Assembly: GCA_965279515.1 (NCBI GenBank)
Contig: CBDIID010000003.1
Location: forward strand, 3,776,001 to 3,840,000
Source: Turneriella sp.
GTDB taxonomy: Bacteria > Spirochaetota > Leptospiria > Turneriellales > Turneriellaceae
DNA length: 64,000 bases
Reading direction: 5' to 3'
Positions 1-64,000 of this stretch are shown one piece after another. Position 1 is the stretch's first letter. Every line of letters begins with the position of its first letter. The notes under the pieces were generated by a model. The model made no database searches. It saw nothing but the letters and a program-made list of their open reading frames with translations, and had not been told where the DNA came from. Both the position numbers and the translations under genes were made by a program.

Positions 1-26
1 CGCGCCCGCAGCAGGTAAATTTTGTT
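1..26 (-). repeat. attC-like element E0 (partial, right arm only)
   Basis: gcagcaggtaaattttGTT matches the right arm of the other elements. Confidence 0.8.
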
Positions 27-224
27 GTCTGAAGTAGTTGCGCTTGCAAGCCCGGGTAGGAGGCCCGGGCGATCATAACGAATCATTTTTCATGAACTTT
101 GATGAGATTTCGAAACAGGCTTTACACTTATAGCAAATTCTAAATTTTGAAACCGCATGAGAAATAATTCCCAATATTTGGAGAATAGCGGCCCGTATTT
201 AGCCTCTTTATTTATATCTGAAAA

Positions 225-830
225 ATGCTGATAGAAATTTTTGCTTCCGCAGTCACATGTATTTTGGGAATTGATTGTGATCTGAGTGCAACTTTAAAAA
301 GTAAAATAGAGGCGATTCCGAATGTAAAAAGCACTGAGGTGGTGCAAGATTATTCTCTAACTGAACGGTATCATGCGAGGATTACTCTTCGATCTGGAGA
401 TACTTTTGACCTGATTTACATTGGAAATGAGCATCTTTTAGAAACAGAATACTTCTGGATTAGGCAAATTAATGGCTATCAATATGATTATGTCTACTGC
501 GAAAAGTCAACAAGTCCCAATCAAGCCGGCAAAATTCGCCACGGTCACTTTTCCTTAGGCTCACGGGGCAGTTTTCAGCATAAATTTCCCTTCTTAATTC
601 GCAATATCAAAGATCTAGTGCAAAATTTCGAGGCCATCAAGATTGAGTACTTCCGGACATCGGTTGAGCCTAAATTTCTTTACGACAAACTGTCTGATGG
701 GAATGAAATCTATGCTATGTTGCTCAAAGTCAGAGATAAGAATCCTTTGGGCCCTTATATCTTTCTATTAGGCGAGCCTTATAAAAATGCCTGGAAGTTT
801 AAGAATGGTGCATGCCGATATGAACATTAA
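225..830 (+). CDS. Hypothetical protein (cassette 1, inverted orientation)
   Basis: 201-aa ORF filling the cassette; no family recognised. Confidence 0.7.
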   Translation: MLIEIFASAVTCILGIDCDLSATLKSKIEAIPNVKSTEVVQDYSLTERYHARITLRSGDTFDLIYIGNEHLLETEYFWIRQINGYQYDYVYCEKSTSPNQAGKIRHGHFSLGSRGSFQHKFPFLIRNIKDLVQNFEAIKIEYFRTSVEPKFLYDKLSDGNEIYAMLLKVRDKNPLGPYIFLLGEPYKNAWKFKNGACRYEH

Positions 831-944
831 GGTCGAAGCCAAGGGGTTAATTGGTCTAGCCACTACGGTCTGAGTTTTATTGCTTATGAAGTGAGCAGCG
901 CCGACAGGAGGTCGGCGGAAAAGGGAAGCGCAACTATTTCAGAC

Positions 945-1152
945 AACGTGGAATTTACCTGACGATTGGTGACACTTGTGTCATTAATTTAATCAGGAAA
1001 GCCGAATTGTGTCACCAATTGTGCCCGAAGCGCCTCGCGGCAAAGCACAAAACAAGCGTCCCGCTTGTGCTTTGTCCGCGATCTTCTGGCGCGTAGGGCC
1101 GAGCACGCGAGGAGCTACGGCACCGCAGCGAGCGCAGCAGGTAAATTTTGTT
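945..1152 (-). repeat. attC-like element E1
   Basis: AACgtggaatttacctg ... caggtaaattttGTT; arms complementary. Confidence 0.88.
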
Positions 1153-1162
1153 GTCAGCCGTT

Positions 1163-1798
1163 TCATTGTTTAGAGTGCATAACTATATAGGGTTTCAGGA
1201 AAGTCTCAAATTCAGTAATTATTTCCTCTAACCGGTGCTTGTATGGATCCTCGTTGGAAATCGGCGATACTATCCGCCAGTTCTTTTCTTCTTCCTCAAT
1301 TTCTTCGGCTGATCGATTAATACGACTTGCCTTGCTTTGTAGACTTCGTAAATGCTCGTTGATAGCGAAACTTAAGTTGGAAATATGTTGATTATACTTT
1401 ACTGTAACATCTTTGAAGGTTTTACCCCAAATGACCTCGGCTTCATAAAAATTTGATTGCAGTTCGGTAGAAACCTTTGAGTACTTTGTCCATCGGGCCT
1501 CATATACATAACCAATATGATTATCAGATTTCCAGAAATCTTTGAGATCTTGTTCCGCATTTTTGCTAAGTTTCTCAATGGCTTCAACGCTTTCTCTGGC
1601 CCAAATAAAGGGTGATCGGACCTGAGCAATAACGTCACGGGATCTATATAATGCTTTTAAGATGCGCTTAGCCAATTCGTATTCATAGTTTCCTTTCAGC
1701 TGGCGCCGCCAGGTAGAGAGACCTTTTATCGCAACTATTGAGCCAATCACTGCAAATATGATTGTTAGTGTGTCTTTCGCAATTGTAAAATATTCCAT
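1163..1798 (-). CDS. Hypothetical protein with N-terminal TM helix (cassette 2)
   Basis: 211-aa ORF; stop codon lies inside the cassette terminal inverted repeat. Confidence 0.8.
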   Translation of the reverse strand: MEYFTIAKDTLTIIFAVIGSIVAIKGLSTWRRQLKGNYEYELAKRILKALYRSRDVIAQVRSPFIWARESVEAIEKLSKNAEQDLKDFWKSDNHIGYVYEARWTKYSKVSTELQSNFYEAEVIWGKTFKDVTVKYNQHISNLSFAINEHLRSLQSKASRINRSAEEIEEEEKNWRIVSPISNEDPYKHRLEEIITEFETFLKPYIVMHSKQ

Positions 1799-1830
1799 AT
1801 AACTAGTCCTTAAGCAATGAAATGGCTGAC

Positions 1831-2037
1831 AACGTGGAATTTACCTGAGGTTGAGTGACGCATCGTTCAACTTTGTATTTTGTAAAGCCATATTGCGTCA
1901 CTCAATCTGCCCGGAGCGCCTCGCGGCAAAGCACAAAACAAGCGTCCCGCTTGTGCTTTGTCCGCGATCTTCTGGCGCGTAGGGCCGAGCACGCGAGGAG
2001 CCACGGCACCGCAGCGGCGCAGCAGGTAAATTTTGTT
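1831..2037 (-). repeat. attC-like element E2
   Basis: Same architecture as E1; nearly identical to E3. Confidence 0.88.
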
Positions 2038-2056
2038 GTGTGCAGTGATCGCTCGG

Positions 2057-3016
2057 TTAAGGGTATTTGCGCCAACCCAAGACTTTAATTAGGTGAGAGT
2101 AGACTTTTTTGACACCCAACTCTATTTTTTTAACATCTGCATCAACATTATTAATCAAATAACCACTTTCGAGGCTAGCTCGATGGATTATCTGGTGTCG
2201 ATGTTGAAATAGCTCTTCCAGGTGCTTATAGAGTGATTTAGTAGATTTTTTGTATCTGGTCTTAAGCACTTTCGCTAAGTCAAATCTCATATCAATGTCC
2301 TTAAAGGATTCAGATATTGATCTCATATTTTGAAATGATATACTCTGCGCCAAGGCTTCAACAGCAGTTGTTCGCCCCATGGCCAGATCATAATTGTGCG
2401 CCTTATGAATTTGTTGCTTCCGGAAGAAGGATTCATTGCCTCGATATCGAATGAGGGCAATAAATGTATCACGAAAATACTTTTCTGTAATTGAAATTAG
2501 GTACGGCAGTGCCATCGCCGCTGGAACGGCTAATGGATGATGTCGGCCCATTATTTCGATCGAAAACTTATTCGAGGGAATACCAGGGGAAACTTTGGAC
2601 CTAAAATTGCGCAAATAGGATCTCATTGCCCCGACTGATTGATGAAAACTTTCAAAGGCTAAAAAGCAACCAGCTTCGTCTTTTTCCCGATTTTCACCAT
2701 TTAATGAAAAATATCGCCCGCGCCCTCTGTCTGTTGAAAATGTACCGCCAAATCTCTCTTTAACCAAGCGGATAATACGATTCTGCATTTTCAAGTCCCA
2801 TTCTGAGCAGAATATCGTGGTCCTTGTACAAATCTTTGTATTGTCTCGCTCTTTATTCAATATATAGATGCCAACGCCTTGATAATACCTGTAATCTTCA
2901 TCTTTATAAAAATAGTAGTACCCAGGCTCACTTTTAGTGGCGCCAATAGTTGTTAGAAATTCTTCAATTTTCTTTTGAGGAGTCTTAGGGATAGTGTTTT
3001 CAGAATCGTGTCCCAT
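2057..3016 (-). CDS. Putative HEPN-domain protein (cassette 3)
   Basis: 319 aa; helical C-terminal region with RxxxxH motif (RHQIIH). Confidence 0.6.
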   Translation of the reverse strand: MGHDSENTIPKTPQKKIEEFLTTIGATKSEPGYYYFYKDEDYRYYQGVGIYILNKERDNTKICTRTTIFCSEWDLKMQNRIIRLVKERFGGTFSTDRGRGRYFSLNGENREKDEAGCFLAFESFHQSVGAMRSYLRNFRSKVSPGIPSNKFSIEIMGRHHPLAVPAAMALPYLISITEKYFRDTFIALIRYRGNESFFRKQQIHKAHNYDLAMGRTTAVEALAQSISFQNMRSISESFKDIDMRFDLAKVLKTRYKKSTKSLYKHLEELFQHRHQIIHRASLESGYLINNVDADVKKIELGVKKVYSHLIKVLGWRKYP

Positions 3017-3051
3017 ATTTAGACTAAGTATTTCTCGCGATCATTGCACAC

Positions 3052-3259
3052 AACGTGGAATTTACCTGAGGTTGAGTGACGCTTTGTTCAACTTTGAAAA
3101 TTGTAAAGCCATATTGCGTCACTCAATCTGCCCGGAGCGCCTCGCGGCAAAGCACAAAACAAGCGTCCCGCTTGTGCTTTGTCCGCGATCTTCTGGCGCG
3201 TAGGGCCGAGCACGCGAGGAGCTACGGCACCGCAGCGAGCGCAGCAGGTAAATTTTGTT
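3052..3259 (-). repeat. attC-like element E3
   Basis: AAC 3052-3054 to GTT 3257-3259. Confidence 0.88.
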
Positions 3260-3270
3260 GTCTGCCGTTT

Positions 3271-4413
3271 TCATGTTCGATCGCCACGACTTCTAAGATT
3301 GTAAATGTTATTTTGGATGTTTGCCGCTATTAAGGGAATTAGGAATGTGCTTGGAGCCAGTAAAAGATACAGCACATAAATACCTGAGCCAATTGATTCC
3401 AGTATGGCTTTCTTATGCTCCACTAGCGAAACTAAGCCAAACTGCAAAGCAAAGATCAAGCAAAATGCGAGGGCGCTCGATCCGAAGTTTACGCTGAATA
3501 TGATAGCCGATTTCTTGATACCTCTCAATATGTTCGAGTTATCTTCTATGATCGCAAATGGAACATACCAACAAAAAATGCTCACAACAGTCGCGACAAC
3601 TTGACTTACGGTGGCGACAGGGAGCCACACATCATTCAGCACATCTGTGAAGTTACCGGCATTCATATACGTGCCATACTTGGAAAAAAAGAAAACTAGA
3701 TCTCTAATGGAAATCAGGAGCCCGAGTACGATGTTAAATGAGAATACTCGGGCAAATGGTGATAAATTCTCCGATGAATACAGGGAAGTATCCTTCTTCA
3801 AGAGTAAATTAATAAAATAGATTTGACCTAGAGAAATCACAGCCGTGCCGATCACCTTTAGGTTCAGAAAGAAGAACACCGTTGAGAATGGTGTTAAGCC
3901 TGAAATCGTTGTCCCGTTCCGAAAAATATGTACAATCACGCCGAGAAAAAAGAGGAATAACGGAATTAGGAGAATGAGGCGAAAATTTCGGACAGCATTT
4001 TTTGTAGGCGTCGTTGCTTTTACCTTGAAGACAATTAGTAGTAACCAGGTTGTTACTAGCACGAATAGTGTTTCAATCTGATGAAAACCATTTCCCACAT
4101 TGGCTAGGGTGTTATAGGCTATCTCACCCCATTTGCCAGCCTTGGCAACTTTTGCTTCGGTATCAAGCAGTTCCGTTGAACGAGTAAAAATCCAAAGACC
4201 GTACAAATGCAAGATAATGGTTAGAAGCAAACCGGGTAATGCATAAATGAGAATTCGCCATATTGCATCAATGTCCAAGCGAAGCCATTTTAATTGGCTT
4301 TCGTCCTTAGCTTGTTCAATGTTTGCAGCTTTTTTTTGCCGCAACTTCATTACAATTCCCGTGATGATAATTCCCGCAGCACCGAACCAGAGTATGATGT
4401 CTTCTTTATTCAT
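3271..4413 (-). CDS. Multi-pass membrane protein, unknown function (cassette 4)
   Basis: 380 aa with many hydrophobic segments; stop inside the terminal inverted repeat. Confidence 0.8.
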   Translation of the reverse strand: MNKEDIILWFGAAGIIITGIVMKLRQKKAANIEQAKDESQLKWLRLDIDAIWRILIYALPGLLLTIILHLYGLWIFTRSTELLDTEAKVAKAGKWGEIAYNTLANVGNGFHQIETLFVLVTTWLLLIVFKVKATTPTKNAVRNFRLILLIPLFLFFLGVIVHIFRNGTTISGLTPFSTVFFFLNLKVIGTAVISLGQIYFINLLLKKDTSLYSSENLSPFARVFSFNIVLGLLISIRDLVFFFSKYGTYMNAGNFTDVLNDVWLPVATVSQVVATVVSIFCWYVPFAIIEDNSNILRGIKKSAIIFSVNFGSSALAFCLIFALQFGLVSLVEHKKAILESIGSGIYVLYLLLAPSTFLIPLIAANIQNNIYNLRSRGDRT

Positions 4414-4469
4414 AGGTGTTTTCTTTCTCCAGTAAATTCAATAAAACGTATATCATGAAAATGGCAGAC

Positions 4470-4676
4470 AACGTGGATTTTACGCTGACGTTTTTTGACG
4501 CTTGTGTCATTTAATCAATTTGTAAAGCCGATTTGCGTCAAAAAATGTGGTCGTAGCGGCTCGCGGCGACGCGCGAAAACACACCTCCCGGTGTGCGCGT
4601 CGTCCGCGATCTTTGCCGCGGAGACCCGAGCACGCGACCCAACGAAGTGGTCGCGGCGCAGCGCGTAAAATTTGTT
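4470..4676 (-). repeat. attC-like element E4
   Basis: AACgtggattttacgc ... gcgtaaaatttGTT. Confidence 0.88.
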
Positions 4677-4777
4677 CTCTGACGTAGTTGTGCCTGTGAG
4701 CCCGGGCATGGATGGCCGGGCGAATATGTATCAGACTCCTATAAATTCTTGACAGGCTCAAACAATTCATCAGTCTC

Positions 4778-5047
4778 TTGTCCGATATGAATGCAGAAAC
4801 GATTCCGGCACATGCATATATTTCAAGTTCCCCAGAGATTTGTGGGGGAGAGCCAGTAATTTCTGGGACACGAATGACAGTAAGAGCAGTGGTTCAGTAT
4901 GTTTTGATTCAAGGTCTTACCCCCGAGGAGCTAGAACGGGAGTTTAAACAACTAAGTCTTTCACAAATTTATGATGCTCTGTCTTATTACTATGACCACA
5001 AAAGCATAATCGACAAGTTTATAGCCGAGAACTCGGCCAAGAATTGA
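4778..5047 (+). CDS. DUF433-family antitoxin (cassette 5)
   Basis: ISSSPEICGGEPVISGTRMTV...QIYDALSYY signature. Confidence 0.9.
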   Translation: MSDMNAETIPAHAYISSSPEICGGEPVISGTRMTVRAVVQYVLIQGLTPEELEREFKQLSLSQIYDALSYYYDHKSIIDKFIAENSAKN

Positions 5048-5385
5048 CCCCAATTAAGCTATATCTAGATGAAGACGTAAGACCTCTTCTGGCAGAAATT
5101 CTTACTGAGCGCGGTTTTGAAGCCACCCACACGCTGTTTCATGGGAATTCTGGGAAAACGGATTTGCAACAGCTGGAATTCGCTGCTCAAAATCAGCTTA
5201 CTCTACTTACGCACAATATTCGCGACTTTGCCAATCTACATACTGTCTTTCTTAACGGAGACAAAAAACACTTCGGAATTATTTGCGCACCGCAATTGAA
5301 ATTGCCATTACTAGTCTCGCGCACGTTAGTCTTGCTTTCATCAGTCAATAAAGATTCTGCACGTAATAATCTCCTCTGGATTTAG
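5044..5385 (+). CDS. DUF5615 PIN-like toxin (cassette 5)
   Basis: KLYLDEDV...LLTHNIRDF...HFGII motifs; overlaps the DUF433 stop by 4 bp. Confidence 0.88.
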   Translation: MTPIKLYLDEDVRPLLAEILTERGFEATHTLFHGNSGKTDLQQLEFAAQNQLTLLTHNIRDFANLHTVFLNGDKKHFGIICAPQLKLPLLVSRTLVLLSSVNKDSARNNLLWI

Positions 5386-5449
5386 GGAGCATCCTGCGAG
5401 TTGCGCCGCCATGGAGGGCGGCGGAGTAAAGGGCACAACTATGTCAGAG

Positions 5450-5660
5450 AACGTGGAAAATACCCGAATTGCGCCCTCGCGGCTGTAAAGTGTAAATAAT
5501 CACGGCTTTATGTGACTTTCGCGGGAGCGCATTTGCCCGGAGCGCCTCGCGGCAAAGCACAGAACAAGCGTCCCGCTTGTGCTTTGTCCGCGATCTTTGG
5601 CGCGCAGGGCCGAGCACGCGAGCCAACGAAGTGCTCGCGGCGCAGCGGGTATTTTTTGTT
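5450..5660 (-). repeat. attC-like element E5
   Basis: AACgtggaaaatacccg ... cgggtattttttGTT; compensatory arm changes. Confidence 0.85.
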
Positions 5661-5851
5661 AGCCGCCGTTACCGGATTCGCGCGGCTGGCGAGCAACCCG
5701 AAGGTCAGCGAGATACTGTATTTCGATCTTATTAGTAACCGAGGAGTTGTCGCCAGGATCAAAGGCGTAAGCAGCGAAATCTGGCTGTGCTCTCTGATAA
5801 CAAATCCTCTTTTTCGCCCCTTCGGGCGCGAAGGAGGTAATGGTGGCTAAC
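5658..5851. other. ORF-less cassette 6 (~190 bp, structured)
   Basis: Bounded by gttagccgccgttacc / ggtaatggtggctaac; no self-contained ORF of 60 aa or more. Confidence 0.75.
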
Positions 5852-6063
5852 GTGGAATTTACACGAGGTCGATGGTGCGCCGCACAATAAGAGCAGGCTT
5901 ATTTGGGAAGCCGCGTATTAAGCACCATCGATCTGCCGTAGACCGCTCGTTGCGCCTGACCAAACAAACGTCCCGTTTGTCAGGCGTCAACGATCTTTGC
6001 GGTCGGAGGCCGAGCACGCGAGGAGCCACGGCACCGCAGCGAGCGCAGCGTGTAAATTTTGTT
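5849..6063 (-). repeat. attC-like element E6
   Basis: AACgtggaatttacacg ... cgtgtaaattttGTT; nearly identical to E8. Confidence 0.88.
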
Positions 6064-6081
6064 GGGCGCCGTTTTGTGGCC

Positions 6082-6399
6082 TCAACCACGATATTGCTTC
6101 TTGTCTACTTGTGTCGGCAAATTCCGAATTTTGGCCCAATATTCTTCTCGAGCATCTTCATCAATCTGTACAACCGCGCCGTAAAGTGTATCAGAGCCAT
6201 TCTTTTTTGGACCAGAAATCCAATAGTGGTCCCCAGTCTCTGCCTCAATACAGTTATACTTGTAGCCTGAACCTATTTTCTGAAAGGTTTTGCCGTCATA
6301 GTGGTATGAGCGCTTAGACTTTGATAGGGTTACCCAGCCAATGCGGCCTGGCCCAGCTAGGCCTTGGCTTTTGTCTTCTATATACATGATCCGTTTCAT
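6082..6399 (-). CDS. Small conserved hypothetical protein (cassette 7)
   Basis: 105 aa, RIMYIEDK...RIG...YWISGP...IDEDAREEYW; resembles a widespread family of unknown function. Confidence 0.8.
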   Translation of the reverse strand: MKRIMYIEDKSQGLAGPGRIGWVTLSKSKRSYHYDGKTFQKIGSGYKYNCIEAETGDHYWISGPKKNGSDTLYGAVVQIDEDAREEYWAKIRNLPTQVDKKQYRG

Positions 6400-6592
6400 A
6401 CTTTTAGCCTCACAGTTTGAGACAAACCGATTCTAGGCGTTTTTGACATATTTTCAATTCTTTTTCGGAATTGAAGATTCCCTATGCGCTTAATTGTGAG
6501 GGGCGCCAAAAATTGCCCAAATAGGGTAAATGAATTCAGTACCGCTCTTTTACCGTATTTCGGTAAATGTGTCTTGCCACAAAATGGCGCCC

Positions 6593-6801
6593 AACGTGGA
6601 TTTTACGCTGACGTTTTTTGACGCCAGTGTCAATTATTCAATTTGTAAAGCCGATTTGCGTCAAAAAATGTGGTCGCAGCGGCTCGCGGCGACGCGCGAA
6701 AACACACCTCCCGGTGTGCGCGTCGTCCGCGATCTTAGCCGCGGAGACCCGAGCACGCGAGGAGCTACGGCACCGCAGCGGCGCAGCGCGTAAAATTTGT
6801 T
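6593..6801 (-). repeat. attC-like element E7
   Basis: Same family as E10-E13. Confidence 0.88.
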
Positions 6802-6961
6802 GTCTGAAGTAATTGCGCCTGTGAGCCCGGCTAGGAGGGCCGGGCGACGAGGGTGAAAGTCTCGTAACTCGCCTTTTAGTTTCTCTGCATTTCGGGCTTT
6901 ACACCCGAGAGTTCTGCGACATGCCACCTTTGGTGGATCAAAATTCCTTCTATGCTCAATT

Positions 6962-7849
6962 ATGGCCCTACACAGATCAACAGACGCAGAACTTAGGGAG
7001 AATTGCCGGAAGGTCATTGAGGCTCTCGAATTCTGGCTAAGGCGAGTAATTGATATTACGCTAGCCCCCGTATTTGGTGCAGACTACGTAAATGCAAGCC
7101 ATATTAATGGAAATCAGCATATAATTAAGAAATCTGTACGGGATGGTATTAAGGGTCGAGCTGAGGCGAGCCCAAAGCGCTACCCAAGAATGATTGATGC
7201 GGTTCTTCTTGATGAAGAAATCGATATCATCTGTCATCCTGAGTTATATATTAAGTTTTTCAAAGAATATTTTGAGCAATCCTATCCCTTTGGAAATGAT
7301 CATCTTAGGCATTATCTGCGCAAGATTCTGGAGCCCAGAAATAATCTTGCTCATGCTAATCCGATAAGTGTTCGGCAAGCAGAACAAATAATGTGCTATT
7401 CGAATGATGTCATTGACGCCATAAAGAATCGGCTAAAAGAAAAGAATCTGGATAAAGAATACAACGCTCCCACGATAATCAAGATTTCAGATTCGAGGGG
7501 TATTGTGTTTCATGATTCTTAGATTAGAAGGAATAACACCGGTCGCGGAGGCATTGATCTAACGGGGGATCAGGCCGCCTCGCTAAGGTCTGGGGACACA
7601 ATAAGTATAGAAGTAGAAATTGATCCTAGCTTTCCTTCTGAAGAGTACGCGGTCGACTGGGTATTTCCGGAAAACGTAAATGCGGAAAAGTATAATTCTA
7701 ATAACAGAGTGGTTTTGCACCTAACTGATAAAAATGTCCGAGTAGATTTCACCGTGTATTGTAAGGTAATTTCAACTAAAGGTTGGCACAGGTGCGGTGA
7801 CGTTGATGATTGCGTGGGCATTACGTACAAGGTTTTGCCGTCAATTTGA
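6962..7849 (+). pseudogene. Swt1-like HEPN protein interrupted by one in-frame TAG (cassette 8)
   Basis: RNNLAH motif; TAG at 7520-7522, then the same frame stays open 108 more codons to TGA 7847-7849 near the cassette end. Confidence 0.72.
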
Positions 7850-7926
7850 AGGATTACCGCAAATGGAATATTAGTGTAAGCGCCGACACGAGGTCGGCGG
7901 ATAACAAAGGCGCAATTATTTCAGAC

Positions 7927-8141
7927 AACGCGGAATTTACACGAGGTCGATGGTGCGTCGCACAATAAAAGCAGGCTTATTTGGAAAGCCGCATATTAAG
8001 CACCATCGATCTGCCGTAGACCGCTCGTTGCGCCTGACCAAACAAACGTCCCGTTTGTCAGGCGTCAACGATCTTTGCGGTCGGAGGCCGAGCACGCGAG
8101 GAGCTACGGCACCGCAGCGAGCGCAGCGTGTAAATTTTGTT
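7927..8141 (-). repeat. attC-like element E8
   Basis: AAC 7927-7929 to GTT 8139-8141. Confidence 0.88.
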
Positions 8142-8207
8142 GTCTGACGTAGTTGCCGTTGTGAGCCCAGCCAAGGAGGGCTGGGCGAATTTCCGAATAA
8201 TGTCTCT

Positions 8208-8795
8208 TCAGGGGCTGCTGTCCAGTCTCTTCTTTATGGAGTTTATCAACCCAAAATTGAGCGAATGCTGAAAAGTTAGATTTGGGTCCGGCGAAAAGGC
8301 AAGTAATTTGTCAATATGAAGCTTTCGCAAGTTCGGTGACCCTTTTAGTATCAATTCAAGCAGTTGAGGAAAATCTGAGATTGCGACAGAGATTTCGATT
8401 GATGATTTTCTCGGTTCGTCAAATTCCAGAACAATTTGATATTTGCTCAGGAAAGCCTGCTTTATTTCCTTCAAGCCCGTGAGTCTTATGGTTTTGCTTT
8501 GCGCCAGCAGGTTTATGCAGATCAAATTCTTGCCATCAATAAAAACGTGGATGGCTGTGAATATTGAAACTTTGGCGAAATGGTACAAGCCAAAGAATCC
8601 GAACGCGATAAAACACATAACTAGTAGAGTCATCAACGAGAAATGCCGTAACAAATCGACTAAGAAGAAACCACCGATTACTACCCAGATAAGAAATAGC
8701 GCTGTTATTATCCCAAGAATAATAAATCTATTTCCATAATAGATCTGGAAATGCGGTAGATGTTCATAGGGCGCAATTGTTTTCTGCATACTCAT
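8208..8795 (-). CDS. Hypothetical membrane protein (cassette 9)
   Basis: 195 aa; two N-terminal TM segments. Confidence 0.75.
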   Translation of the reverse strand: MSMQKTIAPYEHLPHFQIYYGNRFIILGIITALFLIWVVIGGFFLVDLLRHFSLMTLLVMCFIAFGFFGLYHFAKVSIFTAIHVFIDGKNLICINLLAQSKTIRLTGLKEIKQAFLSKYQIVLEFDEPRKSSIEISVAISDFPQLLELILKGSPNLRKLHIDKLLAFSPDPNLTFQHSLNFGLINSIKKRLDSSP

Positions 8796-8897
8796 AGGCG
8801 TAATATTCGATGCACATTAAGATAGCCCTTTCCCCGCGTCCAGCCAAGCCGCACCGCCAAGGATGGCGGTGAGAAAAAAAACGCAACTATGTCAGAC

Positions 8898-9085
8898 AAC
8901 GTGGATTTTACCCGACGAAATGGCTGGAGGCGTCTTCGCCGCAAGCCATTTTGTGCCCGGAGCAGCTCGCGGTGGCGCGCAAAAGCAAGCGTCCCGCTTG
9001 CGCGCCGTCCGCGATCTTCGCTGCGGAGTGGCTGAGCACCCGAGGAGCCACGGCACCGCAGGGAGCGCAACGGGTAAAATTTGTT
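8898..9085 (-). repeat. attC-like element E9 (short variant, 188 bp)
   Basis: AACgtggattttacccg ... cgggtaaaatttGTT; first hairpin lacks the AT-rich loop. Confidence 0.85.
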
Positions 9086-9147
9086 GTCTGAAGTAATTGC
9101 GCCTGTGAGCACGGGCATGGAGGCCCGGGCGACGACGGACAAGTTCT

Positions 9148-9250
9148 CATAATCAATACTCCGACAGTTTAGCCCAATCTGAAACAGGCTTTACACCTGA
9201 GAGACCATGGGTGCCATAGATCCCAATGGGGAGCAATTTCTTATATATTC
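9148..9250. repeat. Scaffold module M, left copy of cassette 10
   Basis: CATAAT...aacaggctttacacctgagag...ggggagcaatttcttatatatt; homologous to 17876-17980. Confidence 0.8.
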
Positions 9251-9539
9251 AAAGATACTCAATACTCTCGAAAAACAGGGTTTGTTGCGGCGCGAACGCT
9301 CTTCCGAGGACAAGCGGGGCTTTTTTGCGACAACTACCGATTTAGGGAGCGTCGAAGTGCGCAAGGCTTGGATCATCTACAAAAAGGGCATTCACGTATA
9401 TTTTGAGAAAGCTTTGACGACGCAAGAAGTGCAGCAGCTGCTGGTTAACTTGCCTAAGCTCAGGAAAATATTTCAATATAAAGATTCCGCGCCCGTTACG
9501 CATAGGCATTATTGTGGCTTATATTTTGCTATCTCCTAA
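9249..9539 (+). pseudogene. N-terminally truncated MarR-family regulator
   Basis: SKILNTLEKQGLLRRERSSEDKRGFF is a MarR recognition helix and wing; the upstream codons are module M sequence. Confidence 0.65.
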
Positions 9540-10136
9540 GCCTATATCCGACAATTTTTCTAAAACAATATCTGCCAATCCGTATTCAACCGCAGCTTTG
9601 GCATCGAGATTATAGTCTCTATCGGTGTCTTTTTCAATGCGCGACAATGACTGACCGGTAGTAGCGGCAATTATACGATTCATTTCTGCTCGAGTTTTTT
9701 TAATCTCGTCGGCAAAAATCTTAATGTCAGATGCCGGTGCCGTGACTTCGCCGCTGATCAATGGTTGATGAATTAGAATTTTGGCATGTTCGAATACGTA
9801 CCGGTGACCTTTCTCACCCACCGTCAGAAAAATAGCACCCATGGATGCGGCAATACCCATAGCAATCGTATACACAGGAGAAGAAATCAGTTTCATAACA
9901 TCATACACAGCCATGCCAGCTGTTATCACGCCGCCGGGAGAATTGATAAAAAAATAAATCGGTTTTCCGGGATCTGTCGCTTCAAGAAAAAGCAACCGCT
10001 CAATGAGACTCTCCGCAGATTTGTCTGTTACCGGGCCCCAGAGAAAAATTTGACGTTGGGTTATAAATTTCTGAGCCAAACGCTCCTGCATCGGTGGTGA
10101 CTGGAAAGGTTCCCCGGATTTTTTCTTTGATTGCAT
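9519..10136 (-). CDS. clpP: ATP-dependent Clp protease proteolytic subunit
   Basis: INSPGG, GIAASMGA, ILIHQP, DTDRD motifs. Confidence 0.93.
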   Translation of the reverse strand: MQSKKKSGEPFQSPPMQERLAQKFITQRQIFLWGPVTDKSAESLIERLLFLEATDPGKPIYFFINSPGGVITAGMAVYDVMKLISSPVYTIAMGIAASMGAIFLTVGEKGHRYVFEHAKILIHQPLISGEVTAPASDIKIFADEIKKTRAEMNRIIAATTGQSLSRIEKDTDRDYNLDAKAAVEYGLADIVLEKLSDIGLGDSKI

Positions 10137-10202
10137 GCGTTGCAGTTTACAACAAACATTTCAAATCGGCGATTATTTTTAGGGTAACGAGATGAATAAA
10201 AT

Positions 10203-10583
10203 CTACGATAACCAAACTTGCCCTGCCGTTTCGCCCTGCACAACAATCTCACCCGTATCATTGACGCACTCACAAGACATTGTCAACTTTACGCGCTTGG
10301 CAGTTTTGATCGCGCGCGTGACTATCATGCGACCTAGAATTTCTTCGCCTTCATAGACGGGCTTGATAAATTCCATAGTCATCGTGCGAGCGACATAGTT
10401 CATATCGCCGCCGAGCTTTGTGACAATGCTAGCGACCAGCAAACCTTGCGCAATGACTTTTTTATGCGGATTGGTATGGTGATCGCCATCGTCACCCGTG
10501 AGGCGGGCAAAATCTAAAATATCGTTGCGCGTAAAAATTCGCTTGTATTCATAGCTATCGCCTGCCTTCGGAATGATTTGCAT
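10203..10583 (-). CDS. MaoC/hot-dog fold dehydratase family protein
   Basis: FARLTGD...H...IAQGLLVAS...FIKPVYEGE; start taken at MQIIPK. Confidence 0.75.
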   Translation of the reverse strand: MQIIPKAGDSYEYKRIFTRNDILDFARLTGDDGDHHTNPHKKVIAQGLLVASIVTKLGGDMNYVARTMTMEFIKPVYEGEEILGRMIVTRAIKTAKRVKLTMSCECVNDTGEIVVQGETAGQVWLS

Positions 10584-10585
10584 TG

Positions 10586-11059
10586 CTAGTCCTTCGCGAT
10601 TTTGGCGTCCCAGGAAAAAAAACCTGGGCCGACGAGACAAAGAAACAGCGAGCTTAAGAGTTGCGCATACTCCGATCTAATTTCGTGCAGTACCGCCCAC
10701 GCACCGACCTGCGGCGGCGACGCGGGGAGCGGTAAAGGTGAGGTGCCATAATATAGCGCAATTTTTGTACACAACATCGCAACAACCATTTGAAACATAA
10801 ACCCTATGCCCACAATCCGGGTAAACAACCCCAGTAACAGGCATAGCCCACCCACGATCTCAAACCCACCGACGAACGTTGCTGTCATGTCAGGCCATGG
10901 AAACCCTAGTTTCGTAAAACGGCCGACTCCTTGGTTGAGATAGACGAACTTGAGAATTCCCTCCCAAAGAAACACCCCACCAGCCATTAGCCTAATCCAG
11001 AAAATAGCCTTGGGTCCGTCGACGGGTGGATGTATCAACCACGAATAAATATTTTTCAT
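10586..11059 (-). CDS. DoxX family membrane protein
   Basis: IRLMAGGVFLWEGILK...FEIVGGLCLLLGLFTR...GPGFFSWD. Confidence 0.88.
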   Translation of the reverse strand: MKNIYSWLIHPPVDGPKAIFWIRLMAGGVFLWEGILKFVYLNQGVGRFTKLGFPWPDMTATFVGGFEIVGGLCLLLGLFTRIVGIGFMFQMVVAMLCTKIALYYGTSPLPLPASPPQVGAWAVLHEIRSEYAQLLSSLFLCLVGPGFFSWDAKIAKD

Positions 11060-11092
11060 TTTAACTCCTATTTTTAACTGTTCTACAAGGTT

Positions 11093-11118
11093 GACTCAGT
11101 TCAGGTGCACTTTATTCC
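11093..11118 (-). promoter_or_regulatory. Candidate ECF-sigma promoter for doxX
   Basis: Minus strand GGAATAAA-N15-GTC upstream of doxX, divergent from an ECF sigma gene. Confidence 0.4.
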
Positions 11119-11186
11119 GCGCAATGGGAATTTTTTTAGCATTAGACTGGTCATATCATTAGAGTGAAGGCGAATGGTGTCAAACC

Positions 11187-11708
11187 GTGATATTCAATAA
11201 ATCCGCACGCTTTGAAGAGCTGATTAGACCGCACGTTGATTCGGCCTATAACCTTGCGCGCTATTTAGCGCATAACGACGCAGATGCTGAAGATATTCTA
11301 CAAGAATCCTTGATCAGAGCGTTTCGCTTCTTCGAGACCACGCAGGATTTACGCCCTTGGTTCTTGAAAATTGCGCGCAATTGTGCCTATAGTTGGCTGA
11401 AAAAGCAAAATCGCTATCAAGAGATGACCGATGACGAGATGAATTCCCTCGTCGACGAACAACCTATTGCTGAGGCGCAGTGGTTAAAAGAGATTACGGT
11501 TTTTGAAGTTCGTGAAAATATTCTGAAACTTAAAGCACAATTTCAAGAAGTTTTGGTCTTGCGCGAACTTGAGCAACTGTCCTACGCGGAGATTTCATTT
11601 ATCACAGGCATAGCGCAAGGGACCGTAATGTCTCGCCTTGCGCGCGCGCGAAAAAAGTTTCGGGAATTTTACGAACAGGCTCAGAGGGAGGTCTCACGTG
11701 ACAAATGA
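11187..11708 (+). CDS. ECF sigma-70 factor
   Basis: DAEDILQE, PWFLKIARN, LSYAEI...GTVMSRLARAR. Confidence 0.93.
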   Translation: MIFNKSARFEELIRPHVDSAYNLARYLAHNDADAEDILQESLIRAFRFFETTQDLRPWFLKIARNCAYSWLKKQNRYQEMTDDEMNSLVDEQPIAEAQWLKEITVFEVRENILKLKAQFQEVLVLRELEQLSYAEISFITGIAQGTVMSRLARARKKFREFYEQAQREVSRDK

Positions 11709-12318
11709 ACATAAACTAGAAGGCGAATCTGTCTTTGGCGCGAAGCGTAAGTACCTATACTTCAAGCTACCCGATGCACGCCGTGAACGTCTCTTCGCAG
11801 AAATTCGACCCAAATTTGCGGCAAAAACGATTATGGCAATTGCGGCATCGACTCTACTAGCCATGAGCTTTTTTTTCGGGCAAGCCATGTCGACAAAAGA
11901 TGCTCCAGACCAGATCGCCGGTGAAGTTGTGTCTGCACATGTTCACTCGTTGATGGTCGGTCATCTGTCGGATATCGCCTCATCCGACCGACATACCGTA
12001 AAGCCATGGTTTGACGGTAAGTTAGATTTTTCGCCTCAAGTCAAAGATCTGTCCGCCGCAGGATTTCCGCTCGTTGGCGGCCGATTGGATTACATCGGGA
12101 GTCGTTCGGTCGCGGCACTGGTGTACAAGCATCGAAAGCACGTTATCAATTTGATGCAGTGGCCTGTGAGCGAAAGCGACGGAAAACCAACGTTCTCGAC
12201 GCGGCGTGGTTATCAAATGTACACATGGACGGCTTCAGGCATCAAACATTGGTTGATTTCTGATCTGAACGGGGGTGACCTGCAAAAATTTGTAAATTTA
12301 TTGCTGAACAAAAGCTGA
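11698..12318 (+). CDS. Transmembrane anti-sigma factor
   Basis: SSDRHTVKPWFDGKLDFSP...GFPLVGGRLDY; follows the ECF gene; start approximate (GTG). Confidence 0.85.
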   Translation: MTNEHKLEGESVFGAKRKYLYFKLPDARRERLFAEIRPKFAAKTIMAIAASTLLAMSFFFGQAMSTKDAPDQIAGEVVSAHVHSLMVGHLSDIASSDRHTVKPWFDGKLDFSPQVKDLSAAGFPLVGGRLDYIGSRSVAALVYKHRKHVINLMQWPVSESDGKPTFSTRRGYQMYTWTASGIKHWLISDLNGGDLQKFVNLLLNKS

Positions 12319-12347
12319 GATAGTTCGCTTAAAAAACGGTAACGCAT

Positions 12348-12375
12348 TTTAATAGTTGCTGAGGCAACTATTAAA
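12348..12375. promoter_or_regulatory. Palindromic operator TAGTTGC-N4-GCAACTA (site 1)
   Basis: tttaatagttgc-tgag-gcaactattaaa; motif recurs at 14736 and 15245. Confidence 0.7.
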
Positions 12376-12390
12376 TCAAAAGGAGCCCTC

Positions 12391-13488
12391 GTGAAGAATT
12401 TGCTATGGATCTTAGTGTCAGTGAAAATTCTCAGCGTTAGCGAACTTGCTGCGGCTAAGAGAGTGTTGATTCTAGACTTTCACAATACTGACCGCGATGG
12501 AAGCTTAACATATCTCGAAGAATCGCTAACAGCAAGTGTCCGAACTTACCTGCACGAGAAGTACGAATTTTTCGAACCTGATGTTGTGGATGTACGCAAG
12601 CGAGCTGACGCTGATTATTTTATTTTTCCGGACGATTTACACAATAAAAATGTCGCGCTGCATCTGGGGCTTGCCATGGGTCAAGATATCGTTTTGAGCG
12701 GTGCATTTAAACGAAAAATTGAATCTTCGGGGCGAAATCTCATCATCGTAGATATCATGTTATTGAATGTTGAAAAGCGCACACTTGTTAAACAATTTGT
12801 GAGCGAACTCTATATAGATAGCAATATCTTCAAATCTATCGAGCTCGTATCCCGCCGCGTGGTAAAAGAATCGCAAGAGATTTTGCCCAATAAGAGCGAA
12901 TTTGAATTTGATATACATTCTCCTCTATCACAAAATCAATTGGCATTGTTTAGCGGCTATAATCTTAACTCCCTTTTTCCAGCCTTGCAAAAAAATGCGA
13001 CAATCGAAAATAAATCTCGGGTGGTAGTTGCTGATCTCGGTGGGCCATTTCTTTCACTGGAATTCAGGCGGGATCGATTTTTTAAGCTAGCACGATTGAT
13101 AGGTTATGGCCGTCTCGACGGGCAATTCTTTTTGAGTGATTTGGCCATCCAAGATTCAGCAAATCGCGCCAAAATACAGGGCTTAGGCTTTTCTGCCGAA
13201 CTCGGTCTAGGCTACAATTTGTTTCGCTACAAAAAGCTAAATCTCTATTTTCTGGGTGGAGTCGGTTTTGCATACGCAAAAGTCAGCCTGGATCTGCAGG
13301 ATACCGGGCAGCCCGATACTGTGACCGGTTCAATTTTTGGCCCAACGGCCAGCACGGGATTGCGTGCAGCGTTTCAAATTTCACCCTCTACTAGCTTTGA
13401 ATGGGGTGTTAGCTACCAAGCTTTATTCTTACAACAATCGTTGGCGGGTAATTTATTAACTTCCATAGGCGTAGGATTCAGACTATGA
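12391..13488 (+). CDS. Exported protein, possible C-terminal beta-barrel
   Basis: Signal peptide; alternating beta-strand pattern ending GVGFRL. Confidence 0.7.
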   Translation: MKNLLWILVSVKILSVSELAAAKRVLILDFHNTDRDGSLTYLEESLTASVRTYLHEKYEFFEPDVVDVRKRADADYFIFPDDLHNKNVALHLGLAMGQDIVLSGAFKRKIESSGRNLIIVDIMLLNVEKRTLVKQFVSELYIDSNIFKSIELVSRRVVKESQEILPNKSEFEFDIHSPLSQNQLALFSGYNLNSLFPALQKNATIENKSRVVVADLGGPFLSLEFRRDRFFKLARLIGYGRLDGQFFLSDLAIQDSANRAKIQGLGFSAELGLGYNLFRYKKLNLYFLGGVGFAYAKVSLDLQDTGQPDTVTGSIFGPTASTGLRAAFQISPSTSFEWGVSYQALFLQQSLAGNLLTSIGVGFRL

Positions 13489-14726
13489 AAACCAAACCAA
13501 ACTCTCTGTTGCTTCTCTCGATCACTTTATTTTTCAGCTGTAGTGGAGGCCTTGAAATCGACACACAGTTCGGCAAAGTTCTGGTTTCCCCGACTACGGG
13601 CCTGACGACAATTGCTGGCGGTGGGACTACAAACTTCTCTTTGGCTCTCGCTCAAAAACCCAAAGCCGATGTGACTATCCGCCTGAATAGTTCTGCTGAA
13701 TCGCTTGGCTACGTCGATAAAAAACGCCTTGTTTTCTCTGCGCAAAATTGGTCGCAGAAGCAAATTGTCACGATCACGGGTACTGACGAAACAATTAGCG
13801 CCAACATTGCTCAAAAGTATAAGATAGTTTTTGCGCCCCTTGAAAGTATAGATGGCAACTACAGCGCGCTACAGATACCAGAGCTTGCAGTGCTGAATTA
13901 TCCCGCTGTCGCTGGCTTTACTCTGAGCGCCACATCGGGGCTTACGACGACAGAAGCGGGTGGTACAGCCACCTTTACGATGCGATTAAATCGACAACCG
14001 ATGGGGAATGTGACGGTCAATCTTAGCTCGAGTAATATTCTTGAAGGCACTATTTTGCCTGCGAGTTTTATTTTCACTAGTGCAAACTGGAATATCGTTA
14101 AGACGGCGACAATTACAGGCATTCCTGACTTAAAACTTGATGGCAATGTTGATTTTAACATAGTTACCACGGTTGCGCTTGGCAGTGATTCTGAATACCT
14201 ATTGCTGAATCCGACGGATTTCAGTGTTACCAATATCGATGTTGATAGTGGCAAATTTCTTTTTGTCACTACGGCTAGTTTCATGGGTACAGGTGGTTTA
14301 ACTACCATGGATATTCGCTGCAATGCAGTCGATGCCGCGCGGCCGACGGTTGGTGGTACGTATCAAGCTGTCTTGGGCGCACTAGACAGCGCAGGTAACG
14401 TCGTACGCAGCGGGGGGCTTTTAGCCAATCAGAGATACTATCGCGGCGTGGATAGCCTCTATGTCGGCATCACGAATGGCTTGGGTCAACTTCAGTTTCC
14501 ATTGACGAATAGCACTTTGGGCGGCTCAGGTATCTACTGGACAGGACTAACCGCAAGCTTTGGCGTGAGTATCGACACCTGTCGAAATGGAGCGGTTGAT
14601 TCTTGGACCGGTGGGCCGTTCAACGGTACTGTTGGCACTGGCACCGTAACCTCATCCGCAGCTGTGGCCACTGGCACTGGCAGTTGCGGTGCTGGAACTG
14701 CGAGGCTTCTCTGCGCACAGCAATGA
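13485..14726 (+). CDS. Lipoprotein with Ig/Calx-beta-like repeats and a DUF1554-like C-terminus
   Basis: FFSC lipobox; two repeats (FSAQNW, FTSANW); FLFVT...C...WTGL...LLCAQQ. Confidence 0.7.
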   Translation: MKTKPNSLLLLSITLFFSCSGGLEIDTQFGKVLVSPTTGLTTIAGGGTTNFSLALAQKPKADVTIRLNSSAESLGYVDKKRLVFSAQNWSQKQIVTITGTDETISANIAQKYKIVFAPLESIDGNYSALQIPELAVLNYPAVAGFTLSATSGLTTTEAGGTATFTMRLNRQPMGNVTVNLSSSNILEGTILPASFIFTSANWNIVKTATITGIPDLKLDGNVDFNIVTTVALGSDSEYLLLNPTDFSVTNIDVDSGKFLFVTTASFMGTGGLTTMDIRCNAVDAARPTVGGTYQAVLGALDSAGNVVRSGGLLANQRYYRGVDSLYVGITNGLGQLQFPLTNSTLGGSGIYWTGLTASFGVSIDTCRNGAVDSWTGGPFNGTVGTGTVTSSAAVATGTGSCGAGTARLLCAQQ

Positions 14727-14735
14727 GAATGCTAA

Positions 14736-14757
14736 ATTGGTTGCCAACGCAACCAAT
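14736..14757. promoter_or_regulatory. Palindromic operator (site 2) upstream of the MarR gene
   Basis: attggttgc-caac-gcaaccaat. Confidence 0.7.
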
Positions 14758-14773
14758 GACTCGTCTTTGGCTC

Positions 14774-15211
14774 ATGCTTAGCCTAGATAAGGCCTATGGA
14801 TTTCATATCGTACGCATTGCACGACTTTTGCGACTGCATTTTTCTAGGTTCGCCGAAAAAAACGGGTTCGATATTTCGCAAGAGCAATGGCTGATCATGA
14901 ATAAATTAGCGCATAACCCTGGTCAATCCCAACTTGAACTCGGCGATGCATTGATACACGACAAACCCAACATCACACGAATTTTGGCCGGCATGGAAAA
15001 GCGCAAGCTCATTCAACGCCGCGTCGACACCAGCGATCGCCGCATTATGCGCGTGAGCCTCAGCGCGCAAGGTAGAAAATTGCATGAAGAATTTTCAGAG
15101 GTCGTCGCCAACGAGCGGCCGAAAATTTACGCAGGTTTAGCTGAGGCAGATTTCATAAATTTGATGAAAGTTCTGTCGCAGCTCGAAACGAACATTAGCC
15201 GCAACATGTAA
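14774..15211 (+). CDS. MarR-family transcriptional regulator
   Basis: ISQEQWLIM...DKPNITRIL..MEKRKLIQR...DRR; start taken at MLSLDK. Confidence 0.9.
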   Translation: MLSLDKAYGFHIVRIARLLRLHFSRFAEKNGFDISQEQWLIMNKLAHNPGQSQLELGDALIHDKPNITRILAGMEKRKLIQRRVDTSDRRIMRVSLSAQGRKLHEEFSEVVANERPKIYAGLAEADFINLMKVLSQLETNISRNM

Positions 15212-15244
15212 TGCGAAGCTTAAAAAAAGGCCTCATAACGGCAA

Positions 15245-15264
15245 ATAGTTGCCTAGGCAACTAT
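15245..15264. promoter_or_regulatory. Palindromic operator (site 3)
   Basis: Perfect 20-bp palindrome atagttgcctaggcaactat. Confidence 0.75.
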
Positions 15265-15271
15265 AAGAAAT

Positions 15272-15733
15272 TTGAAGGAGAAAATGATGAAAAAGAAAAC
15301 GAGAAAATCCATGTTGTTCATGGCATTGACACTGATGACGGGTGTATTTGCTGCACCAGAAAGCGCGGGCACGGTCAAAGAGTTGCGCCGAAAAATCGAA
15401 GCGTTCAAAGACGCCGGTGACGCACGCGACGTGGCGGCGATGAATGCAGTGCTGCACAAAGATTTTCGCTTAATGGCGTTTATCGGCGCCGCGACTGAGG
15501 GCATGGCGATGGATAAGGCGGGCTATGTCGGTGCGCTTACCGCTGGCAAAATCGGCGGAACCAAGCGCGCGCACAAGATTCTATCGCTTGAAGTGCGTGG
15601 CAAACACGCCGCGATTCGCATTCAGATGACGTCGAAAGAATTAAAATTCGACACGTACATGCAATGGGTTCAGACCGTCGATGGTTGGCAGCTCGTGAAC
15701 GATTTAACGCTGGCAGTACCTCAGGCAAAATGA
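15272..15733 (+). CDS. Exported NTF2-like (DUF4440/SnoaL-like) protein
   Basis: Signal peptide; DVAAMNAVLHKDF...DGWQLV. Confidence 0.7.
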   Translation: MKEKMMKKKTRKSMLFMALTLMTGVFAAPESAGTVKELRRKIEAFKDAGDARDVAAMNAVLHKDFRLMAFIGAATEGMAMDKAGYVGALTAGKIGGTKRAHKILSLEVRGKHAAIRIQMTSKELKFDTYMQWVQTVDGWQLVNDLTLAVPQAK

Positions 15734-15734
15734 C

Positions 15735-16232
15735 ATGCGCCGGGTGGTATGGGCAGTTATTATTTCGGGGTGGTGCTTGAGCTCAGCCACCCCGCGCGCA
15801 AATCTCATTCAGGCGCAGGGTATGGAAGTCACTTGGTCGCTTACAAGCGATGAAGTGATCTTTAAGCTGCGCGCCCCGCATACAGGTTGGGTGGCGATTG
15901 GGATTAATGAGTCAGACAACCTCACTGGAACCAATCTGATAATGGCGACAGTTTCCGGCAATGCAGCAAACCTGTCTGACCGCAGCATTATTGCACCCGG
16001 CGACCATCGTAGCGTTGAGACACTCGGCTGTAAATCGCATGTGCGATTAATTTCGGGTAGCGAACAAGCTGGCGCCACGAACATTCAGTTTGCGCTCAAG
16101 CTGCAAAGCAGCGATCGCTACCATTACTCTCTGAGCGCCGGAAAAAAAATCTGGCTACTCATGGCTTATAGTGAAAGCGACGATTTAATGCACCATTCTT
16201 TGTTTAGAACTTCGAAACAAATTATGTTGTAA
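15735..16232 (+). CDS. DOMON domain protein
   Basis: VTW...GWVAIG...D..HHS pattern. Confidence 0.8.
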   Translation: MRRVVWAVIISGWCLSSATPRANLIQAQGMEVTWSLTSDEVIFKLRAPHTGWVAIGINESDNLTGTNLIMATVSGNAANLSDRSIIAPGDHRSVETLGCKSHVRLISGSEQAGATNIQFALKLQSSDRYHYSLSAGKKIWLLMAYSESDDLMHHSLFRTSKQIML

Positions 16233-16268
16233 TGGAAATGGAAATTTGATTTAGGAAAGGAGAAAAAC

Positions 16269-16646
16269 ATGAAAGTAAAAAAAATAATTTGGGCATTGGT
16301 CGCGTTAGCGACATCAGGTATTTGGGCAGACGTAGTGCCTTATTCAAAGGCAGAATTTCTCAAAGCGCAGGAAGATGGCAAATCTGTTGTCATCGACGTC
16401 GCGGCATGGTGGTGCCCGGTTTGCCGCATTCAGAAATCGCGCATCACCTCGCTGATTGAAGATGAAGTGGAATTCAAGAATACCACTGTCTTTGTTGTCA
16501 GTAACGGCGATTCCGAAACGAAGCAAGAATTTGGCGTGAGCAGCAGGGGGACAGTAATTGCCTTTAAAGGCAAAACCGAAAAATCTAGACTGGTGCTCGA
16601 AACCGACAAAGAAAAGCTGCGAGAGCTTTTGCGCTCAGGACTTTGA
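16269..16646 (+). CDS. Exported thioredoxin family protein
   Basis: WCPVC motif, signal peptide. Confidence 0.9.
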   Translation: MKVKKIIWALVALATSGIWADVVPYSKAEFLKAQEDGKSVVIDVAAWWCPVCRIQKSRITSLIEDEVEFKNTTVFVVSNGDSETKQEFGVSSRGTVIAFKGKTEKSRLVLETDKEKLRELLRSGL

Positions 16647-17356
16647 TGCCGTTTGCTCTAACATTCATGGCTGGTGCCATCGGCACCCTGTCACCGTGTG
16701 TTCTGCCCGTGCTGCCCATCGTTATGGGTAGCACGCGGCAGTCAGGGCCCTTGGGCCCCGTTGTGCTAGCGGCAGGAATGATTTTTTCATTCACCCTTGT
16801 CGGCTTTAGCGTCGCGAGTTTTGGCTATAAAGTTGGCATAACGCAAGAGACGATTAGCTCTGTTGCTGCAGTGATGCTGCTCATTTTTGGCCTAGTGATG
16901 TTTTCGAGTAGCTTGGCGGATTTTTTGACGAAACTGCTGCGTCGTTTCTCTGAGCGGTTTGCCAACGTCTCGGCGAAATCAGACAAAAAAACTTATGCCG
17001 GTCAGTTTTTTACCGGTATCTTACTCGGCGGCATTTGGAGTCCTTGTACGGGCCCGACCCTCGGCGTTGCCATATCACTTGCTGCTTCGCAAAAAGATTT
17101 ACTCCGTTCTTTTTTTCTAATGGCAACGTATGGCGTAGGTTCCGCGCTACCGCTGATGCTGGTTGCATATTTTTCACGCCAGTTTTCGTCCAGACGAGAA
17201 CGCATTGGCAATCTTGCCGCTTCGAGTAAGAAAGTTTTCGCGATCATTCTCATTATTGCCGGATTATTGATGGTGACACATTTAGATAAAGTGCTAGAGG
17301 GCTTCTTGCTGGATATTCTACCCGAATCATTCATGAACTTTCTCACGAAGTACTGA
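16643..17356 (+). CDS. ccdA: Cytochrome c biogenesis CcdA-family protein
   Basis: LSPCVLPVLP and WSPCTGP motifs. Confidence 0.88.
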   Translation: MMPFALTFMAGAIGTLSPCVLPVLPIVMGSTRQSGPLGPVVLAAGMIFSFTLVGFSVASFGYKVGITQETISSVAAVMLLIFGLVMFSSSLADFLTKLLRRFSERFANVSAKSDKKTYAGQFFTGILLGGIWSPCTGPTLGVAISLAASQKDLLRSFFLMATYGVGSALPLMLVAYFSRQFSSRRERIGNLAASSKKVFAIILIIAGLLMVTHLDKVLEGFLLDILPESFMNFLTKY

Positions 17357-17841
17357 TGCAAGTTTTTTGGAAATTTTTATTCCTGAGTACGCTTATTCTA
17401 GGCACTTCTTCCTGTAATGCTCCACGGAAAAACTTGAAACAGATAACCATGATTAATCCACCGAATGTCTACGCCACGTATGACCGCGGCTTTTCTCAAG
17501 GCGTGCGCGCTCACGTGAGCGAGATTATTTTTCTTTCAGGTATAGTCGGCTGGCAGGAGAATCGAAAGCTCAAAGATCAGGACGATTTTACATCGCAAAC
17601 GCAACAGGCGTTTAGAAACATAATGAGCATTCTGGCCCATGAAAACTTGTCGGAAAATTCGATACTGCACCTACGTTATTTCGTCGTGAATCTGTCACCT
17701 GAGCGAGTACAACGGGTGGCGCAGGCGATGGCTGCGATCTTTAAGTTCGATTATAAACCTGCCACGACCATCGTCGGCGTATCCGCCTTAGCGCGACCTG
17801 ACCTATTGATAGAGATCGAAGTGACAGCAGTGGCAAAGTAA
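17356..17841 (+). CDS. RidA/YjgF family protein
   Basis: IFLSG...Q..QAF.NI...PATTIVGVSAL...LIEIE. Confidence 0.85.
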   Translation: MQVFWKFLFLSTLILGTSSCNAPRKNLKQITMINPPNVYATYDRGFSQGVRAHVSEIIFLSGIVGWQENRKLKDQDDFTSQTQQAFRNIMSILAHENLSENSILHLRYFVVNLSPERVQRVAQAMAAIFKFDYKPATTIVGVSALARPDLLIEIEVTAVAK

Positions 17842-17875
17842 AAAAAATAGTTCTTTAAGGCCATATTTAACTTCT

Positions 17876-17980
17876 CATAATCAGTATTCCGACCGATGAC
17901 CTCACTCTGAAACGGGCTTTACACCTGAGAGATAATGGGTTCTGTAGGCCAAGTTGGGAGTAATTTCCTGCATGTTTAAT
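17876..17980. repeat. Scaffold module M, right copy of cassette 10
   Basis: Diverged direct repeat of 9148-9250; preceded by aaatagttctttaagg. Confidence 0.8.
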
Positions 17981-18042
17981 GCCGAACACGTTGCATCGCC
18001 GACACGAGGTCGGCGAATAACAAAGGCGCAATTATTTCAGAC

Positions 18043-18250
18043 AACGTGGATTTTACGCTGACGTTTTTTGACGCCAGTGTCATTTATTCAATCTGTAAAG
18101 CCGATTCGCGTCAAAAAATGTGGTCGTAGCGGCTCGCAGTGGCGCGCAAAAGCAAGCGTCCCGCTTGCGCGACATCTGCGATCTTTGCCGCGGAGACCCG
18201 AGCACGCGAGGAGCTACGGCACCGCAGCGGCGCAGCGCGTAAAATTTGTT
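18043..18250 (-). repeat. attC-like element E10
   Basis: E7-type arms with an E9-type second hairpin. Confidence 0.88.
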
Positions 18251-18312
18251 GTCTGAAGTAATTGCGCCTGTGAGCCCTGGCAAGGAGGCCAGGGCGACGG
18301 CAGATAAATGCT

Positions 18313-18407
18313 CATAACTTGTCATTTTGTCACCTTCAAAAACAGGCTTTACACCCGAGAGATTCGGGATTCTGTAGGCCTTAGTGGGGAGTAATTTCCT
18401 ACATATT
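18313..18407. repeat. Scaffold module M, left copy of cassette 11
   Basis: 95/95 identical to 23611-23705 by direct comparison. Confidence 0.95.
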
Positions 18408-18625
18408 AATATAAATCCCGCGTGGGCAGGCGTAGCGCATTAATGGTCACCTTGACTTGAGACGGGAATATGAATTATCGCACCGAGAAACAGACCCCGC
18501 GATCTGTCACTGCGCACAACAGAATTTAGGATTCTGCACCAGAATACCAGTCGGATTCGAGGATTGCGCTGCGGAAAAATGATTCGTCCGGAGCAGCGTA
18601 ATCGGGCTTTACAGACGCCACGCGC

Positions 18626-20236
18626 TTGTTGAGGTTGTTGACCCCCGTATCTATCATGCTGCTCCGATCAATGAGTATCATATTTCTCCTCGGCGTTGCG
18701 CCGGTTTTTTCCGCAGACTTAAGGCTTGAAATACCGCAACCCTATGATTTGGGTAAATTTTGCGCGTATACGCTCCTACCGAATGCAGCGGCGAACGTTG
18801 AAGAGGTTCTGACACTACCCACAGCGCAGTGGAAGCCAATACATTCCAGCGTGATTTCCCTGGGGGTAAACCCCAGTATCGTATGGCTACGTTGCCGCCT
18901 CGTCAATCAATCCGTTGAGCAAAATTGGTCATTGGTTTCGCAATACAATTTTGGCCGAAGCATCGAAGCATTTTTCGTGACCGGACGGGAAAAAATGCCA
19001 CAGGCGGCGCAACTACAGCCAAATACCAAATCGTTCTGGCAGCGCAACGACGCCTTCGCGCTACCGACCAAAAGCGCGCAGCCAATCGAAATAGTGCTGC
19101 GCTACGAATCTGATTTAGCGAAAGTAATGTATTTTCAGGTGATGCCTGAACGGCTGCTCACCGGACAGGAAAATCAGGAGAGCGCATTTTTTCTTGTCTT
19201 TACCGCCGTTTTAATCTTGTTCATACTGCTGAATCTGTTGCTCGCGGTAAGCCTTAAATCCGTTATTCCGGTATTGTATTCGCTTAGCATGCTGACCTAC
19301 TACCTGTACCAAATTATCCAGCTGGGTTTCGGTCCCGTGCTATTTTATCCTGACCGGCCTGCCATAAACGGAAACATGGTAAGCATTTCAGCGGGCATCT
19401 CCATAATTTTTTATCAATTATTTTTCCAGCGTCTGTTACAGTTCAAGACGCTCGTTCCGCGATTGAATCTTGTGATGAATGTAATAAGCGTCGTTTCTGG
19501 CGTGTATATTTTTGCCACTGCTTTCACGCTTCTGCCTATTGGTATTTTGCAAAAAATCGGCCGGCTTTTGTTTTTCACAGCGGCAATGGTTGTCTTTTCT
19601 GCGGGATGGATTGTTTACCGCAAGCGCTTCAGGCCAGCTATATATTCGATCTACGGTTACGCTGTGATCTTGCTCTGCCAGAGCTTCTATTTTGCTGTGA
19701 TGTCGGGCTTTATCGATTTTGGCGGTTATTTCGTGAAAATAATTCTACCCTTGGGTCAAACGGTCGAGTATCTGTTTTTCTTTACCACGTTGTCTCTGCG
19801 CCTTAGGGACAAGGCGCAAATCAACCGCCTACGCCAAATTACCGAAGACGAAGAAATAACCCGCGATCTGCAAACCGATGAAAAACTAAGGTTATCCGAA
19901 GACAAGGCTGCCAAAGTGAGCGACGAATTACGCGAAATTTTCACGCGGGAAAAAATTTTCTGTGACGAAGACCTTTCGCTCGATCGTCTTTCTGCCATGC
20001 TGCATATTACACGGCATGAATTATCCGATCTATTGAGCAAGCGGTTTGGCACAAATTTCTACGATTTTATCAACCGGTATCGGGTTGAAGAGGCGCAGAG
20101 ACTGTTACGCGAAAATCCAGAAGAAAAAATACTGGATATCGCCATGGCGGTTGGCTTCAACAGTAAGTCGACGTTCAATAAGGAATTCAAAAGAGTCACG
20201 GGAAAAACGCCTAAGGCAACGCGGAATCCGTCCTAA
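18626..20236 (+). CDS. 7TM-DISM sensor with C-terminal AraC HTH
   Basis: Extracellular N-domain, about 7 TM segments, FYDFINRYRVEEA...VGFNSKSTFN. Confidence 0.88.
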   Translation: MLRLLTPVSIMLLRSMSIIFLLGVAPVFSADLRLEIPQPYDLGKFCAYTLLPNAAANVEEVLTLPTAQWKPIHSSVISLGVNPSIVWLRCRLVNQSVEQNWSLVSQYNFGRSIEAFFVTGREKMPQAAQLQPNTKSFWQRNDAFALPTKSAQPIEIVLRYESDLAKVMYFQVMPERLLTGQENQESAFFLVFTAVLILFILLNLLLAVSLKSVIPVLYSLSMLTYYLYQIIQLGFGPVLFYPDRPAINGNMVSISAGISIIFYQLFFQRLLQFKTLVPRLNLVMNVISVVSGVYIFATAFTLLPIGILQKIGRLLFFTAAMVVFSAGWIVYRKRFRPAIYSIYGYAVILLCQSFYFAVMSGFIDFGGYFVKIILPLGQTVEYLFFFTTLSLRLRDKAQINRLRQITEDEEITRDLQTDEKLRLSEDKAAKVSDELREIFTREKIFCDEDLSLDRLSAMLHITRHELSDLLSKRFGTNFYDFINRYRVEEAQRLLRENPEEKILDIAMAVGFNSKSTFNKEFKRVTGKTPKATRNPS

Positions 20237-20376
20237 GGGCATTCTCTGCCTGCGCTCTGCCCACGGCGGCGGTTTGTGATGAAAAAAAAGAGCCTCCCTA
20301 CGTCCGACTGGAACCAAACGGTCGAAATCCGCCGGATTCTGCTGTATTAGATGAGCACCAAAAAACAGGAGAATCT

Positions 20377-21111
20377 ATGAAAACATACTTTACTTTGCTC
20401 ATCGCGCTCACTCTCGCAGCTTCGCTGCCAGCTGCGCCCAAGAACGCCGCAAAACCAACGAAGCCAGTAGCCACCGAACCGCCGGCAGCCGCAGCCGTAC
20501 CGACGCCTCAGCCGACGCCAAAAACAGAGGGAGGCTTGGTCATGAGCCTGGCATTCTACGGTGCGTATAACATCGCAAGCTCAGACCTCTTCACCTTACC
20601 CGCGGGAAGCACGGCCAGCTGGACCACATCGGGTGGTGGCGTTTTAGGCGCAGGCGCTAATTTTATGATCGGCAGCCAGCTGATCCGCGGTGGGGTAAAT
20701 GTTGCCTATTCTCCCATTGGCGAATACCGGCAAGGCGGTTCGACGGTATTTCTTAGGTACTTACCCATCGAAGGCTTACTGCGTCTTTATCCGATCGCCG
20801 GCCTTTATGTCGGCGGCTTGGCTGGGTACGCGCTTGATCTGAGTTCGGCCGTGGTTTCGGGCAGCGGTTCGCTGACAAAAACCGACGGCATAACGTATGG
20901 CGGCAGTCTCGGCTACCTGATCAAAAATGGGCCCGTCGACTTAGATCTCGGCGTTGATATTCGGATGTTATCGTTGTCAGCAACCGCCCCTACCGGTGGC
21001 AGTAATTTTTCCCTAACCAGTCTTGACGCGACCAGCGTTGCAGCGGGTGTGAGCAAAACCTACACAATTTTGAATATTGTTCCACGCGTCGGCTTTAATT
21101 ACAAATTCTAA
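20377..21111 (+). CDS. Exported protein, probable outer-membrane beta-barrel
   Basis: Signal peptide, Pro/Ala linker, ends VGFNYKF; AGGAG RBS. Confidence 0.72.
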   Translation: MKTYFTLLIALTLAASLPAAPKNAAKPTKPVATEPPAAAAVPTPQPTPKTEGGLVMSLAFYGAYNIASSDLFTLPAGSTASWTTSGGGVLGAGANFMIGSQLIRGGVNVAYSPIGEYRQGGSTVFLRYLPIEGLLRLYPIAGLYVGGLAGYALDLSSAVVSGSGSLTKTDGITYGGSLGYLIKNGPVDLDLGVDIRMLSLSATAPTGGSNFSLTSLDATSVAAGVSKTYTILNIVPRVGFNYKF

Positions 21112-21114
21112 ATT

Positions 21115-21585
21115 GTGCACTACAGGTTTGAGTTGACACCATTTTTTCGTAAGGTAATGAAGGAAAATATGAAATCAGAAGCAACCACGCAAGCAACAGC
21201 AGTTCGCGCCGTTCAGGCCTGGCTGGTAATTTGTAGCGGGATCTTTTTCTGCCACTGCGGTGCTACGGCAGGTCTTAATGCCCGTAACGTCGACCATCCG
21301 GTGATGGTGGGCAATGTTCGCCGCATAGGGGCACGGCCTGCCGGCGAATTGAGAAATAGCCAACCCCTGTCGTTTAAGAACACCCAAAACGGTGACTACA
21401 GCACACTCTCGCCCGGCCGGCTCAGCGGCTACCTGCTGAAGAATCTGGGATACAAAAACAGTGTGGTGCAAATCAACAGCATCGGGTACAAAAATACGGT
21501 CGCGAACTATTTTTTTACCTGGTCGGTACGCGATGAAGCAAGTATCGAGGGTGAAGGCGGTCTGCAATCCGAAGGGGGCAGATAG
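21115..21585 (+). CDS. Hypothetical (lipo)protein
   Basis: ORF in an operon-like run; start uncertain. Confidence 0.6.
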   Translation: MHYRFELTPFFRKVMKENMKSEATTQATAVRAVQAWLVICSGIFFCHCGATAGLNARNVDHPVMVGNVRRIGARPAGELRNSQPLSFKNTQNGDYSTLSPGRLSGYLLKNLGYKNSVVQINSIGYKNTVANYFFTWSVRDEASIEGEGGLQSEGGR

Positions 21586-21586
21586 A

Positions 21587-22021
21587 ATGCTCTCGTTGAC
21601 AGGCAAAATGAAATACCTAATGGTCATGTGTATTGTCATCGTGCTAAACTGCGCTGGCAGTCAGGGTGCGGTACGATTTGATCATTTGGATTATCCCGTT
21701 TCTATGAGCGGCTTTTTGTATGGCAAGAATAACGAAATTCTCATGAAAGATCTGCACATGCAAGAAGTCGGAAAATTCTCGCTGACCCGGCGGCAGTGGA
21801 GCATCGGTTACTCACTCATACCGCTGAATGGCAAAGAGGCTTTCGCCGAGGCCATGAACCAGGCTATCATTGCAGCCAAGGGTGACGCGATGGTCAACCT
21901 CGAGATCGAGACGGCTAGTTGCTCATGGAACAGTGTGCCGTACCTTTTTCTGTTGCCCATTTGGCCCGGTTGCGCTGATGTCAAACTGACCGCAGATATT
22001 ATCAGGGAGAAACGACCATGA
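21587..22021 (+). CDS. Hypothetical lipoprotein
   Basis: VLNC lipobox-like; start taken at MLSLTG. Confidence 0.7.
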   Translation: MLSLTGKMKYLMVMCIVIVLNCAGSQGAVRFDHLDYPVSMSGFLYGKNNEILMKDLHMQEVGKFSLTRRQWSIGYSLIPLNGKEAFAEAMNQAIIAAKGDAMVNLEIETASCSWNSVPYLFLLPIWPGCADVKLTADIIREKRP

Positions 22022-22431
22022 AATTTGCCAGCACAATTCACCGGACGATAGTGCGCGTTATTTTTTTCTGCCTGCTTTCAGCACTCGCCGCGCAAGTGCC
22101 GCAAGATGTATTGTTGCTTGAAGAAGAACAGGTGAATATTTTTCATTTGCACCGAAATTGTAAATCTCTCGGTGTGATCGAAACGGAAAGGTCATGGCCG
22201 TATAAAAAAACAGAATATGCATCACTCGAAAAATCCAGGATCGCAGAAGAAGCAATTATGCGCGACATGGGCTATCGGGCCGGGGCAAACGCCATGCAGT
22301 TCTTAGGTATGAAATATAGCGTCAGAACGATCGGTCGGAAAATACCGGAATTCAGAATTGACATTAGCACCGATATTCGCTACTGGAAATGTGACCCCAA
22401 AACGCTCGGTATGCTAAAGCGCAGAGAATGA
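22018..22431 (+). CDS. Hypothetical exported protein
   Basis: ATGA-coupled to its neighbours; signal peptide. Confidence 0.7.
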   Translation: MKFASTIHRTIVRVIFFCLLSALAAQVPQDVLLLEEEQVNIFHLHRNCKSLGVIETERSWPYKKTEYASLEKSRIAEEAIMRDMGYRAGANAMQFLGMKYSVRTIGRKIPEFRIDISTDIRYWKCDPKTLGMLKRRE

Positions 22432-23231
22432 TGCTGCGCGTATTTGTCGGCGTCTTTCTGTTCGCATGCCTCGCCGCATGCAATGCGCGCCCGTCGTTCG
22501 ATAAGATGATTGTGCGCCAACCGGGGTCGCGAAAGGCGATTGGGAACAAAGTCTTCGTCGATCAGGCGACCGGCGGCGGCGAAAACGACGCCCTGTCGCC
22601 AACGATCGCCGGCGAAATCAAAATTCCCAACGAAGAATTCACCAAGGCTGTTGAAACGTCGATACGCCAATCCGGTTTTTTCTCAGAGTATGCCGCGCGC
22701 TTTGAAGAAGAGTGGGGGCTGCGGGTGCTCATCGTCAACGTTGAAACGCATATGGACATGCTTGCGGCGACCATGACAGGGCACGTGACGGCGAGATATT
22801 CCGTTTTTTACAAGAATAATCCGGCATACGAATTTGAGTTTCAGACTAAGGGTGCCGCGACCGATTACCTCGGCAGCTATGGCGGTCTGCGCAAAGAGGC
22901 GGTTGAAAAAGCGACGCAGCAAAATATTGCACAATTTTTGCAGCACGTCGTAACCTATGATTTCTCCGATATTACCGAAGCGCCTGTGCAAGAAAAGCTA
23001 CGGCAGAAAAAACAAATTCGCATCGTTGGGCGCATTTTCCAGATTAACGGACGCAAGGTCGATATCATACCCGCCGCTGGGGCGCTCAAAGTGGGAAAAA
23101 TTTACACTATCTTGCGCAAGGACAGGCCAGTCGCAACTGTAAGGGTAGATACCGTCTTCCATACCAAGTGTGCCGGAAAAATCTTGACCGGCGGCGCGGC
23201 GATCGCACCGGATATGTCTGTTGGACAGTGA
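22428..23231 (+). CDS. Hypothetical lipoprotein
   Basis: LAAC lipobox; ATGA overlap. Confidence 0.75.
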   Translation: MMLRVFVGVFLFACLAACNARPSFDKMIVRQPGSRKAIGNKVFVDQATGGGENDALSPTIAGEIKIPNEEFTKAVETSIRQSGFFSEYAARFEEEWGLRVLIVNVETHMDMLAATMTGHVTARYSVFYKNNPAYEFEFQTKGAATDYLGSYGGLRKEAVEKATQQNIAQFLQHVVTYDFSDITEAPVQEKLRQKKQIRIVGRIFQINGRKVDIIPAAGALKVGKIYTILRKDRPVATVRVDTVFHTKCAGKILTGGAAIAPDMSVGQ

Positions 23232-23315
23232 CGGCGTTTCTGCTTTTACTATAACTGTCCGTACCCAAAATTAATTCTGGCTGACGCCCTTACCGATGCG
23301 CCGGTTCATGCATCT

Positions 23316-23597
23316 ATGGCACAAAACATCCACGCATTCACCGCCGCCAACATTTCCGGCAAAGAAACAAGCCTCGCCGATTACAAAGGCAAAGTTGTTT
23401 TGATTGTGAACACCGCCAGCAAATGCGGCTTCACACCGCAGTTCGCGGGTCTCGAATCGCTGTACGAAAAATACAAAGACCGCGGTCTCGTGATTCTTGG
23501 CTTTCCCTGCAACCAATTTGGCGCGCAAGAACCCGGTACATCTGATCAGATTCAGGAATTCTGTCAGCTCAACTACGGGGCAAATATAGCACTTTAA
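23316..23597 (+). pseudogene. C-terminally truncated glutathione peroxidase
   Basis: [24 protein letters not shown] present; homology stops at NYG (~23580) where the scaffold motif begins; WNFxKF motif missing. Confidence 0.88.
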
Positions 23598-23610
23598 GGC
23601 ACTAACTACC

Positions 23611-23705
23611 CATAACTTGTCATTTTGTCACCTTCAAAAACAGGCTTTACACCCGAGAGATTCGGGATTCTGTAGGCCTTAGTGGGGAGTAATTTCCTAC
23701 ATATT
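23611..23705. repeat. Scaffold module M, right copy of cassette 11
   Basis: Identical direct repeat of 18313-18407. Confidence 0.95.
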
Positions 23706-23775
23706 CAATATCGCTGTTCTCGTCAGAGCGCGCGCACGGATGCGCGCGGATAACCAAGGCGCAATTATTTCAGAC

Positions 23776-23984
23776 AACGTGGATTTTACGCTGACGTTTT
23801 TTGACGCTTGTGTCATTTATTCAATCTGTAAAGCCGATTTGCGTCAAAAAATGTGGTCGTAGCGGCTCGCGGCGACGCGCGAAAACACACCTCCCGGTGT
23901 GCGCGTCGTCCGCGATCTTTGCCGCGGAGACCCGAGCACGCGAGGAGCTACGGCACCGCAGCGGCGCAGCGCGTAAAATTTGTT
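23776..23984 (-). repeat. attC-like element E11
   Basis: E7 family. Confidence 0.88.
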
Positions 23985-24049
23985 GTCTGAAGTAATTGCG
24001 CCTGTGAGCTCGGCCACGGATGGCCGAGCGAATCCTTCGTAGGACTTCT

Positions 24050-24143
24050 CATAACTGGTTGTTTTCCCCCCCTGTCAATCGGGCTTTACAGCCGATAGGT
24101 GAGGTTTAAGTTCCCCTTAGTGAGGAGCAATATCCTATATATT
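24050..24143. repeat. Scaffold module M, left copy of cassette 12
   Basis: cataactggttgtttt...cgggctttaca...ggagcaatatcctatatatt. Confidence 0.75.
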
Positions 24144-24149
24144 AAATGT

Positions 24150-24617
24150 TCAGAGCATCAGCTCCATCGAATAGTTTACCAGAATTTGGCCATTCCGCTC
24201 GATGTGATTTTCGCAAATTTCTCGAAAGCCTTGCTTTGCAAAAAACTTTCGCGCGACAAGCGACGCTTCGACATAGAGTCGCTTTAACCGCATTTCGATT
24301 GCCTGACGTTTCACCTCTTGGTAGAGGGCCGTGCCAACACCCTTGCTTTGAAAATCTGGCCGCACGTATGCGCAGTCAATGTGTCCATCGGCCTCAAGCT
24401 CGATGAAGCCCGCAATCATCGGGCCGACAAGAGCGACATGCGGGCGCTTTTGATTAAGGCGCGTTTGCCATTTTATCATATCGGTTGGAGTTGGCGCCCA
24501 TGCTTCTTTTTGCTTAGCGGTATAAATTCTTTCATCGATGGCATGCACCGCAGTATGAAAAAGATCTGCAATCTCTCCAGCCATTGATTCAGAATAAGGC
24601 GATAATTGCCTGATCAT
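24150..24617 (-). CDS. GNAT N-acetyltransferase (YafP-like)
   Basis: DGHIDCAYVRPDFQSKGVGTAL...EASLVARKFF. Confidence 0.9.
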   Translation of the reverse strand: MIRQLSPYSESMAGEIADLFHTAVHAIDERIYTAKQKEAWAPTPTDMIKWQTRLNQKRPHVALVGPMIAGFIELEADGHIDCAYVRPDFQSKGVGTALYQEVKRQAIEMRLKRLYVEASLVARKFFAKQGFREICENHIERNGQILVNYSMELML

Positions 24618-24624
24618 ACTGAAA

Positions 24625-25227
24625 TCAGCCCGCCTTCAATCCGGCTATAAGCAAGTGAATAACCGCTTCGGCTTCGGCCCTGGCTTTCGTCGAATCTTTA
24701 GCGGTGGCAATAGCTGCGCCCGCTTCCGCAAAAGCTCCGCCCAGAATCCGCGCCGCATCGGGCAAGGGCAGCGGCCGCATGATACCCATTTCTATCCAGC
24801 GGTGCATCAAGCCCGCCACCAGAGGTTCATTGACCGTGGCGTCGGCTTCTTTAAATTTTGCGTGGGCCAAAACGGTAGGTGCCTCACGCAACAGAACCAC
24901 CTGAACAGAGGGGTCCATACAAGCATTCAGGTAAGCGCGAGCTGCTGCCTCGACTTGCGCCCAGCCTGTTTCAGCATCGGCCGCATTCTGAATGGTCGAA
25001 GCCAGTTCGGTGAAAATTTCCGAAACGACGGCGGAGAAAATGTCAATCTTGCCCGCAAAGTGGTGGTAGAGTGCGCCATGAGTCACGCGAGCTGCCCTGC
25101 AGATATCAGCAACGCTGGTTTCTGCATATCCATACTTTGTGAAGACTTGCCGAGCAACACGCAACAAACCTTTCCTTCTAACGGCTTTTTGTTCCACACG
25201 GCTTTTTACGGTTCGTTGCTTAGGCAC
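24625..25227 (-). CDS. TetR-family regulator
   Basis: GYAETSVADICRAARVTHGALYHHF. Confidence 0.92.
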   Translation of the reverse strand: MPKQRTVKSRVEQKAVRRKGLLRVARQVFTKYGYAETSVADICRAARVTHGALYHHFAGKIDIFSAVVSEIFTELASTIQNAADAETGWAQVEAAARAYLNACMDPSVQVVLLREAPTVLAHAKFKEADATVNEPLVAGLMHRWIEMGIMRPLPLPDAARILGGAFAEAGAAIATAKDSTKARAEAEAVIHLLIAGLKAG

Positions 25228-25243
25228 GAGGAAATCCGATTTT

Positions 25244-25291
25244 ATTTGACATTACGTCGTAATGTTTATACATTATCATATAATGTCAAAT
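25244..25291. promoter_or_regulatory. Tandem palindromic operators overlapping a sigma70-like promoter
   Basis: acattacgtcgtaatgt and acattatcatataatgt; TTGACA-N17-TACATT on +; lies between divergent tetR and cupin genes. Confidence 0.7.
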
Positions 25292-25410
25292 ACAATAACA
25301 ACCGCTGATCTAGGTTTTTATGGGTCACGATTCGCGCCGCACGTCTGTGGCATAGTCTCACAAACGATGTTATTTTTTCTGGGTGGGATGGCAACCATGC
25401 GCGCCCTAAG

Positions 25411-26316
25411 GTGCATATGATGAGAAAAGCGAATCTGATCTTCGGTATCGTCTTGTTTCTTGCTTTTCTAGGCACAGGATATTACATGAGCCGCTACTTC
25501 AAGCCCGAGCATCTAACGGATCTGACGATGCGCATGCAAATTCGGGCAAGCCATATCTATCTACTATTCACCGCGCTCTTAAACATCCTGGCATTTACGT
25601 GCGAACTGCGTGGAACCGGCCAGGCAAGAAAATTTTTCGATACGGCTTTTCGTCTATTTCTCGTCGCTGCCGGCACCGTCGCGCTCTGCGCATTCGCTTT
25701 CGAGCATACCGGCGACCTGAAAGAACGCAAGCTGACTTTGTTATCCGTTATATTGGCGTTAGCTTCGGTTGGCTTCATTTTGATCCACGAGATTTTGGCC
25801 GCAAAGCGCCAGCATTTATTTTTGTCTAGCCATGCCTTGACTATGGAAAAACCAATCGCTGTGAACGCTGGAAAAATTGAAGCGCGCCAAAAAAAATCCA
25901 TATACCCGGCTCCTTTTGCAGCAATGATGGCGCTGCGCGAAAAGCGAGTGCTGGGCGATCTTTTTGGCCTGACAAACTTCGGAGTGAACTTGACAACAAT
26001 TAAGCCTGGTGGCATGTCTGCGCTACGGCATGCACATGCAACACAAGATGAGTTTATCTATATTGTTTCGGGAAATCCCGTGCTGGTGACTAATGAAGGT
26101 GAAACGCAACTCAGTCCGGGTATGTGCGCGGGATTTCTTCATGGAAACGGAAACGCACACAACCTAATCAATCGCGAAAACACCGACGCTGTTTATCTCG
26201 AAATAGGCGACCGGAGCGCTGGCGATTCCATCTTATACCCCGATAACGATCTCATGGCAAATTTTGAAGGCCCTGGCAACTGGCGATTTACCCACAAAGA
26301 CGGCTCGCCCTACTAA
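25411..26316 (+). CDS. Four-TM membrane domain fused to a cupin domain
   Basis: C-terminal half LGDLFGLTNFGVNL...RHAH..QDEF...NAHNL is a cupin; N-terminal half is hydrophobic. Confidence 0.75.
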   Translation: MHMMRKANLIFGIVLFLAFLGTGYYMSRYFKPEHLTDLTMRMQIRASHIYLLFTALLNILAFTCELRGTGQARKFFDTAFRLFLVAAGTVALCAFAFEHTGDLKERKLTLLSVILALASVGFILIHEILAAKRQHLFLSSHALTMEKPIAVNAGKIEARQKKSIYPAPFAAMMALREKRVLGDLFGLTNFGVNLTTIKPGGMSALRHAHATQDEFIYIVSGNPVLVTNEGETQLSPGMCAGFLHGNGNAHNLINRENTDAVYLEIGDRSAGDSILYPDNDLMANFEGPGNWRFTHKDGSPY

Positions 26317-26361
26317 CCGAACACGTGTCTCAAAAATATAGCCCTTTAAGGGCTGACTTTC

Positions 26362-26409
26362 CATAACTGGTTGTTTTGTCCCCCTGTAAGGAGCAATATT
26401 CGAGATATT
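26362..26409. repeat. Internally deleted right copy of module M (cassette 12)
   Basis: cataactggttgttttgtcccctgt joined to aggagcaatatt; both ends match 24050-24143. Confidence 0.7.
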
Positions 26410-26475
26410 GAAGCCTGATTACGTTGCCGCGTCGACACGAGGTCGGCGCAGCACAAAGGCGCAATTATTTCAGAC

Positions 26476-26684
26476 AACGTGGATTTTACGCTGACGTTTT
26501 TTGACGCTTGTGTCATTTAATCAATCTGTAAAGCCGATTCGCGTCAAAAAATGTGGTCGTAGCGGCTCGCGGCGACGCGCGAAAACACACCTCCCGGTGT
26601 GCGCGTCGTCCGCGATCTTTGCCGCGAAGACCCGAGCACGCGAGGAGCTACGGCACCGCAGCGGCGCAGCGCGTAAAATTTGTT
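26476..26684 (-). repeat. attC-like element E12
   Basis: E7 family. Confidence 0.88.
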
Positions 26685-26727
26685 GTGCGAAGTCGATGCC
26701 TCATAAGATATTAAAGATCTGTCGGTA

Positions 26728-27156
26728 CTATCGCCCAATGGCGGGTCTTTGCTTTTCTAACGGGCGAACAAAATTGCAATCATACCCTTTTCCTTTGAAG
26801 AAGCTTGAGTTGGTATCAAAATCTCGACTTTTCCATTTCTCGCTTGAATAAGAAAAGCAACCACTTGGAGCTTTTATGTCGTTAAAATTTAGCGTGTAGC
26901 AAATGAGCTGGCCTTCTGAAATAGGGGTTTCAACGCAATAAAAGCCATCTTTGGCTGTATGGTATTGCTTTGTGACCGGTTCGGCGGCCTTAGGGTCTAG
27001 ATTAATCGTTATGCCAATATCCGAACAACCTTTTCCGTTCACGGTAACGTATCCGTACATGCTGCACTTGAATTCATGCGCTTGCGCATGAATTTTCTGA
27101 TTTAGAAAAAATGATGTAGAGGAAAAAAGTAAACAGTAGAAAATATTGCTTTTCAT
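26728..27156 (-). CDS. Hypothetical exported Cys-containing protein (cassette 13)
   Basis: AGGAG RBS abutting the terminal repeat; signal peptide. Confidence 0.75.
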   Translation of the reverse strand: MKSNIFYCLLFSSTSFFLNQKIHAQAHEFKCSMYGYVTVNGKGCSDIGITINLDPKAAEPVTKQYHTAKDGFYCVETPISEGQLICYTLNFNDIKAPSGCFSYSSEKWKSRDFDTNSSFFKGKGYDCNFVRPLEKQRPAIGR

Positions 27157-27184
27157 AAAAATCTCCTAGGCATCGATTTCGCAC

Positions 27185-27393
27185 AACGTGGATTTTACGC
27201 TGACGTTTTTTGACGCCTGTGTCATTTAATCAAATTGTAAAGCCGATTTGCGTCAAAAAATGTGGTCGTAGCGGCTCGCGGCGACGCGCGAAAACACACC
27301 TCCCGGTGTGCGCGTCGTCCGCGATCTTTGCCGCGGAGACCCGAGCACGCGAGGAGCTACGGCACCGCAGCGGCGCAGCGCGTAAAATTTGTT
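27185..27393 (-). repeat. attC-like element E13
   Basis: E7 family. Confidence 0.88.
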
Positions 27394-27573
27394 GTCTGAA
27401 GTAATTGCGCCTGTGAGCCCGGCTAGTAGGGCCGGGCGAAGAAGAATTAATGCCCTTAACCGCTCATTTTGTCATATGAAATCAGGCTTTACACTTGAGG
27501 GATTCGGGATTCTATAGGCCTGATTCGGGAGCAATTTCTTATATAATATTTCTCACCAAAGCGAAGTAACGAT

Positions 27574-28236
27574 ATGAAGCTCAAAATGATTCTATTTGCA
27601 ATGTTGATTCAGAATGGTATGATGTCTGCTCAAGAAGCGAAAAAGCCCGACCAAAAAATTTTGAGGGCCATTGATTCCGGAAACATACAAAAGGTAAATT
27701 CGGCGATAAAAGAAAACCCGTCATATCTCAATCAAGCCATTGAATTCTGGGGCACACCCCTAATTTTTGCAGTGAATAAAGATTTTCTAGCGGCGGTTGA
27801 AAGTTTAGTGAAAAGCGGTGCCGATGTGAACGGACGCGACACAGAAGGACGCACGCCACTAATGTGGTGCCCTATGGATGTGGGGCCGTTCCGTGGCTGT
27901 GGGAGGAACCAGAAGACGCCTCAGAGGAAACGCCAGGAAAGCGAGAGATGTGATACCAAGCTTGCCCGCCTGAAAAAAAACAGAGAGCGTATTCTCATAT
28001 TTCTGCTGAAATCGGGAGTCGATATTGCCGCTGTTGATAACCAAGGACGAACTGCGCTCCACTACGCAGCACGAATGGACGATTTAGACATGGTTAAGTT
28101 TTTGCTGAAAAACGGTGCGAATCCGCACGCACGGGATAAGAGAGGCATGACTCCCGCGAGCGAGACGGCGCCTGAGGGTACCGCGTCGGGCTATGACGCG
28201 GGGAGAATTAAAAAAATCCTGAAGCATAGTCTATAG
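27574..28236 (+). CDS. Ankyrin-repeat protein (cassette 14, inverted)
   Basis: GTPLIFA, GRTPLM, GRTALHYAA...LLKNGANP. Confidence 0.9.
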   Translation: MKLKMILFAMLIQNGMMSAQEAKKPDQKILRAIDSGNIQKVNSAIKENPSYLNQAIEFWGTPLIFAVNKDFLAAVESLVKSGADVNGRDTEGRTPLMWCPMDVGPFRGCGRNQKTPQRKRQESERCDTKLARLKKNRERILIFLLKSGVDIAAVDNQGRTALHYAARMDDLDMVKFLLKNGANPHARDKRGMTPASETAPEGTASGYDAGRIKKILKHSL

Positions 28237-28371
28237 AGCGACATATTATGTATGAAAGAAAAAAATAGTCCTTTAATGCTGTAACTAGCCACAATGAGTT
28301 CATCCTGTCGCAGCAGATTTGCTGCGTCGCCAAGGATGGCGACGAAGTACAAAGGCGCAATTATTTCAGAC

Positions 28372-28588
28372 AACGTTGGATTTACCTGACGTCGATGGTG
28401 CGCCGCACAATAAATGCCGTCTTCTTACGAAAGCCGCTCTTGGCGCGCCATCGATGTGCCGCAGGTGGCTGCGTTGCGCCCGCCAATTAAGCTCGACAGA
28501 GCGCGGGCGTCAACGCATTTCAGGCCACCGGAGGCCGAGCACGCGAGGAGCTACGGCACCGCAGCGAGCGCAGCAGGTAAATCTTGTT
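28372..28588 (-). repeat. attC-like element E14
   Basis: AACgttggatttacctg ... caggtaaatcttGTT. Confidence 0.85.
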
Positions 28589-28611
28589 GTGCGATGGCCA
28601 AGGCATACGTG

Positions 28612-29367
28612 TTAGTCATGTTTACTGCCTCTAATTGTCTTAATGGCCTTTTCTATAGTCTTTAGCGATAGCACTTTATGCTTCTCATTGTATTCCTCCG
28701 CAAAAGCGTCCGTTAAAACCTGTTTGCAGAATTCATATAAAGTCCGTTTTGCATCTAAACATGAAATCAATTGAAAGACAAAAAAGGTAGTTAATCCTGC
28801 AAATACTATTATGATTCTAAGATATGAGGTGTATTGCGAATAGAAGCAAAGAAGCCCACCTACAGTCAAAGCAGCAAAAAAGGTGCCGGTGACAATGGCC
28901 GCGGAACTGTTTAGCAGATGGGAAAGACCTTGAGTTCTCTCAACGGCACCTTTTATTTGATCCGAGGATTCAGTTCTCTCAAACCAAAGAGCGCTTATAA
29001 TTATCCATGCATTCTTCTTCCGGAAGTACTTTCTGAGGCACTTGGGGCCACCAGCTCTTCGGATAACTATTTTAGAACGATCAAGATATTTTTTAGTGAT
29101 TAACTCAGAAATGAAATCTGAATAATCGATCAAGAATAGTGCAGGCGCCCGATAGGCCACAGTAAAAAGGTATCCCAAAGCGCCGGCAGTAAAGGTCGCA
29201 CCGATTAGGGCAACGGCGGCATTAAATACTTGGGGCTGCGGATCTCCATTATTTAAAGTCATGGTACCGACCCAATCAGGAAACAATATCCAAGCTGCTA
29301 TCGCAACTTCGAATAGATACAGAACCCCTGGCAGAGTGTATCTAAAGAAACTGTATAAATCATTCAT
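28612..29367 (-). CDS. Hypothetical membrane protein (cassette 15, first in array polarity)
   Basis: 251 aa, about 4 TM segments. Confidence 0.78.
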   Translation of the reverse strand: MNDLYSFFRYTLPGVLYLFEVAIAAWILFPDWVGTMTLNNGDPQPQVFNAAVALIGATFTAGALGYLFTVAYRAPALFLIDYSDFISELITKKYLDRSKIVIRRAGGPKCLRKYFRKKNAWIIISALWFERTESSDQIKGAVERTQGLSHLLNSSAAIVTGTFFAALTVGGLLCFYSQYTSYLRIIIVFAGLTTFFVFQLISCLDAKRTLYEFCKQVLTDAFAEEYNEKHKVLSLKTIEKAIKTIRGSKHD

Positions 29368-29398
29368 AAGTATTTTGTCTTAGCCTTGGCTTTCGCAC

Positions 29399-29440
29399 AA
29401 CGTCTATTATCTGCATTGCGCCTTTTTGTGGGGTGTCAAT
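29399..29440 (-). other. Candidate attI-like site at the head of the array
   Basis: Last cassette terminus (AAC 29399-29401) is followed by gtcta-ttatctg, an L-box-like heptamer (cf. ttacctg) at 5-bp spacing, with no attC hairpin; TTGACA on minus strand at 29434-29439. Confidence 0.55.
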
Positions 29441-29517
29441 GTTTTCTGGAGGGGAAGTGTTGAAAGATGCCTGAATGCAGCATTTTTCTGGGGGTGTTGT
29501 GCGAATTGCGTGATAAC

Positions 29518-30876
29518 TCAGGTGGGTTGGAAAATGAGAGGCATGCCGCCTTTGGGGCGCAGGGTGATCATCGGGTGGATATCCGCCACGTAGTCTGGGG
29601 TGGCGAGGGTGGGAGAGAATTTTTCGAGGAGGACGGCGAGGATGAGGACGCCTTCCATCCAGGCGAACTGGTCGCCGATGCACTGGCGTACGCCGCCGCC
29701 GAAGGGGAAGTAGGCGAACTTGGGGCGTGCGGCTTCGTTTTCGGGGAGGAAGCGGTCGGGGTTGAAGGTGATGGCGTCGGGCCAGTATTGGGGGTGGCGG
29801 TGCATGACCCACTGGCTCATGACGACGGTGGTACCGGCGGCGACCTTGTAGCCGAGGACTTCGGTATCGACGGAGGCTTCGCGCGAGATGGTCCAGGCGG
29901 GTGGGTAGAGGCGGAGCGATTCGGCGAAGATGTTATAGAGTGTTTTGAGTTGCGGGAAGTGAGCGGCGGTGACGGGATTGCCGCCGGTAACGGTTTGAAT
30001 TTCGGCGCGGGCTTTTTGAATCCAGTCGGGATTTTTCGCGAGCAGGTAGAGTGTCCAGGCGAGGGCGTTGGCGGTGGTTTCGTGGCCGGCGATGAAGAGG
30101 GTGAGGCACTCGTCGCGGATTTGTTTGTCGGTCATACGATAGGGTTGCGGGGAGCCTGCACGGGGCGAAGTCGAAGTGTCGTCCTGAGCATCCATGAAGA
30201 TACTGAGCAGGTCACCGCGGTCGCCGGGTGAGGCGCGGCGATCGGCGATGATGCGGTAGACGATCTTGTCGAGGGTGGCTGTGGCTTCGCGCAGGCGGAG
30301 AGTCGAGGGGAGAGGAAGCATGTTCATGATTTCGGTGAAGGGGTTCAGGAGGCGATCCATATTGTTGAGGATGACTTCGAGTGCCGCGGCGACTTGCGGG
30401 GCGTCGCCGGTGACGTCGGCGTCGAACAGGGTTTTATTAACGATGGCGAGAGTGAGGCGCATCATGAGCTGGTTGGCATCGACGGTTGTCGCGGATGGGT
30501 AGGTGGATACGTGTTCGCGGGTGATACGGACCATTTCATCGCCGTAGCGGCCCATGCGGTTTTTAGCGAAAGCGGGCGAGGCGAGCTTGCGTTGTTGTTT
30601 GTGGAGGTCGCCTTCGCTGGTTAAGAGGCCATCGCCGAGCAGCGCTTTCGCAAGCTGCAGGCCGCGGCTTTTGCGGAAGTTTTTAGGCTGGCCGATCAAA
30701 ACTTCTTTGATGAGTTCGGGTTCGGCGAACAGGAGTGCCTCACGGCCAAAGACTGTGAAACGCGTGACATCCCCATATTCGTGCGCGAGGCGGGCGAAGA
30801 AGCGTGGCGGGTCGCGGCGCAGGTCGAGAATGCTGCCCAAGAGGGGGATTTCTTTCGGACCGGAGACGGCTTTCAT
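29518..30876 (-). CDS. Cytochrome P450
   Basis: AGHETT, ESLR, PDRF, FGGGVRQCIG motifs. Confidence 0.97.
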   Translation of the reverse strand: MKAVSGPKEIPLLGSILDLRRDPPRFFARLAHEYGDVTRFTVFGREALLFAEPELIKEVLIGQPKNFRKSRGLQLAKALLGDGLLTSEGDLHKQQRKLASPAFAKNRMGRYGDEMVRITREHVSTYPSATTVDANQLMMRLTLAIVNKTLFDADVTGDAPQVAAALEVILNNMDRLLNPFTEIMNMLPLPSTLRLREATATLDKIVYRIIADRRASPGDRGDLLSIFMDAQDDTSTSPRAGSPQPYRMTDKQIRDECLTLFIAGHETTANALAWTLYLLAKNPDWIQKARAEIQTVTGGNPVTAAHFPQLKTLYNIFAESLRLYPPAWTISREASVDTEVLGYKVAAGTTVVMSQWVMHRHPQYWPDAITFNPDRFLPENEAARPKFAYFPFGGGVRQCIGDQFAWMEGVLILAVLLEKFSPTLATPDYVADIHPMITLRPKGGMPLIFQPT

Positions 30877-30986
30877 ATGCAGTATCTTTTCATGTTGCAG
30901 GACGCAACTGGAGACGGCGGACAGGATGTCCTCTCATTGCCGTCTCGCGGCGGTACTGCATTGTCAATCGTGGGTGAAATAAGACT

Positions 30987-31844
30987 ATGGCGCGGGTGAA
31001 AAAGTTTTTATTGTTAGGATTGTTGCTTGCAGCCGGCTGCCGCATACCGGAGTATAAGGAGATAAAAAATCTCTACCAGGTGACGCGTTATCTTTCGGCG
31101 GCGCGGCTGGATAAGGAATTCCATTATCGCAAGATGTGGGCGATTGGCGGCGTGAACCCAAAGCTGTCTGCGGCGGCGAAAGAGCGCTGGGTGGCTCTGC
31201 AGAATGCGGTCTGGGATTTCACTGCGTTTCACCAGTCATTTTTCGACGTGACGCTCGAGCAGAGTGAGAGTGATATCTGGGAGCAGCCGTTTTTGTTTTT
31301 TGATTCGAAGACGGGTAAGAAGCTCACGCGCTCGGTCGACCTGTATTATGAGCAGGCGCACGTGCTGTGGCGGGATTTTAAGGAAAAGGATATCACGACG
31401 GAGCGCCGGGGTTTGATCACGGAGTTGTATTTTCTCGGTTTTGATTTGGGGTTAGAAGAGGATATCGTGCGGCTAATGAGTCCGTTATTTACCGAGGCAG
31501 AGTACAAGGTCGAGCACGGGCATGCACCCGATGCGGAGGATGAAGATTTTAAGGAGTTGTCGGATAAAAACCTGCGCAAGGCGCTGAGGCGCGTACGCAG
31601 GCTCGAACGCAGCCGTGAAATAGCGGCGCACGATTTCCGCGACATGGCAATCCGCCTGAGCCTGATGACTGACGAAGAGCTGGGTATTGTGCTACGCGAG
31701 CAGGGTAGGCCGGAGAATATCGACATGGGCCGGCTCGAGCGCATTGCCATGGCGGAATCCATGTCGTTTCAGATTGAGGATTTTCTCGCAGAGAAGCCGC
31801 CGGGGAAAACCGGCGGCAGCGGTCCGCAAAATGGAAAGCCTTAA
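30987..31844 (+). CDS. Hypothetical lipoprotein
   Basis: LAAGC lipobox. Confidence 0.75.
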   Translation: MARVKKFLLLGLLLAAGCRIPEYKEIKNLYQVTRYLSAARLDKEFHYRKMWAIGGVNPKLSAAAKERWVALQNAVWDFTAFHQSFFDVTLEQSESDIWEQPFLFFDSKTGKKLTRSVDLYYEQAHVLWRDFKEKDITTERRGLITELYFLGFDLGLEEDIVRLMSPLFTEAEYKVEHGHAPDAEDEDFKELSDKNLRKALRRVRRLERSREIAAHDFRDMAIRLSLMTDEELGIVLREQGRPENIDMGRLERIAMAESMSFQIEDFLAEKPPGKTGGSGPQNGKP

Positions 31845-33064
31845 AGAATAAATAGCATCTGTACAAGGCCTACGGCAAAACCGAGCGCCGAGCCGACGAG
31901 GATGAGTATCCATTCATCTTCCTGGAAGGCGGTGCGCAGGAGTTCTTCAAAATCTTCAGGCGGCAATTGGCTGAGGCGTTCGTAGAGCGTTTTCTCGAGG
32001 TCCATGGCGCTGCCGAGATAACCTTCGACAGTGGCGGCATATTTCGGTACGGCCTCGTTGATGCGTTTGACGATGAGGCCTTTTAAAGATTCATATTTTT
32101 CAGAACCGACGGCGAAGCTGAGGATCGGCTGTGCCAAACCTTCGATTTTTGCGAGTGCGCGGATGACATTGGACTGGATGACGCTGAAAAAGGCTTCAGC
32201 GGCGCGGCCATAGATAAAGTTTTCGAGCACCTGGTGCGGCGAGAGGATTTTATTCGCGACAATGTCGGCGTATTCTTTCGAGACTTCTTTTTGTCGTTTG
32301 AGGAAAAGGCCCTGGTATTTGACGAGGCCGAGAATTTTTTTCTCACGCAGCGGACGGAAGATCATCTTGAGCGCAAGCCAGTTGGTGTAATAGCCGACGA
32401 TGACACCGACGACGGGTACGGTCCACGGTGCCTGGTAGAAGTGCCATTGCGCCATTTGCAGAACGCCGAAGGGCAGGCCGAAATAGATGCCGGAGAGCGC
32501 GATGAAGGTGAATTCCTTTTTGCCGCAGCGCATGAACATTTCGTTCAGGAGGACGACGTTCTTGCCGGTAAGATTTTTAATGACGAGACTCTTGAGGTCG
32601 AAGACGGCGAGAATGTTGCGTTTAATTTCTTTGATGGCGCCTTCGAGCAGCGGGCCGGTTTCTTTATTGACTTGTTTGGCGATCTGTTCGCGCACCGCGC
32701 CGGGGGTGAGGTCCCAGACGGTTTGGTTGGCCGAACGGCCGACCTCGTCGACGAGTTCTGAGGTGACTTTTTTCATCGGCTCGGCGAGTTCACGGGCGAG
32801 CAGATCGGGTTTGACTTTTTCAAAAATTTCTTCGACCTTGATGAGTTTCGTGGTCATGAGCTCGACGGACTTGGCCGCCATTTTGCCGGCTTTGCGCGGA
32901 ATAATGCCCTGCCAGCCGATGTAGGGAGGGATGCCCCAGAATTTGAGGGGATAAAAGGTCATTTTGATCGCGAGCCAGTTGGTGAGCCAGCCGACAAAGG
33001 CGCTGGTGACGGGCATGCTCAGGTAGACGAGGAGTTCTTTATGTGTGTGGAGCCATTCGGACAT
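31841..33064 (-). CDS. DUF445 family membrane protein
   Basis: GWLTNWLAIKM.FYP...WQGIIP, duplicated; start taken at MSEWLH. Confidence 0.85.
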   Translation of the reverse strand: MSEWLHTHKELLVYLSMPVTSAFVGWLTNWLAIKMTFYPLKFWGIPPYIGWQGIIPRKAGKMAAKSVELMTTKLIKVEEIFEKVKPDLLARELAEPMKKVTSELVDEVGRSANQTVWDLTPGAVREQIAKQVNKETGPLLEGAIKEIKRNILAVFDLKSLVIKNLTGKNVVLLNEMFMRCGKKEFTFIALSGIYFGLPFGVLQMAQWHFYQAPWTVPVVGVIVGYYTNWLALKMIFRPLREKKILGLVKYQGLFLKRQKEVSKEYADIVANKILSPHQVLENFIYGRAAEAFFSVIQSNVIRALAKIEGLAQPILSFAVGSEKYESLKGLIVKRINEAVPKYAATVEGYLGSAMDLEKTLYERLSQLPPEDFEELLRTAFQEDEWILILVGSALGFAVGLVQMLFIL

Positions 33065-33156
33065 TCGGGCAGGTTGTGCGGACACACGCGGAAGTCGACT
33101 CTTTAGCTGTGGGATTGGCATGTCCCGAAAACCAGCTTTACGCTCTGCGGGCTCAG

Positions 33157-34689
33157 ATGAGCGCTCATCTAATGATCGGCCTTTTTTCGCGTCTTAGATC
33201 AGGGGCTTTACCTGCCTTATCTCTCCTTTGTATTTTCGTAACGGGGTTTCCGGCGGCGGTTCAGTCAGAGGAAGGCACCCGCGCAAAAACCATGCGCAAT
33301 GAGACAAAGCAGGTTCCTAAAAATTCACCTTCGCCCGCGCCGGCAGAGGTACCTAGCTCTAACAGGCCGGGGCCAGATTATGTGCGTCCGGAACCCAGGT
33401 ATGAACCTCCGCCGCAGAGGGAAGAGAGAACCAGCCCAAACAGCACGGGACCGGTTTATTACGCTGATGAAACAAAGCCCGCCGAAACCAAGAAGAAGGG
33501 GAAGGCTGGCGCGAAATCGGCGGTACCGGCAAAGGCCAATGCTTCCACAGCAACGACGCCATCGGCCGTTTGTGCCCTTTGTACCGACGAGGGGCCCCAG
33601 GATCCACAGAGTAAATTCGAGAAAACGGTTAAAGAGAAAGGTTCTCCGGTAAAGTATCTATCCGTCAATTCCAGAATCGCTTTCACAAACTGGAATTTTA
33701 ATTTCAGTCCCGCGATACAGTATGAGAGTACTTTTTTTCCGACATACGAGCTGGATCTGAACGCTTTTGGATTCGAATTTTCTTATATGACGGCGATACC
33801 ACCGCAACCGGCAAACCTGTTTCGGGAGATTCCCCTCGTCGGGCAGGAAAATACATTGCGTAACTCGGTGATGGAATGCCTTCGGCTGGGTGTGTTGCCG
33901 CTCACTTTCATGGAACACCCGTTACTCAAAAACCTGCTTGCCGTTGAATTCAGAAAGACGACAAAATCGACAACGATCGTCGCGGCCCAGAATTTATATT
34001 ATTTTCCATACGCAACGTATCCGGGATTGACGCAGCAGGATTCCGACCTGGGTATGATTTATTACGAACAAAAACCCGCCGGCACCAGGCTTTCTTACAA
34101 CATTAAAGAACGCGACTGGCTTGTCACGATTGGCCTTTGGGCGCTTCGCATGGGGTACTTCGATATCAACTACTCGAAACCCTACCAGATGGATGCGGAA
34201 ATTTACCAGGGGAATACGCTCATCGACCGGCGTGTATTCCTGTTTGAGGGCCAGGCTACGGGTCGCGGCTTCATGATCGGGCTGCAAAATCTTTATTTTC
34301 CGACGTGGGATACACGGCGTTTCTATTTTACGACGCCCGATCTTCTGGCAGATGGATTTTTCTGGGGCTTGAAAGAACTGGGTTTCTATTGGGGCTCTGG
34401 CAGCATTCTCTTACAGAACAACCTGGATCTCGTGGAAAAGTACCGGGCCTTTTACCAGAATGAAACAGGTCGTTCGCCTTCGGTTTCATTTGCGCGGCAG
34501 GTATTTCATGTCGTCATCGGCTACAAATTCAACCATTATTTCAAAACATTTATCGAGTATCGTTATGCGAACTATTCGTTGGCGCTAAAAGACAGTTACG
34601 AAGATGCTGCCAACAGCTATTTCCTGAGCCATGCGCTCAACAGAGATACGGTTCAGCAATTTGGGATTAACCTGACCGTCGCCTTCTGA
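33157..34689 (+). CDS. Hypothetical exported protein, possible outer-membrane barrel
   Basis: Signal-like region, Pro-rich linker, C-terminal Phe; start approximate. Confidence 0.7.
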   Translation: MSAHLMIGLFSRLRSGALPALSLLCIFVTGFPAAVQSEEGTRAKTMRNETKQVPKNSPSPAPAEVPSSNRPGPDYVRPEPRYEPPPQREERTSPNSTGPVYYADETKPAETKKKGKAGAKSAVPAKANASTATTPSAVCALCTDEGPQDPQSKFEKTVKEKGSPVKYLSVNSRIAFTNWNFNFSPAIQYESTFFPTYELDLNAFGFEFSYMTAIPPQPANLFREIPLVGQENTLRNSVMECLRLGVLPLTFMEHPLLKNLLAVEFRKTTKSTTIVAAQNLYYFPYATYPGLTQQDSDLGMIYYEQKPAGTRLSYNIKERDWLVTIGLWALRMGYFDINYSKPYQMDAEIYQGNTLIDRRVFLFEGQATGRGFMIGLQNLYFPTWDTRRFYFTTPDLLADGFFWGLKELGFYWGSGSILLQNNLDLVEKYRAFYQNETGRSPSVSFARQVFHVVIGYKFNHYFKTFIEYRYANYSLALKDSYEDAANSYFLSHALNRDTVQQFGINLTVAF

Positions 34690-34819
34690 GTGCAGGGTGT
34701 TGATGCTGCGATTTTGACGGCAAGCCCTCGTCGAGACCTTCTTCGCTGTTCACGACACGCACCGCCTGCGCAAGGGAACAGCCCTATCCCGGTCATGAGT
34801 CAACGAAACAGATGACAAA

Positions 34820-35911
34820 TTGTCGCTGTTTTTTCTGATGTGCGTCCCGTTTATGCCAGTACCTGAAGAGACAAAACCAGTTATCCTGGTCGTCGATGAC
34901 ACAAAAGAAATCCGCGACATTCTTACGAAATTGCTGAGTGGCAGATTTGAGGTTATGACTGCCGGAGACGGTGAGGTTGCCCTTCAGATGCTGAAAGAGG
35001 GCATCAAAAAACCGGATTTAATCCTGCTCGACATGAGCATGCCGGGCAAAGACGGTCTGTTTGTCTGTGAAAAACTGAAAAGCCATGAAACAACAAAGGC
35101 GATACCGGTGATTTTCCTGACCGGGAATACGGATGAAGGGATGATCAGTAACGGCTTTGCAGTGGGGGCAGTAGACTATGTCCGCAAACCTTTTCATATT
35201 AAGGAATTGATGGCGCGCATTGAGACGCATGTGCGCCTGAAACGCTCCATTGAGACGCTCTCCAATTTGTCGCAACAGCTGGGTAAATACCTTTCACCGG
35301 GACTCTATGAATCGATTTTCAGCGGCCATACGCATGTTCGAATAGAATCGCAGCGCAAAATTCTGACGGTATGTTTTACCGACATTGTCGGCTTCACGCC
35401 GATCTCTGAAAAACTCAGCAACCGCGAACTGACAGACTGGTTGAATACCTATCTGAACAAAATGGTGGCGATTGCGATCCGCCACGGTGGCGCGCTGGAT
35501 AAATTTATCGGTGACGGAATCATGTTTTTTTTCGGCGATCTCAACCATGAAGATCCGAAGACAGGAGCACTGAACTGTGTAAAAATGGTGCAGGAGATGA
35601 TCGTTGCTGCCAATGAGATGAATATCAACATCAGGGGCGGCATCAATACGGGCCCGTGCCGCGTCGGCAATTTCGGCAGTGAAAACCATATGGAATACGG
35701 AGTGATCGGCCGCGAAGTGAATCTTGCGGCGCGCCTGGAATCCAATTCCGAACCCAACAGGATTCTGATCAGTGAAGCGACATATGATTTAATTAACGAC
35801 CAGATACCCTGCGAGGCCAGGGGCAAAATACGGGTAAAGGGGATTGATGAGCCCGTATCGGCCTATTGGGTAAGTGCGGAGACACCGCTCAGAACGGCTT
35901 CACCGAATTAG
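34820..35911 (+). CDS. Response regulator with class III adenylate/guanylate cyclase domain
   Basis: REC domain, FTDIVGFT, DKFIGDG, VNLAARLE. Confidence 0.93.
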   Translation: MSLFFLMCVPFMPVPEETKPVILVVDDTKEIRDILTKLLSGRFEVMTAGDGEVALQMLKEGIKKPDLILLDMSMPGKDGLFVCEKLKSHETTKAIPVIFLTGNTDEGMISNGFAVGAVDYVRKPFHIKELMARIETHVRLKRSIETLSNLSQQLGKYLSPGLYESIFSGHTHVRIESQRKILTVCFTDIVGFTPISEKLSNRELTDWLNTYLNKMVAIAIRHGGALDKFIGDGIMFFFGDLNHEDPKTGALNCVKMVQEMIVAANEMNINIRGGINTGPCRVGNFGSENHMEYGVIGREVNLAARLESNSEPNRILISEATYDLINDQIPCEARGKIRVKGIDEPVSAYWVSAETPLRTASPN

Positions 35912-36506
35912 CAGAGAAGCGCCGGTTCAATTCTTCAAAGAGCGGATTCGATTCACTTTTTGAGCTGTATACGAAATCGCGCAGATGGCCGACCCAGCCG
36001 GGGCCCATCAGTATGCGGCGGATGGTATCTTTGATTGCGCCGAGGCGTTTTTCCAGGTCGCGTTCGTGCCCTTTTCGCAACGCCAGATAACGTTTCGAAG
36101 CGCGGTCGATGAGCATGCCAATATTCCAGGAGGCGGCAATTTTTAATGTGTCGCCGAGTTCTTCCGTTGAAATCGGTTTCTGCAGGTAATAGATTGCTCC
36201 CATATTCTGCGATCGCTGCGCCGTCTTTACGCTTGGGCTGCCGGTCATGATCGCAACGGCGGTGGAGGGCATTTTTTCGCGTATTATTTCGGCGAAGGCG
36301 ATGCCATCCAGCTTACCCATGCGGATATCCGACAAAATGATATTAAATTTACGCTGCTCGAGGAGCTTCAGCGCATCTTCGGCGCTGGGGCATTCTTCTG
36401 TCTCATATCCCCAACCCTCTGCGATGCGCCTTACCAGCGCGCGAATCGAGCGATCGTCATCGACAATCAGCAGCCGGATGCCGGAATGGGGTGCCTGGTA
36501 TGCCAT
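35889..36506 (-). CDS. Response regulator receiver protein
   Basis: LIVDDD, SDIRM, YLQKP. Confidence 0.88.
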   Translation of the reverse strand: MAYQAPHSGIRLLIVDDDRSIRALVRRIAEGWGYETEECPSAEDALKLLEQRKFNIILSDIRMGKLDGIAFAEIIREKMPSTAVAIMTGSPSVKTAQRSQNMGAIYYLQKPISTEELGDTLKIAASWNIGMLIDRASKRYLALRKGHERDLEKRLGAIKDTIRRILMGPGWVGHLRDFVYSSKSESNPLFEELNRRFSANSVKPF

Positions 36507-36520
36507 GAAATTCTCCTTTT

Positions 36521-39500
36521 CTAAATCTTATCGCTGGCCTTCTTGATGAGTTCGTCTCTGACTGCCTGCAGCAACATTTGCGCTGTATAAGGTTTCTGTA
36601 AAACATGGATTTTGCGGCCAGACTGCAGATTATCAATCTTGGCCTGCGCATCTACGCCACTGACGGCAATGATAGGTAGATCTGGTTTTATCTTCAAGAT
36701 GACGCGAATGACGCCGGGACCGTCGAGAACGGGCATCATCATGTCCGTAACCATCAGAGCGATTTTTTCTTTGTTTTCAGCAAAAACGGCTAATGCGTCA
36801 GCACCGTCGGTAGCTATTTTGGTTTTGTAGCCAAACGTTTCCAGCGTTTGGCGCGTAACCTCGCGCACGTGCGGCTCATCATCCACAACGAGAACCAGTT
36901 CGCCGTTACCCCGCAATAATTCCGGTTGTGCGGTCTCGGAAGTGACCTCGATGCCCGTCCCGAGTGCAGGGATGTAGAGATGAAAACGTGAGCCGCGGCC
37001 GGGTTCGCTATAGGCGCGCATGAACCCGCCATGGCTTTTGATGATGGCGATCGACGTCGACAGGCCCAAACCGGTGCCTTTACCGAGTTCTTTGGTCGTG
37101 AAAAACGGTTCGAATATTTTCTCGAGAACTGCTGCCGGCATACCCGATCCGGTATCTTCGCAGCGGATAACCACGTAGTTGCCGGGCCTGGCGTCGATGT
37201 GCATGCCCGCGTACTGGTTGTCGATAACACAGTTTTCGGCAACGATCGAAAGCCTGCCGCCTTCGGGCATTGCATCGCGCGCGTTGACTGCAAGATTCAT
37301 CAATACCTGGTGCAATTGCGTGAAGTCAGCCTTAATGTTCCACAAATTTTCCGCCACTTCGGTGTGAAGCATTACATTTTTAGGAAATGTTTCCTGCACT
37401 ATCTTGGCGAGTTCTGATAACAGGTCCTGAATGTTCACGGTCTCCTGGTTACCTTCAACGCCACGGGCAAAGGAGAGCACCTGGCGGACCATGTTGCTGC
37501 CGCGTTTCGCGCTGCCCTCAATCATGGCAACCAGGTCGAGCTGGTCTTGGGACAATGCGTCGGCTTTGAGCACGTCGACGGCCAGCATGATTGGGGTCAG
37601 CACATTGTTTAGGTCATGCGCGATACCGCCGGCGAGCGTGCCAATACTCTCGAGTCTCTGCGCGCGCATGAATTGCTGCTCCAGTTTTCTGCGTTCAGTC
37701 ACGTCTGTATTGATACAGAGGATAGATTTGGGAACCCCCGCTTCATCGCGCAGCAGCGTCCAGCGCGCCTGGACGCTGAGTTTGTGCCCGTCTTTCGTGG
37801 TCTGCTCGAGTTCGCCCGTGAATTCTCCCTTGTTCAGCACTTCGATCATAGCCGCATCAAACTCTTCGGGGTTCGGATAAAGCAAGGTGCGTATGGATTT
37901 TTCATTCGCTTCTTTTTTCGTCCAACCATACATACGCTCAGCGCCCTGGTTCCAGTAAATAATTGAATTCGAAAGATCGCGCACCAGAATTGCATCGCGC
38001 GCCTTATCGAGCAGCGTAGCTTGTTCGCGTACCTTCTCGTCAGCCTTTCTGCGCTGCGTAATATCCTGCACGGTACCTGACATCAGATCTGGTTTGCCGT
38101 TTTCATCAAAGATTATTTCACCTTGTTCATGGACTATCAGCTCTTCACCATTTGGTTTCAAGATACGGTGCTCGATGTTCAGGGCGGGCCCACCCGCGAG
38201 TGCTGCTTCGAGTGCCGCCGTGACCCTGGCGCGTTCTTCGGGGAGCAGCAGGTTCATAAAGACGCCGACACTCGGCGTGAACACCTGGGGGTCGCGGCCA
38301 AAGATACGATAGACCTCGGGTGACCAGATGAGTCTGTCTTCTTTTATGTGCCACTGCCAACTGCCGAGCCCCGCAATACGTTGTGCCAGAGCGAGGTTCT
38401 GTTCATTTTCACGCATGACGAGCTCGGCTTTTTTTCGCTCGGTGATGTCCCGCACCACGACCATAAATCGTTCCCGGTCGAGCGGTGTAAGGGTTCCCTC
38501 AAAGTGCAACGGTATGCCGGCGACGGGCATCGAAAATTCGAAGCGCTCCATATGGCTACCTGCAGAAATCTTTTTAAGGCTTTCGGTTACACGTTCAGAC
38601 AAATCACCAGGTAAAACTTCCCGAAATGATTTGCCCAGGAAATCTTCGGGTTTGTGCGCAAGACGGTTTGGATCTGAGGCATGGTAGTCAATAAAAATGC
38701 CACTGTTATCGAGCAAGAACAGCAGATCGGGTACGGCATTGACGATCAGCCGGTTTCTGTCCTCAAGCAGTTTACGTTCGGTAATATCCTGAACCGTGCC
38801 GCGCAGGCCAACAATCGTGCCTGTATCGTCTTTGATAGGAGTGCCGCGCGAAATCACCCAACCGGGACTGCCATCGACGCGGATTATTTCGCATTCGACC
38901 TCGTAGGGTTCGCCGGTTTTATACGCTTTGTCAAAATTGGCACAAAGATCCGTCCAGCTCTTAGGCGTATACAAGCGGTTTACATCAGCGCAAGAAACAG
39001 GTCCCTGCGCCGGATCAAACCCATAGATCGCATACATTTGCGGTGACCGCACGGTTATATTGGTTGCTGCGAACCATTCCCAGCTGCCAACCCCGGCGAT
39101 ACTCTGAGCCTGCTGTAACGCCGCAGTCTGCCTTTCCAGCTCACGTATTAAAACTTCGCGCTCTGCGACCGTAGTCGAGGATATGTCTGCGAAAGTCAGC
39201 ATGAAACAATCGACCGTGTCCACCTGAACCGGGGCAGCAGAAAGCAGCACGAATTTGAATGTGTTGTTTTCTGCGCGTATCTCGCAGCGCCGGTCTGTGA
39301 TACTTCCCGCGTGGGCCAACTCGCCCTTGAGTTTTTTGTAATCATCCTGGTCTTTGAACAGGGTTTGAATGAGTACGGTTTTTCCAGTGATTTCTTTGCG
39401 CGAAATTTGCAGGAGAGTTTCGGCTTGTTGATTGCCCTCCAAAACCTGCCCCGTCCCGGCGTTGACGACGATGAGTGCGCCCGGGTTGATTTTCAGTAAA

Positions 39501-39598
39501 TGGTTTAACTCAGCGGTTTCGATGCGCAGTACGGCCGCAGATGCTGCGCGCCGATTATTTTCCGGGCCGCTGGGGGAGTACTGACCTGCATCGCTCAT
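36521..39598 (-). CDS. Multi-PAS hybrid histidine kinase
   Basis: PAS/PAC repeats, GIAHDLNN, NARDAM, GTGLGL, C-terminal REC. Confidence 0.95.
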   Translation of the reverse strand: MSDAGQYSPSGPENNRRAASAAVLRIETAELNHLLKINPGALIVVNAGTGQVLEGNQQAETLLQISRKEITGKTVLIQTLFKDQDDYKKLKGELAHAGSITDRRCEIRAENNTFKFVLLSAAPVQVDTVDCFMLTFADISSTTVAEREVLIRELERQTAALQQAQSIAGVGSWEWFAATNITVRSPQMYAIYGFDPAQGPVSCADVNRLYTPKSWTDLCANFDKAYKTGEPYEVECEIIRVDGSPGWVISRGTPIKDDTGTIVGLRGTVQDITERKLLEDRNRLIVNAVPDLLFLLDNSGIFIDYHASDPNRLAHKPEDFLGKSFREVLPGDLSERVTESLKKISAGSHMERFEFSMPVAGIPLHFEGTLTPLDRERFMVVVRDITERKKAELVMRENEQNLALAQRIAGLGSWQWHIKEDRLIWSPEVYRIFGRDPQVFTPSVGVFMNLLLPEERARVTAALEAALAGGPALNIEHRILKPNGEELIVHEQGEIIFDENGKPDLMSGTVQDITQRRKADEKVREQATLLDKARDAILVRDLSNSIIYWNQGAERMYGWTKKEANEKSIRTLLYPNPEEFDAAMIEVLNKGEFTGELEQTTKDGHKLSVQARWTLLRDEAGVPKSILCINTDVTERRKLEQQFMRAQRLESIGTLAGGIAHDLNNVLTPIMLAVDVLKADALSQDQLDLVAMIEGSAKRGSNMVRQVLSFARGVEGNQETVNIQDLLSELAKIVQETFPKNVMLHTEVAENLWNIKADFTQLHQVLMNLAVNARDAMPEGGRLSIVAENCVIDNQYAGMHIDARPGNYVVIRCEDTGSGMPAAVLEKIFEPFFTTKELGKGTGLGLSTSIAIIKSHGGFMRAYSEPGRGSRFHLYIPALGTGIEVTSETAQPELLRGNGELVLVVDDEPHVREVTRQTLETFGYKTKIATDGADALAVFAENKEKIALMVTDMMMPVLDGPGVIRVILKIKPDLPIIAVSGVDAQAKIDNLQSGRKIHVLQKPYTAQMLLQAVRDELIKKASDKI

Positions 39599-39744
39599 GT
39601 CTTCGCCGCCTTACACGGTGCGCACTTGCTCTGGCGAGCAGGCAACAACGTCCAAGATAATCGGCGGTCACGACTTCATAACTTGAGAATTAGTCGATCA
39701 TTTTATTCAAAAAGCTCAGACGCGACTGACGGGTAATTTGGATT

Positions 39745-40785
39745 CTAGCGCGGGGTAATTTTCTGAGGACCGAAACTGGCCACATCCGTTACAGCCCCGC
39801 TTTGGATGTGATCAAACACGGCGACAATTTCATCCGGCGTCGGGACTATGTCTGCGGAAGTTTTTCCGATACTTTCAAATAGTTTTTTTCCAAACGCGGC
39901 GTTGAGCGCGGTCATATAGGCGCCGGCGGCGTTTTTACCGTCGATCACGGCGCGGAATTCGGCGAGTGATTTTTCTTTGTTGTCTGTGCGCAACACATCG
40001 AGCGAGCTCAGATATTTTTGCGGCGGTGGCGTATAGACACCCTCGGTTATCTTGCCGTCGTGCAGGTGCGCATAATGTGTTCGCGCGAGCGGAGAGATCT
40101 CGTCGAGCCCGTCTTCGCTGTGGACGACCAGCGCGGCCTTCAGGCCCAATAACTTCAGTGTTTCAGCGACGGGCAGAAGCAGGGCCTGTGCATAGACGCC
40201 CATGAGCTGCAACGGTGCCGCGGCGGGGTTTGCCAGCGGCCCCAGGACATTGAACACGGTGCGGACACCGAGTTCTTTGCGCACCGGGCCTGCATGTTTC
40301 ATCGCGGGGTGGTAGAGCGGCGCAAAGAAGAAGGCAAAATTATTTTCTTTGAGGCGGCCGGTGATGAGTTCTGGTTTTTCTTCGAGCGGATAACCCAAGG
40401 CCTCGAGGACATCCGCCGAACCTGAGGAAGATGACACGGCGCGGTTGCCATGCTTCGCTACGGGAATACCCAGGGAGGCCAGGGTTAATCCTACTAAAGT
40501 CGAGATGTTGATGAGGTGCGAGCGATCACCGCCGGTGCCGCAGGTGTCGATGAAAAGTGGCGGCAGTCCGGCGCGGTTAATCGGCGTCGCCATCTGCCGC
40601 ATTGTCTGCGCGCAGGCGGCGATTTCGGCGGGCGTTTCGCCCTTCATACGCAGCGCCATGAGCCAGGCCGCGATCTGCACGGGCGTCAGCTTGCCCTGCA
40701 TCGTCTCGGAAATCAGGTAGGTGATTTTTTCGCCGGTGAGATTTTGCCGCGCGAGCAGTTCTTCGAGAAGCGGGGTAAAAGCCAT
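39745..40785 (-). CDS. trpD: Anthranilate phosphoribosyltransferase
   Basis: DTCGTGGD, NIST, KHGNR, GLDEIS. Confidence 0.96.
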   Translation of the reverse strand: MAFTPLLEELLARQNLTGEKITYLISETMQGKLTPVQIAAWLMALRMKGETPAEIAACAQTMRQMATPINRAGLPPLFIDTCGTGGDRSHLINISTLVGLTLASLGIPVAKHGNRAVSSSSGSADVLEALGYPLEEKPELITGRLKENNFAFFFAPLYHPAMKHAGPVRKELGVRTVFNVLGPLANPAAAPLQLMGVYAQALLLPVAETLKLLGLKAALVVHSEDGLDEISPLARTHYAHLHDGKITEGVYTPPPQKYLSSLDVLRTDNKEKSLAEFRAVIDGKNAAGAYMTALNAAFGKKLFESIGKTSADIVPTPDEIVAVFDHIQSGAVTDVASFGPQKITPR

Positions 40786-40788
40786 GGC

Positions 40789-41808
40789 TCAGATCAGCTT
40801 GCGGATCATACCGGCAAGCTCTACCGGTTCGATGGTGTCAATGGCCAGCGATTCGGAGGGCACGTCGGAAAACAGGAAATAAGCTTTTTGTTTTTCGGTA
40901 TAGACCTGCCAGCTGTGTTTACGGTGGCGCGGCATCAGCGTGAGACTCTTCTTGCCGATGGCGGCCGCGATGTGGCGTGGCGCGGCGTCGTTTGCAATCA
41001 CGAGATGCGCGAGCGAAAACAGCGCCGCGGTGGCACCGAATTCAATCCCATCGGCGAAATAAACTTTGGCCGTGCGGATATCGCTCGTGTTGACCGCCTC
41101 TTCAAGCTCGGCGATGAATTTATCGTCACCGTAACCGGCGGCGAAGAGCACAGGTAAGAGAATGCGTTTCTTGCGGAACAGGCGCAGTGTCTCTATGATC
41201 TGGAAAACCGGGTAACGTTTTGTTTCTTTACTGGAACCAATATGCCAGATGATAAATTTACGGCCGAGGCGTTGCTTGTAGAGGTCAGCCCTGAGACGGG
41301 CAATCTCCTGTTTGTCGATGGTGATTGTGGGATATTCCACAGCGATGCCGGGCGAGACGAGCAGCGCGAGCTTGTGGTAATATTCGAAGGAGTTGAGTTC
41401 TGTATAACGCTCGCGCAGCGAGCGCGTTAAGAGAAAGCTCAGCGGCTGATTTTTAGTACCGACGCGAATCTTAATGCGCGCGAGAAATCCCCACCACATG
41501 GCCTGTCTATCGCTGCCGAAGGTGAGAATGACGTCGAATTGGTGCCGGCGGATCTGCCCGAGAACCTTGAAAAACCCCGCGGCCTTGCCGTTAGTGAGTT
41601 GCAGCGGCAGAACGTCTGCGATATCGGGGTGCTTGCGCAGCGCCGTGACGTTGCGTTCTTCGCAGGCCACAGAGATGCGCGCGGTGGGATGCTTCTCTTT
41701 GAGCGCCTGAATGACGCCCATCTGTAAAATGATGTCGCCGAGCGACTGCTTGGATATAATGAGGATTTTTTGCATTTTGGTTTCCCGTGCGGCGCTTTCG
41801 CGCTGCAC
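40789..41808 (-). CDS. Glycosyltransferase family 9 (heptosyltransferase-like)
   Basis: SLGDII...VIANDAAPRHIAAA. Confidence 0.85.
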   Translation of the reverse strand: MQRESAARETKMQKILIISKQSLGDIILQMGVIQALKEKHPTARISVACEERNVTALRKHPDIADVLPLQLTNGKAAGFFKVLGQIRRHQFDVILTFGSDRQAMWWGFLARIKIRVGTKNQPLSFLLTRSLRERYTELNSFEYYHKLALLVSPGIAVEYPTITIDKQEIARLRADLYKQRLGRKFIIWHIGSSKETKRYPVFQIIETLRLFRKKRILLPVLFAAGYGDDKFIAELEEAVNTSDIRTAKVYFADGIEFGATAALFSLAHLVIANDAAPRHIAAAIGKKSLTLMPRHRKHSWQVYTEKQKAYFLFSDVPSESLAIDTIEPVELAGMIRKLI

Positions 41809-43304
41809 TAAAAGAGAATTCCAGCGATGGACGCCGCCAAAATGTTAGACATAACGCCTACCAAAACAGCTTTCATGCCCAAAGCTGCCAGTTCTGCCCG
41901 GCGGCTGGGTATCAGCGCCCCGACGCCCCCGGCCTGGATAGCGATCGAGGTGAGACTGCCGAAGCCGCAGAGCAGGTAGGTCGAGATCAGAAACGCTTTC
42001 GGCGAGAGGATTGCCTTGATTTTGCCGAGTTCAATGTAGCCGACGAATTCATTGAGCACAATGCGCGTGCCCAAGAGGTTGCCGACCTGCACTGCCTCAC
42101 CCCACGGCACGCCAGTCACGAATGCCACCGGCGCAAATACATAACCCAGGAGCTGTTGAATCGAGCCGGGCACAGCACTGATGACCTGTTGCAATCCGCC
42201 TGAGGTGTTCTGGATACCGAGATCGCGCGCCGATGACCACAGGCCGTTGAGAAGCGCGATGAGTGCAATGAAGGCGATCAGCATTGCCGCGACATTGGCG
42301 GCCAGAACGAGGCCCTCGGAGGCACCGCGCGCGGCGGCGTCGATGACGTTGACCGGGCGGTTCTCTTCGGTCTTCGCGATCGTTGCACCCTGTGCGGTTT
42401 CCGGCGTCTGTGTTTCAGGCATGACCATTTTCGCGAGCATGATGGCACCCGGCGCGGTCATGATCACTGACGCCAGTAGATGGCGTGCATCAACCCCGGC
42501 GACAGAGACATAGACAATGAGGATTCCCGCACTGCAATGGCACATGCCCGAGACGGTGATCGTGAAGAGCTCGGAGCGGGTAAGGTTCGCCAGGTAGGGT
42601 TTGATCGTCAGCGGCGCTTCGGTCTGGCCCATGAAGATGTTGGCGGCGACGTCGAGCGTCTCGGCGCCCGAGGCTTTCATGAAGCGGTTGATGAAACCGG
42701 CGATACCGCGGATCATGGGCTGCATAACGCCGAGGTAGTAGAGTACAGAAAAGATCGAGGCGACGAAGATGATCGTCGGTAAGACCTGGAAGGCGAAGAC
42801 GAAGGCGACGCCGCCGACTTTGTCACCCAGCGACGAAGCAAAAGCGGCGCTCATGGCATCTTGCGAACCGAACACACCGAACACGAAACTCGCGCCGGTG
42901 CCGGAATATTTGAGAATCTGCGTCGCGCCGCTTTTGAGACCTTCGAAGACAATCCCCACAATATTAAATTTCAGGACATAGAGAGCCAGTTCGATGAGGA
43001 CGACACGTTTGACCCATTTAAAAGAGACATTTTGCGCGATGTCTTTGCGGAAACGCGCGACCAGGTAGAGTGCGATAAACTGTGCAGCGACGATCGTGAG
43101 AAAAACACCGTGGCTGACCGGCAAAAAATCAAACAGGCGCGCGATATCGCCGCCGCGGATAATCAGAAGGGCAAAAGCGAACTGGAGAATGAGTCCCCAG
43201 ATTACCGTGCGCCAGTCGATGCTGCGGCGATTGGAGGAAAAAGCGTAACAGGCGCCGATAACGGCGGCGATGCCCAGAAGGCCGGTGAGATTTGTTAGAG
43301 CCAT
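41808..43304 (-). CDS. NupC/CNT-family nucleoside transporter
   Basis: FQVLPTIIF, NIFMGQTEAP, LNEFVGY. Confidence 0.93.
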   Translation of the reverse strand: MALTNLTGLLGIAAVIGACYAFSSNRRSIDWRTVIWGLILQFAFALLIIRGGDIARLFDFLPVSHGVFLTIVAAQFIALYLVARFRKDIAQNVSFKWVKRVVLIELALYVLKFNIVGIVFEGLKSGATQILKYSGTGASFVFGVFGSQDAMSAAFASSLGDKVGGVAFVFAFQVLPTIIFVASIFSVLYYLGVMQPMIRGIAGFINRFMKASGAETLDVAANIFMGQTEAPLTIKPYLANLTRSELFTITVSGMCHCSAGILIVYVSVAGVDARHLLASVIMTAPGAIMLAKMVMPETQTPETAQGATIAKTEENRPVNVIDAAARGASEGLVLAANVAAMLIAFIALIALLNGLWSSARDLGIQNTSGGLQQVISAVPGSIQQLLGYVFAPVAFVTGVPWGEAVQVGNLLGTRIVLNEFVGYIELGKIKAILSPKAFLISTYLLCGFGSLTSIAIQAGGVGALIPSRRAELAALGMKAVLVGVMSNILAASIAGILF

Positions 43305-43306
43305 TT

Positions 43307-43774
43307 TTAATCCTTCACATTATGGCGCTGCATCTCGTCAACCGTTGGCCGCATTAAGGCAATGAGGGCGATCAAAACGCCAAGCGAGATCAGCATACTT
43401 TTTTGTTGTGTCAGAAAATAGACAACGCCCAGGAAGAGCGCTGCGATTTCGAGCAGTGCCCACTGCACGATTTTCAGGCTGACATATTTGCGCACCGGCA
43501 CGGGCGAGGCACCGGATTCTGTGCCGCCACGGATCGCGCTTGTGCGCTGGCTGTTGCGCAAGATAAAGCGCGGCACGAGTTGCGAGAGTCCCACGGCAAC
43601 GACTGCAAGCACCGCAGCCACTGTCTGGAAAACAGCGATTTGTTCTTTTGCCATGGTTGTAGTGGCCTCCCCGGGTATCACGACAAAGTGCAGCACGAGG
43701 GCAAAGACTGCGGGGCCGAGCATAATGGCAAAGTGCAGCACATAGAGATGGGAAGGGACCTGAACTGTCGGCAT
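43307..43774 (-). CDS. Hypothetical membrane protein
   Basis: Four hydrophobic segments; 2 bp upstream of the nupC start. Confidence 0.72.
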   Translation of the reverse strand: MPTVQVPSHLYVLHFAIMLGPAVFALVLHFVVIPGEATTTMAKEQIAVFQTVAAVLAVVAVGLSQLVPRFILRNSQRTSAIRGGTESGASPVPVRKYVSLKIVQWALLEIAALFLGVVYFLTQQKSMLISLGVLIALIALMRPTVDEMQRHNVKD

Positions 43775-43866
43775 CGTGACCGGAAAAAGTGCGGAGCTAT
43801 ACCGTCAAGGAAGGAGTTTCGCGTCCGTTTGGATTTACAGTCTCAATCACGGACCGATTTTGCCGA

Positions 43867-45117
43867 ATGGCGTACGATAAGATCAGGATCCCGGCAACGG
43901 GTGAAAAAATTGCCATTAAAGACGGTAAGCTTTATGTTCCCGATCAACCCATCATTCCCTTTATCGAAGGCGACGGTACCGGCCCCGACATCTGGAAAGC
44001 GAGCGTGCGCGTCTTCGATGCGGCGGTCGAGAAAGCCTATGGCAGTAAGCGCAAAATTTCATGGCTCGAGGTCTATGCCGGTGAAAAATCCAATGCCGTC
44101 TATGCGCCGAACACCTGGCTGCCCGAAGAAACGCTAACCTGCCTCGCTGAATATAAGGTCTCGATCAAAGGCCCGATGACAACCCCCGTGGGTGGTGGCA
44201 TACGTTCGATCAACGTGGCCTTGCGGCAGATGTTGGATCTATACACCTGCCTGCGCCCGGTGCAGTATTTCGACGGCGTTCCTTCGCCGGTGAAACAGCC
44301 CGAAGACGTGGAAATGACGATCTTCCGCGAGAATACCGAAGATATCTATGCCGGTATCGAATTTGAGCCGGGCAGCGAAGGCGCCAAAAAAATCATCAAG
44401 GTGCTCGAAGAGACCGGCATGCTCGGGAAGGTGCGTTTTCCTGACACTTCATCCTTCGGCATCAAGCCCGTTTCACGCCATGGCACCGAGCGCCTGGTCA
44501 AGGCGGCGATTGAGTATGCGATTGCCAACAAACGCAAGTCGGTGACGCTGGTGCATAAAGGCAATATCATGAAATTTACCGAAGGGTATTTCTGCAAGTG
44601 GGGCTATGAAACCGCGAAAAAGTTTTTCCCGAATGAAACTGTGGCCTGGGAAGAGTGCGGCGGTAATCCGCCCGCAGGCAAGATTCTCATCAAAGACGCG
44701 ATCGCCGATGCCTTTCTGCAGCAGATTCTCTTGCGCCCGAAAGAATACGATGTGATCGCAACGTTAAATCTCAACGGCGACTACCTTTCCGACGCGCTCG
44801 CGGCGCAGGTCGGCGGTATTGGGATAGCCCCCGGCGCCAATATTAACTACACTACCGGGGCGGCGGTGTTCGAAGCGACACACGGTACCGCGCCGAAGTA
44901 CGCAGGACTCGATAAAGTGAATCCTTCATCGGTGATTCTCTCCGGTGAGATGATGCTGCGCTACCTGGGATGGACTGAAGCCGCGGACAGCATCATCAGC
45001 GCGCTCAAAAAAACCATTTCGCAGAAGACGGTGACATACGATTTCGCCCGTCTCATGGAAGGTGCCAAAGAAATCAAATGCTCTGAATTTGCCGATGCCC
45101 TGATCAGGAATCTTTAA
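43867..45117 (+). CDS. icd: NADP-dependent isocitrate dehydrogenase
   Basis: [43 protein letters not shown]. Confidence 0.97.
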
Positions 45118-45140
45118 CATCAAGAGGCACGGGTAACAAT

Positions 45141-45530
45141 ATGTCGTCTGTGTCTCAAGCTACTCCCCGCGCCATCGCTTTCAAGATTACCGCCATTGTG
45201 CTGATTGCTTTTTTTGCTTTCGCTGCGGTCGCCCACTACAATGACCCTGATCCGGTGCACTGGATGTTGTTTTATCTGACCTCGGCCCTGTGCTGCCTGC
45301 TGACTGTTGTCAGAAAAGATAGCCTGCCACTGCTTTATGTTTCGCTCGGTATGGCCGTCATGGAAATCGCTGCGACGGGCGACGGGTTTCTTGCCGGGCT
45401 TAAGGAAGGCGCCGTGATGGAGAAATCTTATTTTGTTCTGCGCCGGGATTTTTTAGGCGCATTCGTCAGCCTGCTGGTTTCCGTTTGCCTCGTGATTCGC
45501 CTGCGCAGCCCGGCACGAAAATCAAAGTAG
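45141..45530 (+). CDS. TMEM220-like membrane protein
   Basis: YNDPDP..W..FY motif. Confidence 0.75.
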   Translation: MSSVSQATPRAIAFKITAIVLIAFFAFAAVAHYNDPDPVHWMLFYLTSALCCLLTVVRKDSLPLLYVSLGMAVMEIAATGDGFLAGLKEGAVMEKSYFVLRRDFLGAFVSLLVSVCLVIRLRSPARKSK

Positions 45531-45535
45531 GCGGG

Positions 45536-46384
45536 TCACACGACCCAAAACCTCTCACCCTTATTAAACCTCTCTACACCTTTTTTCATGCTCTCGCTCG
45601 TCGCCACGGGATAAAGATTGCGCGCTTCGAGTGTCATTGCTTCTTTCAGGGTCAGGTGCGTGCCGTTCAGCGCAGAAGCGAGGTCGGCCATGAGCGCGTC
45701 GCGCGGCGATGCGCAGATCTGTTTCGCGAGTTTCAGCGCGCGTGTTAAGCCTTCGCCTTTTTTCGCGAGTTCCCAGACGAGGCCGATTTCGTAAGCGCGG
45801 CGAGCGCGTATGCGTTGCCCTGTGATGATGAGCGGTAATGCCGCGCCCCAGTTCAGGAGCCGCGGCAGGTAAACTGTGCCGCCATCAACCAGGGGAACAC
45901 CCCAGCGGCGGCAGGCGACGGAAAACAATGCCTGCGGTTCGGCGATGCGTATGTGGCCGTGGCAAAAAAGTTCGAGCCCACCGGCATAGGTATAACCGTG
46001 GCTGACAGTGATGACGGGTTTTTGCTGTATGATGCGCGAGCCGCCCATGGGGCCGGGGTTATTCTGTGCATACGCCTCGAGTTTCGCAAAATCGGGCGGC
46101 GGGCTGAGTTCATGTTCGGGCATCAGGCCACCTGAAAGTGTCTCCAATGCGGTGAGGTCGGCGCCGGCGCAAAAAGATTTATCACCAGCACCGTGCAGGA
46201 CAGCCACTGTGAGCGAGGCATCGTCGCGGAAGGTTATCCACGCTTCGAGAAAATATTTCGCCATCTCGCCGTTACACGCGTTGTGCACTTCGGGGCGGTT
46301 CATCGTGATCTGAAAAATCTTGCCGCCCTCGCTTTCGTGGATTTTCGTCAGGATCGGTTTTTCAGCCATGAACCGTAATGCCAT
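45536..46384 (-). CDS. Enoyl-CoA hydratase/isomerase family protein
   Basis: FCAGADL, AGGLEL, RRWGVPLVDGG. Confidence 0.92.
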   Translation of the reverse strand: MALRFMAEKPILTKIHESEGGKIFQITMNRPEVHNACNGEMAKYFLEAWITFRDDASLTVAVLHGAGDKSFCAGADLTALETLSGGLMPEHELSPPPDFAKLEAYAQNNPGPMGGSRIIQQKPVITVSHGYTYAGGLELFCHGHIRIAEPQALFSVACRRWGVPLVDGGTVYLPRLLNWGAALPLIITGQRIRARRAYEIGLVWELAKKGEGLTRALKLAKQICASPRDALMADLASALNGTHLTLKEAMTLEARNLYPVATSESMKKGVERFNKGERFWVV

Positions 46385-46403
46385 GGCGGCTTATGCGGGC
46401 AAG

Positions 46404-46781
46404 TCAGCGCGGATTTTGAATGCTGTTGCGCAATGCCTTGTGCGTCAAATACAGGTCGAGGATCAGATTGAAGATATAAATGCCGGTAAACGCAAAGACG
46501 AATGCGGGCGGGTATGCGCGGGGATATTTAACGCGCGGCATCGTGAACTCGATGACGACGCCCATCACACAGACGAAAAGCATCAACCATCCCCACGCGT
46601 CGGGTCTGACCGAAAGGTTTGCCCTATCGTGTGCCTTTGCGCGTACGATGCTTAGGGGAAATAGTATGCGGAAAAGACCCCGCAGCGGCAGAATGCGCCG
46701 CCGCCGCGCAATGACAATGCCCTGTTTATCGTAGGCATCGAATTTTCCGGAGGCGATTAGGGCCTGCTTTATATCCATCAT
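46404..46781 (-). CDS. Hypothetical membrane protein
   Basis: ORF with hydrophobic C-terminus; start likely MMDIKQ. Confidence 0.55.
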   Translation of the reverse strand: MMDIKQALIASGKFDAYDKQGIVIARRRRILPLRGLFRILFPLSIVRAKAHDRANLSVRPDAWGWLMLFVCVMGVVIEFTMPRVKYPRAYPPAFVFAFTGIYIFNLILDLYLTHKALRNSIQNPR

Positions 46782-46905
46782 GAATCCGACCTTCAATCCG
46801 GAGCTGGTGCCTGCGCGTAAACCGATTTGTGCCACGCAGTTTTGGCATGAATCTTGCCATTTACTTGACGCTGCGCAAATGCCGTGGCAGGGTTGGGTAA
46901 CGGAA

Positions 46906-47688
46906 ATGGCAGGCGCAGAAAACATCAGGGCGGTACTCTTTGACATCGACGGGGTTCTCTATGTCGGCGATGCCGTGATTCCGGGGGCTGTGGATGCAGT
47001 GCAGCGTATCAAGGCGAAGGGGTTGCCGGTGCGATTTGTCACCAATACCACGACCCAGTCGCATGCACAGCTGCGGGAGAAACTGAATAAGCTGGGTTTT
47101 AATATCCCGGCGGAGGAGATCCTCAGTGCGCCGCAGGCCGCGGTGATTTCGTTGCGGCGGATGAAAAACCCGCGCTGTCTTTTCGTGCTCGACGAGCGGG
47201 TGCGCGGTGATTTTGCCGAGTTTACTGCCGACGAGAGTTTTCCCGACGTCGTCGTCGTGGGCGACATTGGCGACAAATGGAGTTATGCCCTGCTCAACAA
47301 AATCTTTACACTGGTGCGCAAGGGTGCGCATCTTATCGCGCTCCACAAAAACCGTTTCTGGCAGACCGAGAAGGGCCTGCAGATGGACATCGGCGCCTTC
47401 GTCACCGGCATCGAGTATGCCACGGGCAAACGTGCCACGATCATGGGCAAACCTTCACCGGCATTTTTTAATGTCGCGCTGCACGAGCTGGGCGTACCGG
47501 CGCATGCAGTGGCGATTATCGGCGACGACATCGACTCTGACATCGGCGGCGGGCAAGATGCGGGTATCCGTGGCATTCTTGTCGAGACGGGTAAATACCG
47601 CGAAGACTATACGCGCGAATCGGCGATTAAGCCCGATCTGCTCATCCATTCGGTGGCAGATTTACCCCGGGCGCTGGGTTTAAGTTAA
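46906..47688 (+). CDS. HAD-IIA hydrolase (LHPP-like)
   Basis: FDIDGVL, VTNTT, GKPS, IGDDIDSDIGG. Confidence 0.92.
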   Translation: MAGAENIRAVLFDIDGVLYVGDAVIPGAVDAVQRIKAKGLPVRFVTNTTTQSHAQLREKLNKLGFNIPAEEILSAPQAAVISLRRMKNPRCLFVLDERVRGDFAEFTADESFPDVVVVGDIGDKWSYALLNKIFTLVRKGAHLIALHKNRFWQTEKGLQMDIGAFVTGIEYATGKRATIMGKPSPAFFNVALHELGVPAHAVAIIGDDIDSDIGGGQDAGIRGILVETGKYREDYTRESAIKPDLLIHSVADLPRALGLS

Positions 47689-47738
47689 AGGCAAGGCAAA
47701 ATGCTTGACGAGCCCCGCTTGTCTAAGCTGGTTCAACC

Positions 47739-48302
47739 ATGATCGCGGTTTTCGAAAAAGCTGAAATCCGAAAGCACGCTGTACCTCTGACGATAGAGCA
47801 ATACCATACGCTTGTCAATGAAGGTTCTTTTTCCAATGATATTGAGTTTATCCGGGGAGCATTGATAGAGAAAATGTCAAAATCGCCGTTGCATGAATAC
47901 ATCATCGCGAAATTAATCCAGGCGATTACGCCGCTTTTGGGCAGAGAATTTCTACTGCGCAAAGAAGGGCCAATCTCTACACGGGATTCTGAACCTGAAC
48001 CGGATATTTCCATCGTAAAAGGAAGTCCTGACGATTTTTTGACGAAGCATCCGTCCACTGCGGAGTTTGTTGCCGAAGTTGCTGTGACGTCCCAGGATAT
48101 CGATTTTGCCAAGGCGGATATCTATGCAGAAGCAGGCATACCGGTCTACGCGCTCATCGACGCCAAGGCATGCGTTGTGCATTTACATACAAAGCCGAAA
48201 GAAGGCAGGTATGCTGAGGTTACCCTGCAGACGGACAACATGGAGCTTGGGCTGAGTGGAGCCAAAATTGATCTGAAGTCTGTCTTTCCTGAAGCACCAT
48301 AA
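47739..48302 (+). CDS. Uma2 (DUF820) family endonuclease-like protein
   Basis: EPEPDI, EVAVTS, KADIYAEAGIP. Confidence 0.88.
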   Translation: MIAVFEKAEIRKHAVPLTIEQYHTLVNEGSFSNDIEFIRGALIEKMSKSPLHEYIIAKLIQAITPLLGREFLLRKEGPISTRDSEPEPDISIVKGSPDDFLTKHPSTAEFVAEVAVTSQDIDFAKADIYAEAGIPVYALIDAKACVVHLHTKPKEGRYAEVTLQTDNMELGLSGAKIDLKSVFPEAP

Positions 48303-48339
48303 ATTCTTTTCACGCGGTCTGAATTCCGCAGGTTTACCC

Positions 48340-49482
48340 ATGTCAGCATTAACTATTCTCTCCGACGAAGAGCAGTCGTACTTCGACGCAATCAAAGATT
48401 TCGCCAAAAAAGAGATCACCCCGCACGTGATGGCGATGGACGAAGCGCAACAGGTCAATAAAGATATCGTCAAAAAACTCTTCGAAATGGGCATGATGGG
48501 CATCGAAGTGCCGCAGAGCCTCGAGGGTTCCGAAGCATCGTTTTTTACCGCGATTCTCGCGGTGCAGGCCATCTCGCAGGTCGACCCCTCGGTCGGTGTC
48601 ATGGTCGATGTGCAGAACACACTGGTCAACAATGCCTTCATGCGCTGGGGTTCAGACGCACTGAAAAAGAAATACCTGCCGCAGCTCGCGACAGGTAAAG
48701 TGGGATCATACTGTTTGTCCGAAAGTTCATCCGGCTCTGACGCTTTTGCCCTCAAAACCAAGGCCGCGAAAAAGGACGGTAAATATATTCTGAACGGGCA
48801 AAAGCTCTGGATCACGAATGCCGGCGAAGCGGATATCTTCATTATTATTGCGAACCTCAACCCCGAAGCGGGTTATAAAGGCATCACCGCCTTTATCGTC
48901 GAGCGTGGGTTTAAAGGTTTCTCTGTTTCGAAAAAAGAAAATAAGCTCGGCATACGCGCATCTTCAACCTGCGAACTCGTGCTCGAAGACTGCGAAGTGC
49001 CGCTCGAAAACCTGCTCGGCGAAGAGGGCAAGGGATATAAAGTTGCGATCGAAACCCTTAACGAAGGCCGTATCGGCATCGGCGCGCAGATGGTCGGCCT
49101 CGCCGAAGCGGCGCTCGGCCACGCCGTCGACTATGTAAAGACGCGTAACCAGTTCGGCAAACCAATCTCTTCATTCCAGGGCATGCAGTTTCAGCTCGCG
49201 CAGATGGCGATCGACGTCGAAAGCGCAAAACTCATGGTCTATAACGCCGCGCGCCTTAAAGATGCAGGCAAAGATTTCGTCAAAGAAGCAGCGATGGCCA
49301 AATACCATTCGAGCCAGGTCGCCGAGCGCGTGGCTTCGCTGGCCGTTGAATGTTTTGGCGGTTACGGCTTTGTGAAAGATTATCCGGTCGAAAAACTCTA
49401 CCGCGACGCCAAGATTGGCAAGATCTATGAAGGCACGAGCTTCATGCAGCTCATGACGATCGGCAAAATTCTGCTGGGTTGA
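48340..49482 (+). CDS. Acyl-CoA dehydrogenase (short/branched-chain type)
   Basis: LSESSSGSD, GQKLWITN, YRDAKIGKIYEGT. Confidence 0.95.
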   Translation: MSALTILSDEEQSYFDAIKDFAKKEITPHVMAMDEAQQVNKDIVKKLFEMGMMGIEVPQSLEGSEASFFTAILAVQAISQVDPSVGVMVDVQNTLVNNAFMRWGSDALKKKYLPQLATGKVGSYCLSESSSGSDAFALKTKAAKKDGKYILNGQKLWITNAGEADIFIIIANLNPEAGYKGITAFIVERGFKGFSVSKKENKLGIRASSTCELVLEDCEVPLENLLGEEGKGYKVAIETLNEGRIGIGAQMVGLAEAALGHAVDYVKTRNQFGKPISSFQGMQFQLAQMAIDVESAKLMVYNAARLKDAGKDFVKEAAMAKYHSSQVAERVASLAVECFGGYGFVKDYPVEKLYRDAKIGKIYEGTSFMQLMTIGKILLG

Positions 49483-49507
49483 TTTTTCGTAATATCAGGG
49501 TAGAAAA

Positions 49508-50047
49508 ATGTTAACCGCAGAGTACGCAAAGTTACGCGAAGTTAAGGGCATGAAGTTGCCTTTTCTGCCTTTGCGCAAGTTAGCGCACTTTGCGGTTTTT
49601 ATGCTCTCTTTCCTTATAATGGGGTCTGCTTCGGCCATTACAGCAAAAGGCGACGACGAACTCAAAAGTTTTATCGGTAAGTTTGCGGGCGTGTTTAAGA
49701 CAGCCGACCATGAGACGCTCGTCAACGCTGAGATGGTGCACTTTCCGCTGCGCCTCAAGGGCACGCTCGATGATTCGCCCGAGATTAAAATCAACGAAAA
49801 ACAATTTTCTAAAACCCTGGCGAAGATCGCCAACCAGCCGTCGGGTATGAACGCGAAGAATTTCAAGGAGACCGAGAAGGATTATGTCTCTAAGCAGGTG
49901 ATCAAAGGCACCTTGCCGACCGACTCGGGGCAGGGCACGGTTCGTCTCGGCAACCTGGTCTTCGGCAAAAAGGCGAAAAAATGGAAGCTCGTGATGATTT
50001 ATACTTCCGACGAGCTGATCGCCGAATTGCAGTCGAAAAAGAAGTAG
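49508..50047 (+). CDS. Hypothetical exported protein
   Basis: ORF with signal-like segment. Confidence 0.65.
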   Translation: MLTAEYAKLREVKGMKLPFLPLRKLAHFAVFMLSFLIMGSASAITAKGDDELKSFIGKFAGVFKTADHETLVNAEMVHFPLRLKGTLDDSPEIKINEKQFSKTLAKIANQPSGMNAKNFKETEKDYVSKQVIKGTLPTDSGQGTVRLGNLVFGKKAKKWKLVMIYTSDELIAELQSKKK

Positions 50048-50102
50048 TTTAAGGGGGAAATCCCCCAAAGTTTAGCCCCCGTTTGGCCGATATTCAAAGG
50101 GC

Positions 50103-51620
50103 GTGGCCTTCGTTAAGCGATACAGTCTCTATGCAGCCTTTTACCTGCTCGCCGGTGTAGCGGTGCTGTTCACACATTACATGCAGGTTTCGCCGTATAA
50201 AAAGGCAGAGCTGGACGAAAAGCTGACGCTGTCTGCCGCATCGCATTTTGCGCTCTCGCAGCTCGTCGATAATCTGCCGGTGATTTTTAAGGATAGCCCG
50301 CACGCCGCGGCGCTGAAGCTCAGCGACATCAAGGGCAGTTTTCTGGGCGCGATGTACGATGCGCGGCGCATGAGCGCGGCCGAGTATAAAACCTTTCTCG
50401 ATACCAAAATTTTTGAGTCCGGCAAGACGCCGGTGCCCGGCTATGAGATGCATGTCTGGGAGAGCAAACGGCGCAAACTGCGCATCATCGCGCTGAGCCT
50501 CAAACGCATGCAGTTCAGCGAATACCTCGCCGGCATGGGCCGCGACTATTCGCTGCATTACATTATTCCTCTTTATATACTCATCGGTGGATTGCTGCTG
50601 GCCGGATTCCATTTCTTTTTCAACGGCAAAAAATTCGAGTTGCCGCGTTTTAAACTGGGTGGAACAAAAGCTGCACCGGTACGCACGGCCTCCGCGCCGC
50701 CGGTGAGAATGCCCGCAAAGACCACGGCGAATGCCTGGCAGCTGAAGTCGGGGGTCATTGCCGAAGGGACTATACACGCGACGCTCAGCGCATTGCGCTC
50801 TTTGGCCGGCGCGTCTTCGGTCAGTCTTTTTGCACAAAGTGCAGGGTCGCTCTGGCACCGCGCTGAATGGCAGGGCGTCGCCGAAGTGCGCGGCTCTCTC
50901 ACGGTGCGCGGCGAAGCGATGGAAACCCCGGGCCCGCTCATGGTAAAGGTCGAATCTGACTCTGAAATTTTAACTTCGCACGACCGCTCTGAATGGCTGT
51001 TTTTCAACACCGAGGCAAAATCAGCGCAGCTGTGTTTTGCGCTGCGTTTTCCCTCGGGCGACCACGCGCCCTCGGGCGATCTCTCGCAGCAGATCACGGC
51101 CTTTGTGAAGACGAATTGCCGCAGCCTGCTGGTCGAACACTATTACGAAAACTCGATTCTCGATGCCGAAAGCGGCCTCTATAGCCTGCCGTACGCGATG
51201 TTCACGCTGAAAGAAAAAATTCTCGGCGGATTACCCTTTGCGACGGCAATCTTTCGTTTTGCGGACGGCGATTTCAGCGCCGCGGTGTTTACGAAGGTGG
51301 CACGCGCCGCGATTCGGGTGATGCGCGAAAATTTTCTTGCCGAAGAAGCGCCTGTCATCGCCCGCGGGCAGGGCAATACCATCGTCATTATCTTCAACGC
51401 CCAGAAGGGCGATAAAACAAAATATCTCAGGGCGGTAGAGCAGCTCTACAACGCCTACGCAAGCCTGGGCCGTCGCGCCGCGGCGGGTTTTATGGAAGAT
51501 ACGGCAAGTACAGGTTCGGGCGCGCGCGTGATGAAGATTTTTGAACGCCTGCTCGAGAAGTCGCAGACCACCGGCCAATTAGCGCTTTACACGCTTCAAT
51601 CCCACCTTAATATCATTTAG
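50103..51620 (+). CDS. Hypothetical membrane-anchored protein
   Basis: 505 aa, two TM segments; C-terminus faintly GGDEF-like (D.ESGLY) without the active motif. Confidence 0.7.
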   Translation: MAFVKRYSLYAAFYLLAGVAVLFTHYMQVSPYKKAELDEKLTLSAASHFALSQLVDNLPVIFKDSPHAAALKLSDIKGSFLGAMYDARRMSAAEYKTFLDTKIFESGKTPVPGYEMHVWESKRRKLRIIALSLKRMQFSEYLAGMGRDYSLHYIIPLYILIGGLLLAGFHFFFNGKKFELPRFKLGGTKAAPVRTASAPPVRMPAKTTANAWQLKSGVIAEGTIHATLSALRSLAGASSVSLFAQSAGSLWHRAEWQGVAEVRGSLTVRGEAMETPGPLMVKVESDSEILTSHDRSEWLFFNTEAKSAQLCFALRFPSGDHAPSGDLSQQITAFVKTNCRSLLVEHYYENSILDAESGLYSLPYAMFTLKEKILGGLPFATAIFRFADGDFSAAVFTKVARAAIRVMRENFLAEEAPVIARGQGNTIVIIFNAQKGDKTKYLRAVEQLYNAYASLGRRAAAGFMEDTASTGSGARVMKIFERLLEKSQTTGQLALYTLQSHLNII

Positions 51621-51638
51621 TCCCCCAGGGCGCGCAAA

Positions 51639-52376
51639 ATGGCCGACTTAGTCTCACGTCGCATGATGAAGAACCTGCTGACGAAGCGGACCGGTGGCTC
51701 GCGTGTCGTCACAGAGAATGTCGCCATTTTAAAGGCCATCGAGGCCGTGCCCAAAATCGCCAGCGTCGAATCAGACAACTATTACAAAGAGCCGGTCACC
51801 ATCGAATATTATATTCCCAAAGAGAGCCGCTTCGCCTACCAGGTGAAGTACCTGTACATACCTCTCTATGATCCGCCGACGAAGAACGACAACCAGGTTC
51901 TGGTCATGAATCACTTCAAGGAACTCGGCGAACCCATCGACCTGATGAAGGTGATGGACGATTACCCGCAATTTTTAGTGAAGATGCTCGACTACCTTTC
52001 GCCGCAGATGTCGATCATCGAAAACATGAGCCGCAACATCCAGGACGGTTTGGCTGGTGAACACGAGGCGTTCCGGCGTGCTTTGTATACCTGCGAGGTG
52101 TTGCACAAGTTCGAACCTTCGATTGTCTCGCTCGAAATTGTCGGCGACTACACGACGTTTAATATCAACTGGTTTATCCGTAAGCTGAATTCGCTCAAGG
52201 TCGAGTTTTCACTCGAAGACCCGACAATCGAATATCTCATGAACCGTTACCGACGCTTTGCTGCGGATGCGAATGAAACGATACCCGAGCGCTTTGAGAT
52301 TTTATCGCAGATTTTTCTCGACCAGGCGTTTCCGCTGAGCGACGAAGAATACTCCGAACTGATTAATCCGGACTAA
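51639..52376 (+). CDS. Hypothetical protein
   Basis: 245-aa ORF with host-like codon usage. Confidence 0.75.
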   Translation: MADLVSRRMMKNLLTKRTGGSRVVTENVAILKAIEAVPKIASVESDNYYKEPVTIEYYIPKESRFAYQVKYLYIPLYDPPTKNDNQVLVMNHFKELGEPIDLMKVMDDYPQFLVKMLDYLSPQMSIIENMSRNIQDGLAGEHEAFRRALYTCEVLHKFEPSIVSLEIVGDYTTFNINWFIRKLNSLKVEFSLEDPTIEYLMNRYRRFAADANETIPERFEILSQIFLDQAFPLSDEEYSELINPD

Positions 52377-52430
52377 TACGCAAGGATGCGTTTAGTCTGC
52401 CGCCGCCACGGATGGCGTCTTCGCGGCGGG

Positions 52431-53795
52431 CTAATTCGCAGGGTTACGGCGCAGGCGGAACCAGAAAGCCCCTGCAAACACAACCACCGCTACGAGGGGA
52501 AAAAGCAATTTCTGCGTCAGCGAGAGCGGCGATTTAATTTCGACCTCCGCCTCTTCCTGTTTTTTGACATCCATGATGCCGCCGCCTGCGAGGCTGAATT
52601 CAATCTGGGTTTCGCGCGCGGTAAATGAGATCAGCCCGCGGCCGAGGTTTTCATCGCGCACCCGGCTCATCGTCTTCTCGCCCTGTTTCACTTCGACGTT
52701 TTCGGGTTCGGCGATCAGCTGAAGGCCTGTGTCTTGAGGGTAGAGGGATTGAAAGCGGAGGGCAGTGCCTTTTTCCGCATACGGCATTTTGAACATCACC
52801 TGCAGAATACGGTCGCCGGGTTTAACATTCTGTCCCGCGCTGTAGAAGCCTTTGCGTGCCGCGGGTTTGGGCGTCAGTTTCAGCCACTGGATGCTCGACG
52901 CGCCGCTGCCGACAGAAATGGAGGCCTGTTCGATCTGGGCGTTTTCGGGAAGATAAAATTCGAGCCCCTCTGCGCCGCCGGTAAAGGTGCGCTTGTCGCT
53001 GTTCACGAAAAAGAGAATCATGAGCCCTGAGAGTGTGTCGGCGCTGCTGCGGCGCAGCTCGACAAGTGTGCGTACCCGTACCTTGTCGGTCGATGCCGTG
53101 CTGTCAAAGATGTCGAGGCTGACTTCTGCCGGGCTCTGCATGTTGGGTGGAATCACGCGGCTGTAGGTTACGCCGCGGTATACGGCCTGCACCATATAAG
53201 GCCCGGTCGTCATTTCGGGCAGGTTCAGGAACTCTGTTTTGCCGCCCTGCGTGGTCTTGGCCGTCACGGGTTGCATCCCCTGTTCGAGTTTCAACAGCTG
53301 AACGCTCATGGGCTGCGTCTCGGTACGTGCCAGTGTGCCGTTTTGCACTGTCACGCGGATGTCAAAGGCGCTCAGGTCGCCAGGCAAGGAGAAAACAACG
53401 AGTATGGCACACAGCCAGAGTGCCAGCTTTGCGCCGCAGGCATGGCAGAATTTAGCCGCCGCAGCGGTGATTGCAGCGCCACAGGAGCTGCAGAATTTTG
53501 CGCTGCTCTGCGTTTTTACAGTTATTTCCGGCATGGCAGAGATCTTCTTCTCAATACTGTCCCATTCGCCGAGTAGTTCGTTTTGCAGCCTGCCATAGGT
53601 AATGTCGTCCATTTTACCTACGCTTTTCTCATATTCCATATCACGCAGCGAACCTTTGATGGCTTCGATGCGTTCACCGAGGCGCACCCGTTCTGCATCA
53701 ACGACGGGGGCATCCTGACGGCGCACACGCGCTTCTGAAAAAATCAGGTAGAAGAGCGCGGCGGCGACAATGAGCGCAAAGACTATATAGATCAT
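52431..53795 (-). CDS. CcmI-like N-terminus, zinc ribbon and exported domain
   Basis: LRDMEYEKSVGKMDD..Y; CSSCG...FCHACG. Confidence 0.6.
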   Translation of the reverse strand: MIYIVFALIVAAALFYLIFSEARVRRQDAPVVDAERVRLGERIEAIKGSLRDMEYEKSVGKMDDITYGRLQNELLGEWDSIEKKISAMPEITVKTQSSAKFCSSCGAAITAAAAKFCHACGAKLALWLCAILVVFSLPGDLSAFDIRVTVQNGTLARTETQPMSVQLLKLEQGMQPVTAKTTQGGKTEFLNLPEMTTGPYMVQAVYRGVTYSRVIPPNMQSPAEVSLDIFDSTASTDKVRVRTLVELRRSSADTLSGLMILFFVNSDKRTFTGGAEGLEFYLPENAQIEQASISVGSGASSIQWLKLTPKPAARKGFYSAGQNVKPGDRILQVMFKMPYAEKGTALRFQSLYPQDTGLQLIAEPENVEVKQGEKTMSRVRDENLGRGLISFTARETQIEFSLAGGGIMDVKKQEEAEVEIKSPLSLTQKLLFPLVAVVVFAGAFWFRLRRNPAN

Positions 53796-54901
53796 GATTT
53801 GCTATCGTCGATCTCGACGGCCTTGTTGTAGATTTTTAATGATTCGGGTGGCGGTGATTTATGTGTATAACGCATCGCAGAACCCGTGGAAGAGAGAAAC
53901 AGCAGCTCGTCCTTGACGCCGATGGCAATCTGTTCGGCCCAGAATGGAAGTTCGGTTTCATTGCCGCCACTGCGGAAAGCCAGCACGCCGTCTTCGATGT
54001 AATAGAACTGGCGGTCGTTGATAAAGGCTGCGTCGCCCCAGACCTTCGCTTTCATTCTGCGGCCGATCTGCGAATCTTTGGGATTCAGCGTGACGAACTC
54101 TTGCGCGCCCGCGCCGCCGATAAAAACGCCGGCGATCTTGGTTTCAGAGACAAGATAAAGTTTGTTCGAGGCGATATCTTTGGAGACGAGTTTCGGCTGT
54201 TTTTCGCCGAGTTGGTAGAGGCGGTAGCTGCCTGCTGCGCCATAGATCATCCACACCTTGTTGTCGGGGGCTGAGTAAAAATATGCGTAGGCCGGGAACT
54301 TCTTCGCCGACTTCTCGGGTTTTGCGCCCTTGTTGAAGAGGGTATCTTTGCCGGTGACGGGACTGTAGACGTGTATCTGGTCGTTCTTCAGGTACCAGAC
54401 CGTGCCGTCGCTTTTCACGGCTGGCTTGGTCACGCAGTGCGAGGTGCCGATTTCACCGAGTTTGGCCTGTTCGACCTGCCAAAGCCAGATTTTGCATTCC
54501 TTCAGTTGTTCGCTGGGTTGTTGCAGAAACACCGCAAAATTGCCGTCGGGCGCAAAATTGACGTCGCGGATTTTACCTGCGATATTCACTTTTTCCTGTT
54601 TGTCTTTGCTGCGGTTGATGACGATGGCGCGCGTATTTTCAAAGGCCTTTTTCGCGAGCTTTTTTTCGATTAGCAGAATTTTCTGGCCGTCGTGCGAGGT
54701 GCGCAGAAAGGAAAACGAAAGCTCACGTTTTGTGATAAAGAACTCTTTGGGCAGCGAGAGCTCATAGGCATTTTTCATAAAAAGCAGCGCCGAATCGTAA
54801 TCTTCTTTAGCGAGCGCAGCCTGGGATTTTTCGATGAATTTTTCGGGGGTAGGGCCGCAGGCAATGAAACAGGCGGCAAATGTCAGCGCAAATCTTCTCA
54901 T
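53792..54901 (-). CDS. Hypothetical lipoprotein (beta-propeller-like)
   Basis: FIAC lipobox; ATGA coupling. Confidence 0.7.
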   Translation of the reverse strand: MRRFALTFAACFIACGPTPEKFIEKSQAALAKEDYDSALLFMKNAYELSLPKEFFITKRELSFSFLRTSHDGQKILLIEKKLAKKAFENTRAIVINRSKDKQEKVNIAGKIRDVNFAPDGNFAVFLQQPSEQLKECKIWLWQVEQAKLGEIGTSHCVTKPAVKSDGTVWYLKNDQIHVYSPVTGKDTLFNKGAKPEKSAKKFPAYAYFYSAPDNKVWMIYGAAGSYRLYQLGEKQPKLVSKDIASNKLYLVSETKIAGVFIGGAGAQEFVTLNPKDSQIGRRMKAKVWGDAAFINDRQFYYIEDGVLAFRSGGNETELPFWAEQIAIGVKDELLFLSSTGSAMRYTHKSPPPESLKIYNKAVEIDDSKS

Positions 54902-55371
54902 GGCAATGCTAAGGCAACGACGCCGGTACGCGCCATATGCAGAACTTTAAACGGCTGAATGGCTTCGAGAAAATGTTTCACACGGCGCGGTTCGGCAGCC
55001 ATCTGCAGTAGAATCTGGGTATCGGACATTTCGATCACGGTAGTTTCAAAGAGCCGTGAAAGCATCAAAAGTTCTGCACGCTCGCTTTTTTTGATTTCGA
55101 TGGAGATCAGTAGCAGCTCGCGCTTGACCGAAATCTCGCCGGTCAGGTTTTTGATCTCGATCACGTCCATGAGCTTCAAAAGCTGCTTTGTGATCTGCCC
55201 GATCATCGACTCGTCTTCATCGATAACGAGGGTAATGACCGAATATTTTGGGTCGTGGGTTTCACCGACGCATAACGAATCGATGTTATAACTGCGCCGT
55301 GTGAACAGGCCCGTCACGTGACTCAGGACCCCGGCCGCATTGTTGACCTTCACCGAGAGAACGTGTTTCAT
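54898..55371 (-). CDS. ilvN: Acetolactate synthase small subunit
   Basis: N..GVLS..TGLFTRRSYNIDSL.VG...MARTG. Confidence 0.92.
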   Translation of the reverse strand: MKHVLSVKVNNAAGVLSHVTGLFTRRSYNIDSLCVGETHDPKYSVITLVIDEDESMIGQITKQLLKLMDVIEIKNLTGEISVKRELLLISIEIKKSERAELLMLSRLFETTVIEMSDTQILLQMAAEPRRVKHFLEAIQPFKVLHMARTGVVALALP

Positions 55372-55417
55372 TAAGGCGACTTATGCCGCCGAAACTGACC
55401 GTAAACAAAATTGGCCG

Positions 55418-56107
55418 TCAAAGGGGCGTCAGGTCGCAGAAGCAGAAACTGTGCGATGACTTGTAGCTACGGGTCACCTTTTCGCCGATAACGAAGCGGA
55501 TTTCCCCGTTGAACACGGGGCCTGCGTAACAGAACGTATGGAACTCCCCGTTTTCACCGCAGGGATCGACCCCCGTGGGCAGGTCGGCGACAAAGGCGGC
55601 GTCGATCTCGCGCCCCGCGAATGAGGCATCGAGTACACTCAGATCGACGCAGACCGTCACAGCTTTAAATCCCAGGGCGATAAATTCAGCGATCAGTGTT
55701 TTTGTGTCCTGCTTCCACAGCGGAAAGACTGCGCTGAGACCGACGTCGGCCAGTTTCTCTTCCCGGTAGCGGCGCAAGTCTTCGAGAAAGATGTCACCGA
55801 ACGCGGAGCAGGTGAACCCCGCACGCTGTAGATCACCCACGGCCTGCCGCATCTTGTCTTCGTAGATGGGCATGCCCGGCTCTTCGGGCAGCTCGATGGT
55901 TGAGGCTGGCAACCCCAACGCCCTGATCTGCTGCTCGAGCAGGCTGCGGCGCAGACCGTGCATCGAGACACGGTCGTGTGCCGCATTCACAGAGGTGAGC
56001 AGATGTTCAACGCTGTAGCGCGGGTCGCTCCTGAGCTTGTAAAGAGCCAGCGCCGAATCTTTGCCGGTCGACCAGTTAAAGAATGTTTTTAGCGGTGCGG
56101 CGCTCAA
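55418..56107 (-). CDS. DUF71/COG2102 PP-loop ATPase (Dph6-like)
   Basis: WSTGKDS, FGDIFLED, DPCGENGEFHTF; start taken at TTG. Confidence 0.9.
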   Translation of the reverse strand: MSAAPLKTFFNWSTGKDSALALYKLRSDPRYSVEHLLTSVNAAHDRVSMHGLRRSLLEQQIRALGLPASTIELPEEPGMPIYEDKMRQAVGDLQRAGFTCSAFGDIFLEDLRRYREEKLADVGLSAVFPLWKQDTKTLIAEFIALGFKAVTVCVDLSVLDASFAGREIDAAFVADLPTGVDPCGENGEFHTFCYAGPVFNGEIRFVIGEKVTRSYKSSHSFCFCDLTPL

Positions 56108-56108
56108 A

Positions 56109-56675
56109 CTATACCCGGGCGAGCGCGGGAAAGCGCAGGCGCAGCAGCGCATAGCCGCCGAACAGCACCGTTACATAAAACACATCACCGTAAAGCGTGC
56201 CGCGGAAAAACGGTATCGCCGCATTGTAACAGGCAACGAGCCCCGCGAAGTCATGCGTGTAGATGCTGCCCTGCAGCCACACGCCGAAGTTCGATACCAA
56301 AAAGAAAATGGCGCCGGCGCCCAAACCTGCGCCTGCAACTTTCACCGGCGAAACGCTCTTGCGGAGGATGCCGAGTCCCAAAAGCGCGATGAGAAAGTAG
56401 CTGAGGTATTGCCAGTGGAAGCCGGGGTACATCCAGACGAATCGGGGATTGTACGCGGCGTAGATGACATTGTCGATAAAGAGGCTGGATAACCACATCG
56501 CGGCAAATGGAATCAGAAATACCTGCCAGACGCGTGCAAAGTGTGCAGCGGCCAGCAGCGTGATCGCATCCATCGGCGAGAAGTTGGGCATGTGCGGAAC
56601 GACGCGGCTAAAAGCCGCTACCAAAATAATCGTTGCAAGTGTCATGAACTGAAGGTTGTACTTTTGCTGTTTCAT
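56109..56675 (-). CDS. DUF6580-like putative transporter membrane protein
   Basis: SRVVPHMPNFSP...FFLVSNFGVW...CYNAAIPFF. Confidence 0.8.
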   Translation of the reverse strand: MKQQKYNLQFMTLATIILVAAFSRVVPHMPNFSPMDAITLLAAAHFARVWQVFLIPFAAMWLSSLFIDNVIYAAYNPRFVWMYPGFHWQYLSYFLIALLGLGILRKSVSPVKVAGAGLGAGAIFFLVSNFGVWLQGSIYTHDFAGLVACYNAAIPFFRGTLYGDVFYVTVLFGGYALLRLRFPALARV

Positions 56676-56680
56676 AGTTC

Positions 56681-57463
56681 TTATTTGCGGGTTATGTTGG
56701 TCCAGGCAAAGCCGCTGCAACCGCCTGTGCCGGGCGACGTGTACGTCGGCTTCGATGTGCTGTTCGCTGTGGCCAGGTAGCTAGACTGGTTGTAGAGTAA
56801 CTCACAGTAATACAGTTTACGGGTGCTATCGAGAGTCCAGAATATTTTACCGAATTTGTAGCGGTTAAAGCAGCCCGCGCTTTCTTCCTGGTAGACCAGG
56901 TATCCGTTCGTATTGTCGTAATGGATAATTGTTTTTATGCAAAACGTATCATCCCAAGATGTATCGGCAATTGTGTGCGAACCGCTGAAATTGTCGGTAA
57001 AACTGCCTGCGAGTGTCAGGTTTGTTCCGGATGTTAATTTGGTCCAGGCCTTGCCGTTGCAGCCGGTCGTTGAAGGGGACGCTGTATCGGGAGCGCTCGT
57101 TACCGCCTTGACGTCAGCGACGGAATTCTTGCCCGCAATAAAATCACAATACCAGAGCGTGCCCGCCGAATCGTTTATCAGGTAGGTTTTCCCGAATTTG
57201 TCGCTGTTGACGCAAGCTGCTCCACTTTCGCTGTAGATAACAAAGCCATCCGTGCTTTTATAGTCGTAGAGTCCGCGGGTACAGACACCCACGCCCGGGT
57301 TTGTGATCTTCCATGTGCTGATTGAGATTTCGTGTAACTGCGTTAAGGGATCGTGCAGGTTTCCGCTGAAATCCTGACCGGAAGCAGCTGTGTTTTTACA
57401 ATGCGCGAGCAGAATGGTGCACGATAGCGCCATCGAGGCGATAGAAATTTTTTTGAGAATCAT
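56681..57463 (-). CDS. Cys-rich lipoprotein with two internal repeats
   Basis: LAHC lipobox; duplicated KFGK...(W/Y)YC...SP.T.GC.G.AWT. Confidence 0.75.
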   Translation of the reverse strand: MILKKISIASMALSCTILLAHCKNTAASGQDFSGNLHDPLTQLHEISISTWKITNPGVGVCTRGLYDYKSTDGFVIYSESGAACVNSDKFGKTYLINDSAGTLWYCDFIAGKNSVADVKAVTSAPDTASPSTTGCNGKAWTKLTSGTNLTLAGSFTDNFSGSHTIADTSWDDTFCIKTIIHYDNTNGYLVYQEESAGCFNRYKFGKIFWTLDSTRKLYYCELLYNQSSYLATANSTSKPTYTSPGTGGCSGFAWTNITRK

Positions 57464-57557
57464 TTAATAGCTCCTGAAAACAAGAGCCCGCGAGAACGAG
57501 CATAGAAAAAATTTACTCGAACTTTTTCGGTACAAGGCCGTATCCTCGGGCCACGTA

Positions 57558-57690
57558 CACAAGAGTTCCCGACTTTCCCCGCCGTTTCTAAAACGGCGAA
57601 AGATCACGGTTGCGGGTCAGCGCCGGATTCACACCGGACTTCCTCTATTGCTGCCGTTAGCGTTGCAAACTGCAGCACGGCATCAAGTAT
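57558..57690 (-). ncRNA. Cobalamin riboswitch
   Basis: Minus strand AGAGGAAGTCCGGTGTGAATCCGGCGCTGACCCGCAACCGTGA...AAGTCGGGAAC matches the core and B12 box; lies upstream of B12-associated genes. Confidence 0.88.
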
Positions 57691-57756
57691 CGCCGCGACA
57701 GGGTGTAAACCGGCTTTAGGAATTGACAACCCCGCGCGGGGGGATATCCACCCCAC

Positions 57757-58134
57757 ATGAAACTTTTCATACTCGGCGTAATTCTGACTTCACTGGCATT
57801 TACTGCCGCCGGTTGCAAAAAAGGCCAGCCCATTGCCTGCACCGATCGCATGGATAAAATTCCCAATCTCACTAATATCAGCGGGGCGACTCTTAAAGTA
57901 CATTGCCCGCAAAATTGTTTTTCCGGAACCGTCTACGGCGACGGCGTCTACACCGTTGATTCAGCTGTGTGTGTCGCAGCGGTGCATGCGGGCGTTCTGA
58001 ACGCAGTCGACGGCGGCAATATCGAGGTGCGCGTCGTGCCGAGCCAGCCGGGTTATGCAGGTTCTGAAAAGAACGGCATATCGAGCCGGTCATGGTCGAG
58101 TTCATGGGGCAGTACCGCGTTTACAGTGAAATAG
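57757..58134 (+). CDS. LCCL domain lipoprotein
   Basis: CP..C...VYGDGVYTVDSAVCVAAVHAG...Y.GS.KNGI.S. Confidence 0.9.
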   Translation: MKLFILGVILTSLAFTAAGCKKGQPIACTDRMDKIPNLTNISGATLKVHCPQNCFSGTVYGDGVYTVDSAVCVAAVHAGVLNAVDGGNIEVRVVPSQPGYAGSEKNGISSRSWSSSWGSTAFTVK

Positions 58135-58158
58135 GCTCAAACACACTTGGCATGAATC

Positions 58159-59610
58159 TTGCTCTGCCTTAGCAAAGGCGGATTTATGCTTTCGGCAATT
58201 AGCTCTTTCTCAACATCGGTTTTTTCCCGTACTGCGGGCAGATGGCTCTTGCGCCTCAGCTGGCTTTACCTTTTGGTGCCCGCGATTCTCTGGGGTGAAG
58301 ACAAAAAGCCGCCCGCGTTCAACGCCGAAGAGGCGGTGAAGACACTGCGCGGTGAAACCGACCTCGTCTGGCTAATCATCGCCGGCACTCTCGTATTTTT
58401 TATGCAGGCAGGTTTTGCCTATGTCGAGACGGGTTTTTCGCGGAAGAAAAACGCCGTGAATATTCTGATGAAGAATACCTCCGACTTCCTGGTCGGCTCC
58501 CTGGGTTTCTGGGTGATTGGTTTTGCGTTCATGTTCGGGCCGCAGCTGATTCAGGGTTTCGGTTTCGGAAAGCCCATGTTCGGTGACAAACTGCTCGAAG
58601 GGCCTGACGGTAAGCCGATTGCCTTCAATTATGCTTTCCTGTTTTTCCAGATGGTGTTCGCTGGCACCTCGGCGACCATCGTTTCGGGCGCGATGGCCGA
58701 ACGCACGAAGTTCATTTCTTACGTTGTTTTTTCTTTGATCTGTAGTTCTTTTATCTATCCTGTTTTTGGCAGCCTGGTCTGGTCAAACCTGTTCGACGCG
58801 AAAAATGTCGGCTATCTCGCGCAGAAGGGTTTTATCGACTTCGCCGGTTCGACCGTCGTACATTCGATCGGCGGCTGGATGGGCCTTGCGGGTACGATTG
58901 CGCTCGGTGCGCGCATAGGCAAGTTCGGCGCGAAGCACGAGGTGAAGCCGATCCTGGGTCACAACATGAGCATGTCGGTGCTCGGTATGTTCATTCTCTG
59001 GTTCGGCTGGTTTGGTTTTAATCCCGGTTCGACCGGTGTCGTCAAAGACGGGGCGTTTGCGATTATCGCCATCACGACGAACATGGCTGCCTGTGCGGGT
59101 GGTGTCACTGCCATCATCACATCCTGGATTCTTTTCAAGCGTCCCGATGTGAGCATGGTTGTCAACGGTGTGCTGGGCGGCCTTGTTGCGATCACGGCGG
59201 GTTGTAACAATGTCGATCCGAAAGGCGCAGTCGCGATCGGCGGCATTGCCGGCGTGCTCGTCGTCTATGGTGTTTTACTTTTAGATTGGCTGAAGATCGA
59301 CGATCCCGTAGGTGCAGTCTCTGTTCACGGCCTGTGCGGCGCGTGGGGTACGATTGCCGTGGGTCTCTTTGCTAACCCGAACTATGGCGGCGGGCCTGCC
59401 GGTCTTTTCTACGGCGGCGGCGCGGCGCAGTTAGGAGTTCAATCCCTGGGCGCGGGTTTGGCGTTTGCCTGGGCTTTTCCCGCTTCGCTGATTGTTTTCT
59501 ACACGATGAAATGGGTTCCGTTCATCGGCCTGCGGGTTCCTGAGTCTGAAGAGATTGAAGGCCTCGACATTATCGAGCACGGTATCGAGGCCTACCCCGA
59601 AGAGACCTGA
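58159..59610 (+). CDS. amt: Ammonium transporter
   Basis: FMQAGF, DFAGSTVVH, WFGWFGFNPGS, DDPVGAVSVHG. Confidence 0.96.
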   Translation: MLCLSKGGFMLSAISSFSTSVFSRTAGRWLLRLSWLYLLVPAILWGEDKKPPAFNAEEAVKTLRGETDLVWLIIAGTLVFFMQAGFAYVETGFSRKKNAVNILMKNTSDFLVGSLGFWVIGFAFMFGPQLIQGFGFGKPMFGDKLLEGPDGKPIAFNYAFLFFQMVFAGTSATIVSGAMAERTKFISYVVFSLICSSFIYPVFGSLVWSNLFDAKNVGYLAQKGFIDFAGSTVVHSIGGWMGLAGTIALGARIGKFGAKHEVKPILGHNMSMSVLGMFILWFGWFGFNPGSTGVVKDGAFAIIAITTNMAACAGGVTAIITSWILFKRPDVSMVVNGVLGGLVAITAGCNNVDPKGAVAIGGIAGVLVVYGVLLLDWLKIDDPVGAVSVHGLCGAWGTIAVGLFANPNYGGGPAGLFYGGGAAQLGVQSLGAGLAFAWAFPASLIVFYTMKWVPFIGLRVPESEEIEGLDIIEHGIEAYPEET

Positions 59611-60153
59611 TCACGGGCACTTGTTAATGATGGAGACGGTGTTTCCCGGTGCCTCGCCGATGGGAGCGATCGACAACATGAGCGATGGTTTCCCTGCCTC
59701 GGCGGCGCATTTTTGAAACTCGAATGCACCGCCGTGGGCATCGTTCTTTTTGAATTTTCCGATCTTAATACCGAAAATGGTTTTGCCGGTGTAGAACTTG
59801 ATTAGTGCGGCGCGATCTCTGGCTTCAATCTTATCGCCGTTTTTAGCGTCGCGGCCGCCAGGGACCATCATATAGGTATCCACACTGAAGCTACCGTCGG
59901 GATATTTATTGATGGTGACTTCTTTGATACCCTTGTAGATGGGGAATTTTTGCCCACCGAAGACGGCAATGCCCTTGCTGACCGGCACAGTTTCCATTTG
60001 CGATTCCTGTGCGGAAACCGCAAAGAGGAGGGCAAGCATGGGTATCGCGCAAAAAAACGCATAGTTCTTTTTCATTTTTGTTCCTTCGATATCTGCATAC
60101 TTAGTGGTGTCATGCCCCTTGGCTCCGTCAACGGGAATATGGCGTGAAGGCAT
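59611..60153 (-). CDS. Hypothetical exported protein
   Basis: Signal peptide after MKKNY; real start probably internal. Confidence 0.6.
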   Translation of the reverse strand: MPSRHIPVDGAKGHDTTKYADIEGTKMKKNYAFFCAIPMLALLFAVSAQESQMETVPVSKGIAVFGGQKFPIYKGIKEVTINKYPDGSFSVDTYMMVPGGRDAKNGDKIEARDRAALIKFYTGKTIFGIKIGKFKKNDAHGGAFEFQKCAAEAGKPSLMLSIAPIGEAPGNTVSIINKCP

Positions 60154-60199
60154 TTAATTTTCTTTACAAGATAGCCGTATTATGTCACATCTGCCCTGA

Positions 60200-60979
60200 G
60201 TGATTTTACGACATCTGATTTTTTTATCTCTGGCAGCCACCATGGGCTGCGAAGTCAAGAGCTGCTACGAAGAAGCTAAGGAAAAACATCTCAATAAACG
60301 TTATGGCAACCGCGCCGCGGATAAAGGCCAGCTCGCCGACTGGGAAAAAGAGATCGCGGGGTATGAAAAAATTATCAACGAAAAAGTCGATGCCGGTATC
60401 AAGACCGGTAAAGTCTACCGTAAACTGGGGGAATCCTACGCATTGATGGAGAGTTATGAACTCTGCATCAAAAACCTCGACAAAGCCCTCGAATACGGCG
60501 AGGTCGTCGCTGACGTGTTCTACTGGCAGGGCCTCTGCAACGCCAACCTCGCGCGCGTCAATAACTGGCAGGCGGAGTACGCCAAGCGCGCAGAGCAGAG
60601 TTTCCTCAAGGCATTAAATCTCGACAAAACGATGAACAAGGTGAAGTACGAGCTCGCCGTCATGTATTATGTCGGGTTTGCGCGCAATAACCAGTACCGT
60701 GTGCTCTCCGATACCCTGACGGTCTCACAGCAGCAGTTCCAGGATAAGGCGATCGAGCTGATGAAAGAATTCAAAGAGGCTGAACCCGATCAGGCCAAGG
60801 CATATTTTTTCTTATCAGGATTGTACAAGGAGCGTGGCGAAATGGGCGAAGCAAAACGTGAACTGACAGATTTGATACGGCAGATCGAGAAGAATAACGC
60901 GGCGGGTGCAAAACGTAATCTGGATTACACCCGTGCGCAGGACTATCTGAAGAGTTTCGAGGTGCCGCCGAAACCCTGA
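60200..60979 (+). CDS. TPR-containing lipoprotein
   Basis: Lipobox-like Cys; TPR-like helical repeats. Confidence 0.72.
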   Translation: MILRHLIFLSLAATMGCEVKSCYEEAKEKHLNKRYGNRAADKGQLADWEKEIAGYEKIINEKVDAGIKTGKVYRKLGESYALMESYELCIKNLDKALEYGEVVADVFYWQGLCNANLARVNNWQAEYAKRAEQSFLKALNLDKTMNKVKYELAVMYYVGFARNNQYRVLSDTLTVSQQQFQDKAIELMKEFKEAEPDQAKAYFFLSGLYKERGEMGEAKRELTDLIRQIEKNNAAGAKRNLDYTRAQDYLKSFEVPPKP

Positions 60980-60984
60980 TGCTG

Positions 60985-61773
60985 TTACGGCACGCTGGTT
61001 TCGGTCTGCGGTACACGGCCCTCAGGCAAAGACGAGTCTTTGTAAGAACGCGCCTGGCTTTTGCCCGAAAGAATAATGACATCTATACGGCGATTCAGCG
61101 CGCGCGCTTCCGGGGTTCCCGATTGCGTGAGCTGACGCGTTTTGCCGAAAGTCGCGGCTGAAAGTTTTTCCGCCGGCACTTCGTTTTTCTCTTCGAGAAA
61201 GCGGAGTGCGTTGATAGCGCGCTGCGCGGCGAGTTCCCATGCCGATTCGTAAAATTCACCCGCTGGCCGCGCGGTGAGTTCGTCGTCGGCATAACCTTCG
61301 ATGCGCGTGTATGAATTCATACGCCCGAGTACGTCGGAGATTTTCGTGAGGATAGTGCGTCCCTGTTCCGTGAGCTTGGCCGAACCCGGTGCGAAATAAC
61401 CGTCGCCGATGAGGCTGATGACGATGCCGCGCTCTTCTTCGCTGATCTTGACTTTTTTCTTTTTGATTTCGTCTTCGAAGATCTGCTTAACCTGGAACTT
61501 CTCTTTAGACTGAACCTTGCCCTTAACTTCGGCAGGCATCGCCTCTACGGTAAGCCCCATGTCTTCGAGTTTTTGTTTCGAGAGTGTGTTACCACCGGGC
61601 ATGATACCGCGCGCGCCCTGGAAAGGCGAGAGCATGATGCGCATTTCAGAAATTTTGATCGGCGCAGGCGGCTGGTAGATGGCGATAAAAAAGCAGAGAA
61701 TCAGGGTAATAAAGTCCCCATATGTCGCCATGTAGCGGGGAACTTCCTGGACACAATCGGGGCACTTGGCCAT
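60985..61773 (-). CDS. motB: Flagellar stator MotB / OmpA-domain protein
   Basis: ATYGDFITLILCFF plug Asp; WELAAQRA, NRRIDV. Confidence 0.9.
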   Translation of the reverse strand: MAKCPDCVQEVPRYMATYGDFITLILCFFIAIYQPPAPIKISEMRIMLSPFQGARGIMPGGNTLSKQKLEDMGLTVEAMPAEVKGKVQSKEKFQVKQIFEDEIKKKKVKISEEERGIVISLIGDGYFAPGSAKLTEQGRTILTKISDVLGRMNSYTRIEGYADDELTARPAGEFYESAWELAAQRAINALRFLEEKNEVPAEKLSAATFGKTRQLTQSGTPEARALNRRIDVIILSGKSQARSYKDSSLPEGRVPQTETSVP

Positions 61774-61775
61774 GT

Positions 61776-62573
61776 TTAATTGCCGCCACCTTCCGCTTCA
61801 CGTTGTTTGATGAGAACTTCGCGCGATGCCGGATCGACAAAGCACAGGAGTTTATCCATAATAACTTTCGGGTTTTCACCCGCCTGGATCGACATCACGC
61901 CTTCGAGCAGCATGTTCATCAGCGTGACCTCGTCACCGGTACGGCTTTTTAACTTGTTGGTCGTGGGCATGGCGATGACGTTCGCAAGGAACGATCCGTA
62001 TAAAGTCGTAATAAGGGCCGCGGCCATCGCCTTACCGAGACCAGAGGTATCACCACCGAGGTTCGCGAGCATCCCCACGAGACCGATGAGGGTACCGAGC
62101 ATACCGAACGCCGGACCCATGAGGGCGAGCATGTCGAAGAAGTTACGGCCGCCGCCGTGGCGCGCTTCGAGGGCTTCGATTTCAATGCGCATAACGCGTT
62201 TGGCGATTTCAGGGTCGGTACCGTCGATAATCATCTGCAGCGCTTTGGTGAGAAATTTACTGTCGAGCTTGTCGACATGGTCTTCGAGAGCGAGAATGCC
62301 TTCGCGGCGTGCGATTTCTGAGAGCGACACGATCTGGAGAACATAACGGTTGATATCGATATTGTTTTTCAGCCAGGCCAGTTTATAGATCTTATGGACC
62401 TGCATGGAAAGTTCCCAGGGGTTCTGCATCATCGTCGTGGCAAACGCTCCCCCGAAGGTAATAAAGATCGAGGCTAAGTCATAGAGAGCGCCCCAGGCAA
62501 CACCCGAGGATTCGACCCCAAGTATGAGGACGCCCATGGCAATGCCAAAACCGAACATATATCCCTTATCCAT
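61776..62573 (-). CDS. motA: Flagellar stator MotA
   Basis: ARREGILALE, PAFGMLGTLIGL, ALITTLYG. Confidence 0.93.
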   Translation of the reverse strand: MDKGYMFGFGIAMGVLILGVESSGVAWGALYDLASIFITFGGAFATTMMQNPWELSMQVHKIYKLAWLKNNIDINRYVLQIVSLSEIARREGILALEDHVDKLDSKFLTKALQMIIDGTDPEIAKRVMRIEIEALEARHGGGRNFFDMLALMGPAFGMLGTLIGLVGMLANLGGDTSGLGKAMAAALITTLYGSFLANVIAMPTTNKLKSRTGDEVTLMNMLLEGVMSIQAGENPKVIMDKLLCFVDPASREVLIKQREAEGGGN

Positions 62574-62667
62574 GTTATCTCATTTATGTTCGGCGGATAG
62601 AATAGCACCTTTGAGGCTTTTTTTATAAAGTGGTTGAAGCGGCGGCGCTTTTTGCCGGTTTTGTGCG

Positions 62668-63297
62668 ATGACAACAACAGCGACGGATGCCCCCCGCAGC
62701 GGCATCCCCAAATCGATGGGCGTCTTGCTCATCATCTTTGCTTCGATTTACCTTTTAGGTTCACTGTTCAGCGCCGCGACTGCCTTTCTCGGTGGTTCGT
62801 TCATGGATGCGCTGCCGGGCCTCAAGGGTGCGATTCCCAAGCTCGAAGAATCGGGCATTAACCTCGAAAAAATTCTCTCACAGCTCAAGCCCATGTACAT
62901 GCTGCAGGGCGGCGAAAAACTCGCGACCGCGGCGATCTCGGGTTTTGGCATTTTCGCCGGAGTTAAGCTCGTGCAGTATTCTGCACCCGGCCTGCGCCTC
63001 GCGGTTTGGTGGGCCATTTCTGCCCTCGGTTATCTGGTGATCGAAATCATGATTTTTTTCATCTTTTTGCAGCCGCTGCTGAATAAGTTCTTTAAAACCA
63101 TTACCGACCAGGTAGGGCCATTACTCGGGAAAGACAAGGCCGGGCTCGATATTCTCATGGGCATTGCCGGTAATGCCGGAGCAGGTGGTGTCATCGCCGG
63201 CGCCGTCTTCATGGCGGTTTTTCCGGTGCTGATGATTGCACTGATGAATACCAGCGCCGCACGCAAAGCGTGCGGTGTCGATAAGATCTTCGGCTAA
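62668..63297 (+). CDS. Hypothetical membrane protein
   Basis: Four TM segments. Confidence 0.72.
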   Translation: MTTTATDAPRSGIPKSMGVLLIIFASIYLLGSLFSAATAFLGGSFMDALPGLKGAIPKLEESGINLEKILSQLKPMYMLQGGEKLATAAISGFGIFAGVKLVQYSAPGLRLAVWWAISALGYLVIEIMIFFIFLQPLLNKFFKTITDQVGPLLGKDKAGLDILMGIAGNAGAGGVIAGAVFMAVFPVLMIALMNTSAARKACGVDKIFG

Positions 63298-63650
63298 GCC
63301 GCGCGCGTCTTGCGTTCGAAGACCCAGGACGTTGCGAGGAGAGCGAAAGCGAGCAGTACCATAACGACGCTTGTCTGCGTCTGTATGTGGGCAATCAGCG
63401 CAAGGGTGAAATTGAAGAAAAATCCTGCATAGGCCCATTCGCGCAAGGTTGTGAATCTGCGCACGAGCAGCGCGGCGACGCCGAGAATCTTCGCCGTGGC
63501 GAGAATGGCGGGCAGGTACGGGGGATATCCCAACATCTGGAAGCCTTTCGACATTTCAGAGAATTTCGTGATGTACATTGTCGCCGACAACAACATCAGG
63601 CCGCTCAGCAATAAAGTGGCGGTATAGTAGATAATTTTGTTAGTTTTCAT
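63294..63650 (-). CDS. DoxX-like family protein
   Basis: LGYP.Y...AKILG...LREWAYAG. Confidence 0.88.
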   Translation of the reverse strand: MKTNKIIYYTATLLLSGLMLLSATMYITKFSEMSKGFQMLGYPPYLPAILATAKILGVAALLVRRFTTLREWAYAGFFFNFTLALIAHIQTQTSVVMVLLAFALLATSWVFERKTRAA

Positions 63651-63665
63651 ACTCAGGCAAGTTAA

Positions 63666-63687
63666 ACCGTGGAGTATACCCAAGGGT
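63666..63687. promoter_or_regulatory. MerR-type operator palindrome
   Basis: accgtggagtatacccaagggt between divergent doxX and merR-like genes. Confidence 0.6.
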
Positions 63688-63694
63688 CCAGAAA

Positions 63695-64000
63695 ATGTTA
63701 ATAGGCAAGTTGGCAAAGGCGACGAAAACATCGCACGACACAATACGTTATTATGAGAGCCTGGGGTTACTCGAAGCGCCGCCGCGGCCGAACCGCTTCA
63801 ATAACTATAAAGACTATCCGGAGAGCAATGTCGAGAGGATCAGCTTCATACGCGAGATGCAGTCCTATGGTTTCACGCTGCGTGAAATTGCCGAACTGAT
63901 GCGCCTGTCGAAAAAAGAGAATTTTACCTGTAGTTCAGCGGCCGGGGTACTTGAGGCAAAAGTCCGGGACATGGACGATGACATCCGTCAGCTGCAAAGC
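63695..64000 (+). CDS. MerR-family regulator (runs off the window; not in ORF track)
   Basis: Manual translation MLIGKLAKATKTSHDTIRYYESLGLL...NNYKDY...YGFTLREI. Confidence 0.88.
   Translation, partial: MLIGKLAKATKTSHDTIRYYESLGLLEAPPRPNRFNNYKDYPESNVERISFIREMQSYGFTLREIAELMRLSKKENFTCSSAAGVLEAKVRDMDDDIRQLQS

Follow-up and report, generated by a model that had tools for sequence, protein, structure and literature searches.

Long paired cassette ends with an invariant G/T mispair in Turneriella arrays: a candidate single-stranded recombination site for an enzyme without I2

The window, by which we mean the whole 64,000-nt stretch of Turneriella sp. DNA analysed here (GCA_965279515.1 CBDIID010000003.1:3776001-3840000), carries in its first 29,440 nt an array of 15 cassettes separated by attC-like elements and closed by an attI-like site, downstream of which lies a cytochrome P450 gene (Table 1). 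The genome has two such arrays with 128 cassettes. A near-identical attI-like site closes the other one, and both arrays have attI on the right. We found no recombinase gene beside either array and no sigma-70-type promoter near attI. Eight single-gene cassette proteins have no Pfam family, and a PADLOC search gave 0/11 matches. The chromosomal-type block of the 9-kb carrier contains partial marR, clpP, ECF sigma, thioredoxin/DsbD and RidA genes, and the glutathione peroxidase gene of the 5.5-kb carrier (23316-23597) is truncated at an internal element. The left end of the 194-bp cassette begins 12 cassettes of the genome. Rfam gave no match in window positions 1-30000.

Table 1. Features of the array, in window coordinates, and the candidate recombinase gene, in genome coordinates.
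Feature	Position	Strand	Details
Cassette	24..947	+	stem 22 nt (24-45 / 926-947), G 34, T 937; ORF 225-830 on +
attC-like element, 208 bp	945..1152	+	AAC, 6-nt spacer, L arm, branched terminal structure, L arm, 4-nt spacer, GTT
attC-like copies	1831-2037, 3052-3259, 4470-4676, 5450-5660, 5849-6063, 6593-6801, 7927-8141	+	
attC-like copies	8898-9085, 18043-18250, 23776-23984, 26476-26684, 27185-27393, 28372-28588, one ending at 26	+	
Cassette	1150..1833	+	stem 19 nt (1150-1168 / 1815-1833), G 1160, T 1823
ORF of cassette 1150..1833	1163-1798	-	stop codon within left repeat
Cassette	2035..3054	+	stem 18 nt (2035-2052 / 3037-3054); ORF 2057-3016 on -
Cassette	3257..4472	+	stem 19 nt (3257-3275 / 4454-4472)
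ORF of cassette 3257..4472	3271-4413	-	stop codon within left repeat
Cassette	4674..5452	+	stem 21 nt (4674-4694 / 5432-5452); DUF433 + DUF5615 gene pair on +
Cassette, 194 bp	5658..5851	+	no long ORF of its own; stem 16 nt, extra G/T at 8
Cassette	6061..6595	+	stem 20 nt (6061-6080 / 6576-6595); ORF 6082-6399 on -
Carrier cassette	6799..7929	+	shared 22-nt ends (6799-6820 / 7908-7929)
Cassette	8139..8900	+	stem 18 nt (8139-8156 / 8883-8900); ORF 8208-8795 on -
Carrier cassette, 9 kb	9083..18045	+	shared 22-nt ends; chromosomal-type block between two internal-element copies
Carrier cassette, 5.5 kb	18248..23778	+	95-bp perfect direct repeat at 18313 and 23611
Carrier cassette, 2.5 kb	23982..26478	+	GNAT, TetR, cupin between two internal elements
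Cassette	26682..27187	+	stem 20 nt (26682-26701 / 27168-27187); ORF 26728-27156 on -
Carrier cassette	27391..28374	+	ankyrin-repeat gene on +
attI-proximal cassette	28586..29401	+	stem 19 nt (28586-28604 / 29383-29401), T/T at 10
ORF of cassette 28586..29401	28612-29367	-	
attI-like site	29399..29420	+	AAC + 4-nt spacer + L arm (xxT NNNN G NN T)
L003, tyrosine recombinase	G000:C3:2926093-2927193		likely enzyme, in trans

A preliminary description, made from this DNA alone, held that every cassette has its own terminal repeat with one fixed mismatch, and quoted three repeat pairs. These lie exactly at 1150/1815, 6061/6576 and 26682/27168, and in all 15 cassettes (24..29401) the ends are indeed complementary over 16-22 nt, position 11 being G on the left side and T on the right. 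Two parts of the claim need correction. Five of the 15 cassettes (starting at 6799, 9083, 18248, 23982 and 27391) share an identical 22-nt left end, which leaves 11 distinct left ends in the window; and two stems have one more pair that is not Watson-Crick, G/T at position 8 (5658-5851) and T/T at position 10 (28586-29401).

The pattern extends through the genome, as the genome-wide alignment proposed in that description confirms. Defining matched ends as at least 11/14 Watson-Crick pairs over positions 4-10 and 12-18, 116/128 cassettes have matched ends and 12 do not, and the matched ones have G/T at 11 in 116/116. Without any selection, position 11 is G/T in 124 cassettes, G/G in three and T/T in one. 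The unselected cassettes form 1649 Watson-Crick pairs against a mean of 860 (sd 23, maximum 944) in 10,000 shuffles of the right ends, so we reject a chance origin. The pairing is private to the cassette, as had been supposed: among 83 distinct ends, self pairs score 13.7/14 and non-self pairs 6.5, with at least 17 nt paired in 77/83. Stem positions 4-7 vary (G/A/C, T/G, C/G/A and T/C respectively). IS or MITE ends can be rejected since the end sequence is cassette-specific. Across 10 genomes of the class, 225/225 distinct end pairs have G/T at 11, and in a search of nine related genomes that left position 11 free, 153/153 hits have it. We conclude that this array shows no peculiarity of its own but the distinguishing trait of a widespread family whose recombinases lack the I2 insertion.

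What moves is best seen in three long duplicated cassettes, in which the left element is kept (0.98-1.0) and the right one is not (0.60-0.92). Since the left element travels with the duplicate, the mobile unit is the element of about 208 bp plus the cassette on its right. On sequence grounds the crossover is between AA and C of the + strand, which makes the + strand the bottom strand, as the preliminary description had it. The position of attI to the right of both arrays agrees, as do the other stem mismatches: among the 225 distinct end pairs, G.T or T.G occurs 20 times and A.C or C.A twice, placing the wobbles on the + strand. Pairing in a top-strand RNA is rejected, since the transcript would hold A.C, and so is recombination of double strands only, which offers no way to compare two variable arms.

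These 128 cassettes in two arrays are integron-like in having directly oriented palindromic sites bounded by AAC and GTT with crossover between AA and C. They lack the consensus RYYYAAC / GTTRRRY with 7-11 nt of R''/R' pairing, and most lack the extrahelical G that classical sites have within L'', accompanied there by a T further in, on the 3' arm. The L arms covary; most of the 127 elements pair at L positions 1-7 with no bulge and have their surplus bases in the 5' spacer, a picture that covers the arm up to L position 8. At attI sites of nine genomes the 4-nt spacer is shared, with G8 in 9/10 sites and T11 in 9/10; this L-arm T11 is on the opposite strand from the R-arm T11.

The system also departs from the canonical integron. 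We found no IntI with the I2 insertion in this genome, and none of 121 genomes of the class has an IntI match at E<=1e-60, against 67/121 in a Pseudomonadales sample at E<=1e-80. The recombinases L049-L122, considered as an IntI control, are another family without I2 and were left out. The likely acting enzyme is L003, in trans, about 0.8 Mb from the nearer array; the genome also encodes a second paralogue without I2 (L004) and XerC/XerD. Against a TIGR02249 cut-off of 265 bits, L003 scores 161 and L004 149. L003 and its orthologues lack the insertion of about 35-40 aa found in four true IntI, while the catalytic residues R, K, H, R, H and Y are all present. The closest fold match is VchIntIA (2A3V), the next XerA. 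In G002, G007, G011, G013, G024, G034, G036 and G039 the orthologue adjoins both attI and the first cassette; in G005 it stands at the array end. The gene is divergent from the array in G002, G011, G005 and G007 and co-oriented in the f8 genomes. Searches with L003 found nothing on plasmids at E<=1e-45 and two weak matches in phages. In a Bacteroidota sample, homologues 32-45% identical to L003 occur with arrays bearing G.T at 11; there the mark is on 15-nt stems adjoining related recombinases. At metagenome loci the G.T strand runs towards the recombinase in 31/32 wobble-marked cassettes.

We believe, with a probability of roughly 0.55, that each repeat pair makes up the outer (R) arm of an attC-like, single-stranded site used by a tyrosine recombinase without the I2 helix, here L003 in trans, with the G.T pair as a strand mark. 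In the excised circle the bottom strand would fold into a two-arm core (R arm, 6/4-nt spacer, L arm). This core would recombine with double-stranded attI, with resolution by replication, a scheme suggested by covariation. R-arm positions 2-12 would form an XerC-like protein-binding arm (fixed TT, G8, G11 and T12) and positions 13-18 a clamp. The fixed mispair probably tells the enzyme which strand to cut. In the forms that should react, the double-stranded attI arm (A:T) and the folded bottom strand (G.T), T11 would be on the cleaved strand; in those that should not, the folded top strand (A.C) and the double-stranded left end (G:C), it would be C11. One mispair would then replace both the extrahelical bases and the I2 of classical integrons. 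This role is deduced from conservation, and a simple T11 rule leaves the attI L-arm T11, on the opposite strand, unexplained. The preliminary description had offered a recognition determinant, a bias towards integration or a scar of synthesis, and the first fits best.

In silico folding, with the left-hand element as the cassette's partner in the circle, gave a folded R arm in 60/60 circles and in 19/60 linear hybrids. With a stem private to the cassette, folding is poorer at the hybrid sites of the linear array, and integration should be favoured over excision; the suggested bias is to that extent compatible with our results. Position 8 is paired in 55/60 circles on the top strand and 60/60 on the bottom strand. 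Since the top strand folds almost as well, the wobble would be no thermodynamic switch and would have to be read by protein. One could argue instead that stem and wobble act as a ratchet, biasing towards integration or blocking reversal or second strand exchange, and do not choose the strand. The circle folds agree with this, as do arrays of 50-200 kb that persist in the orientation promoting loss in classical integrons (PMC5371416 for the classical case). I2 blocks the second exchange by IntI (PMC7790495), so an enzyme without I2 would need a substitute. However, any mismatch would serve as a ratchet, yet G is always left and T right (225/225, and the Bacteroidota sample too), and position 11 is ten bases outside the exchange region. 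We regard this reading as quite unlikely.

Equilibrium folds of the linear strand complicate the picture, because a cassette's own ends pair in 7/7 cassettes, on both strands, ahead of the local hairpin. This weakens the case for a long stem formed only in circles. Own ends might pair on the lagging-strand template with the gene as the loop, so that, within the linear array, the R arm would be perfect and the L arm hybrid; recombination between two adjacent stems would then free element and cassette, and the long stem would serve both excision and integration. The median cassette, 735 bp, suits such a loop. Replichores were set by dif and skew, since in these genomes dnaA is off the skew minimum. 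On that basis four arrays, both of those here and those of G002 and G011, have the bottom strand as their lagging-strand template, whereas in 25/30 classical sedentary integrons it is on the leading one (PMC5371416). The three genomes involved are congeners, however, and 3/4 array flanks in G039 point to the leading template. Longer cassettes do not have longer stems (rho -0.01, n=217), equilibrium folding of seven cassettes ignores SSB and kinetics, and the wobble is left unexplained. We think excision by this route unlikely.

Could the repeats merely record how cassettes were made, one end copied from the other, with the mismatch a functionless by-product? Positions 13-18 are free in sequence yet matched, and a stop codon is within the left repeat in 10/59 minus-strand cassettes, where the other end must have been fitted to the left one. 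Homologous cassettes speak to this directly. Among 21 pairs, after leaving out 6/27 with only an IS in common, all nine stem differences (four independent changes) are two-sided, and the ends are nearly fixed while the bodies diverge to 67-79%. Because both ends change together in diverged copies of one cassette, the pairing is maintained and is not merely a birth scar. The double changes are transversions, which suggests templated copying, but copying would yield G:C or A:T, not G.T between variable neighbours, and the mark is kept across phyla. A scar as sole cause is disfavoured, and we hold this explanation to be highly improbable.

Host XerC acts on folded single-stranded IMEX phages, and it could, with or without XerD, be the acting enzyme here, the wobble being part of its arm. 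At the left end, the fixed positions T2, T3, G8, G11 and T12 are identical to those of the outward-facing XerC arm in the genome's dif (116-128 of 128), and neither array adjoins a recombinase gene. An IS481-like element has inserted 18-19 nt before the crossover end in 7/7 complete copies, much like IS1202-family elements, which lie 5 bp from XerC sites (PMC10132070). Yet positions 4-7 are unlike the XerC arm in most cassettes, and nine relatives, as well as Bacteroidota and metagenome loci, have a dedicated recombinase adjoining attI or the array end. We find XerC very improbable as the enzyme and prefer L003. The XerCD/dif system and CTXphi (PMC7790495) resemble our arrays in an enzyme without I2, a probably folded single strand, XerC-like arms and an attI with a 6-bp central region; they differ in that here one dedicated attI-linked recombinase would act on cassette-variable arms, with a target that is not dif.

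Sedentary chromosomal integrons (VchIntIA, VCR) are alike in mostly single-gene cassettes between hairpin elements, AAC/GTT boundaries, a simple attI, crossover between AA and C on the bottom strand, which is the one richer in G.T (PMC5027507), and the nearest solved fold. They differ in the I2 insertion of their recombinase, in elements of 57-141 bp, in the replication strand and in end pairing, which is 9-11 nt in classical cassettes (PMC2727003; 17 control cassettes), not the roughly 7 bp first quoted, against 17-22 nt here. A fixed G.T outside the R box with similarly long ends, a pattern that might have been routine in known integrons, is absent from the 17 controls. Here the spacers measure 6/4 nt, the longer one being on the cleaved arm, and the paired L box has no extrahelical G. 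CALINs, which we take to be attC clusters without a neighbouring integrase, likewise lack an adjacent recombinase, but our arrays keep attI, their sites are not of the classical attC kind, and the chromosome encodes an intact I2-less recombinase at another locus.

The closest paper describes the rAID-1 clusters of gut Bacteroidales (bioRxiv 10.1101/471110), which in its available text share an XerD-like recombinase beside a low-GC gene array with integron-like intergenic repeats. That text gives no attI/attC anatomy, end stems or wobble. It defines the recombinase as XerD-like and >44% identical to the B. fragilis enzyme and places the immunity genes downstream of it and co-oriented; here the gene is unlinked, and divergent in congeners, and at least two co-directional low-GC genes directly downstream of it are not found. 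In the open literature we found no description of long end stems or the wobble; the motif figure (Fig. S4) and supplements of the rAID-1 paper may bear on it.

I2 is held to permit folded single-strand recombination by integron integrases, with no intermediates known (PMC7790495). The importance of these arrays is that large shuffled cassette arrays occur beside I2-less enzymes in at least two phyla, and that the signature GTT-N7-G ... T-N7-AAC with matched ends finds arrays missed by IntI profiles. Two or three point changes would suffice to test what the single invariant mispair does. More tentatively, we suggest that the arrays are a second, widespread integron class that would use folded single strands without I2, set the strand by one G.T and excise by own ends, and, as part of the same doubtful proposal, that the fixed-end carriers are filled de novo: an IS91-family rolling-circle element would take arbitrary chromosomal fragments and Xer would load them at a dif-like site, one with a 7-nt spacer. 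If true, the class would be a living counterpart to an intermediate that is missing from the evolution of integrases, and carrier filling an observed route of cassette birth. A loose left-motif test for carriers was non-discriminating (14/24 vs 26/104). Carrier cassettes nonetheless offer a handle on how cassettes are made. As a separate observation, the repeats explain the contig joints.

The long end stems of these cassettes, and the wobble within them, are real. One array ends inside the window, which covers its last 15 cassettes; between them lie elements of 188-217 bp running from AAC to GTT. Counting from GTT on the left and AAC on the right, every one of the 15 has a GTT-side end complementary to the next AAC-side end over a stretch of 16-22 nt in which G faces T at position 11, and the pair coordinates quoted in the preliminary description are right. 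Its claim that each cassette has its own repeat holds in part: there are 11 distinct left ends in the window, but five of the 15 cassettes have one end pair in common. Aligned genome-wide, the two chromosomal arrays have matched ends in 116 of their 128 cassettes and G/T at position 11 in all 116 (124/128 with every cassette counted). The ends form 1649 pairs, against 860 +/- 23 after shuffling the right ends. Of 83 distinct ends, 81 have G:C at position 8 and 75 have T:A at position 12; the sequence at positions 13-17 varies freely, yet 79-83 of the ends pair there, and beyond position 18 pairing drops off. A 194-bp cassette without a long ORF has a further G/T at position 8; by its left end it has 12 copies in the genome, mostly behind one element family.

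Related genomes were searched in 12 regions beside recombinases of the same kind as L003 (below), requiring at least 13 of 14 end pairs and leaving position 11 free. This search, which counts only cassettes with matched ends, gave 153 matches across nine genomes and none in the other three, all 153 with G.T at position 11 on one strand. Pooled with the genome under study, 225/225 distinct end pairs have the wobble, and positions 4-10 and 12-17 hold 2872 Watson-Crick pairs, 20 G.T or T.G, 2 A.C or C.A and 31 others. A Bacteroidota sample has matches in 12 of 20 regions, with the wobble in 36/39 (28 of those on 15-nt stems). Among 80 metagenome loci, 16 of 71 lacking I2 have matches versus 0/5 bearing it; the wobble is in 32/37 matches, and 31 of those 32 turn the G.T strand towards the recombinase. 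Are long stems with a fixed mismatch routine in known integrons? Not among the controls: G/T stands at position 11 in none of 17 cassettes beside true IntI, a small control set from one order, found without end pairing as a criterion. The controls pair at positions 4-9 in 15-17 of the 17, at position 10 in 10 and at position 11 in 6, and near chance beyond, in agreement with the 9-11 nt of end pairing in classical cassettes described in PMC2727003. We found no account of long end stems or of a position-11 wobble in the open-access literature.

The preliminary description also raised a scar of cassette synthesis. A stop codon lies within the left repeat in 10 of 59 minus-strand cassettes, so one end was once fitted to the other. 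As sole cause a scar is nonetheless unlikely, since in 21 homologous cassette pairs (six alike only through insertion sequences were dropped) bodies have diverged to 67% while ends are nearly unchanged, and all nine end differences, from four independent events, are two-sided and preserve the base pair; we give the scar explanation very little credence. That all four changes are transversions suggests templated copying from one arm to the other, with selection acting afterwards. Copying of this kind ought to remove the wobble as well, so its invariance would imply that selection maintains it.

The polarity of the arrays can be read from their duplicates. Three long duplicated cassettes keep their left element (identity 0.98-1.0) and not their right (0.60-0.92); over 51 duplicate pairs mean element identity is 0.90 left and 0.69 right. 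Both arrays end at the right in a near-identical, non-palindromic attI-like site, AAC plus 4 nt plus an arm with G8 and T11, a form shared by 10 attI sites in nine genomes. That the left element travels with the cassette and the attI-like site lies at the right places the crossover at the AAC of the + strand, which is therefore the bottom strand. Of 97 cassettes with a length of 300-1400 bp, 59 have their largest ORF on the - strand. The L arms of the element covary, with positions 1-7 paired and no bulge, and the cleaved arm has a spacer of 6 nt, the opposite arm one of 4 nt. Some cassettes are common to both arrays. Outside the arrays there are solitary or decayed elements and cassettes, one of them about 1.9 kb upstream of L003, the likely cassette recombinase, suggesting integration at secondary sites.

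The genome encodes four tyrosine recombinases, XerD, a XerC-like protein, L003 and its paralogue L004, and none of the four genes adjoins either attI-ended array. L003 orthologues occur in 23 of 41 genomes searched; they adjoin attI and the first cassette in eight (G002, G007, G011, G013, G024, G034, G036, G039) and in G005 the gene lies at the end of the array. These proteins retain the catalytic residues and lack the insertion of about 35-40 residues of four true IntI. The predicted fold of L003 (pLDDT 88) best matches VchIntIA and next XerA, and in this genus residues 1-59 are confidently predicted to form an extra N-terminal three-helix domain before the core-binding domain. A 63% identical protein is encoded by a public MAG titled Spirochaetes bacterium. 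The IntI profile TIGR02249 matches none of 121 genomes of the class (E<=1e-60) versus 67 of 121 in a Pseudomonadales sample (E<=1e-80). In 8 of the 10 congeneric loci scanned, a GTTC-N7-GTTC direct repeat stands immediately upstream of the recombinase gene (expectation 0.08 per 4 kb); we take it to resemble the alphaproteobacterial LexA box, which hints at SOS control.

The system is integron-like in its working but is not a classical integron, as it lacks three marks of one: I2 in IntI, the classical R-box and the extrahelical G. In classical attC sites the R''-L'' arm has extrahelical bases (PMC5027507, PMC2727003), unlike the bulge-free L positions 1-7 here. I2 is described as necessary for cassette capture, with intermediates lacking, in PMC7790495. 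The closest published relative, judged on its description, is rAID-1 (10.1101/471110).

We folded the first 60 matched cassettes with DNA parameters, scoring position 8 as paired. It was paired in all 60 circle-form bottom strands and 55 top strands; for linear hybrids the counts were 19 bottom and 14 top. The circle is thus favoured by the private stem. The wobble itself makes little difference in energy between the strands and would therefore have to be read by a protein. We believe, at a probability of about 0.55 and from sequence patterns, that it marks the strand in place of read-out through I2 and extrahelical bases: the forms expected to react have T11 on the cleaved strand, and those not expected to react have C11. 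Against a strand mark stand the lack of linkage between L003 and the arrays in this genome and the T11 of the attI L arm, which is on the opposite strand. The stem or wobble might instead act as a ratchet or stop the reaction, which we consider doubtful. Excision could also run inside out, through pairing of a cassette's own ends; own-end pairing wins in 7/7 equilibrium folds of linear strands, which permits this route, but longer cassettes do not have longer stems (rho -0.01), and we regard inside-out excision as unlikely, if less so than a ratchet.

At its fixed positions the left end agrees with the outward XerC arm of dif, a site conserved in 5/5 genomes, so positions 2-12 resemble a binding arm. 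An IS481-like element of 1335 bp, with a short target duplication, is present in seven complete copies, all of which stop 18-19 nt short of the crossover end, a spot that supports the same assignment; IS1202-family elements likewise sit beside XerC sites (PMC10132070). Host XerC as the acting enzyme, to which this match might point, seems to us highly improbable. The IS481-like insertions ahead of the cassette's AAC are always in one orientation, and in G002 a relative occupies the same position (L028:6350).

One family of ends is common to 24 of the 128 cassettes. These carriers hold, close to their right-hand end, the beginning of a unit of about 125 bp in 8/24 cases versus 0/104 in other cassettes; its dif-like site has a XerC-like arm, a 7-nt spacer and a XerD-like arm. 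The unit is arrayed just downstream of an IS91-family transposase in G011 (six copies) and G005 (four), and the transposase query used found none in the genome under study. In the window, units flank blocks of chromosomal type in which genes have been cut (glutathione peroxidase, 93 residues against about 160; partial marR), and left copies start at the dif-like arm. The arrangement suggests rolling-circle capture, then Xer loading into an empty carrier, and the unit is a possible route of cassette birth; the model leaves private-ended cassettes unexplained.

Coordinates of arrays, cassettes and associated features (C3, chromosome contig; L numbers, loci)
Feature	Coordinates	Strand	Remark
Cassette arrays	C3 90.8-170.7 kb; 3,734-3,805 kb		
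attI-like array ends	window 29399-29440; C3:170673		
Cassettes in both arrays, examples	C3 125349/3754388; 130765/3760202		
194-bp cassette	window 5658-5851		
DUF433 + DUF5615 two-gene cassette	window 4778-5385	+	near-identical copy at C3:3761007
IS481-like copies	C3 97813, 136711, 143089, 156640, 3740503, 3748939, 3764959		
~125-bp units	window 9135-9250, 17844-17970, 18305-18410, 23583-23710, 24040-24145, 26335-26400, 28262		
Unit arrays beside IS91-family transposase	L243:3391-9400; L244		
GTTC-N7-GTTC repeat	C3 ~2927205-2927220 (L005:2620)		also L006-L010, L014, L017
Solitary or decayed elements and cassettes	C3 1067913, 1703288, 1909306, 2148617, 2805276-2808609, 2882877, 2929088, 3059551, 3496553, 3630627-3634200, 4811501-4812535		

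The DUF433 and DUF5615 genes are presumably a bacterial toxin-antitoxin pair. In both arrays here, and in those of the congeners G002 and G011, the lagging-strand template is the bottom strand; in each congener one flank shows a skew of opposite sign, and the array of G039 probably has the other orientation. Classical sedentary integrons are unlike this layout in 25 of 30 cases (PMC5371416). In the genome under study dnaA (C3 4282729) lies 1.4 Mb from the GC-skew minimum (~2.845 Mb), with dif at 304407, and in G011 dnaA and dif are likewise far from opposite; in this genus the link between dnaA and the replication origin may be lost.

Follow-up and report, generated by a model that had tools for sequence, protein, structure and literature searches.

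Arrays of mostly single-gene cassettes directed away from a tyrosine recombinase gene, with AAC/GTT cores, foldable sites, an attI site at the head and toxin-antitoxin cassettes, are the mark of sedentary chromosomal integrons (IntI, attI, attC), and the arrays described here, with an attI-like head, resemble them in these respects. Other described systems come close to single parts of the locus. REP/BIME repeats are associated with RAYT (Y1) transposases and have a conserved tetranucleotide foot. CsrA SELEX gave the consensus RUACARGGAUGU with six-base loops, in ligands described as having mostly four or fewer contiguous pairs (PMC7652899), and a Leptospira CsrA is reported to bind a GGA hexaloop in vitro (PMC8668096). 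The TD-2 RNA motif (Rfam RF03162) is described as multi-copy in one spirochaete, with variable stems and no known function (Weinberg et al. 2007, PMC1950547). In IS91-family/ISCR elements, oriIS is expected directly downstream of the transposase gene, according to one account (PMC13181058), and how gene cassettes are formed is presented as still an open question in another (PMC8618304).

We analysed a 64,000-nt stretch of a Turneriella sp. genome (GCA_965279515.1, contig CBDIID010000003.1), here called the window. A preliminary description had noted eight cassettes with hairpins at both ends and had read their GGA-containing loops as CsrA-like sites on a shared, reusable scaffold. We find instead a large cassette class whose two ends bear an exact mark, restricted to one strand and retained across phyla on stems that are unrelated. 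The reading that we prefer, with a probability of about 0.5, is that the hairpins belong to a mobile family and act as a signal on single-stranded DNA, held in place next to the recombination site.

Cassette arrays and recombination sites

Throughout the array, foldable attC-like sites with AAC/GTT cores separate co-oriented genes, as in integrons (Table 1). The two ends of each cassette are complementary over 15–22 bp, with a G.T conserved at position 11, and the G.T of this recombination arm lies on the + strand in 364 of 375 cassettes. What had been taken for related terminal inverted repeats of the eight cassettes belongs to the attC-like site, as its outer arm, and is not a pair of transposon ends; every cassette has a 15–22-bp pair of its own. 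Unlike those of sedentary chromosomal integrons, the sites are ~210 nt long with such cassette-specific arms, and the recombinase lacks the I2 insertion: it is colinear with XerA/XerD, 23 residues spanning the region that takes 64 in IntI4, and it falls below the TIGR02249 cut-off (161 and 192 bits against 265). No integron integrase above that cut-off was present in G000 or five congeners. The recombinase gene stands at the array end in G002, G011, G013, G005, G003 (where it is broken), G118, G173 and G307, and an attI-like site was identified in G002, G011 and G005. The gene of G000 is remote from both arrays, and beyond the attI-like head in the window it is absent. We came across no published account of such end hairpins in integrons.

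Table 1. Coordinates of the hairpins, recombination sites, repeats and selected cargo in the window. Cassette spans are given with hairpin A.
Feature	Position	Strand	Details
attC-like repeats (14; 191-220 nt; AAC...GTT)	943..28589	+	starts 943, 1829, 3050, 4468, 5448, 5847, 6591, 7925, 8896, 18041, 23774, 26474, 27183, 28370
attI-like array head	29399..29430	-	resembles site adjoining recombinase gene in G002, G011, G005
Hairpin A, cassette 1 (24-947)	50..70	+	loop AGGAG
Hairpin B, cassette 1	899..917	+	loop AGGAG
Hairpin A, cassette 5 (4674-5452)	4700..4721	+	loop ATGGAT; single G.G mismatch
Hairpin B, cassette 5	5404..5423	+	loop ATGGAG
Cargo, cassette 5		+	DUF433/DUF5615 toxin-antitoxin-type pair
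Hairpin A, cassette 8 (6799-7929)	6825..6845	+	loop AGGAG
oriIS-like end, cassette 8	6850..6960	+	single copy
Hairpin B, cassette 8	7881..7899	+	loop ACGAG, no GGA
Hairpin A, cassette 9 (8139-8900)	8165..8186	+	loop AAGGAG
Hairpin B, cassette 9	8852..8871	+	loop AAGGAT
Cargo, cassette 9		-	one gene, normal direction
Hairpin A, cassette 10 (9083-18045; 9 kb)	9109..9130	+	loop ATGGAG
IS91-family downstream end (oriIS-like), cassette 10	9135..9254	+	left copy; cargo starts inside MarR-type gene
oriIS-like end, cassette 10	17844..17981	+	right copy
Hairpin B, cassette 10	17996..18016	+	loop ACGAG, no GGA
Hairpin A, cassette 11 (18248-23778; 5.5 kb)	18274..18295	+	loop AAGGAG
oriIS-like end, cassette 11	18301..18410	+	left copy
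oriIS-like end, cassette 11	23583..23710	+	right copy; truncates glutathione-peroxidase gene
Hairpin B, cassette 11	23729..23748	+	loop ACGGAT
Hairpin A, cassette 12 (23982-26478; 2.5 kb)	24008..24029	+	loop ACGGAT
oriIS-like end, cassette 12	24038..24148	+	left copy; partial right copy 26335-26412
Hairpin B, cassette 12	26429..26449	+	loop ACGAG, no GGA
Hairpin A, cassette 14 (27391-28374)	27417..27437	+	loop AGTAG, no GGA
oriIS-like end, cassette 14	27443..27551	+	left copy; start-motif remnant at 28262
Hairpin B, cassette 14	28325..28344	+	loop AAGGAT
Cargo, cassette 14		+	ankyrin gene
Dispersed twin GGA-hairpin repeat	30886..30945	+	outside array; upstream of P450 gene
Dispersed twin GGA-hairpin repeat	52372..52430	+	between convergent genes; missing in 7/7 aligned congener loci

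A paired hairpin at the cassette ends

All 16 of the hairpins first described fold where they had been placed, on the + strand, and 12 of their loops contain GGA, the remainder being ACGAG (three) and AGTAG (one). Their stems are mostly of 7–8 bp and GC, and the covariation claimed for them is borne out by both-side changes at three of eight pairs in hairpin A and five of seven in hairpin B when the eight cassettes are compared. The mark is not peculiar to these eight. Among 375 distinct cassettes from six congeners, the hairpin C-ANGGAN-G is present at both ends in 111, at one end in 30 and at neither in 234, and on the reverse strand it occurs in none; pairing is near all-or-none, with about a third of the cassettes carrying both hairpins. 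The hairpins are not needed for recombination in general, because about two thirds of the cassettes lack them. Nor is there one shared scaffold, since 137 hairpin cassettes have 96 different end sequences and the end subfamily of the eight accounts for only 35 of the 375. In an independent set, chosen by hairpin B alone, hairpin A is found in 42 of 47 cassettes with a located left end, again with none on the reverse strand, and nine further genomes (59 cassettes) have both hairpins in 26, one in six and none in 27, with no reverse-strand case.

Position and loop are held closely. Between the closing C of hairpin A and the core G the distance is 34 nt in 52 of 119 cases, and hairpin B has its closing G 36–37 nt away from the core in 69 of 133. 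Loop position 4, which was left free in the search, is G in 174/174, whereas position 2 is G in only six of these; an unbiased search of 250 strong terminal hairpins gave GGA in 196, and ACGA-type loops without GGA kept in place in 22. Across 304 distinct segments the stems are kept intact by compensatory changes, and the + strand folds lower than the − strand in 242 segments against 54 (DNA parameters). Stem defects on the + strand are purine-purine, namely A.G (37), tandem GA/GA (28) and G.G (16), versus C.T (2), and G.T pairs are rare, at 15 versus 1775 Watson-Crick pairs. In an RNA control of terminator-like hairpins, G.T (24) and A.C (20) occurred in numbers that do not tell DNA and RNA apart. 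As a counterpoint to a DNA reading, purine-purine mismatches stabilise RNA too.

The hairpin pair recurs in other spirochaete families, in Bacillota and in metagenomes, and the loop is conserved on unrelated stems in two phyla. Hairpin cassettes were seen at two of 20 spirochaete recombinase loci, several of the others being short, and a related-locus search on genome contigs returned four distant recombinases. A pattern scan of viral sequences gave no match, and no cassette units were present at two plasmid loci of Bacteroidota that encode a related recombinase. Matches that look like chance were the only one in a plasmid search with one hairpin end, single ones in four of 201 Acidobacteriota genomes (control 1), and one in 251 genomes of the phylum of G185.

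A dispersed twin repeat with the same loop

Counted genome-wide with perfect stems of at least 7 bp, GGA loops number 82 on the + strand and three on the other in the two arrays (151 kb), an excess that is not due to chance, and 63 on the + strand in the remaining 4.7 Mb. This stem rule leaves out a second family, a dispersed twin GGA-hairpin repeat of 54–57 bp, present on either strand at about 60 loci (56 clusters). At four coding sites it is missing in 6/7, 7/7, 4/4 and 6/7 congener loci; the twin repeat is an insertion, present or absent at orthologous sites. The family occurs in 13/13 congeners, often right at stop codons, and also in frame in genes, beside tRNA-like sequence and in alternating tandem runs, with no clear preference for one gene strand inside ORFs (20 sense, 13 antisense) or for one replichore (35:28). 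Forty-nine copies have 49 different middles and a conserved loop. The loop is common to the twin repeat and the cassette hairpins; the inner stems are of 3–5 bp in the former versus 7–8 bp in the latter. Because the stems are built differently, and because a twin-repeat profile has no match in the arrays, a common function of the two is something that we infer.

The twin repeat resembles REP/BIME in being dispersed and palindromic, in its tandem mosaics, in its place at gene ends and in its presence or absence between species. Unlike REP/BIME, it has a conserved loop and variable stems, and we found no transposase flanked by it. The only Y1 (REP/IS200-type) transposase of the genome has inverted repeats of its own and no twin repeat alongside, and was rejected as the mover. 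No tetranucleotide foot is obvious in the twin-repeat alignment. TD-2 of Treponema denticola has a consensus of two hairpins with the same ANGGAU-type loops (ccAuGGAugg and gcAcGgAUgc); unlike our hairpins, TD-2 is presented without reference to integrons, cassette-end pairing or mobility in the description of the motif (PMC1950547). Searches with the TD-2 model gave nothing in this genome at E 0.1 and, in five genomes, no score above its gathering threshold of 48.7 bits. Rfam scans gave one chance miRNA match in positions 1–30000 (E 1) and only a group II intron in three other arrays. The present findings suggest a context for TD-2, an orphan motif.

An abundant REP family inserted at random had been named as the alternative that would undo the preliminary reading. 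A dispersed, REP-like family that shares the loop does exist, but the cassette copies are not randomly placed. A related view, which we regard as quite improbable, takes them for passive relics of the dispersed repeat, which would settle at gene ends and be carried along as genes turned into cassettes. The frequent position at stop codons, the wide distribution of the family, the two such loops of TD-2 and G475, where 33 core matches are spread across the chromosome and four lie inside the array, would all suit such relics. Dispersed copies, on the other hand, are twin and on either strand, whereas cassette copies are single, at set distances, nearly always paired and confined to one strand in 375/375 and 59/59 cassettes, with stems kept by compensatory change. 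Strand and pairing already put the relic view under strain.

Cargo orientation and the possible role of CsrA

Outside Turneriella, the cargo genes are antisense to the GGA loop in 43 of 47 and 22 of 26 cassettes; in Turneriella, two-hairpin cargo lies on the + strand in 54 cases and on the − strand, in the normal direction, in 56 of 110. The strand of the hairpin follows the attC-like site and not the cargo gene. Inverted or multi-gene cargo had been assigned to the hairpin class alone, and within the window every such cassette does have the pair. Across the arrays such cargo is enriched rather than exclusive. Among hairpin-free cassettes, it is inverted in 10 of the 180 that have an ORF, and six of 234 exceed 1.8 kb. 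Hairpin cassettes are richer in inverted genes and in toxin-antitoxin-type genes (26/102 versus 11/149).

In the majority of arrays, the two hairpins flank a minus-strand ORF at distances of ~60–130 nt, where 5′ and 3′ stabilisers would sit, which is what would be expected if the hairpins acted on the minus-strand cargo mRNA as stabilisers or processing sites, their C-rich loop resembling an anti-Shine-Dalgarno sequence. We consider this very unlikely. Read on the minus strand, the stem defects are C.C and TC/TC and folding is poorer, the hairpin strand does not change when the cargo is inverted, and a T-run after either hairpin is not consistently seen.

The main rival to a DNA signal is CsrA-bound antisense RNA. 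Plus-strand transcripts, arising from promoters of inverted cassettes, toxin-antitoxin cassettes or read-through, would carry CsrA sites of high affinity at both borders, where CsrA would insulate, terminate or stabilise, or the repeats would soak up CsrA. The loop, ANGGAN or AGGAN closed by C-G, is very close to the CsrA consensus, including its mix of five- and six-base loops; its invariant G at position 4 and the prevalence of GGA are as expected of CsrA sites. Both csrA and fliW are present in this genome, csrA is present in six of six hairpin-positive genomes tested, and the toxin-antitoxin and inverted cargo fits the rival, as do runs of 4–6 hairpins outside the arrays that resemble Csr decoy RNAs. 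To our knowledge, csrA is mostly absent from Bacteroidota and Patescibacteria. Unlike CsrA/RsmA sites, the cassette hairpins have long GC stems, exceeding the pairing described for the SELEX ligands (PMC7652899), a feature that the twin repeat, with its short stems, does not share. They are usually antisense to the cargo mRNA and not near a ribosome-binding site, the closest ORF end being typically ~50–60 nt away from the loop in Turneriella (median end gaps 94 and 103 nt), and their position is set by the recombination site, not by the start codon. Moreover, position 2 is rarely G whereas SELEX has a purine, loops without GGA persist, and a promoter and terminator scan of positions 1–9400 showed no excess (16 promoter sites versus 15.1 expected). 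Of the CsrA-like sites first proposed, the loop and the host thus fit, while strand, distance and stems do not; we regard this rival as rather doubtful, and the evidence points to a DNA-level tag rather than ordinary CsrA control of cargo genes.

A proposed single-strand DNA signal

The pairing, the fixed spacing, the restriction to one strand and the loop kept on unrelated stems in two phyla all support the idea of a second cassette class defined by a protein-binding signal on a single strand. According to the DNA reading, the hairpins would be structural tags on single-stranded DNA, drawn from a C-ANGGAN-G loop family that also spreads as the REP-like twin repeat, with one copy held at a set distance inside each cassette end on the best-folding strand of the attC-like site. 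By analogy with integrons, this strand would undergo recombination and be cut out as a circle; the layout and the G.T bias suggest that + is this recombined (bottom) strand, and across the junction of the excised circle the order would be hairpin B, then the attC-like stem, then hairpin A. During the making, excision or movement of this class of cassettes, a putative loop-reading protein, probably the spreader of the twin repeat, would bind there; that the reader is a protein that binds DNA, and where in this process it acts, we infer. No protein for the loop was found, the one Y1 transposase having no twin repeat alongside and no Y2 transposase being present in this genome. The mark, and a repeat with the same loop that differs between species, offer a bait for finding the loop reader and a simple mutation to test.

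A more specific reading, which we think unlikely, makes the pair a footprint of cassette building. The factor that writes the twin repeat, whose stems would partly match the target DNA, would also put a loop hairpin on each end of a DNA fragment and pass it on to the recombinase in the form of a single-stranded circle. If true, this would offer a first way into the question of how integron-type cassettes arise, in a system with a recombinase that is without the domain thought necessary for single-strand recombination.

IS91-family ends and multi-gene cargo

The multi-gene cargo of cassettes 10–12 probably has a cause other than the hairpins, being bracketed by an IS91-family downstream end (Table 1). 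As in IS91-family/ISCR elements, a ~125-nt repeat adjoins a Y2_Tnp plus Zn_Tnp_IS91 gene and recurs around foreign DNA with cut genes; unlike in those elements, the transposase is absent, no Y2 gene being found in this genome, and repeated ends and captured pieces are stacked behind, inside the cassette. The ~125-nt inner repeat has no match to a dif-like pattern. Copying of the host chromosome was rejected as the source of the cargo of cassettes 10 and 11, which has only paralogues of 69–83% there. Most likely, the cargo of cassettes 10–12 was brought by an IS91-family rolling-circle element once inside this cassette subfamily, whose downstream end would persist as direct repeats around the cargo; this explains the cargo better than the reusable scaffold first suggested, and shows how such an element inside a cassette can load kilobases of foreign DNA. 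In five genomes, four Y2 transposase genes were found, and the oriIS-like unit lies just 3′ of each. It follows such a gene in G005, in G011, which has six copies with three of them in tandem, and in G013, where it occurs twice, inside hairpin cassettes with the end sequence of the eight cassettes.

Hairpin pairs at the cassette ends

All 16 hairpins of the preliminary description, hairpin A near the left and hairpin B near the right end of eight cassettes, fold at the positions it gave, with the covarying stems and the GGA in 12 of 16 loops that it reported. From stretches of six congeners we took 447 between-repeat intervals; after removal of 32 whose ends do not match and of 40 duplicates, 375 cassettes remained; because the six genomes are kin, counts over these cassettes are not independent. 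Under a loose motif rule, both ends carry a hairpin in 111 cassettes, only one end does in 30 and neither in 234, and none of the 375 has one on the reverse strand; a strict rule gives 88, 49 and 238. In most one-sided cases the partner, judged by eye, is bulged. A motif-free search returned 250 strong terminal hairpins, with GGA in 196 loops, ACGA in 22 and other sequences in 32. Among six-base loops (n = 174), position 4, unconstrained in the search, is always G, and position 2 is T in 67, A in 53, C in 48 and G in 6. The hairpins are real and under selection; that they are passive relics seems to us quite unlikely.

Two structural claims did not survive. In place of a single shared scaffold there are 96 end sequences in 137 hairpin cassettes, the window-type subfamily accounting for 35 of the 375; and the supposed related TIRs are the arms of an attC-like site, not transposon ends, the cassette ends being mutually complementary over 15–22 bp. 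The GTT/AAC cores of these arms are fixed, and position 11 is a G.T pair in 364 of 375 cassettes. Inverted cargo, thought to be confined to the hairpin class, is enriched there (54/110 two-hairpin versus 10/180 hairpin-free cassettes) without being exclusive to it. Toxin-antitoxin-type genes are likewise enriched, at 26 of 102 hairpin versus 11 of 149 hairpin-free main ORFs scanned (of 109 and 154 in all, once window ORFs scanned before and three duplicate entries of a single IS gene are set aside).

Arrays, recombinase and strand

The ~210-nt attC-like repeat occurs in 12 of 13 congeners and in 1 of 27 other relatives searched; the source genome (G000) has small clusters besides its two large arrays. 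In G000 and five congeners, no integron integrase scores above the TIGR02249 cut-off. A 366-aa XerD-like recombinase lies at the arrays' + strand end in the same five congeners (the G003 copy is broken) and likewise in three genomes beyond the genus (G118, G173, G307). It lacks the I2 region, which PMC7790495 identifies as the innovation behind single-strand recombination. An attI-like site precedes the gene in G002, G011 and G005; in G000 the gene is far from both arrays, which nonetheless terminate in such a site.

Among the 180 hairpin-free cassettes that hold an ORF (≥80 aa), 170 read on the minus strand, so that, by the integron layout, the window minus strand is the top strand; we infer that the GGA strand would be the bottom strand. 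Normal cassette genes of both G000 arrays face the replication fork (GC skew minimum 2,844,849, maximum 311,185); the usual rule in sedentary integrons is the opposite orientation.

Beyond the genus, the pattern of hairpin B plus cassette end matched 23 of 351 spirochaete genomes, against 0 for the reversed control; among Bacillota it was present in 3 of 301 genomes, and in metagenomes it matched at least 122 stretches. The left end could be located in 47 of 103 distinct matches. Hairpin A is present in 42 of these and never on the reverse strand; relative to GGA, the main ORF runs antisense in 43 and sense in one, and three of the 47 have no main ORF. Nine genomes supplied 59 units in 11 array stretches (a few units overlapping or mispaired, and G475 counted without an assigned recombinase), 26 with both hairpins, 6 with one and 27 with none; again none is on the reverse strand, and the attC-like sites are shorter and unrelated in sequence. 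Cargo of the 26 two-hairpin units is antisense in 22, sense in one and absent in three. The GGA strand thus follows the recombination site, as does the hairpin spacing.

What may read the hairpins

We favour, at a probability of roughly 0.5, a single-strand DNA signal that would be read by a putative protein. Across 304 hairpin segments, stem defects are purine-purine on the + strand, and folding energy is lower on + than on − in 213 versus 76 segments (RNA) and 242 versus 54 (DNA). That the hairpins act as mRNA stabilisers strikes us as improbable, slightly more so than the relic explanation.

CsrA/RsmA, whose named consensus is CANGGANG, could instead bind the hairpins as RNA sites, which we regard as rather unlikely although ahead of the other two alternatives. 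The loop itself fits, in five- and six-base forms, and csrA is present in 6 of 6 hairpin-positive genomes tested, but GGA is antisense to the cargo, the stems are long, G is rare at loop position 2 and loops without GGA are retained. Some phyla are csrA-poor. The SELEX consensus (PMC7652899) speaks for CsrA, as do gel shifts with Leptospira CsrA (PMC8668096). The DNA-signal and CsrA-RNA readings can both be true, and any RNA through the hairpins would probably be CsrA-bound.

Multi-gene cargo and the IS91-family end

Cassettes 10, 11 and 12 hold foreign cargo, with cut genes at its edges, between direct copies of a ~125-nt unit that within arrays is confined to the window-type subfamily. In G011 this unit follows an IS91-family transposase gene in three tandem copies, with three more round inserted DNA; G005 also has the gene with the unit, and in G013 the transposase gene sits behind hairpin A in two hairpin cassettes with window-type ends. 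The unit is the downstream end of an IS91-family element, the location of oriIS (PMC13181058). No IS91-family transposase was found in G000. Because the brackets are this end, the 'reusable scaffold' most likely arose when a rolling-circle element loaded cargo into a hairpin cassette; the hairpins are not explained by it.

A dispersed twin repeat

GGA-type loops also form 56 clusters outside the G000 arrays, each with two to six loops spaced 15–45 nt; overlapping loop pairs number 68, against 1 for each of three control loops. A profile of this dispersed family, the 54–57-bp twin repeat with two GGA-loop hairpins, matches 63 loci there and none within the arrays. The loci lie on both strands, and by crude ORF calls neither genes nor replichores show a clear bias. 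All 13 of 13 congeners have the twin. Four coding sites carry it as an in-frame 54–57-bp insert that is missing in 6/7, 7/7, 4/4 and 6/7 congener loci; in the two exceptional loci another insert occupies that spot, in one case a different twin and in the other a sequence without GGA loops. The repeat behaves as a mobile insertion.

Its middles differ in 49 of 49 copies tested. Resemblance of the left flank to the right flank, and to the reverse complement of the middle, is slightly above 500 shuffles, and a cruder earlier test for a flanking direct repeat was not significant; this small effect is suggestive of a short duplication of the target and of stems matched to it. REP/RAYT features served for comparison. 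The TD-2 consensus (Rfam RF03162) also has two hairpins with the same loops, and its model matched nothing here.

In the full-text literature searched, which takes in few subscription journals, we found no paper on paired cassette-end hairpins or on such arrays, and nothing on Turneriella integrons or integron cassettes with CsrA-type GGA hairpins. The new elements are the cross-phylum counts, the rule for the strand, twin-repeat presence/absence and the tracing of the inner repeat to IS91. As a minor observation, short cassettes without a gene are also multicopy in G011, which has its own set.

Coordinates of arrays and individual features
Feature	Location	Remark
Array end	window (G000:C3:3776001-3840000), first 29.4 kb	array of 52 repeats of ~210 nt
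Second array	G000:C3:85-172 kb	77 repeats
Gene-less 194-nt cassette	window 5658-5851	≥10 copies in two G000 arrays, nearly always after one repeat variant
GC-rich cytochrome P450 gene	window 29518-30876	after attI-like site; recombinase there in congeners
Twin repeat	window 52372	missing in 7/7 congener loci
401-aa IS481-type gene	G000 cassettes at 142910, 155932, 3739823, 3764226	just inside right-hand cassette end; takes hairpin B's place in two of four
Worn attC-like repeat and hairpin A	G000:C3:2929088-2929230 (L047:11088-11240)	2 kb from recombinase gene; DNA-methyltransferase-like gene next
GTTC-N7-GTTC direct repeat	L047:9197-9220 (G000); L041:12376-12400 (G002)	just upstream of recombinase gene; resembles an SOS box
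Two GGA hairpins	G000:C3:3984904-3984950	directly 5' of start codon of flagellin-like frame (MIINHN); probably an ordinary CsrA site
Alternating runs of four to six GGA hairpins	G000:C3:814257-814426, 3054287-3054399, 4131228-4131385, 4813341-4813500	resemble CsrB/RsmZ-type decoy RNAs or BIME-like mosaics
Two attC-like repeats and cassette	G011:C1:1043800-1049400 (L259)	opposite strand, among the six end copies that follow an IS91-like gene
Small-repeat hot spots	L295 site in G002 (L314); L302 site in G003 (L336)	so called because different species hold different inserts at one codon
Group II intron RNA	L241:4391-4644 (G307)	cassette-array tail
Longer dispersed element	G475:C1, ~30 sites (L274-L293)	two or three GGA hairpins; enclosing ~20-bp arms differ between copies, complementary within each

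Follow-up and report, generated by a model that had tools for sequence, protein, structure and literature searches.

The window, a 64,000-nt stretch of contig CBDIID010000003.1 from Turneriella sp., contains between positions 9083 and 26478 three cassettes with a common order of parts, namely TIR, hairpin A, a repeat module (M), cargo, a second M, hairpin B, and TIR, at the places given in the preliminary description of this DNA. Each of the three cassettes is bordered by the TIR extensions (GTTGTCTGAAGTAATTGCGCC / GGCGCAATTATTTCAGACAAC) and by hairpins A and B, and an AAATAG..CTTTAAGG motif precedes every right-hand copy (M-right); we read this motif as the 5′ end of a complete, 124-nt M, designated M*. 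The features, in window coordinates, are as follows.

6855–6962, + strand: degenerate M-left of an earlier class-2 cassette
8896–9087, + strand: attC-like repeat unit before cassette 10, with inner inverted repeats ACAACGTGGATTTTAC ... GTAAAATTTGTTGT
9083–9133, + strand: right TIR extension (9083–9103) and hairpin A (∼9107–9133) of the class-2 scaffold
9140–9249, + strand: M-left of pair 1, ending ...TATATT and followed by CAAA (9250–9253), the start of MarR homology
9250–17844, unstranded: cargo 1 (8.6 kb), with a 5′-truncated MarR gene (ORF 9207–9539), ClpP, MaoC-like, DoxX, ECF sigma factor, DUF1554, MarR, DOMON, thioredoxin, DsbD, and RidA
17845–17976, + strand: M-right of pair 1, followed by TAAT; this copy is a complete M*, its 5′ AAATAG..CTTTAAGG part included
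17997–18045, + strand: hairpin B (17997–18016) and left TIR extension (18025–18045)
18041–18295, + strand: attC-like unit (18041–18252), right TIR extension (18248–18268), and hairpin A (18274–18295)
18305–18407, + strand: M-left of pair 2, followed by AATA
18408–23581, unstranded: cargo 2 (5.2 kb), with an AraC/7TMR-DISM regulator, five ORFs without a Pfam family, and a partial glutathione peroxidase (GPx)
ORF 23316–23597: GPx fragment of cargo 2, truncated at the junction with M-right to 93 N-terminal residues out of 160 aa
23582–23705, + strand: M-right of pair 2, a complete M*, followed by CAAT
23728–24029, + strand, within which: hairpin B (23728–23748), left TIR extension (23758–23778), attC-like unit (23774–23986), right TIR extension (23982–24002), and hairpin A (24008–24029)
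24042–24143, + strand: M-left of pair 3, followed by AAAT
24144–26333, unstranded: cargo 3 (2.2 kb), with a GNAT acetyltransferase (−), a TetR regulator (−), and a cupin protein (+)
26334–26409, + strand: M-right of pair 3, internally deleted, with the 5′ part and 3′ end retained and the core lost, followed by GAAG
26430–26478, + strand: hairpin B (26430–26448) and left TIR extension (26458–26478)
27447–27547, + strand: M-left of the following cassette, with an ankyrin gene (27574–28236) and a 5′ remnant of M-right (∼28262–28300)

A profile search recovered ∼20 copies of M in the 4.9-Mb genome, nearly all of them within two repeat arrays, and added two more pairs (C3:3736386/3737830 and C3:3762990/3763855). 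These repeats are not due to chance. Nor are they an assembly artefact, which the preliminary description had named as one way in which it might fail: unitigs from three sequencing runs, representing at most two samples of one study that is possibly the window's own source, cover 9081–18026 and 23980–26482 whole, while the unitig of the pair-2 cargo (18313–23640) stops inside the identical Ms, as expected of a 95-nt exact repeat. Between-member identity is 97% for pair 2 (over 103 nt), 80% for pair 1 (whose members have a 7-nt insertion in common), 79% for pair 3, 76% for pair 5, and 71% for pair 4. The earlier count of 95/95 identical positions in pair 2 is correct from 18313 onward, because all three mismatches lie within the first 8 nt. 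The preliminary description gave each pair its own 5′ variant; shared variants can be read in four of the five pairs, but identity sets apart pair 2 only, those of pairs 1, 3, 4, and 5 falling within the range of unpaired copies.

In relatives, an IS91-family transposase gene is followed downstream by M, in the same orientation, at every one of the 11 loci whose sequence extends that far, comprising loci in genomes G011, G013 (two loci), G005, and G001, as well as six of nine close metagenome contigs, the other three of which end before the M position. The distance from the transposase stop codon to M is ∼140 nt (∼360 nt in G005, where a duplicated piece of the gene's 3′ end lies in between), and conservation is continuous from the transposase gene through M to its terminal ...TATA(C/T)T. 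The transposase scores 151.4 bits against NCBIfam model NF033538 (transpos_IS91; cut-off, 125), contains the Pfam domains Y2_Tnp (PF04986) and Zn_Tnp_IS91 (PF14319), and, when aligned with annotated IS91-family proteins, has an invariant HVH motif, Y234, R299/Y301, and six Zn-binding Cys residues, so that the relatives' copies possess both the N-terminal Zn-binding and the HUH/Tyr rolling-circle domain of that family. Furthermore, the two Ms of a window pair agree in their best match among the IS-linked Ms, and this match differs in lineage from pair to pair: it is L060 for pair 1 (85/87%), L064 for pair 2 (91/90%), and G013:C14 for pair 3 (83/86%). The present genome gave 0 matches both with the transposase protein as query and with PF04986; it has lost the transposase gene and retains solo ends only. 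The M copies described here are therefore orphan ends, and no activity can be claimed for them in this genome.

Taken with the junctions described below, these data make it likely that M is the last ∼105–125 nt, i.e., the oriIS-type end, of an IS91-family insertion sequence (IS) living in Turneriella cassette arrays, and that M-cargo-M is its transposition product. The preliminary description had cast M as a new att-like site and advised a search for an enzyme that co-occurs with it. The search yielded the IS91-family transposase gene beside M in relatives; the att-like site gives way to the transposase-distal end of an IS, which is found outside the arrays too, and that part of the proposal falls on terms that it had itself set.

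The termini of M were examined in the 34 copies with a sure end. The word NAAN follows 25 of these (background, 8.5%; binomial p = 4e-20), a count that is maybe somewhat inflated, as those columns were part of the profile by which the ends were located, and CAAG or GAAC follows eight (background, 0.7%; p = 1e-10); nine copies have a flank other than NAAN. For comparison, PMC3189936 gives GAAC, GGAC, CAAG, and CGAC as the targets of IS801. M* spans 124 nt (AAATATAG...TATA(C/T)T), and inspection by eye revealed neither a terminal inverted repeat within it nor a target duplication at the flanks of six M* copies in G011, which speaks against M* as a MITE. The element thus has distinct ends without inverted repeats, an oriIS downstream of the transposase gene, and a tetranucleotide abutting that oriIS. 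RNAalifold called no consensus pairs across 17 M copies, so the expected subterminal palindrome is an eye reading only of CAGG-CTTTACA-CCTG, a stem of CAGG/CCTG around CTTTACA with some compensating changes; a palindrome, AGCCCTTTAAGGGCT, was likewise seen at the 5′ end of M*. Among the relatives, G011 contains six identical 124-nt M* within 5 kb, three of them in tandem and adjoining the transposase gene, and the four Ms of G005 are 94.6–99.2% alike. In G013:C1, a transposase gene followed by M|GAAC, a 3.2-kb segment, and M*|TAAT lies between hairpins A and B, the two Ms being 98.4% alike.

The cargo was previously described as ordinary chromosomal DNA, and this is borne out: it is multi-gene, bracketed by two Ms, and its genes are cut at the junctions. 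Cargo 1 opens with a gene fragment and three minus-strand genes; the 3′ part of MarR abuts the 3′ end of M-left, its homology beginning at CAAAGAT directly after M-left. Similarly, the GPx homology in cargo 2 stops at the 5′ end of M-right. Cargo left ends begin CAAA, AATA, AAAT, or GAAC. A locus without M, of the kind that had been proposed as a check, exists in a congener (G006:C177); it is syntenic, at 69% identity, and its GPx is full length. No recombinase, relaxase, or RT was found among the genes of the three cargos, and no integrase occurs in or beside any cargo. That the giant cassettes contain captured chromosomal DNA between two Ms is supported. With its cargo upstream of M-right and its cut genes, the arrangement also has the pattern, and as such only the pattern, predicted for one-ended transposition from the terIS side.

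The likeness to the IS91 family (IS91, IS801, and IS1294; rolling-circle HUH, one-ended) comprises (i) a transposase above the curated family cut-off, (ii) an oriIS-type end downstream of the gene, with no inverted terminal repeats or target duplication, (iii) a tetranucleotide beside that end, including CAAG and GAAC, (iv) miniature right-end derivatives, and (v) DNA captured from the side opposite to oriIS, the break points being arbitrary. The Turneriella element differs in that its transposase is only 27–29% identical to annotated members, it occupies a fixed position between two hairpins inside integron-like cassettes, its end is found as direct repeats to either side of the cargo, its flanking word (NAAN) is looser, and its 124-nt mini form is stable from species to species and occurs in tandem. 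Within the family, distinct oriIS and terIS ends, the lack of a target duplication, a tetranucleotide beside oriIS, single-stranded circles, and a 1–10% rate of failed termination that moves adjacent DNA are all reported in PMC13181058. Right-end fragments of IS801 (Bardaji et al. 2011; PMC3189936) are likewise continuous pieces bounded by the right terminus and a target-like tetranucleotide; they are made by early termination and moved by the transposase in trans, but these miniatures measure 229–679 nt, against 124 nt for M*, which is also conserved between species, tandem, and paired around cargo. Recruitment of 290–1431 nt of upstream DNA is reported for IS801 as well. ISCR elements (e.g., ISCR1 beside class 1 integrons) share with the Turneriella element an IS91-like capture tied to an integron-type platform. 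In ISCR, captured multi-gene segments adjoin an oriIS, and ISCR-clade transposases are about 500 aa long. The Turneriella protein has 382 aa and scores 29.6 bits against NF052416 (ISCR_clade_Ia; cut-off, 925), which rules out its being an ISCR. Moreover, ISCR1, which is associated with the 3′CS (PMC6218425), lies outside the cassette array, beyond that segment, whereas the Turneriella ends lie within cassettes, so that attC-like units enclose the captured DNA and make it a cassette.

In the mechanism that we envisage, the transposase would nick beside M-right (...ATA(T/C)T / NAAN), and the displaced strand would peel off leftward, past M-right and on into the chromosomal DNA that adjoins it in a donor genome (one-ended transposition), until an NAAN word or a second M stops it. 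The resulting single strand would then enter a class-2 cassette alongside the M already residing there, next to hairpin A, giving a multi-gene cassette as the outcome. Solo M* would behave like the miniature right-end derivatives known for IS801, and the transposase may formerly have acted in trans; the direction and order of these events, as well as the insertion at a resident M, are inferred. The data fit a resident M beside hairpin A as a possible insertion acceptor, and the earlier proposal, in which capture proceeds via a circle at an acceptor M, was partly right; the enzyme class is already known, however, and the M-cargo-M process fits known one-ended rolling-circle transposition. M-left lacks the first ∼8–20 nt of M* and stands at a fixed offset of 38–42 nt (in some cassettes, 74–78 nt) after the TIR extension. 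This 5′ loss and fixed offset, and the chimeric start of pair 2, could equally be caused by recombination within M. The mechanism does not account for the exact fit of M-X-M into the interval from hairpin A to hairpin B.

Such recombination is central to an alternative that we consider unlikely, namely that a cargo circle carrying one M integrated, either site-specifically (attL/attR-like) or by homology, into the M of an empty scaffold, duplicating M with no rolling-circle transposase. It would account for the shared variants in four of the five pairs, for the pair-2 M-left, whose first 8 nt differ while the next 95 equal M-right, and for the fixed place of M-left after hairpin A, and it suits a genome that has no transposase gene but does have a Xer/IntI-like recombinase. 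Against it, the junctions coincide with the extremities of M, next to an NAAN word, and not with an internal core; M is physically part of an IS91-family element; and neither the tandem M*-M*-M* nor the scattered identical copies are expected from att recombination. A site-specific integrative element of the attL/attR kind was rejected on the junctions at the M ends and the lack of a recombinase in the three cargos. The empty scaffold that this alternative needs, TIR-A-M-B-TIR, was predicted in the preliminary description but did not materialize: the 47 listed class-2 cassettes all have at least 553 nt between their TIR extensions, and one spacing pattern gave 0 matches in 20 genomes.

Decidedly unlikely, in our judgment, is that M* is a separate small mobile element, that the IS91-family element stops immediately before it and preferentially lands next to it, and that the pairs are two independent M* insertions (a composite) with no read-through capture. 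The sharp 5′ boundary of M* (AAATATAG) in many contexts, the side-by-side insertion of M* copies in G011, and the IS-to-M* junction ...GGCC|AAAA, which itself fits the NAAN rule, are in its favor, and it retains its small probability because every full IS carries M*. Yet 11 of 11 IS copies have M at the same distance, and the M variant differs between the IS copies compared, which suggests that M may diverge with the IS. In addition, no second transposase capable of mobilizing M* was seen, ends of the IS91 type depend on an enzyme of that type, and the cut genes at both junctions still require movement into the cassette in one piece. Finally, it is highly improbable that M is a promoter or 5′-leader module of class-2 cassettes, its second copy arising by fusion of neighboring cassettes after loss of the intervening repeat unit: M-left does precede plus-strand genes in several cassettes, an isolated M (C3:3244001–3244095) ends in GAAGAG and the ATG of an ORF, a degenerate GGCTTTACAC core follows hairpin A in many class-2 cassettes, and outward promoters on ISCR1 ends are reported (PMC6218425), but M has no conserved sigma-70-like hexamer pair, the opening genes of cargo 1 are ill suited to such a leader, and a fusion leaves unaccounted for the interruption of GPx and MarR precisely at the ends of M, the transposase link, and the NAAN flank.

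The setting of these IS91-type ends resembles a sedentary chromosomal integron in its two arrays (∼85 and 70 kb), whose units mostly contain one gene each and alternate with imperfectly palindromic repeats bearing inner boxes of the AAC/GTT type, in a GC content below that of the genome, and in the tyrosine recombinase beside the arrays in relatives. The attC-like inner repeats (ACAAC.../...GTTGT) are present, and the ends of cassette 26690–27190, TTGTGCGAA and TTCGCACAA, appear to match each other. It differs in a cassette class with 17–21-nt extra inverted repeats and hairpins A and B, and in repeat units of ∼215–265 nt, far longer than the 57–141 nt of attC sites. No match above the 265-bit cut-off of TIGR02249 (IntI) was found in 14 genomes of the genus; the homologue in this genome reaches 161 bits and leaves model positions ∼180–235 unmatched, where we take the IntI-specific extra domain to be located. 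While an IntI-like recombinase gene adjoins the array in several relatives, that of the present genome lies at C3:2.926 Mb, far from both arrays, and no integron integrase with the IntI-specific domain was found next to the array.

Gene capture by rolling-circle IS ends is of a known kind, here in a new setting, an integron-like cassette array. Annotators should be aware that the direct repeats around a “giant cassette” may be solo IS91 ends; standard IS finders overlook these where there is no transposase gene. For the origin of integron cassettes, it matters that an IS91-type capture machine occurs within cassettes belonging to a large chromosomal array. As M ends exactly at the payload borders, and the payloads are plainly excised from ordinary chromosomes, one concrete route of cassette formation becomes testable, with Turneriella genomes with and without the transposase serving as natural controls. 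A bolder version of this route, possible but doubtful at present, is that an IS91-type transposase routinely loads cassettes: arbitrary chromosomal DNA from beside M would be copied and deposited next to an M already present in a prefabricated attC-bearing scaffold, between its two hairpins, so that transposition rather than an integrase would generate new cassettes, ranging from one gene to a 9-kb operon fragment, and the widespread degenerate M cores of class-2 cassettes would be its scars.

The preliminary description held that cargo in each of three giant cassettes (window 9083-26478) is bracketed by two copies, M-left and M-right, of a ∼100-nt repeated module (M), and this layout proved correct in every particular; the blocks as assembled are covered by independent unitigs from public runs. 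A profile search of the Turneriella sp. genome (G000) returned ∼20 M copies, among them five pairs, namely the window pairs 1, 2, and 3, C3:3736386/3737830, and C3:3762990/3763855. Each M-right has ∼20 extra nt on its 5' side (AAATATAG-CCCTTTAAGGGC), giving the complete form of ∼124 nt (M*), and several M-lefts are accompanied by an M-right decayed to its initial 35-40 nt, as in this example:

Window 27447-28300: ankyrin cassette, M-left with a decayed M-right

M copies in G000 share 65-83% identity for most pairs, the exception being pair 2 (97%), and the copies in transposase-bearing genomes are nearly identical to one another. A few copies lie beyond the arrays (C3:3244001-3244095 and C3:2882942-3046). 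The former, on the minus strand (locus L015), is an isolated complete M outside any array and directly 5' of an ORF, with GAAGAG at the M terminus preceding the ATG of that ORF; at this locus, the downstream gene may draw expression signals from M. A sigma-70 promoter scan around M found no conserved hexamer pair. The reading of M as a structured RNA was dropped, as a consensus structure of 17 M copies called no pairs.

To identify M, a sequence model was run against 20 genomes, 11 of which gave matches. In the relative G011, six identical M* copies are clustered in 5 kb, three of them in perfect tandem, and directly upstream is a gene for a 382-aa protein that (i) matches Pfam Y2_Tnp and Zn_Tnp_IS91; (ii) scores 151.4 bits against NCBIfam NF033538 "IS91 family transposase" (cut-off 125); (iii) shares 27-29% identity with plasmid-borne annotated IS91-family transposases over ∼90% of its length; and (iv) shows an invariant HVH motif, conserved tyrosines, and zinc-binding cysteines when aligned with two annotated IS91-family proteins. 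Close homologs (80-88% identical) are present in G013 (two), G005, G001 (fragments), and nine metagenome contigs, and distant ones (22-38% identity) in other phyla; no IS91-family transposase gene was found in G000. A same-strand M lies ∼140 nt past the transposase stop codon at all loci with downstream sequence (11/11, a count that excludes three metagenome contigs ending before the M position); in G005, M is ∼360 nt away, and a duplicated piece intervenes. Conservation among the IS copies is continuous from the gene through M, halting at ...TATA(C/T)T, and the left (terIS-side) end falls at TGAG in some copies and ∼75 nt farther left in others. The excerpted text of PMC13181058 names the transposase-distal end of IS91-family elements as oriIS. 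Since M is constantly 3' of the transposase and conservation ends with it, M is, as judged from these sequence comparisons, the transposase-distal (oriIS-position) end of an IS91-family element. The Turneriella element belongs to this family by the curated model and works like a member of it; it is not an ISCR.

The setting of these ends is a pair of cassette arrays in a genome of 4.9 Mb and 53% GC. The window corresponds to C3:3776001-3840000 of G000. Window 1-28600 is the terminal part of an array of ∼70 kb (scanned as C3:3734400-3804600), and a second array, of ∼85 kb, lies at C3:86-171 kb (scanned as C3:85900-170700). The arrays are made up of structured, attC-like repeat units of 215-265 nt each, attC sites being usually far shorter:

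Minimal repeat unit: ACAACGTGGATTTTAC through GTAAAATTTGTTGT

Right-end matches of the unit number 39 in the former scanned stretch and 57 in the latter, the unit has 152 BLAST hits across G000, and 12 of 13 congeners carry its family. Two cassette classes can be told apart (window 29-927, 6804-7929, 9083-18045, and others). Class-1 cassettes have ORFs that are mostly on the minus strand and directly adjoin the unit. Class-2 cassettes hold plus-strand genes and have an additional 17-21-nt inverted repeat and one hairpin per end (A on the left, B on the right), both hairpin loops reading ..GGAGG/ACGAGG on the same strand; the TIR extension and the two hairpins form their scaffold. Many class-2 cassettes without a profile-detected M retain a degenerate GGCTTTACAC core past hairpin A, so the association of M with class 2 is old.

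No integron integrase scored above the curated cut-off in G000 or the rest of the genus, and no recombinase was found at the array borders of G000. An Xer/IntI-like tyrosine recombinase (open frame of 367-431 aa) adjoins the array in five relatives (G002, G005, G007, G012, and G013) and lies ∼25 kb from it in G011; the G000 homolog, at C3:2926093-2926911, is distant from both arrays. Rfam gave no matches at gathering thresholds across the whole window. When a plasmid collection was queried with the unit and M, only a unit piece matched, a result that says nothing about M: a 73-nt stretch (window 23776-23847) is 90% identical to a site on six Leptospira interrogans plasmids, annotated under "hypothetical protein", and this similarity suggests that repeat units have been exchanged across Leptospirales. 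The array stops at window 28600, GC and GC skew rise steeply over 29-33 kb, and the first genes past it (window 28612-33121) are those for a 251-aa product weakly matching AraR_C, for a cytochrome P450, and for a DUF445 protein. In G011, a small island separate from the main arrays (L019; C1:1043100-1049400) directly follows a sodium:solute symporter gene and comprises a degenerate TIR extension and hairpin A, the IS91-family element, the six M*, two reverse-oriented repeat units, and small cargos; it looks like cassette material carried by read-through transposition.

The M ends are borders of foreign DNA. In pair 1, the sequence 3' of M-left (CAAAGATACTCAA...) aligns to the middle of a 156-aa MarR paralog; in pair 2, a glutathione peroxidase (GPx) frame 5' of M-right is broken off at residue 93 of 160, and its alignment with four intact genes ceases at ...AACTACGG(G/C)G. 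Flanks were assessed for the 39 M copies, among the collected loci, with a profile match reaching the 3' part, 34 of them with a sure end. NAAN directly follows M in 25/34 copies (background 8.5%), a count to be read with the caveat that the M profile included flanking-tetranucleotide columns, and CAAG or GAAC does so in 8/34 (background 0.7%). The target words of IS801 are GAAC, GGAC, CAAG, and CGAC in the excerpts of PMC3189936. The first bases of M*, AAAT, fit the rule that miniature right-end fragments open with a target-like word.

The cargo-2 GPx piece is 71-86% identical to chromosomal genes of 13/13 congeners (83% to the G000 copy), and synteny at 69% identity links the right half of cargo 2 to a G006 contig (C177) that has a full-length GPx and no M match among the matches listed. 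The cargo is ordinary chromosomal DNA whose source is another group member. Cargo 2 (window 18813-18963, 19086-19236, and 21813-22082) has mismatch-free matches to short contigs of the freshwater metagenome run X1, a small share of words from which no habitat claim is drawn. Within each window pair, both Ms have the same IS lineage as best match, and the lineages differ between pairs (pair 1, L060; pair 2, L064 or L063; pair 3, G013:C14). What looks like a live version of such a cassette, with its IS, is found on G013:C1, in the order TIR extension, hairpin A, degenerate M-left, IS whose M precedes GAAC, a 3.2-kb stretch bearing three ORFs, complete M* abutting TAAT, hairpin B, and TIR extension; the M of the IS and the complete M* are 98.4% identical.

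We propose that each M-cargo-M block would be the outcome of one-ended rolling-circle transposition that (i) starts at a nick adjoining M-right, (ii) runs leftward into donor DNA, and (iii) ends at a NAAN word or another M. For the IS91 family, the portions of PMC13181058 and PMC3189936 consulted report that termination fails in 1-10% of events, that IS801 picks up 290-1431 nt of upstream DNA, and that right-end miniatures make up 26% of IS801 insertions; every proposed step is backed, for this family, by published work. Landing would preferentially target a resident M at its nick site (M/NAAN), yielding A-M/cargo-M/NAAN-B. This would be the simplest account of products always lying between hairpins A and B, and it would also account for the tandem M* copies and for degenerate M-lefts 5' of full IS copies in class-2 scaffolds.

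Recombination within M is also in play, since the pair-2 M-left is chimeric at its 5' end and M-left lies at an unvarying distance from the TIR extension. Alternatively, a block could be a composite of two M* that one and the same IS placed in the donor, the whole then being moved as a single piece. Landing at a resident M is close to the earlier idea of an acceptor M in an empty scaffold cassette, duplicated when a cargo circle integrates. Empty scaffolds did not turn up: at least 553 nt separate the TIR extensions in all 47 class-2 cassettes listed, and the specific pattern of 172-202 nt between TIR extensions had 0 hits in 20 genomes. Contig joints suggestive of excision or circles have short sides (22-57 nt) in shared repeat parts and were read as cross-matches between cassettes, rare forms being invisible in contigs.

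The gene-capture interpretation was half right, in that capture occurs, but via a known transposon family. Gene capture by IS91-type elements, and their link to class 1 integrons, are already known. In open-access papers and bioRxiv, we found neither IS91-type ends inside chromosomal-array cassettes nor any description of Turneriella arrays. Among the matches listed there for Leptonema, Turneriella, and Leptospiraceae, "integron" and "attC" are absent; those listed for IS91, chromosomal integrons, and cassette formation are, by their titles and abstract openings, general integron papers; and for miniature or non-autonomous IS91-family oriIS ends, PMC3189936 is, from its excerpts, the sole relevant paper. 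What is new is the setting of the IS91-family ends, which is useful for the question of cassette origin.
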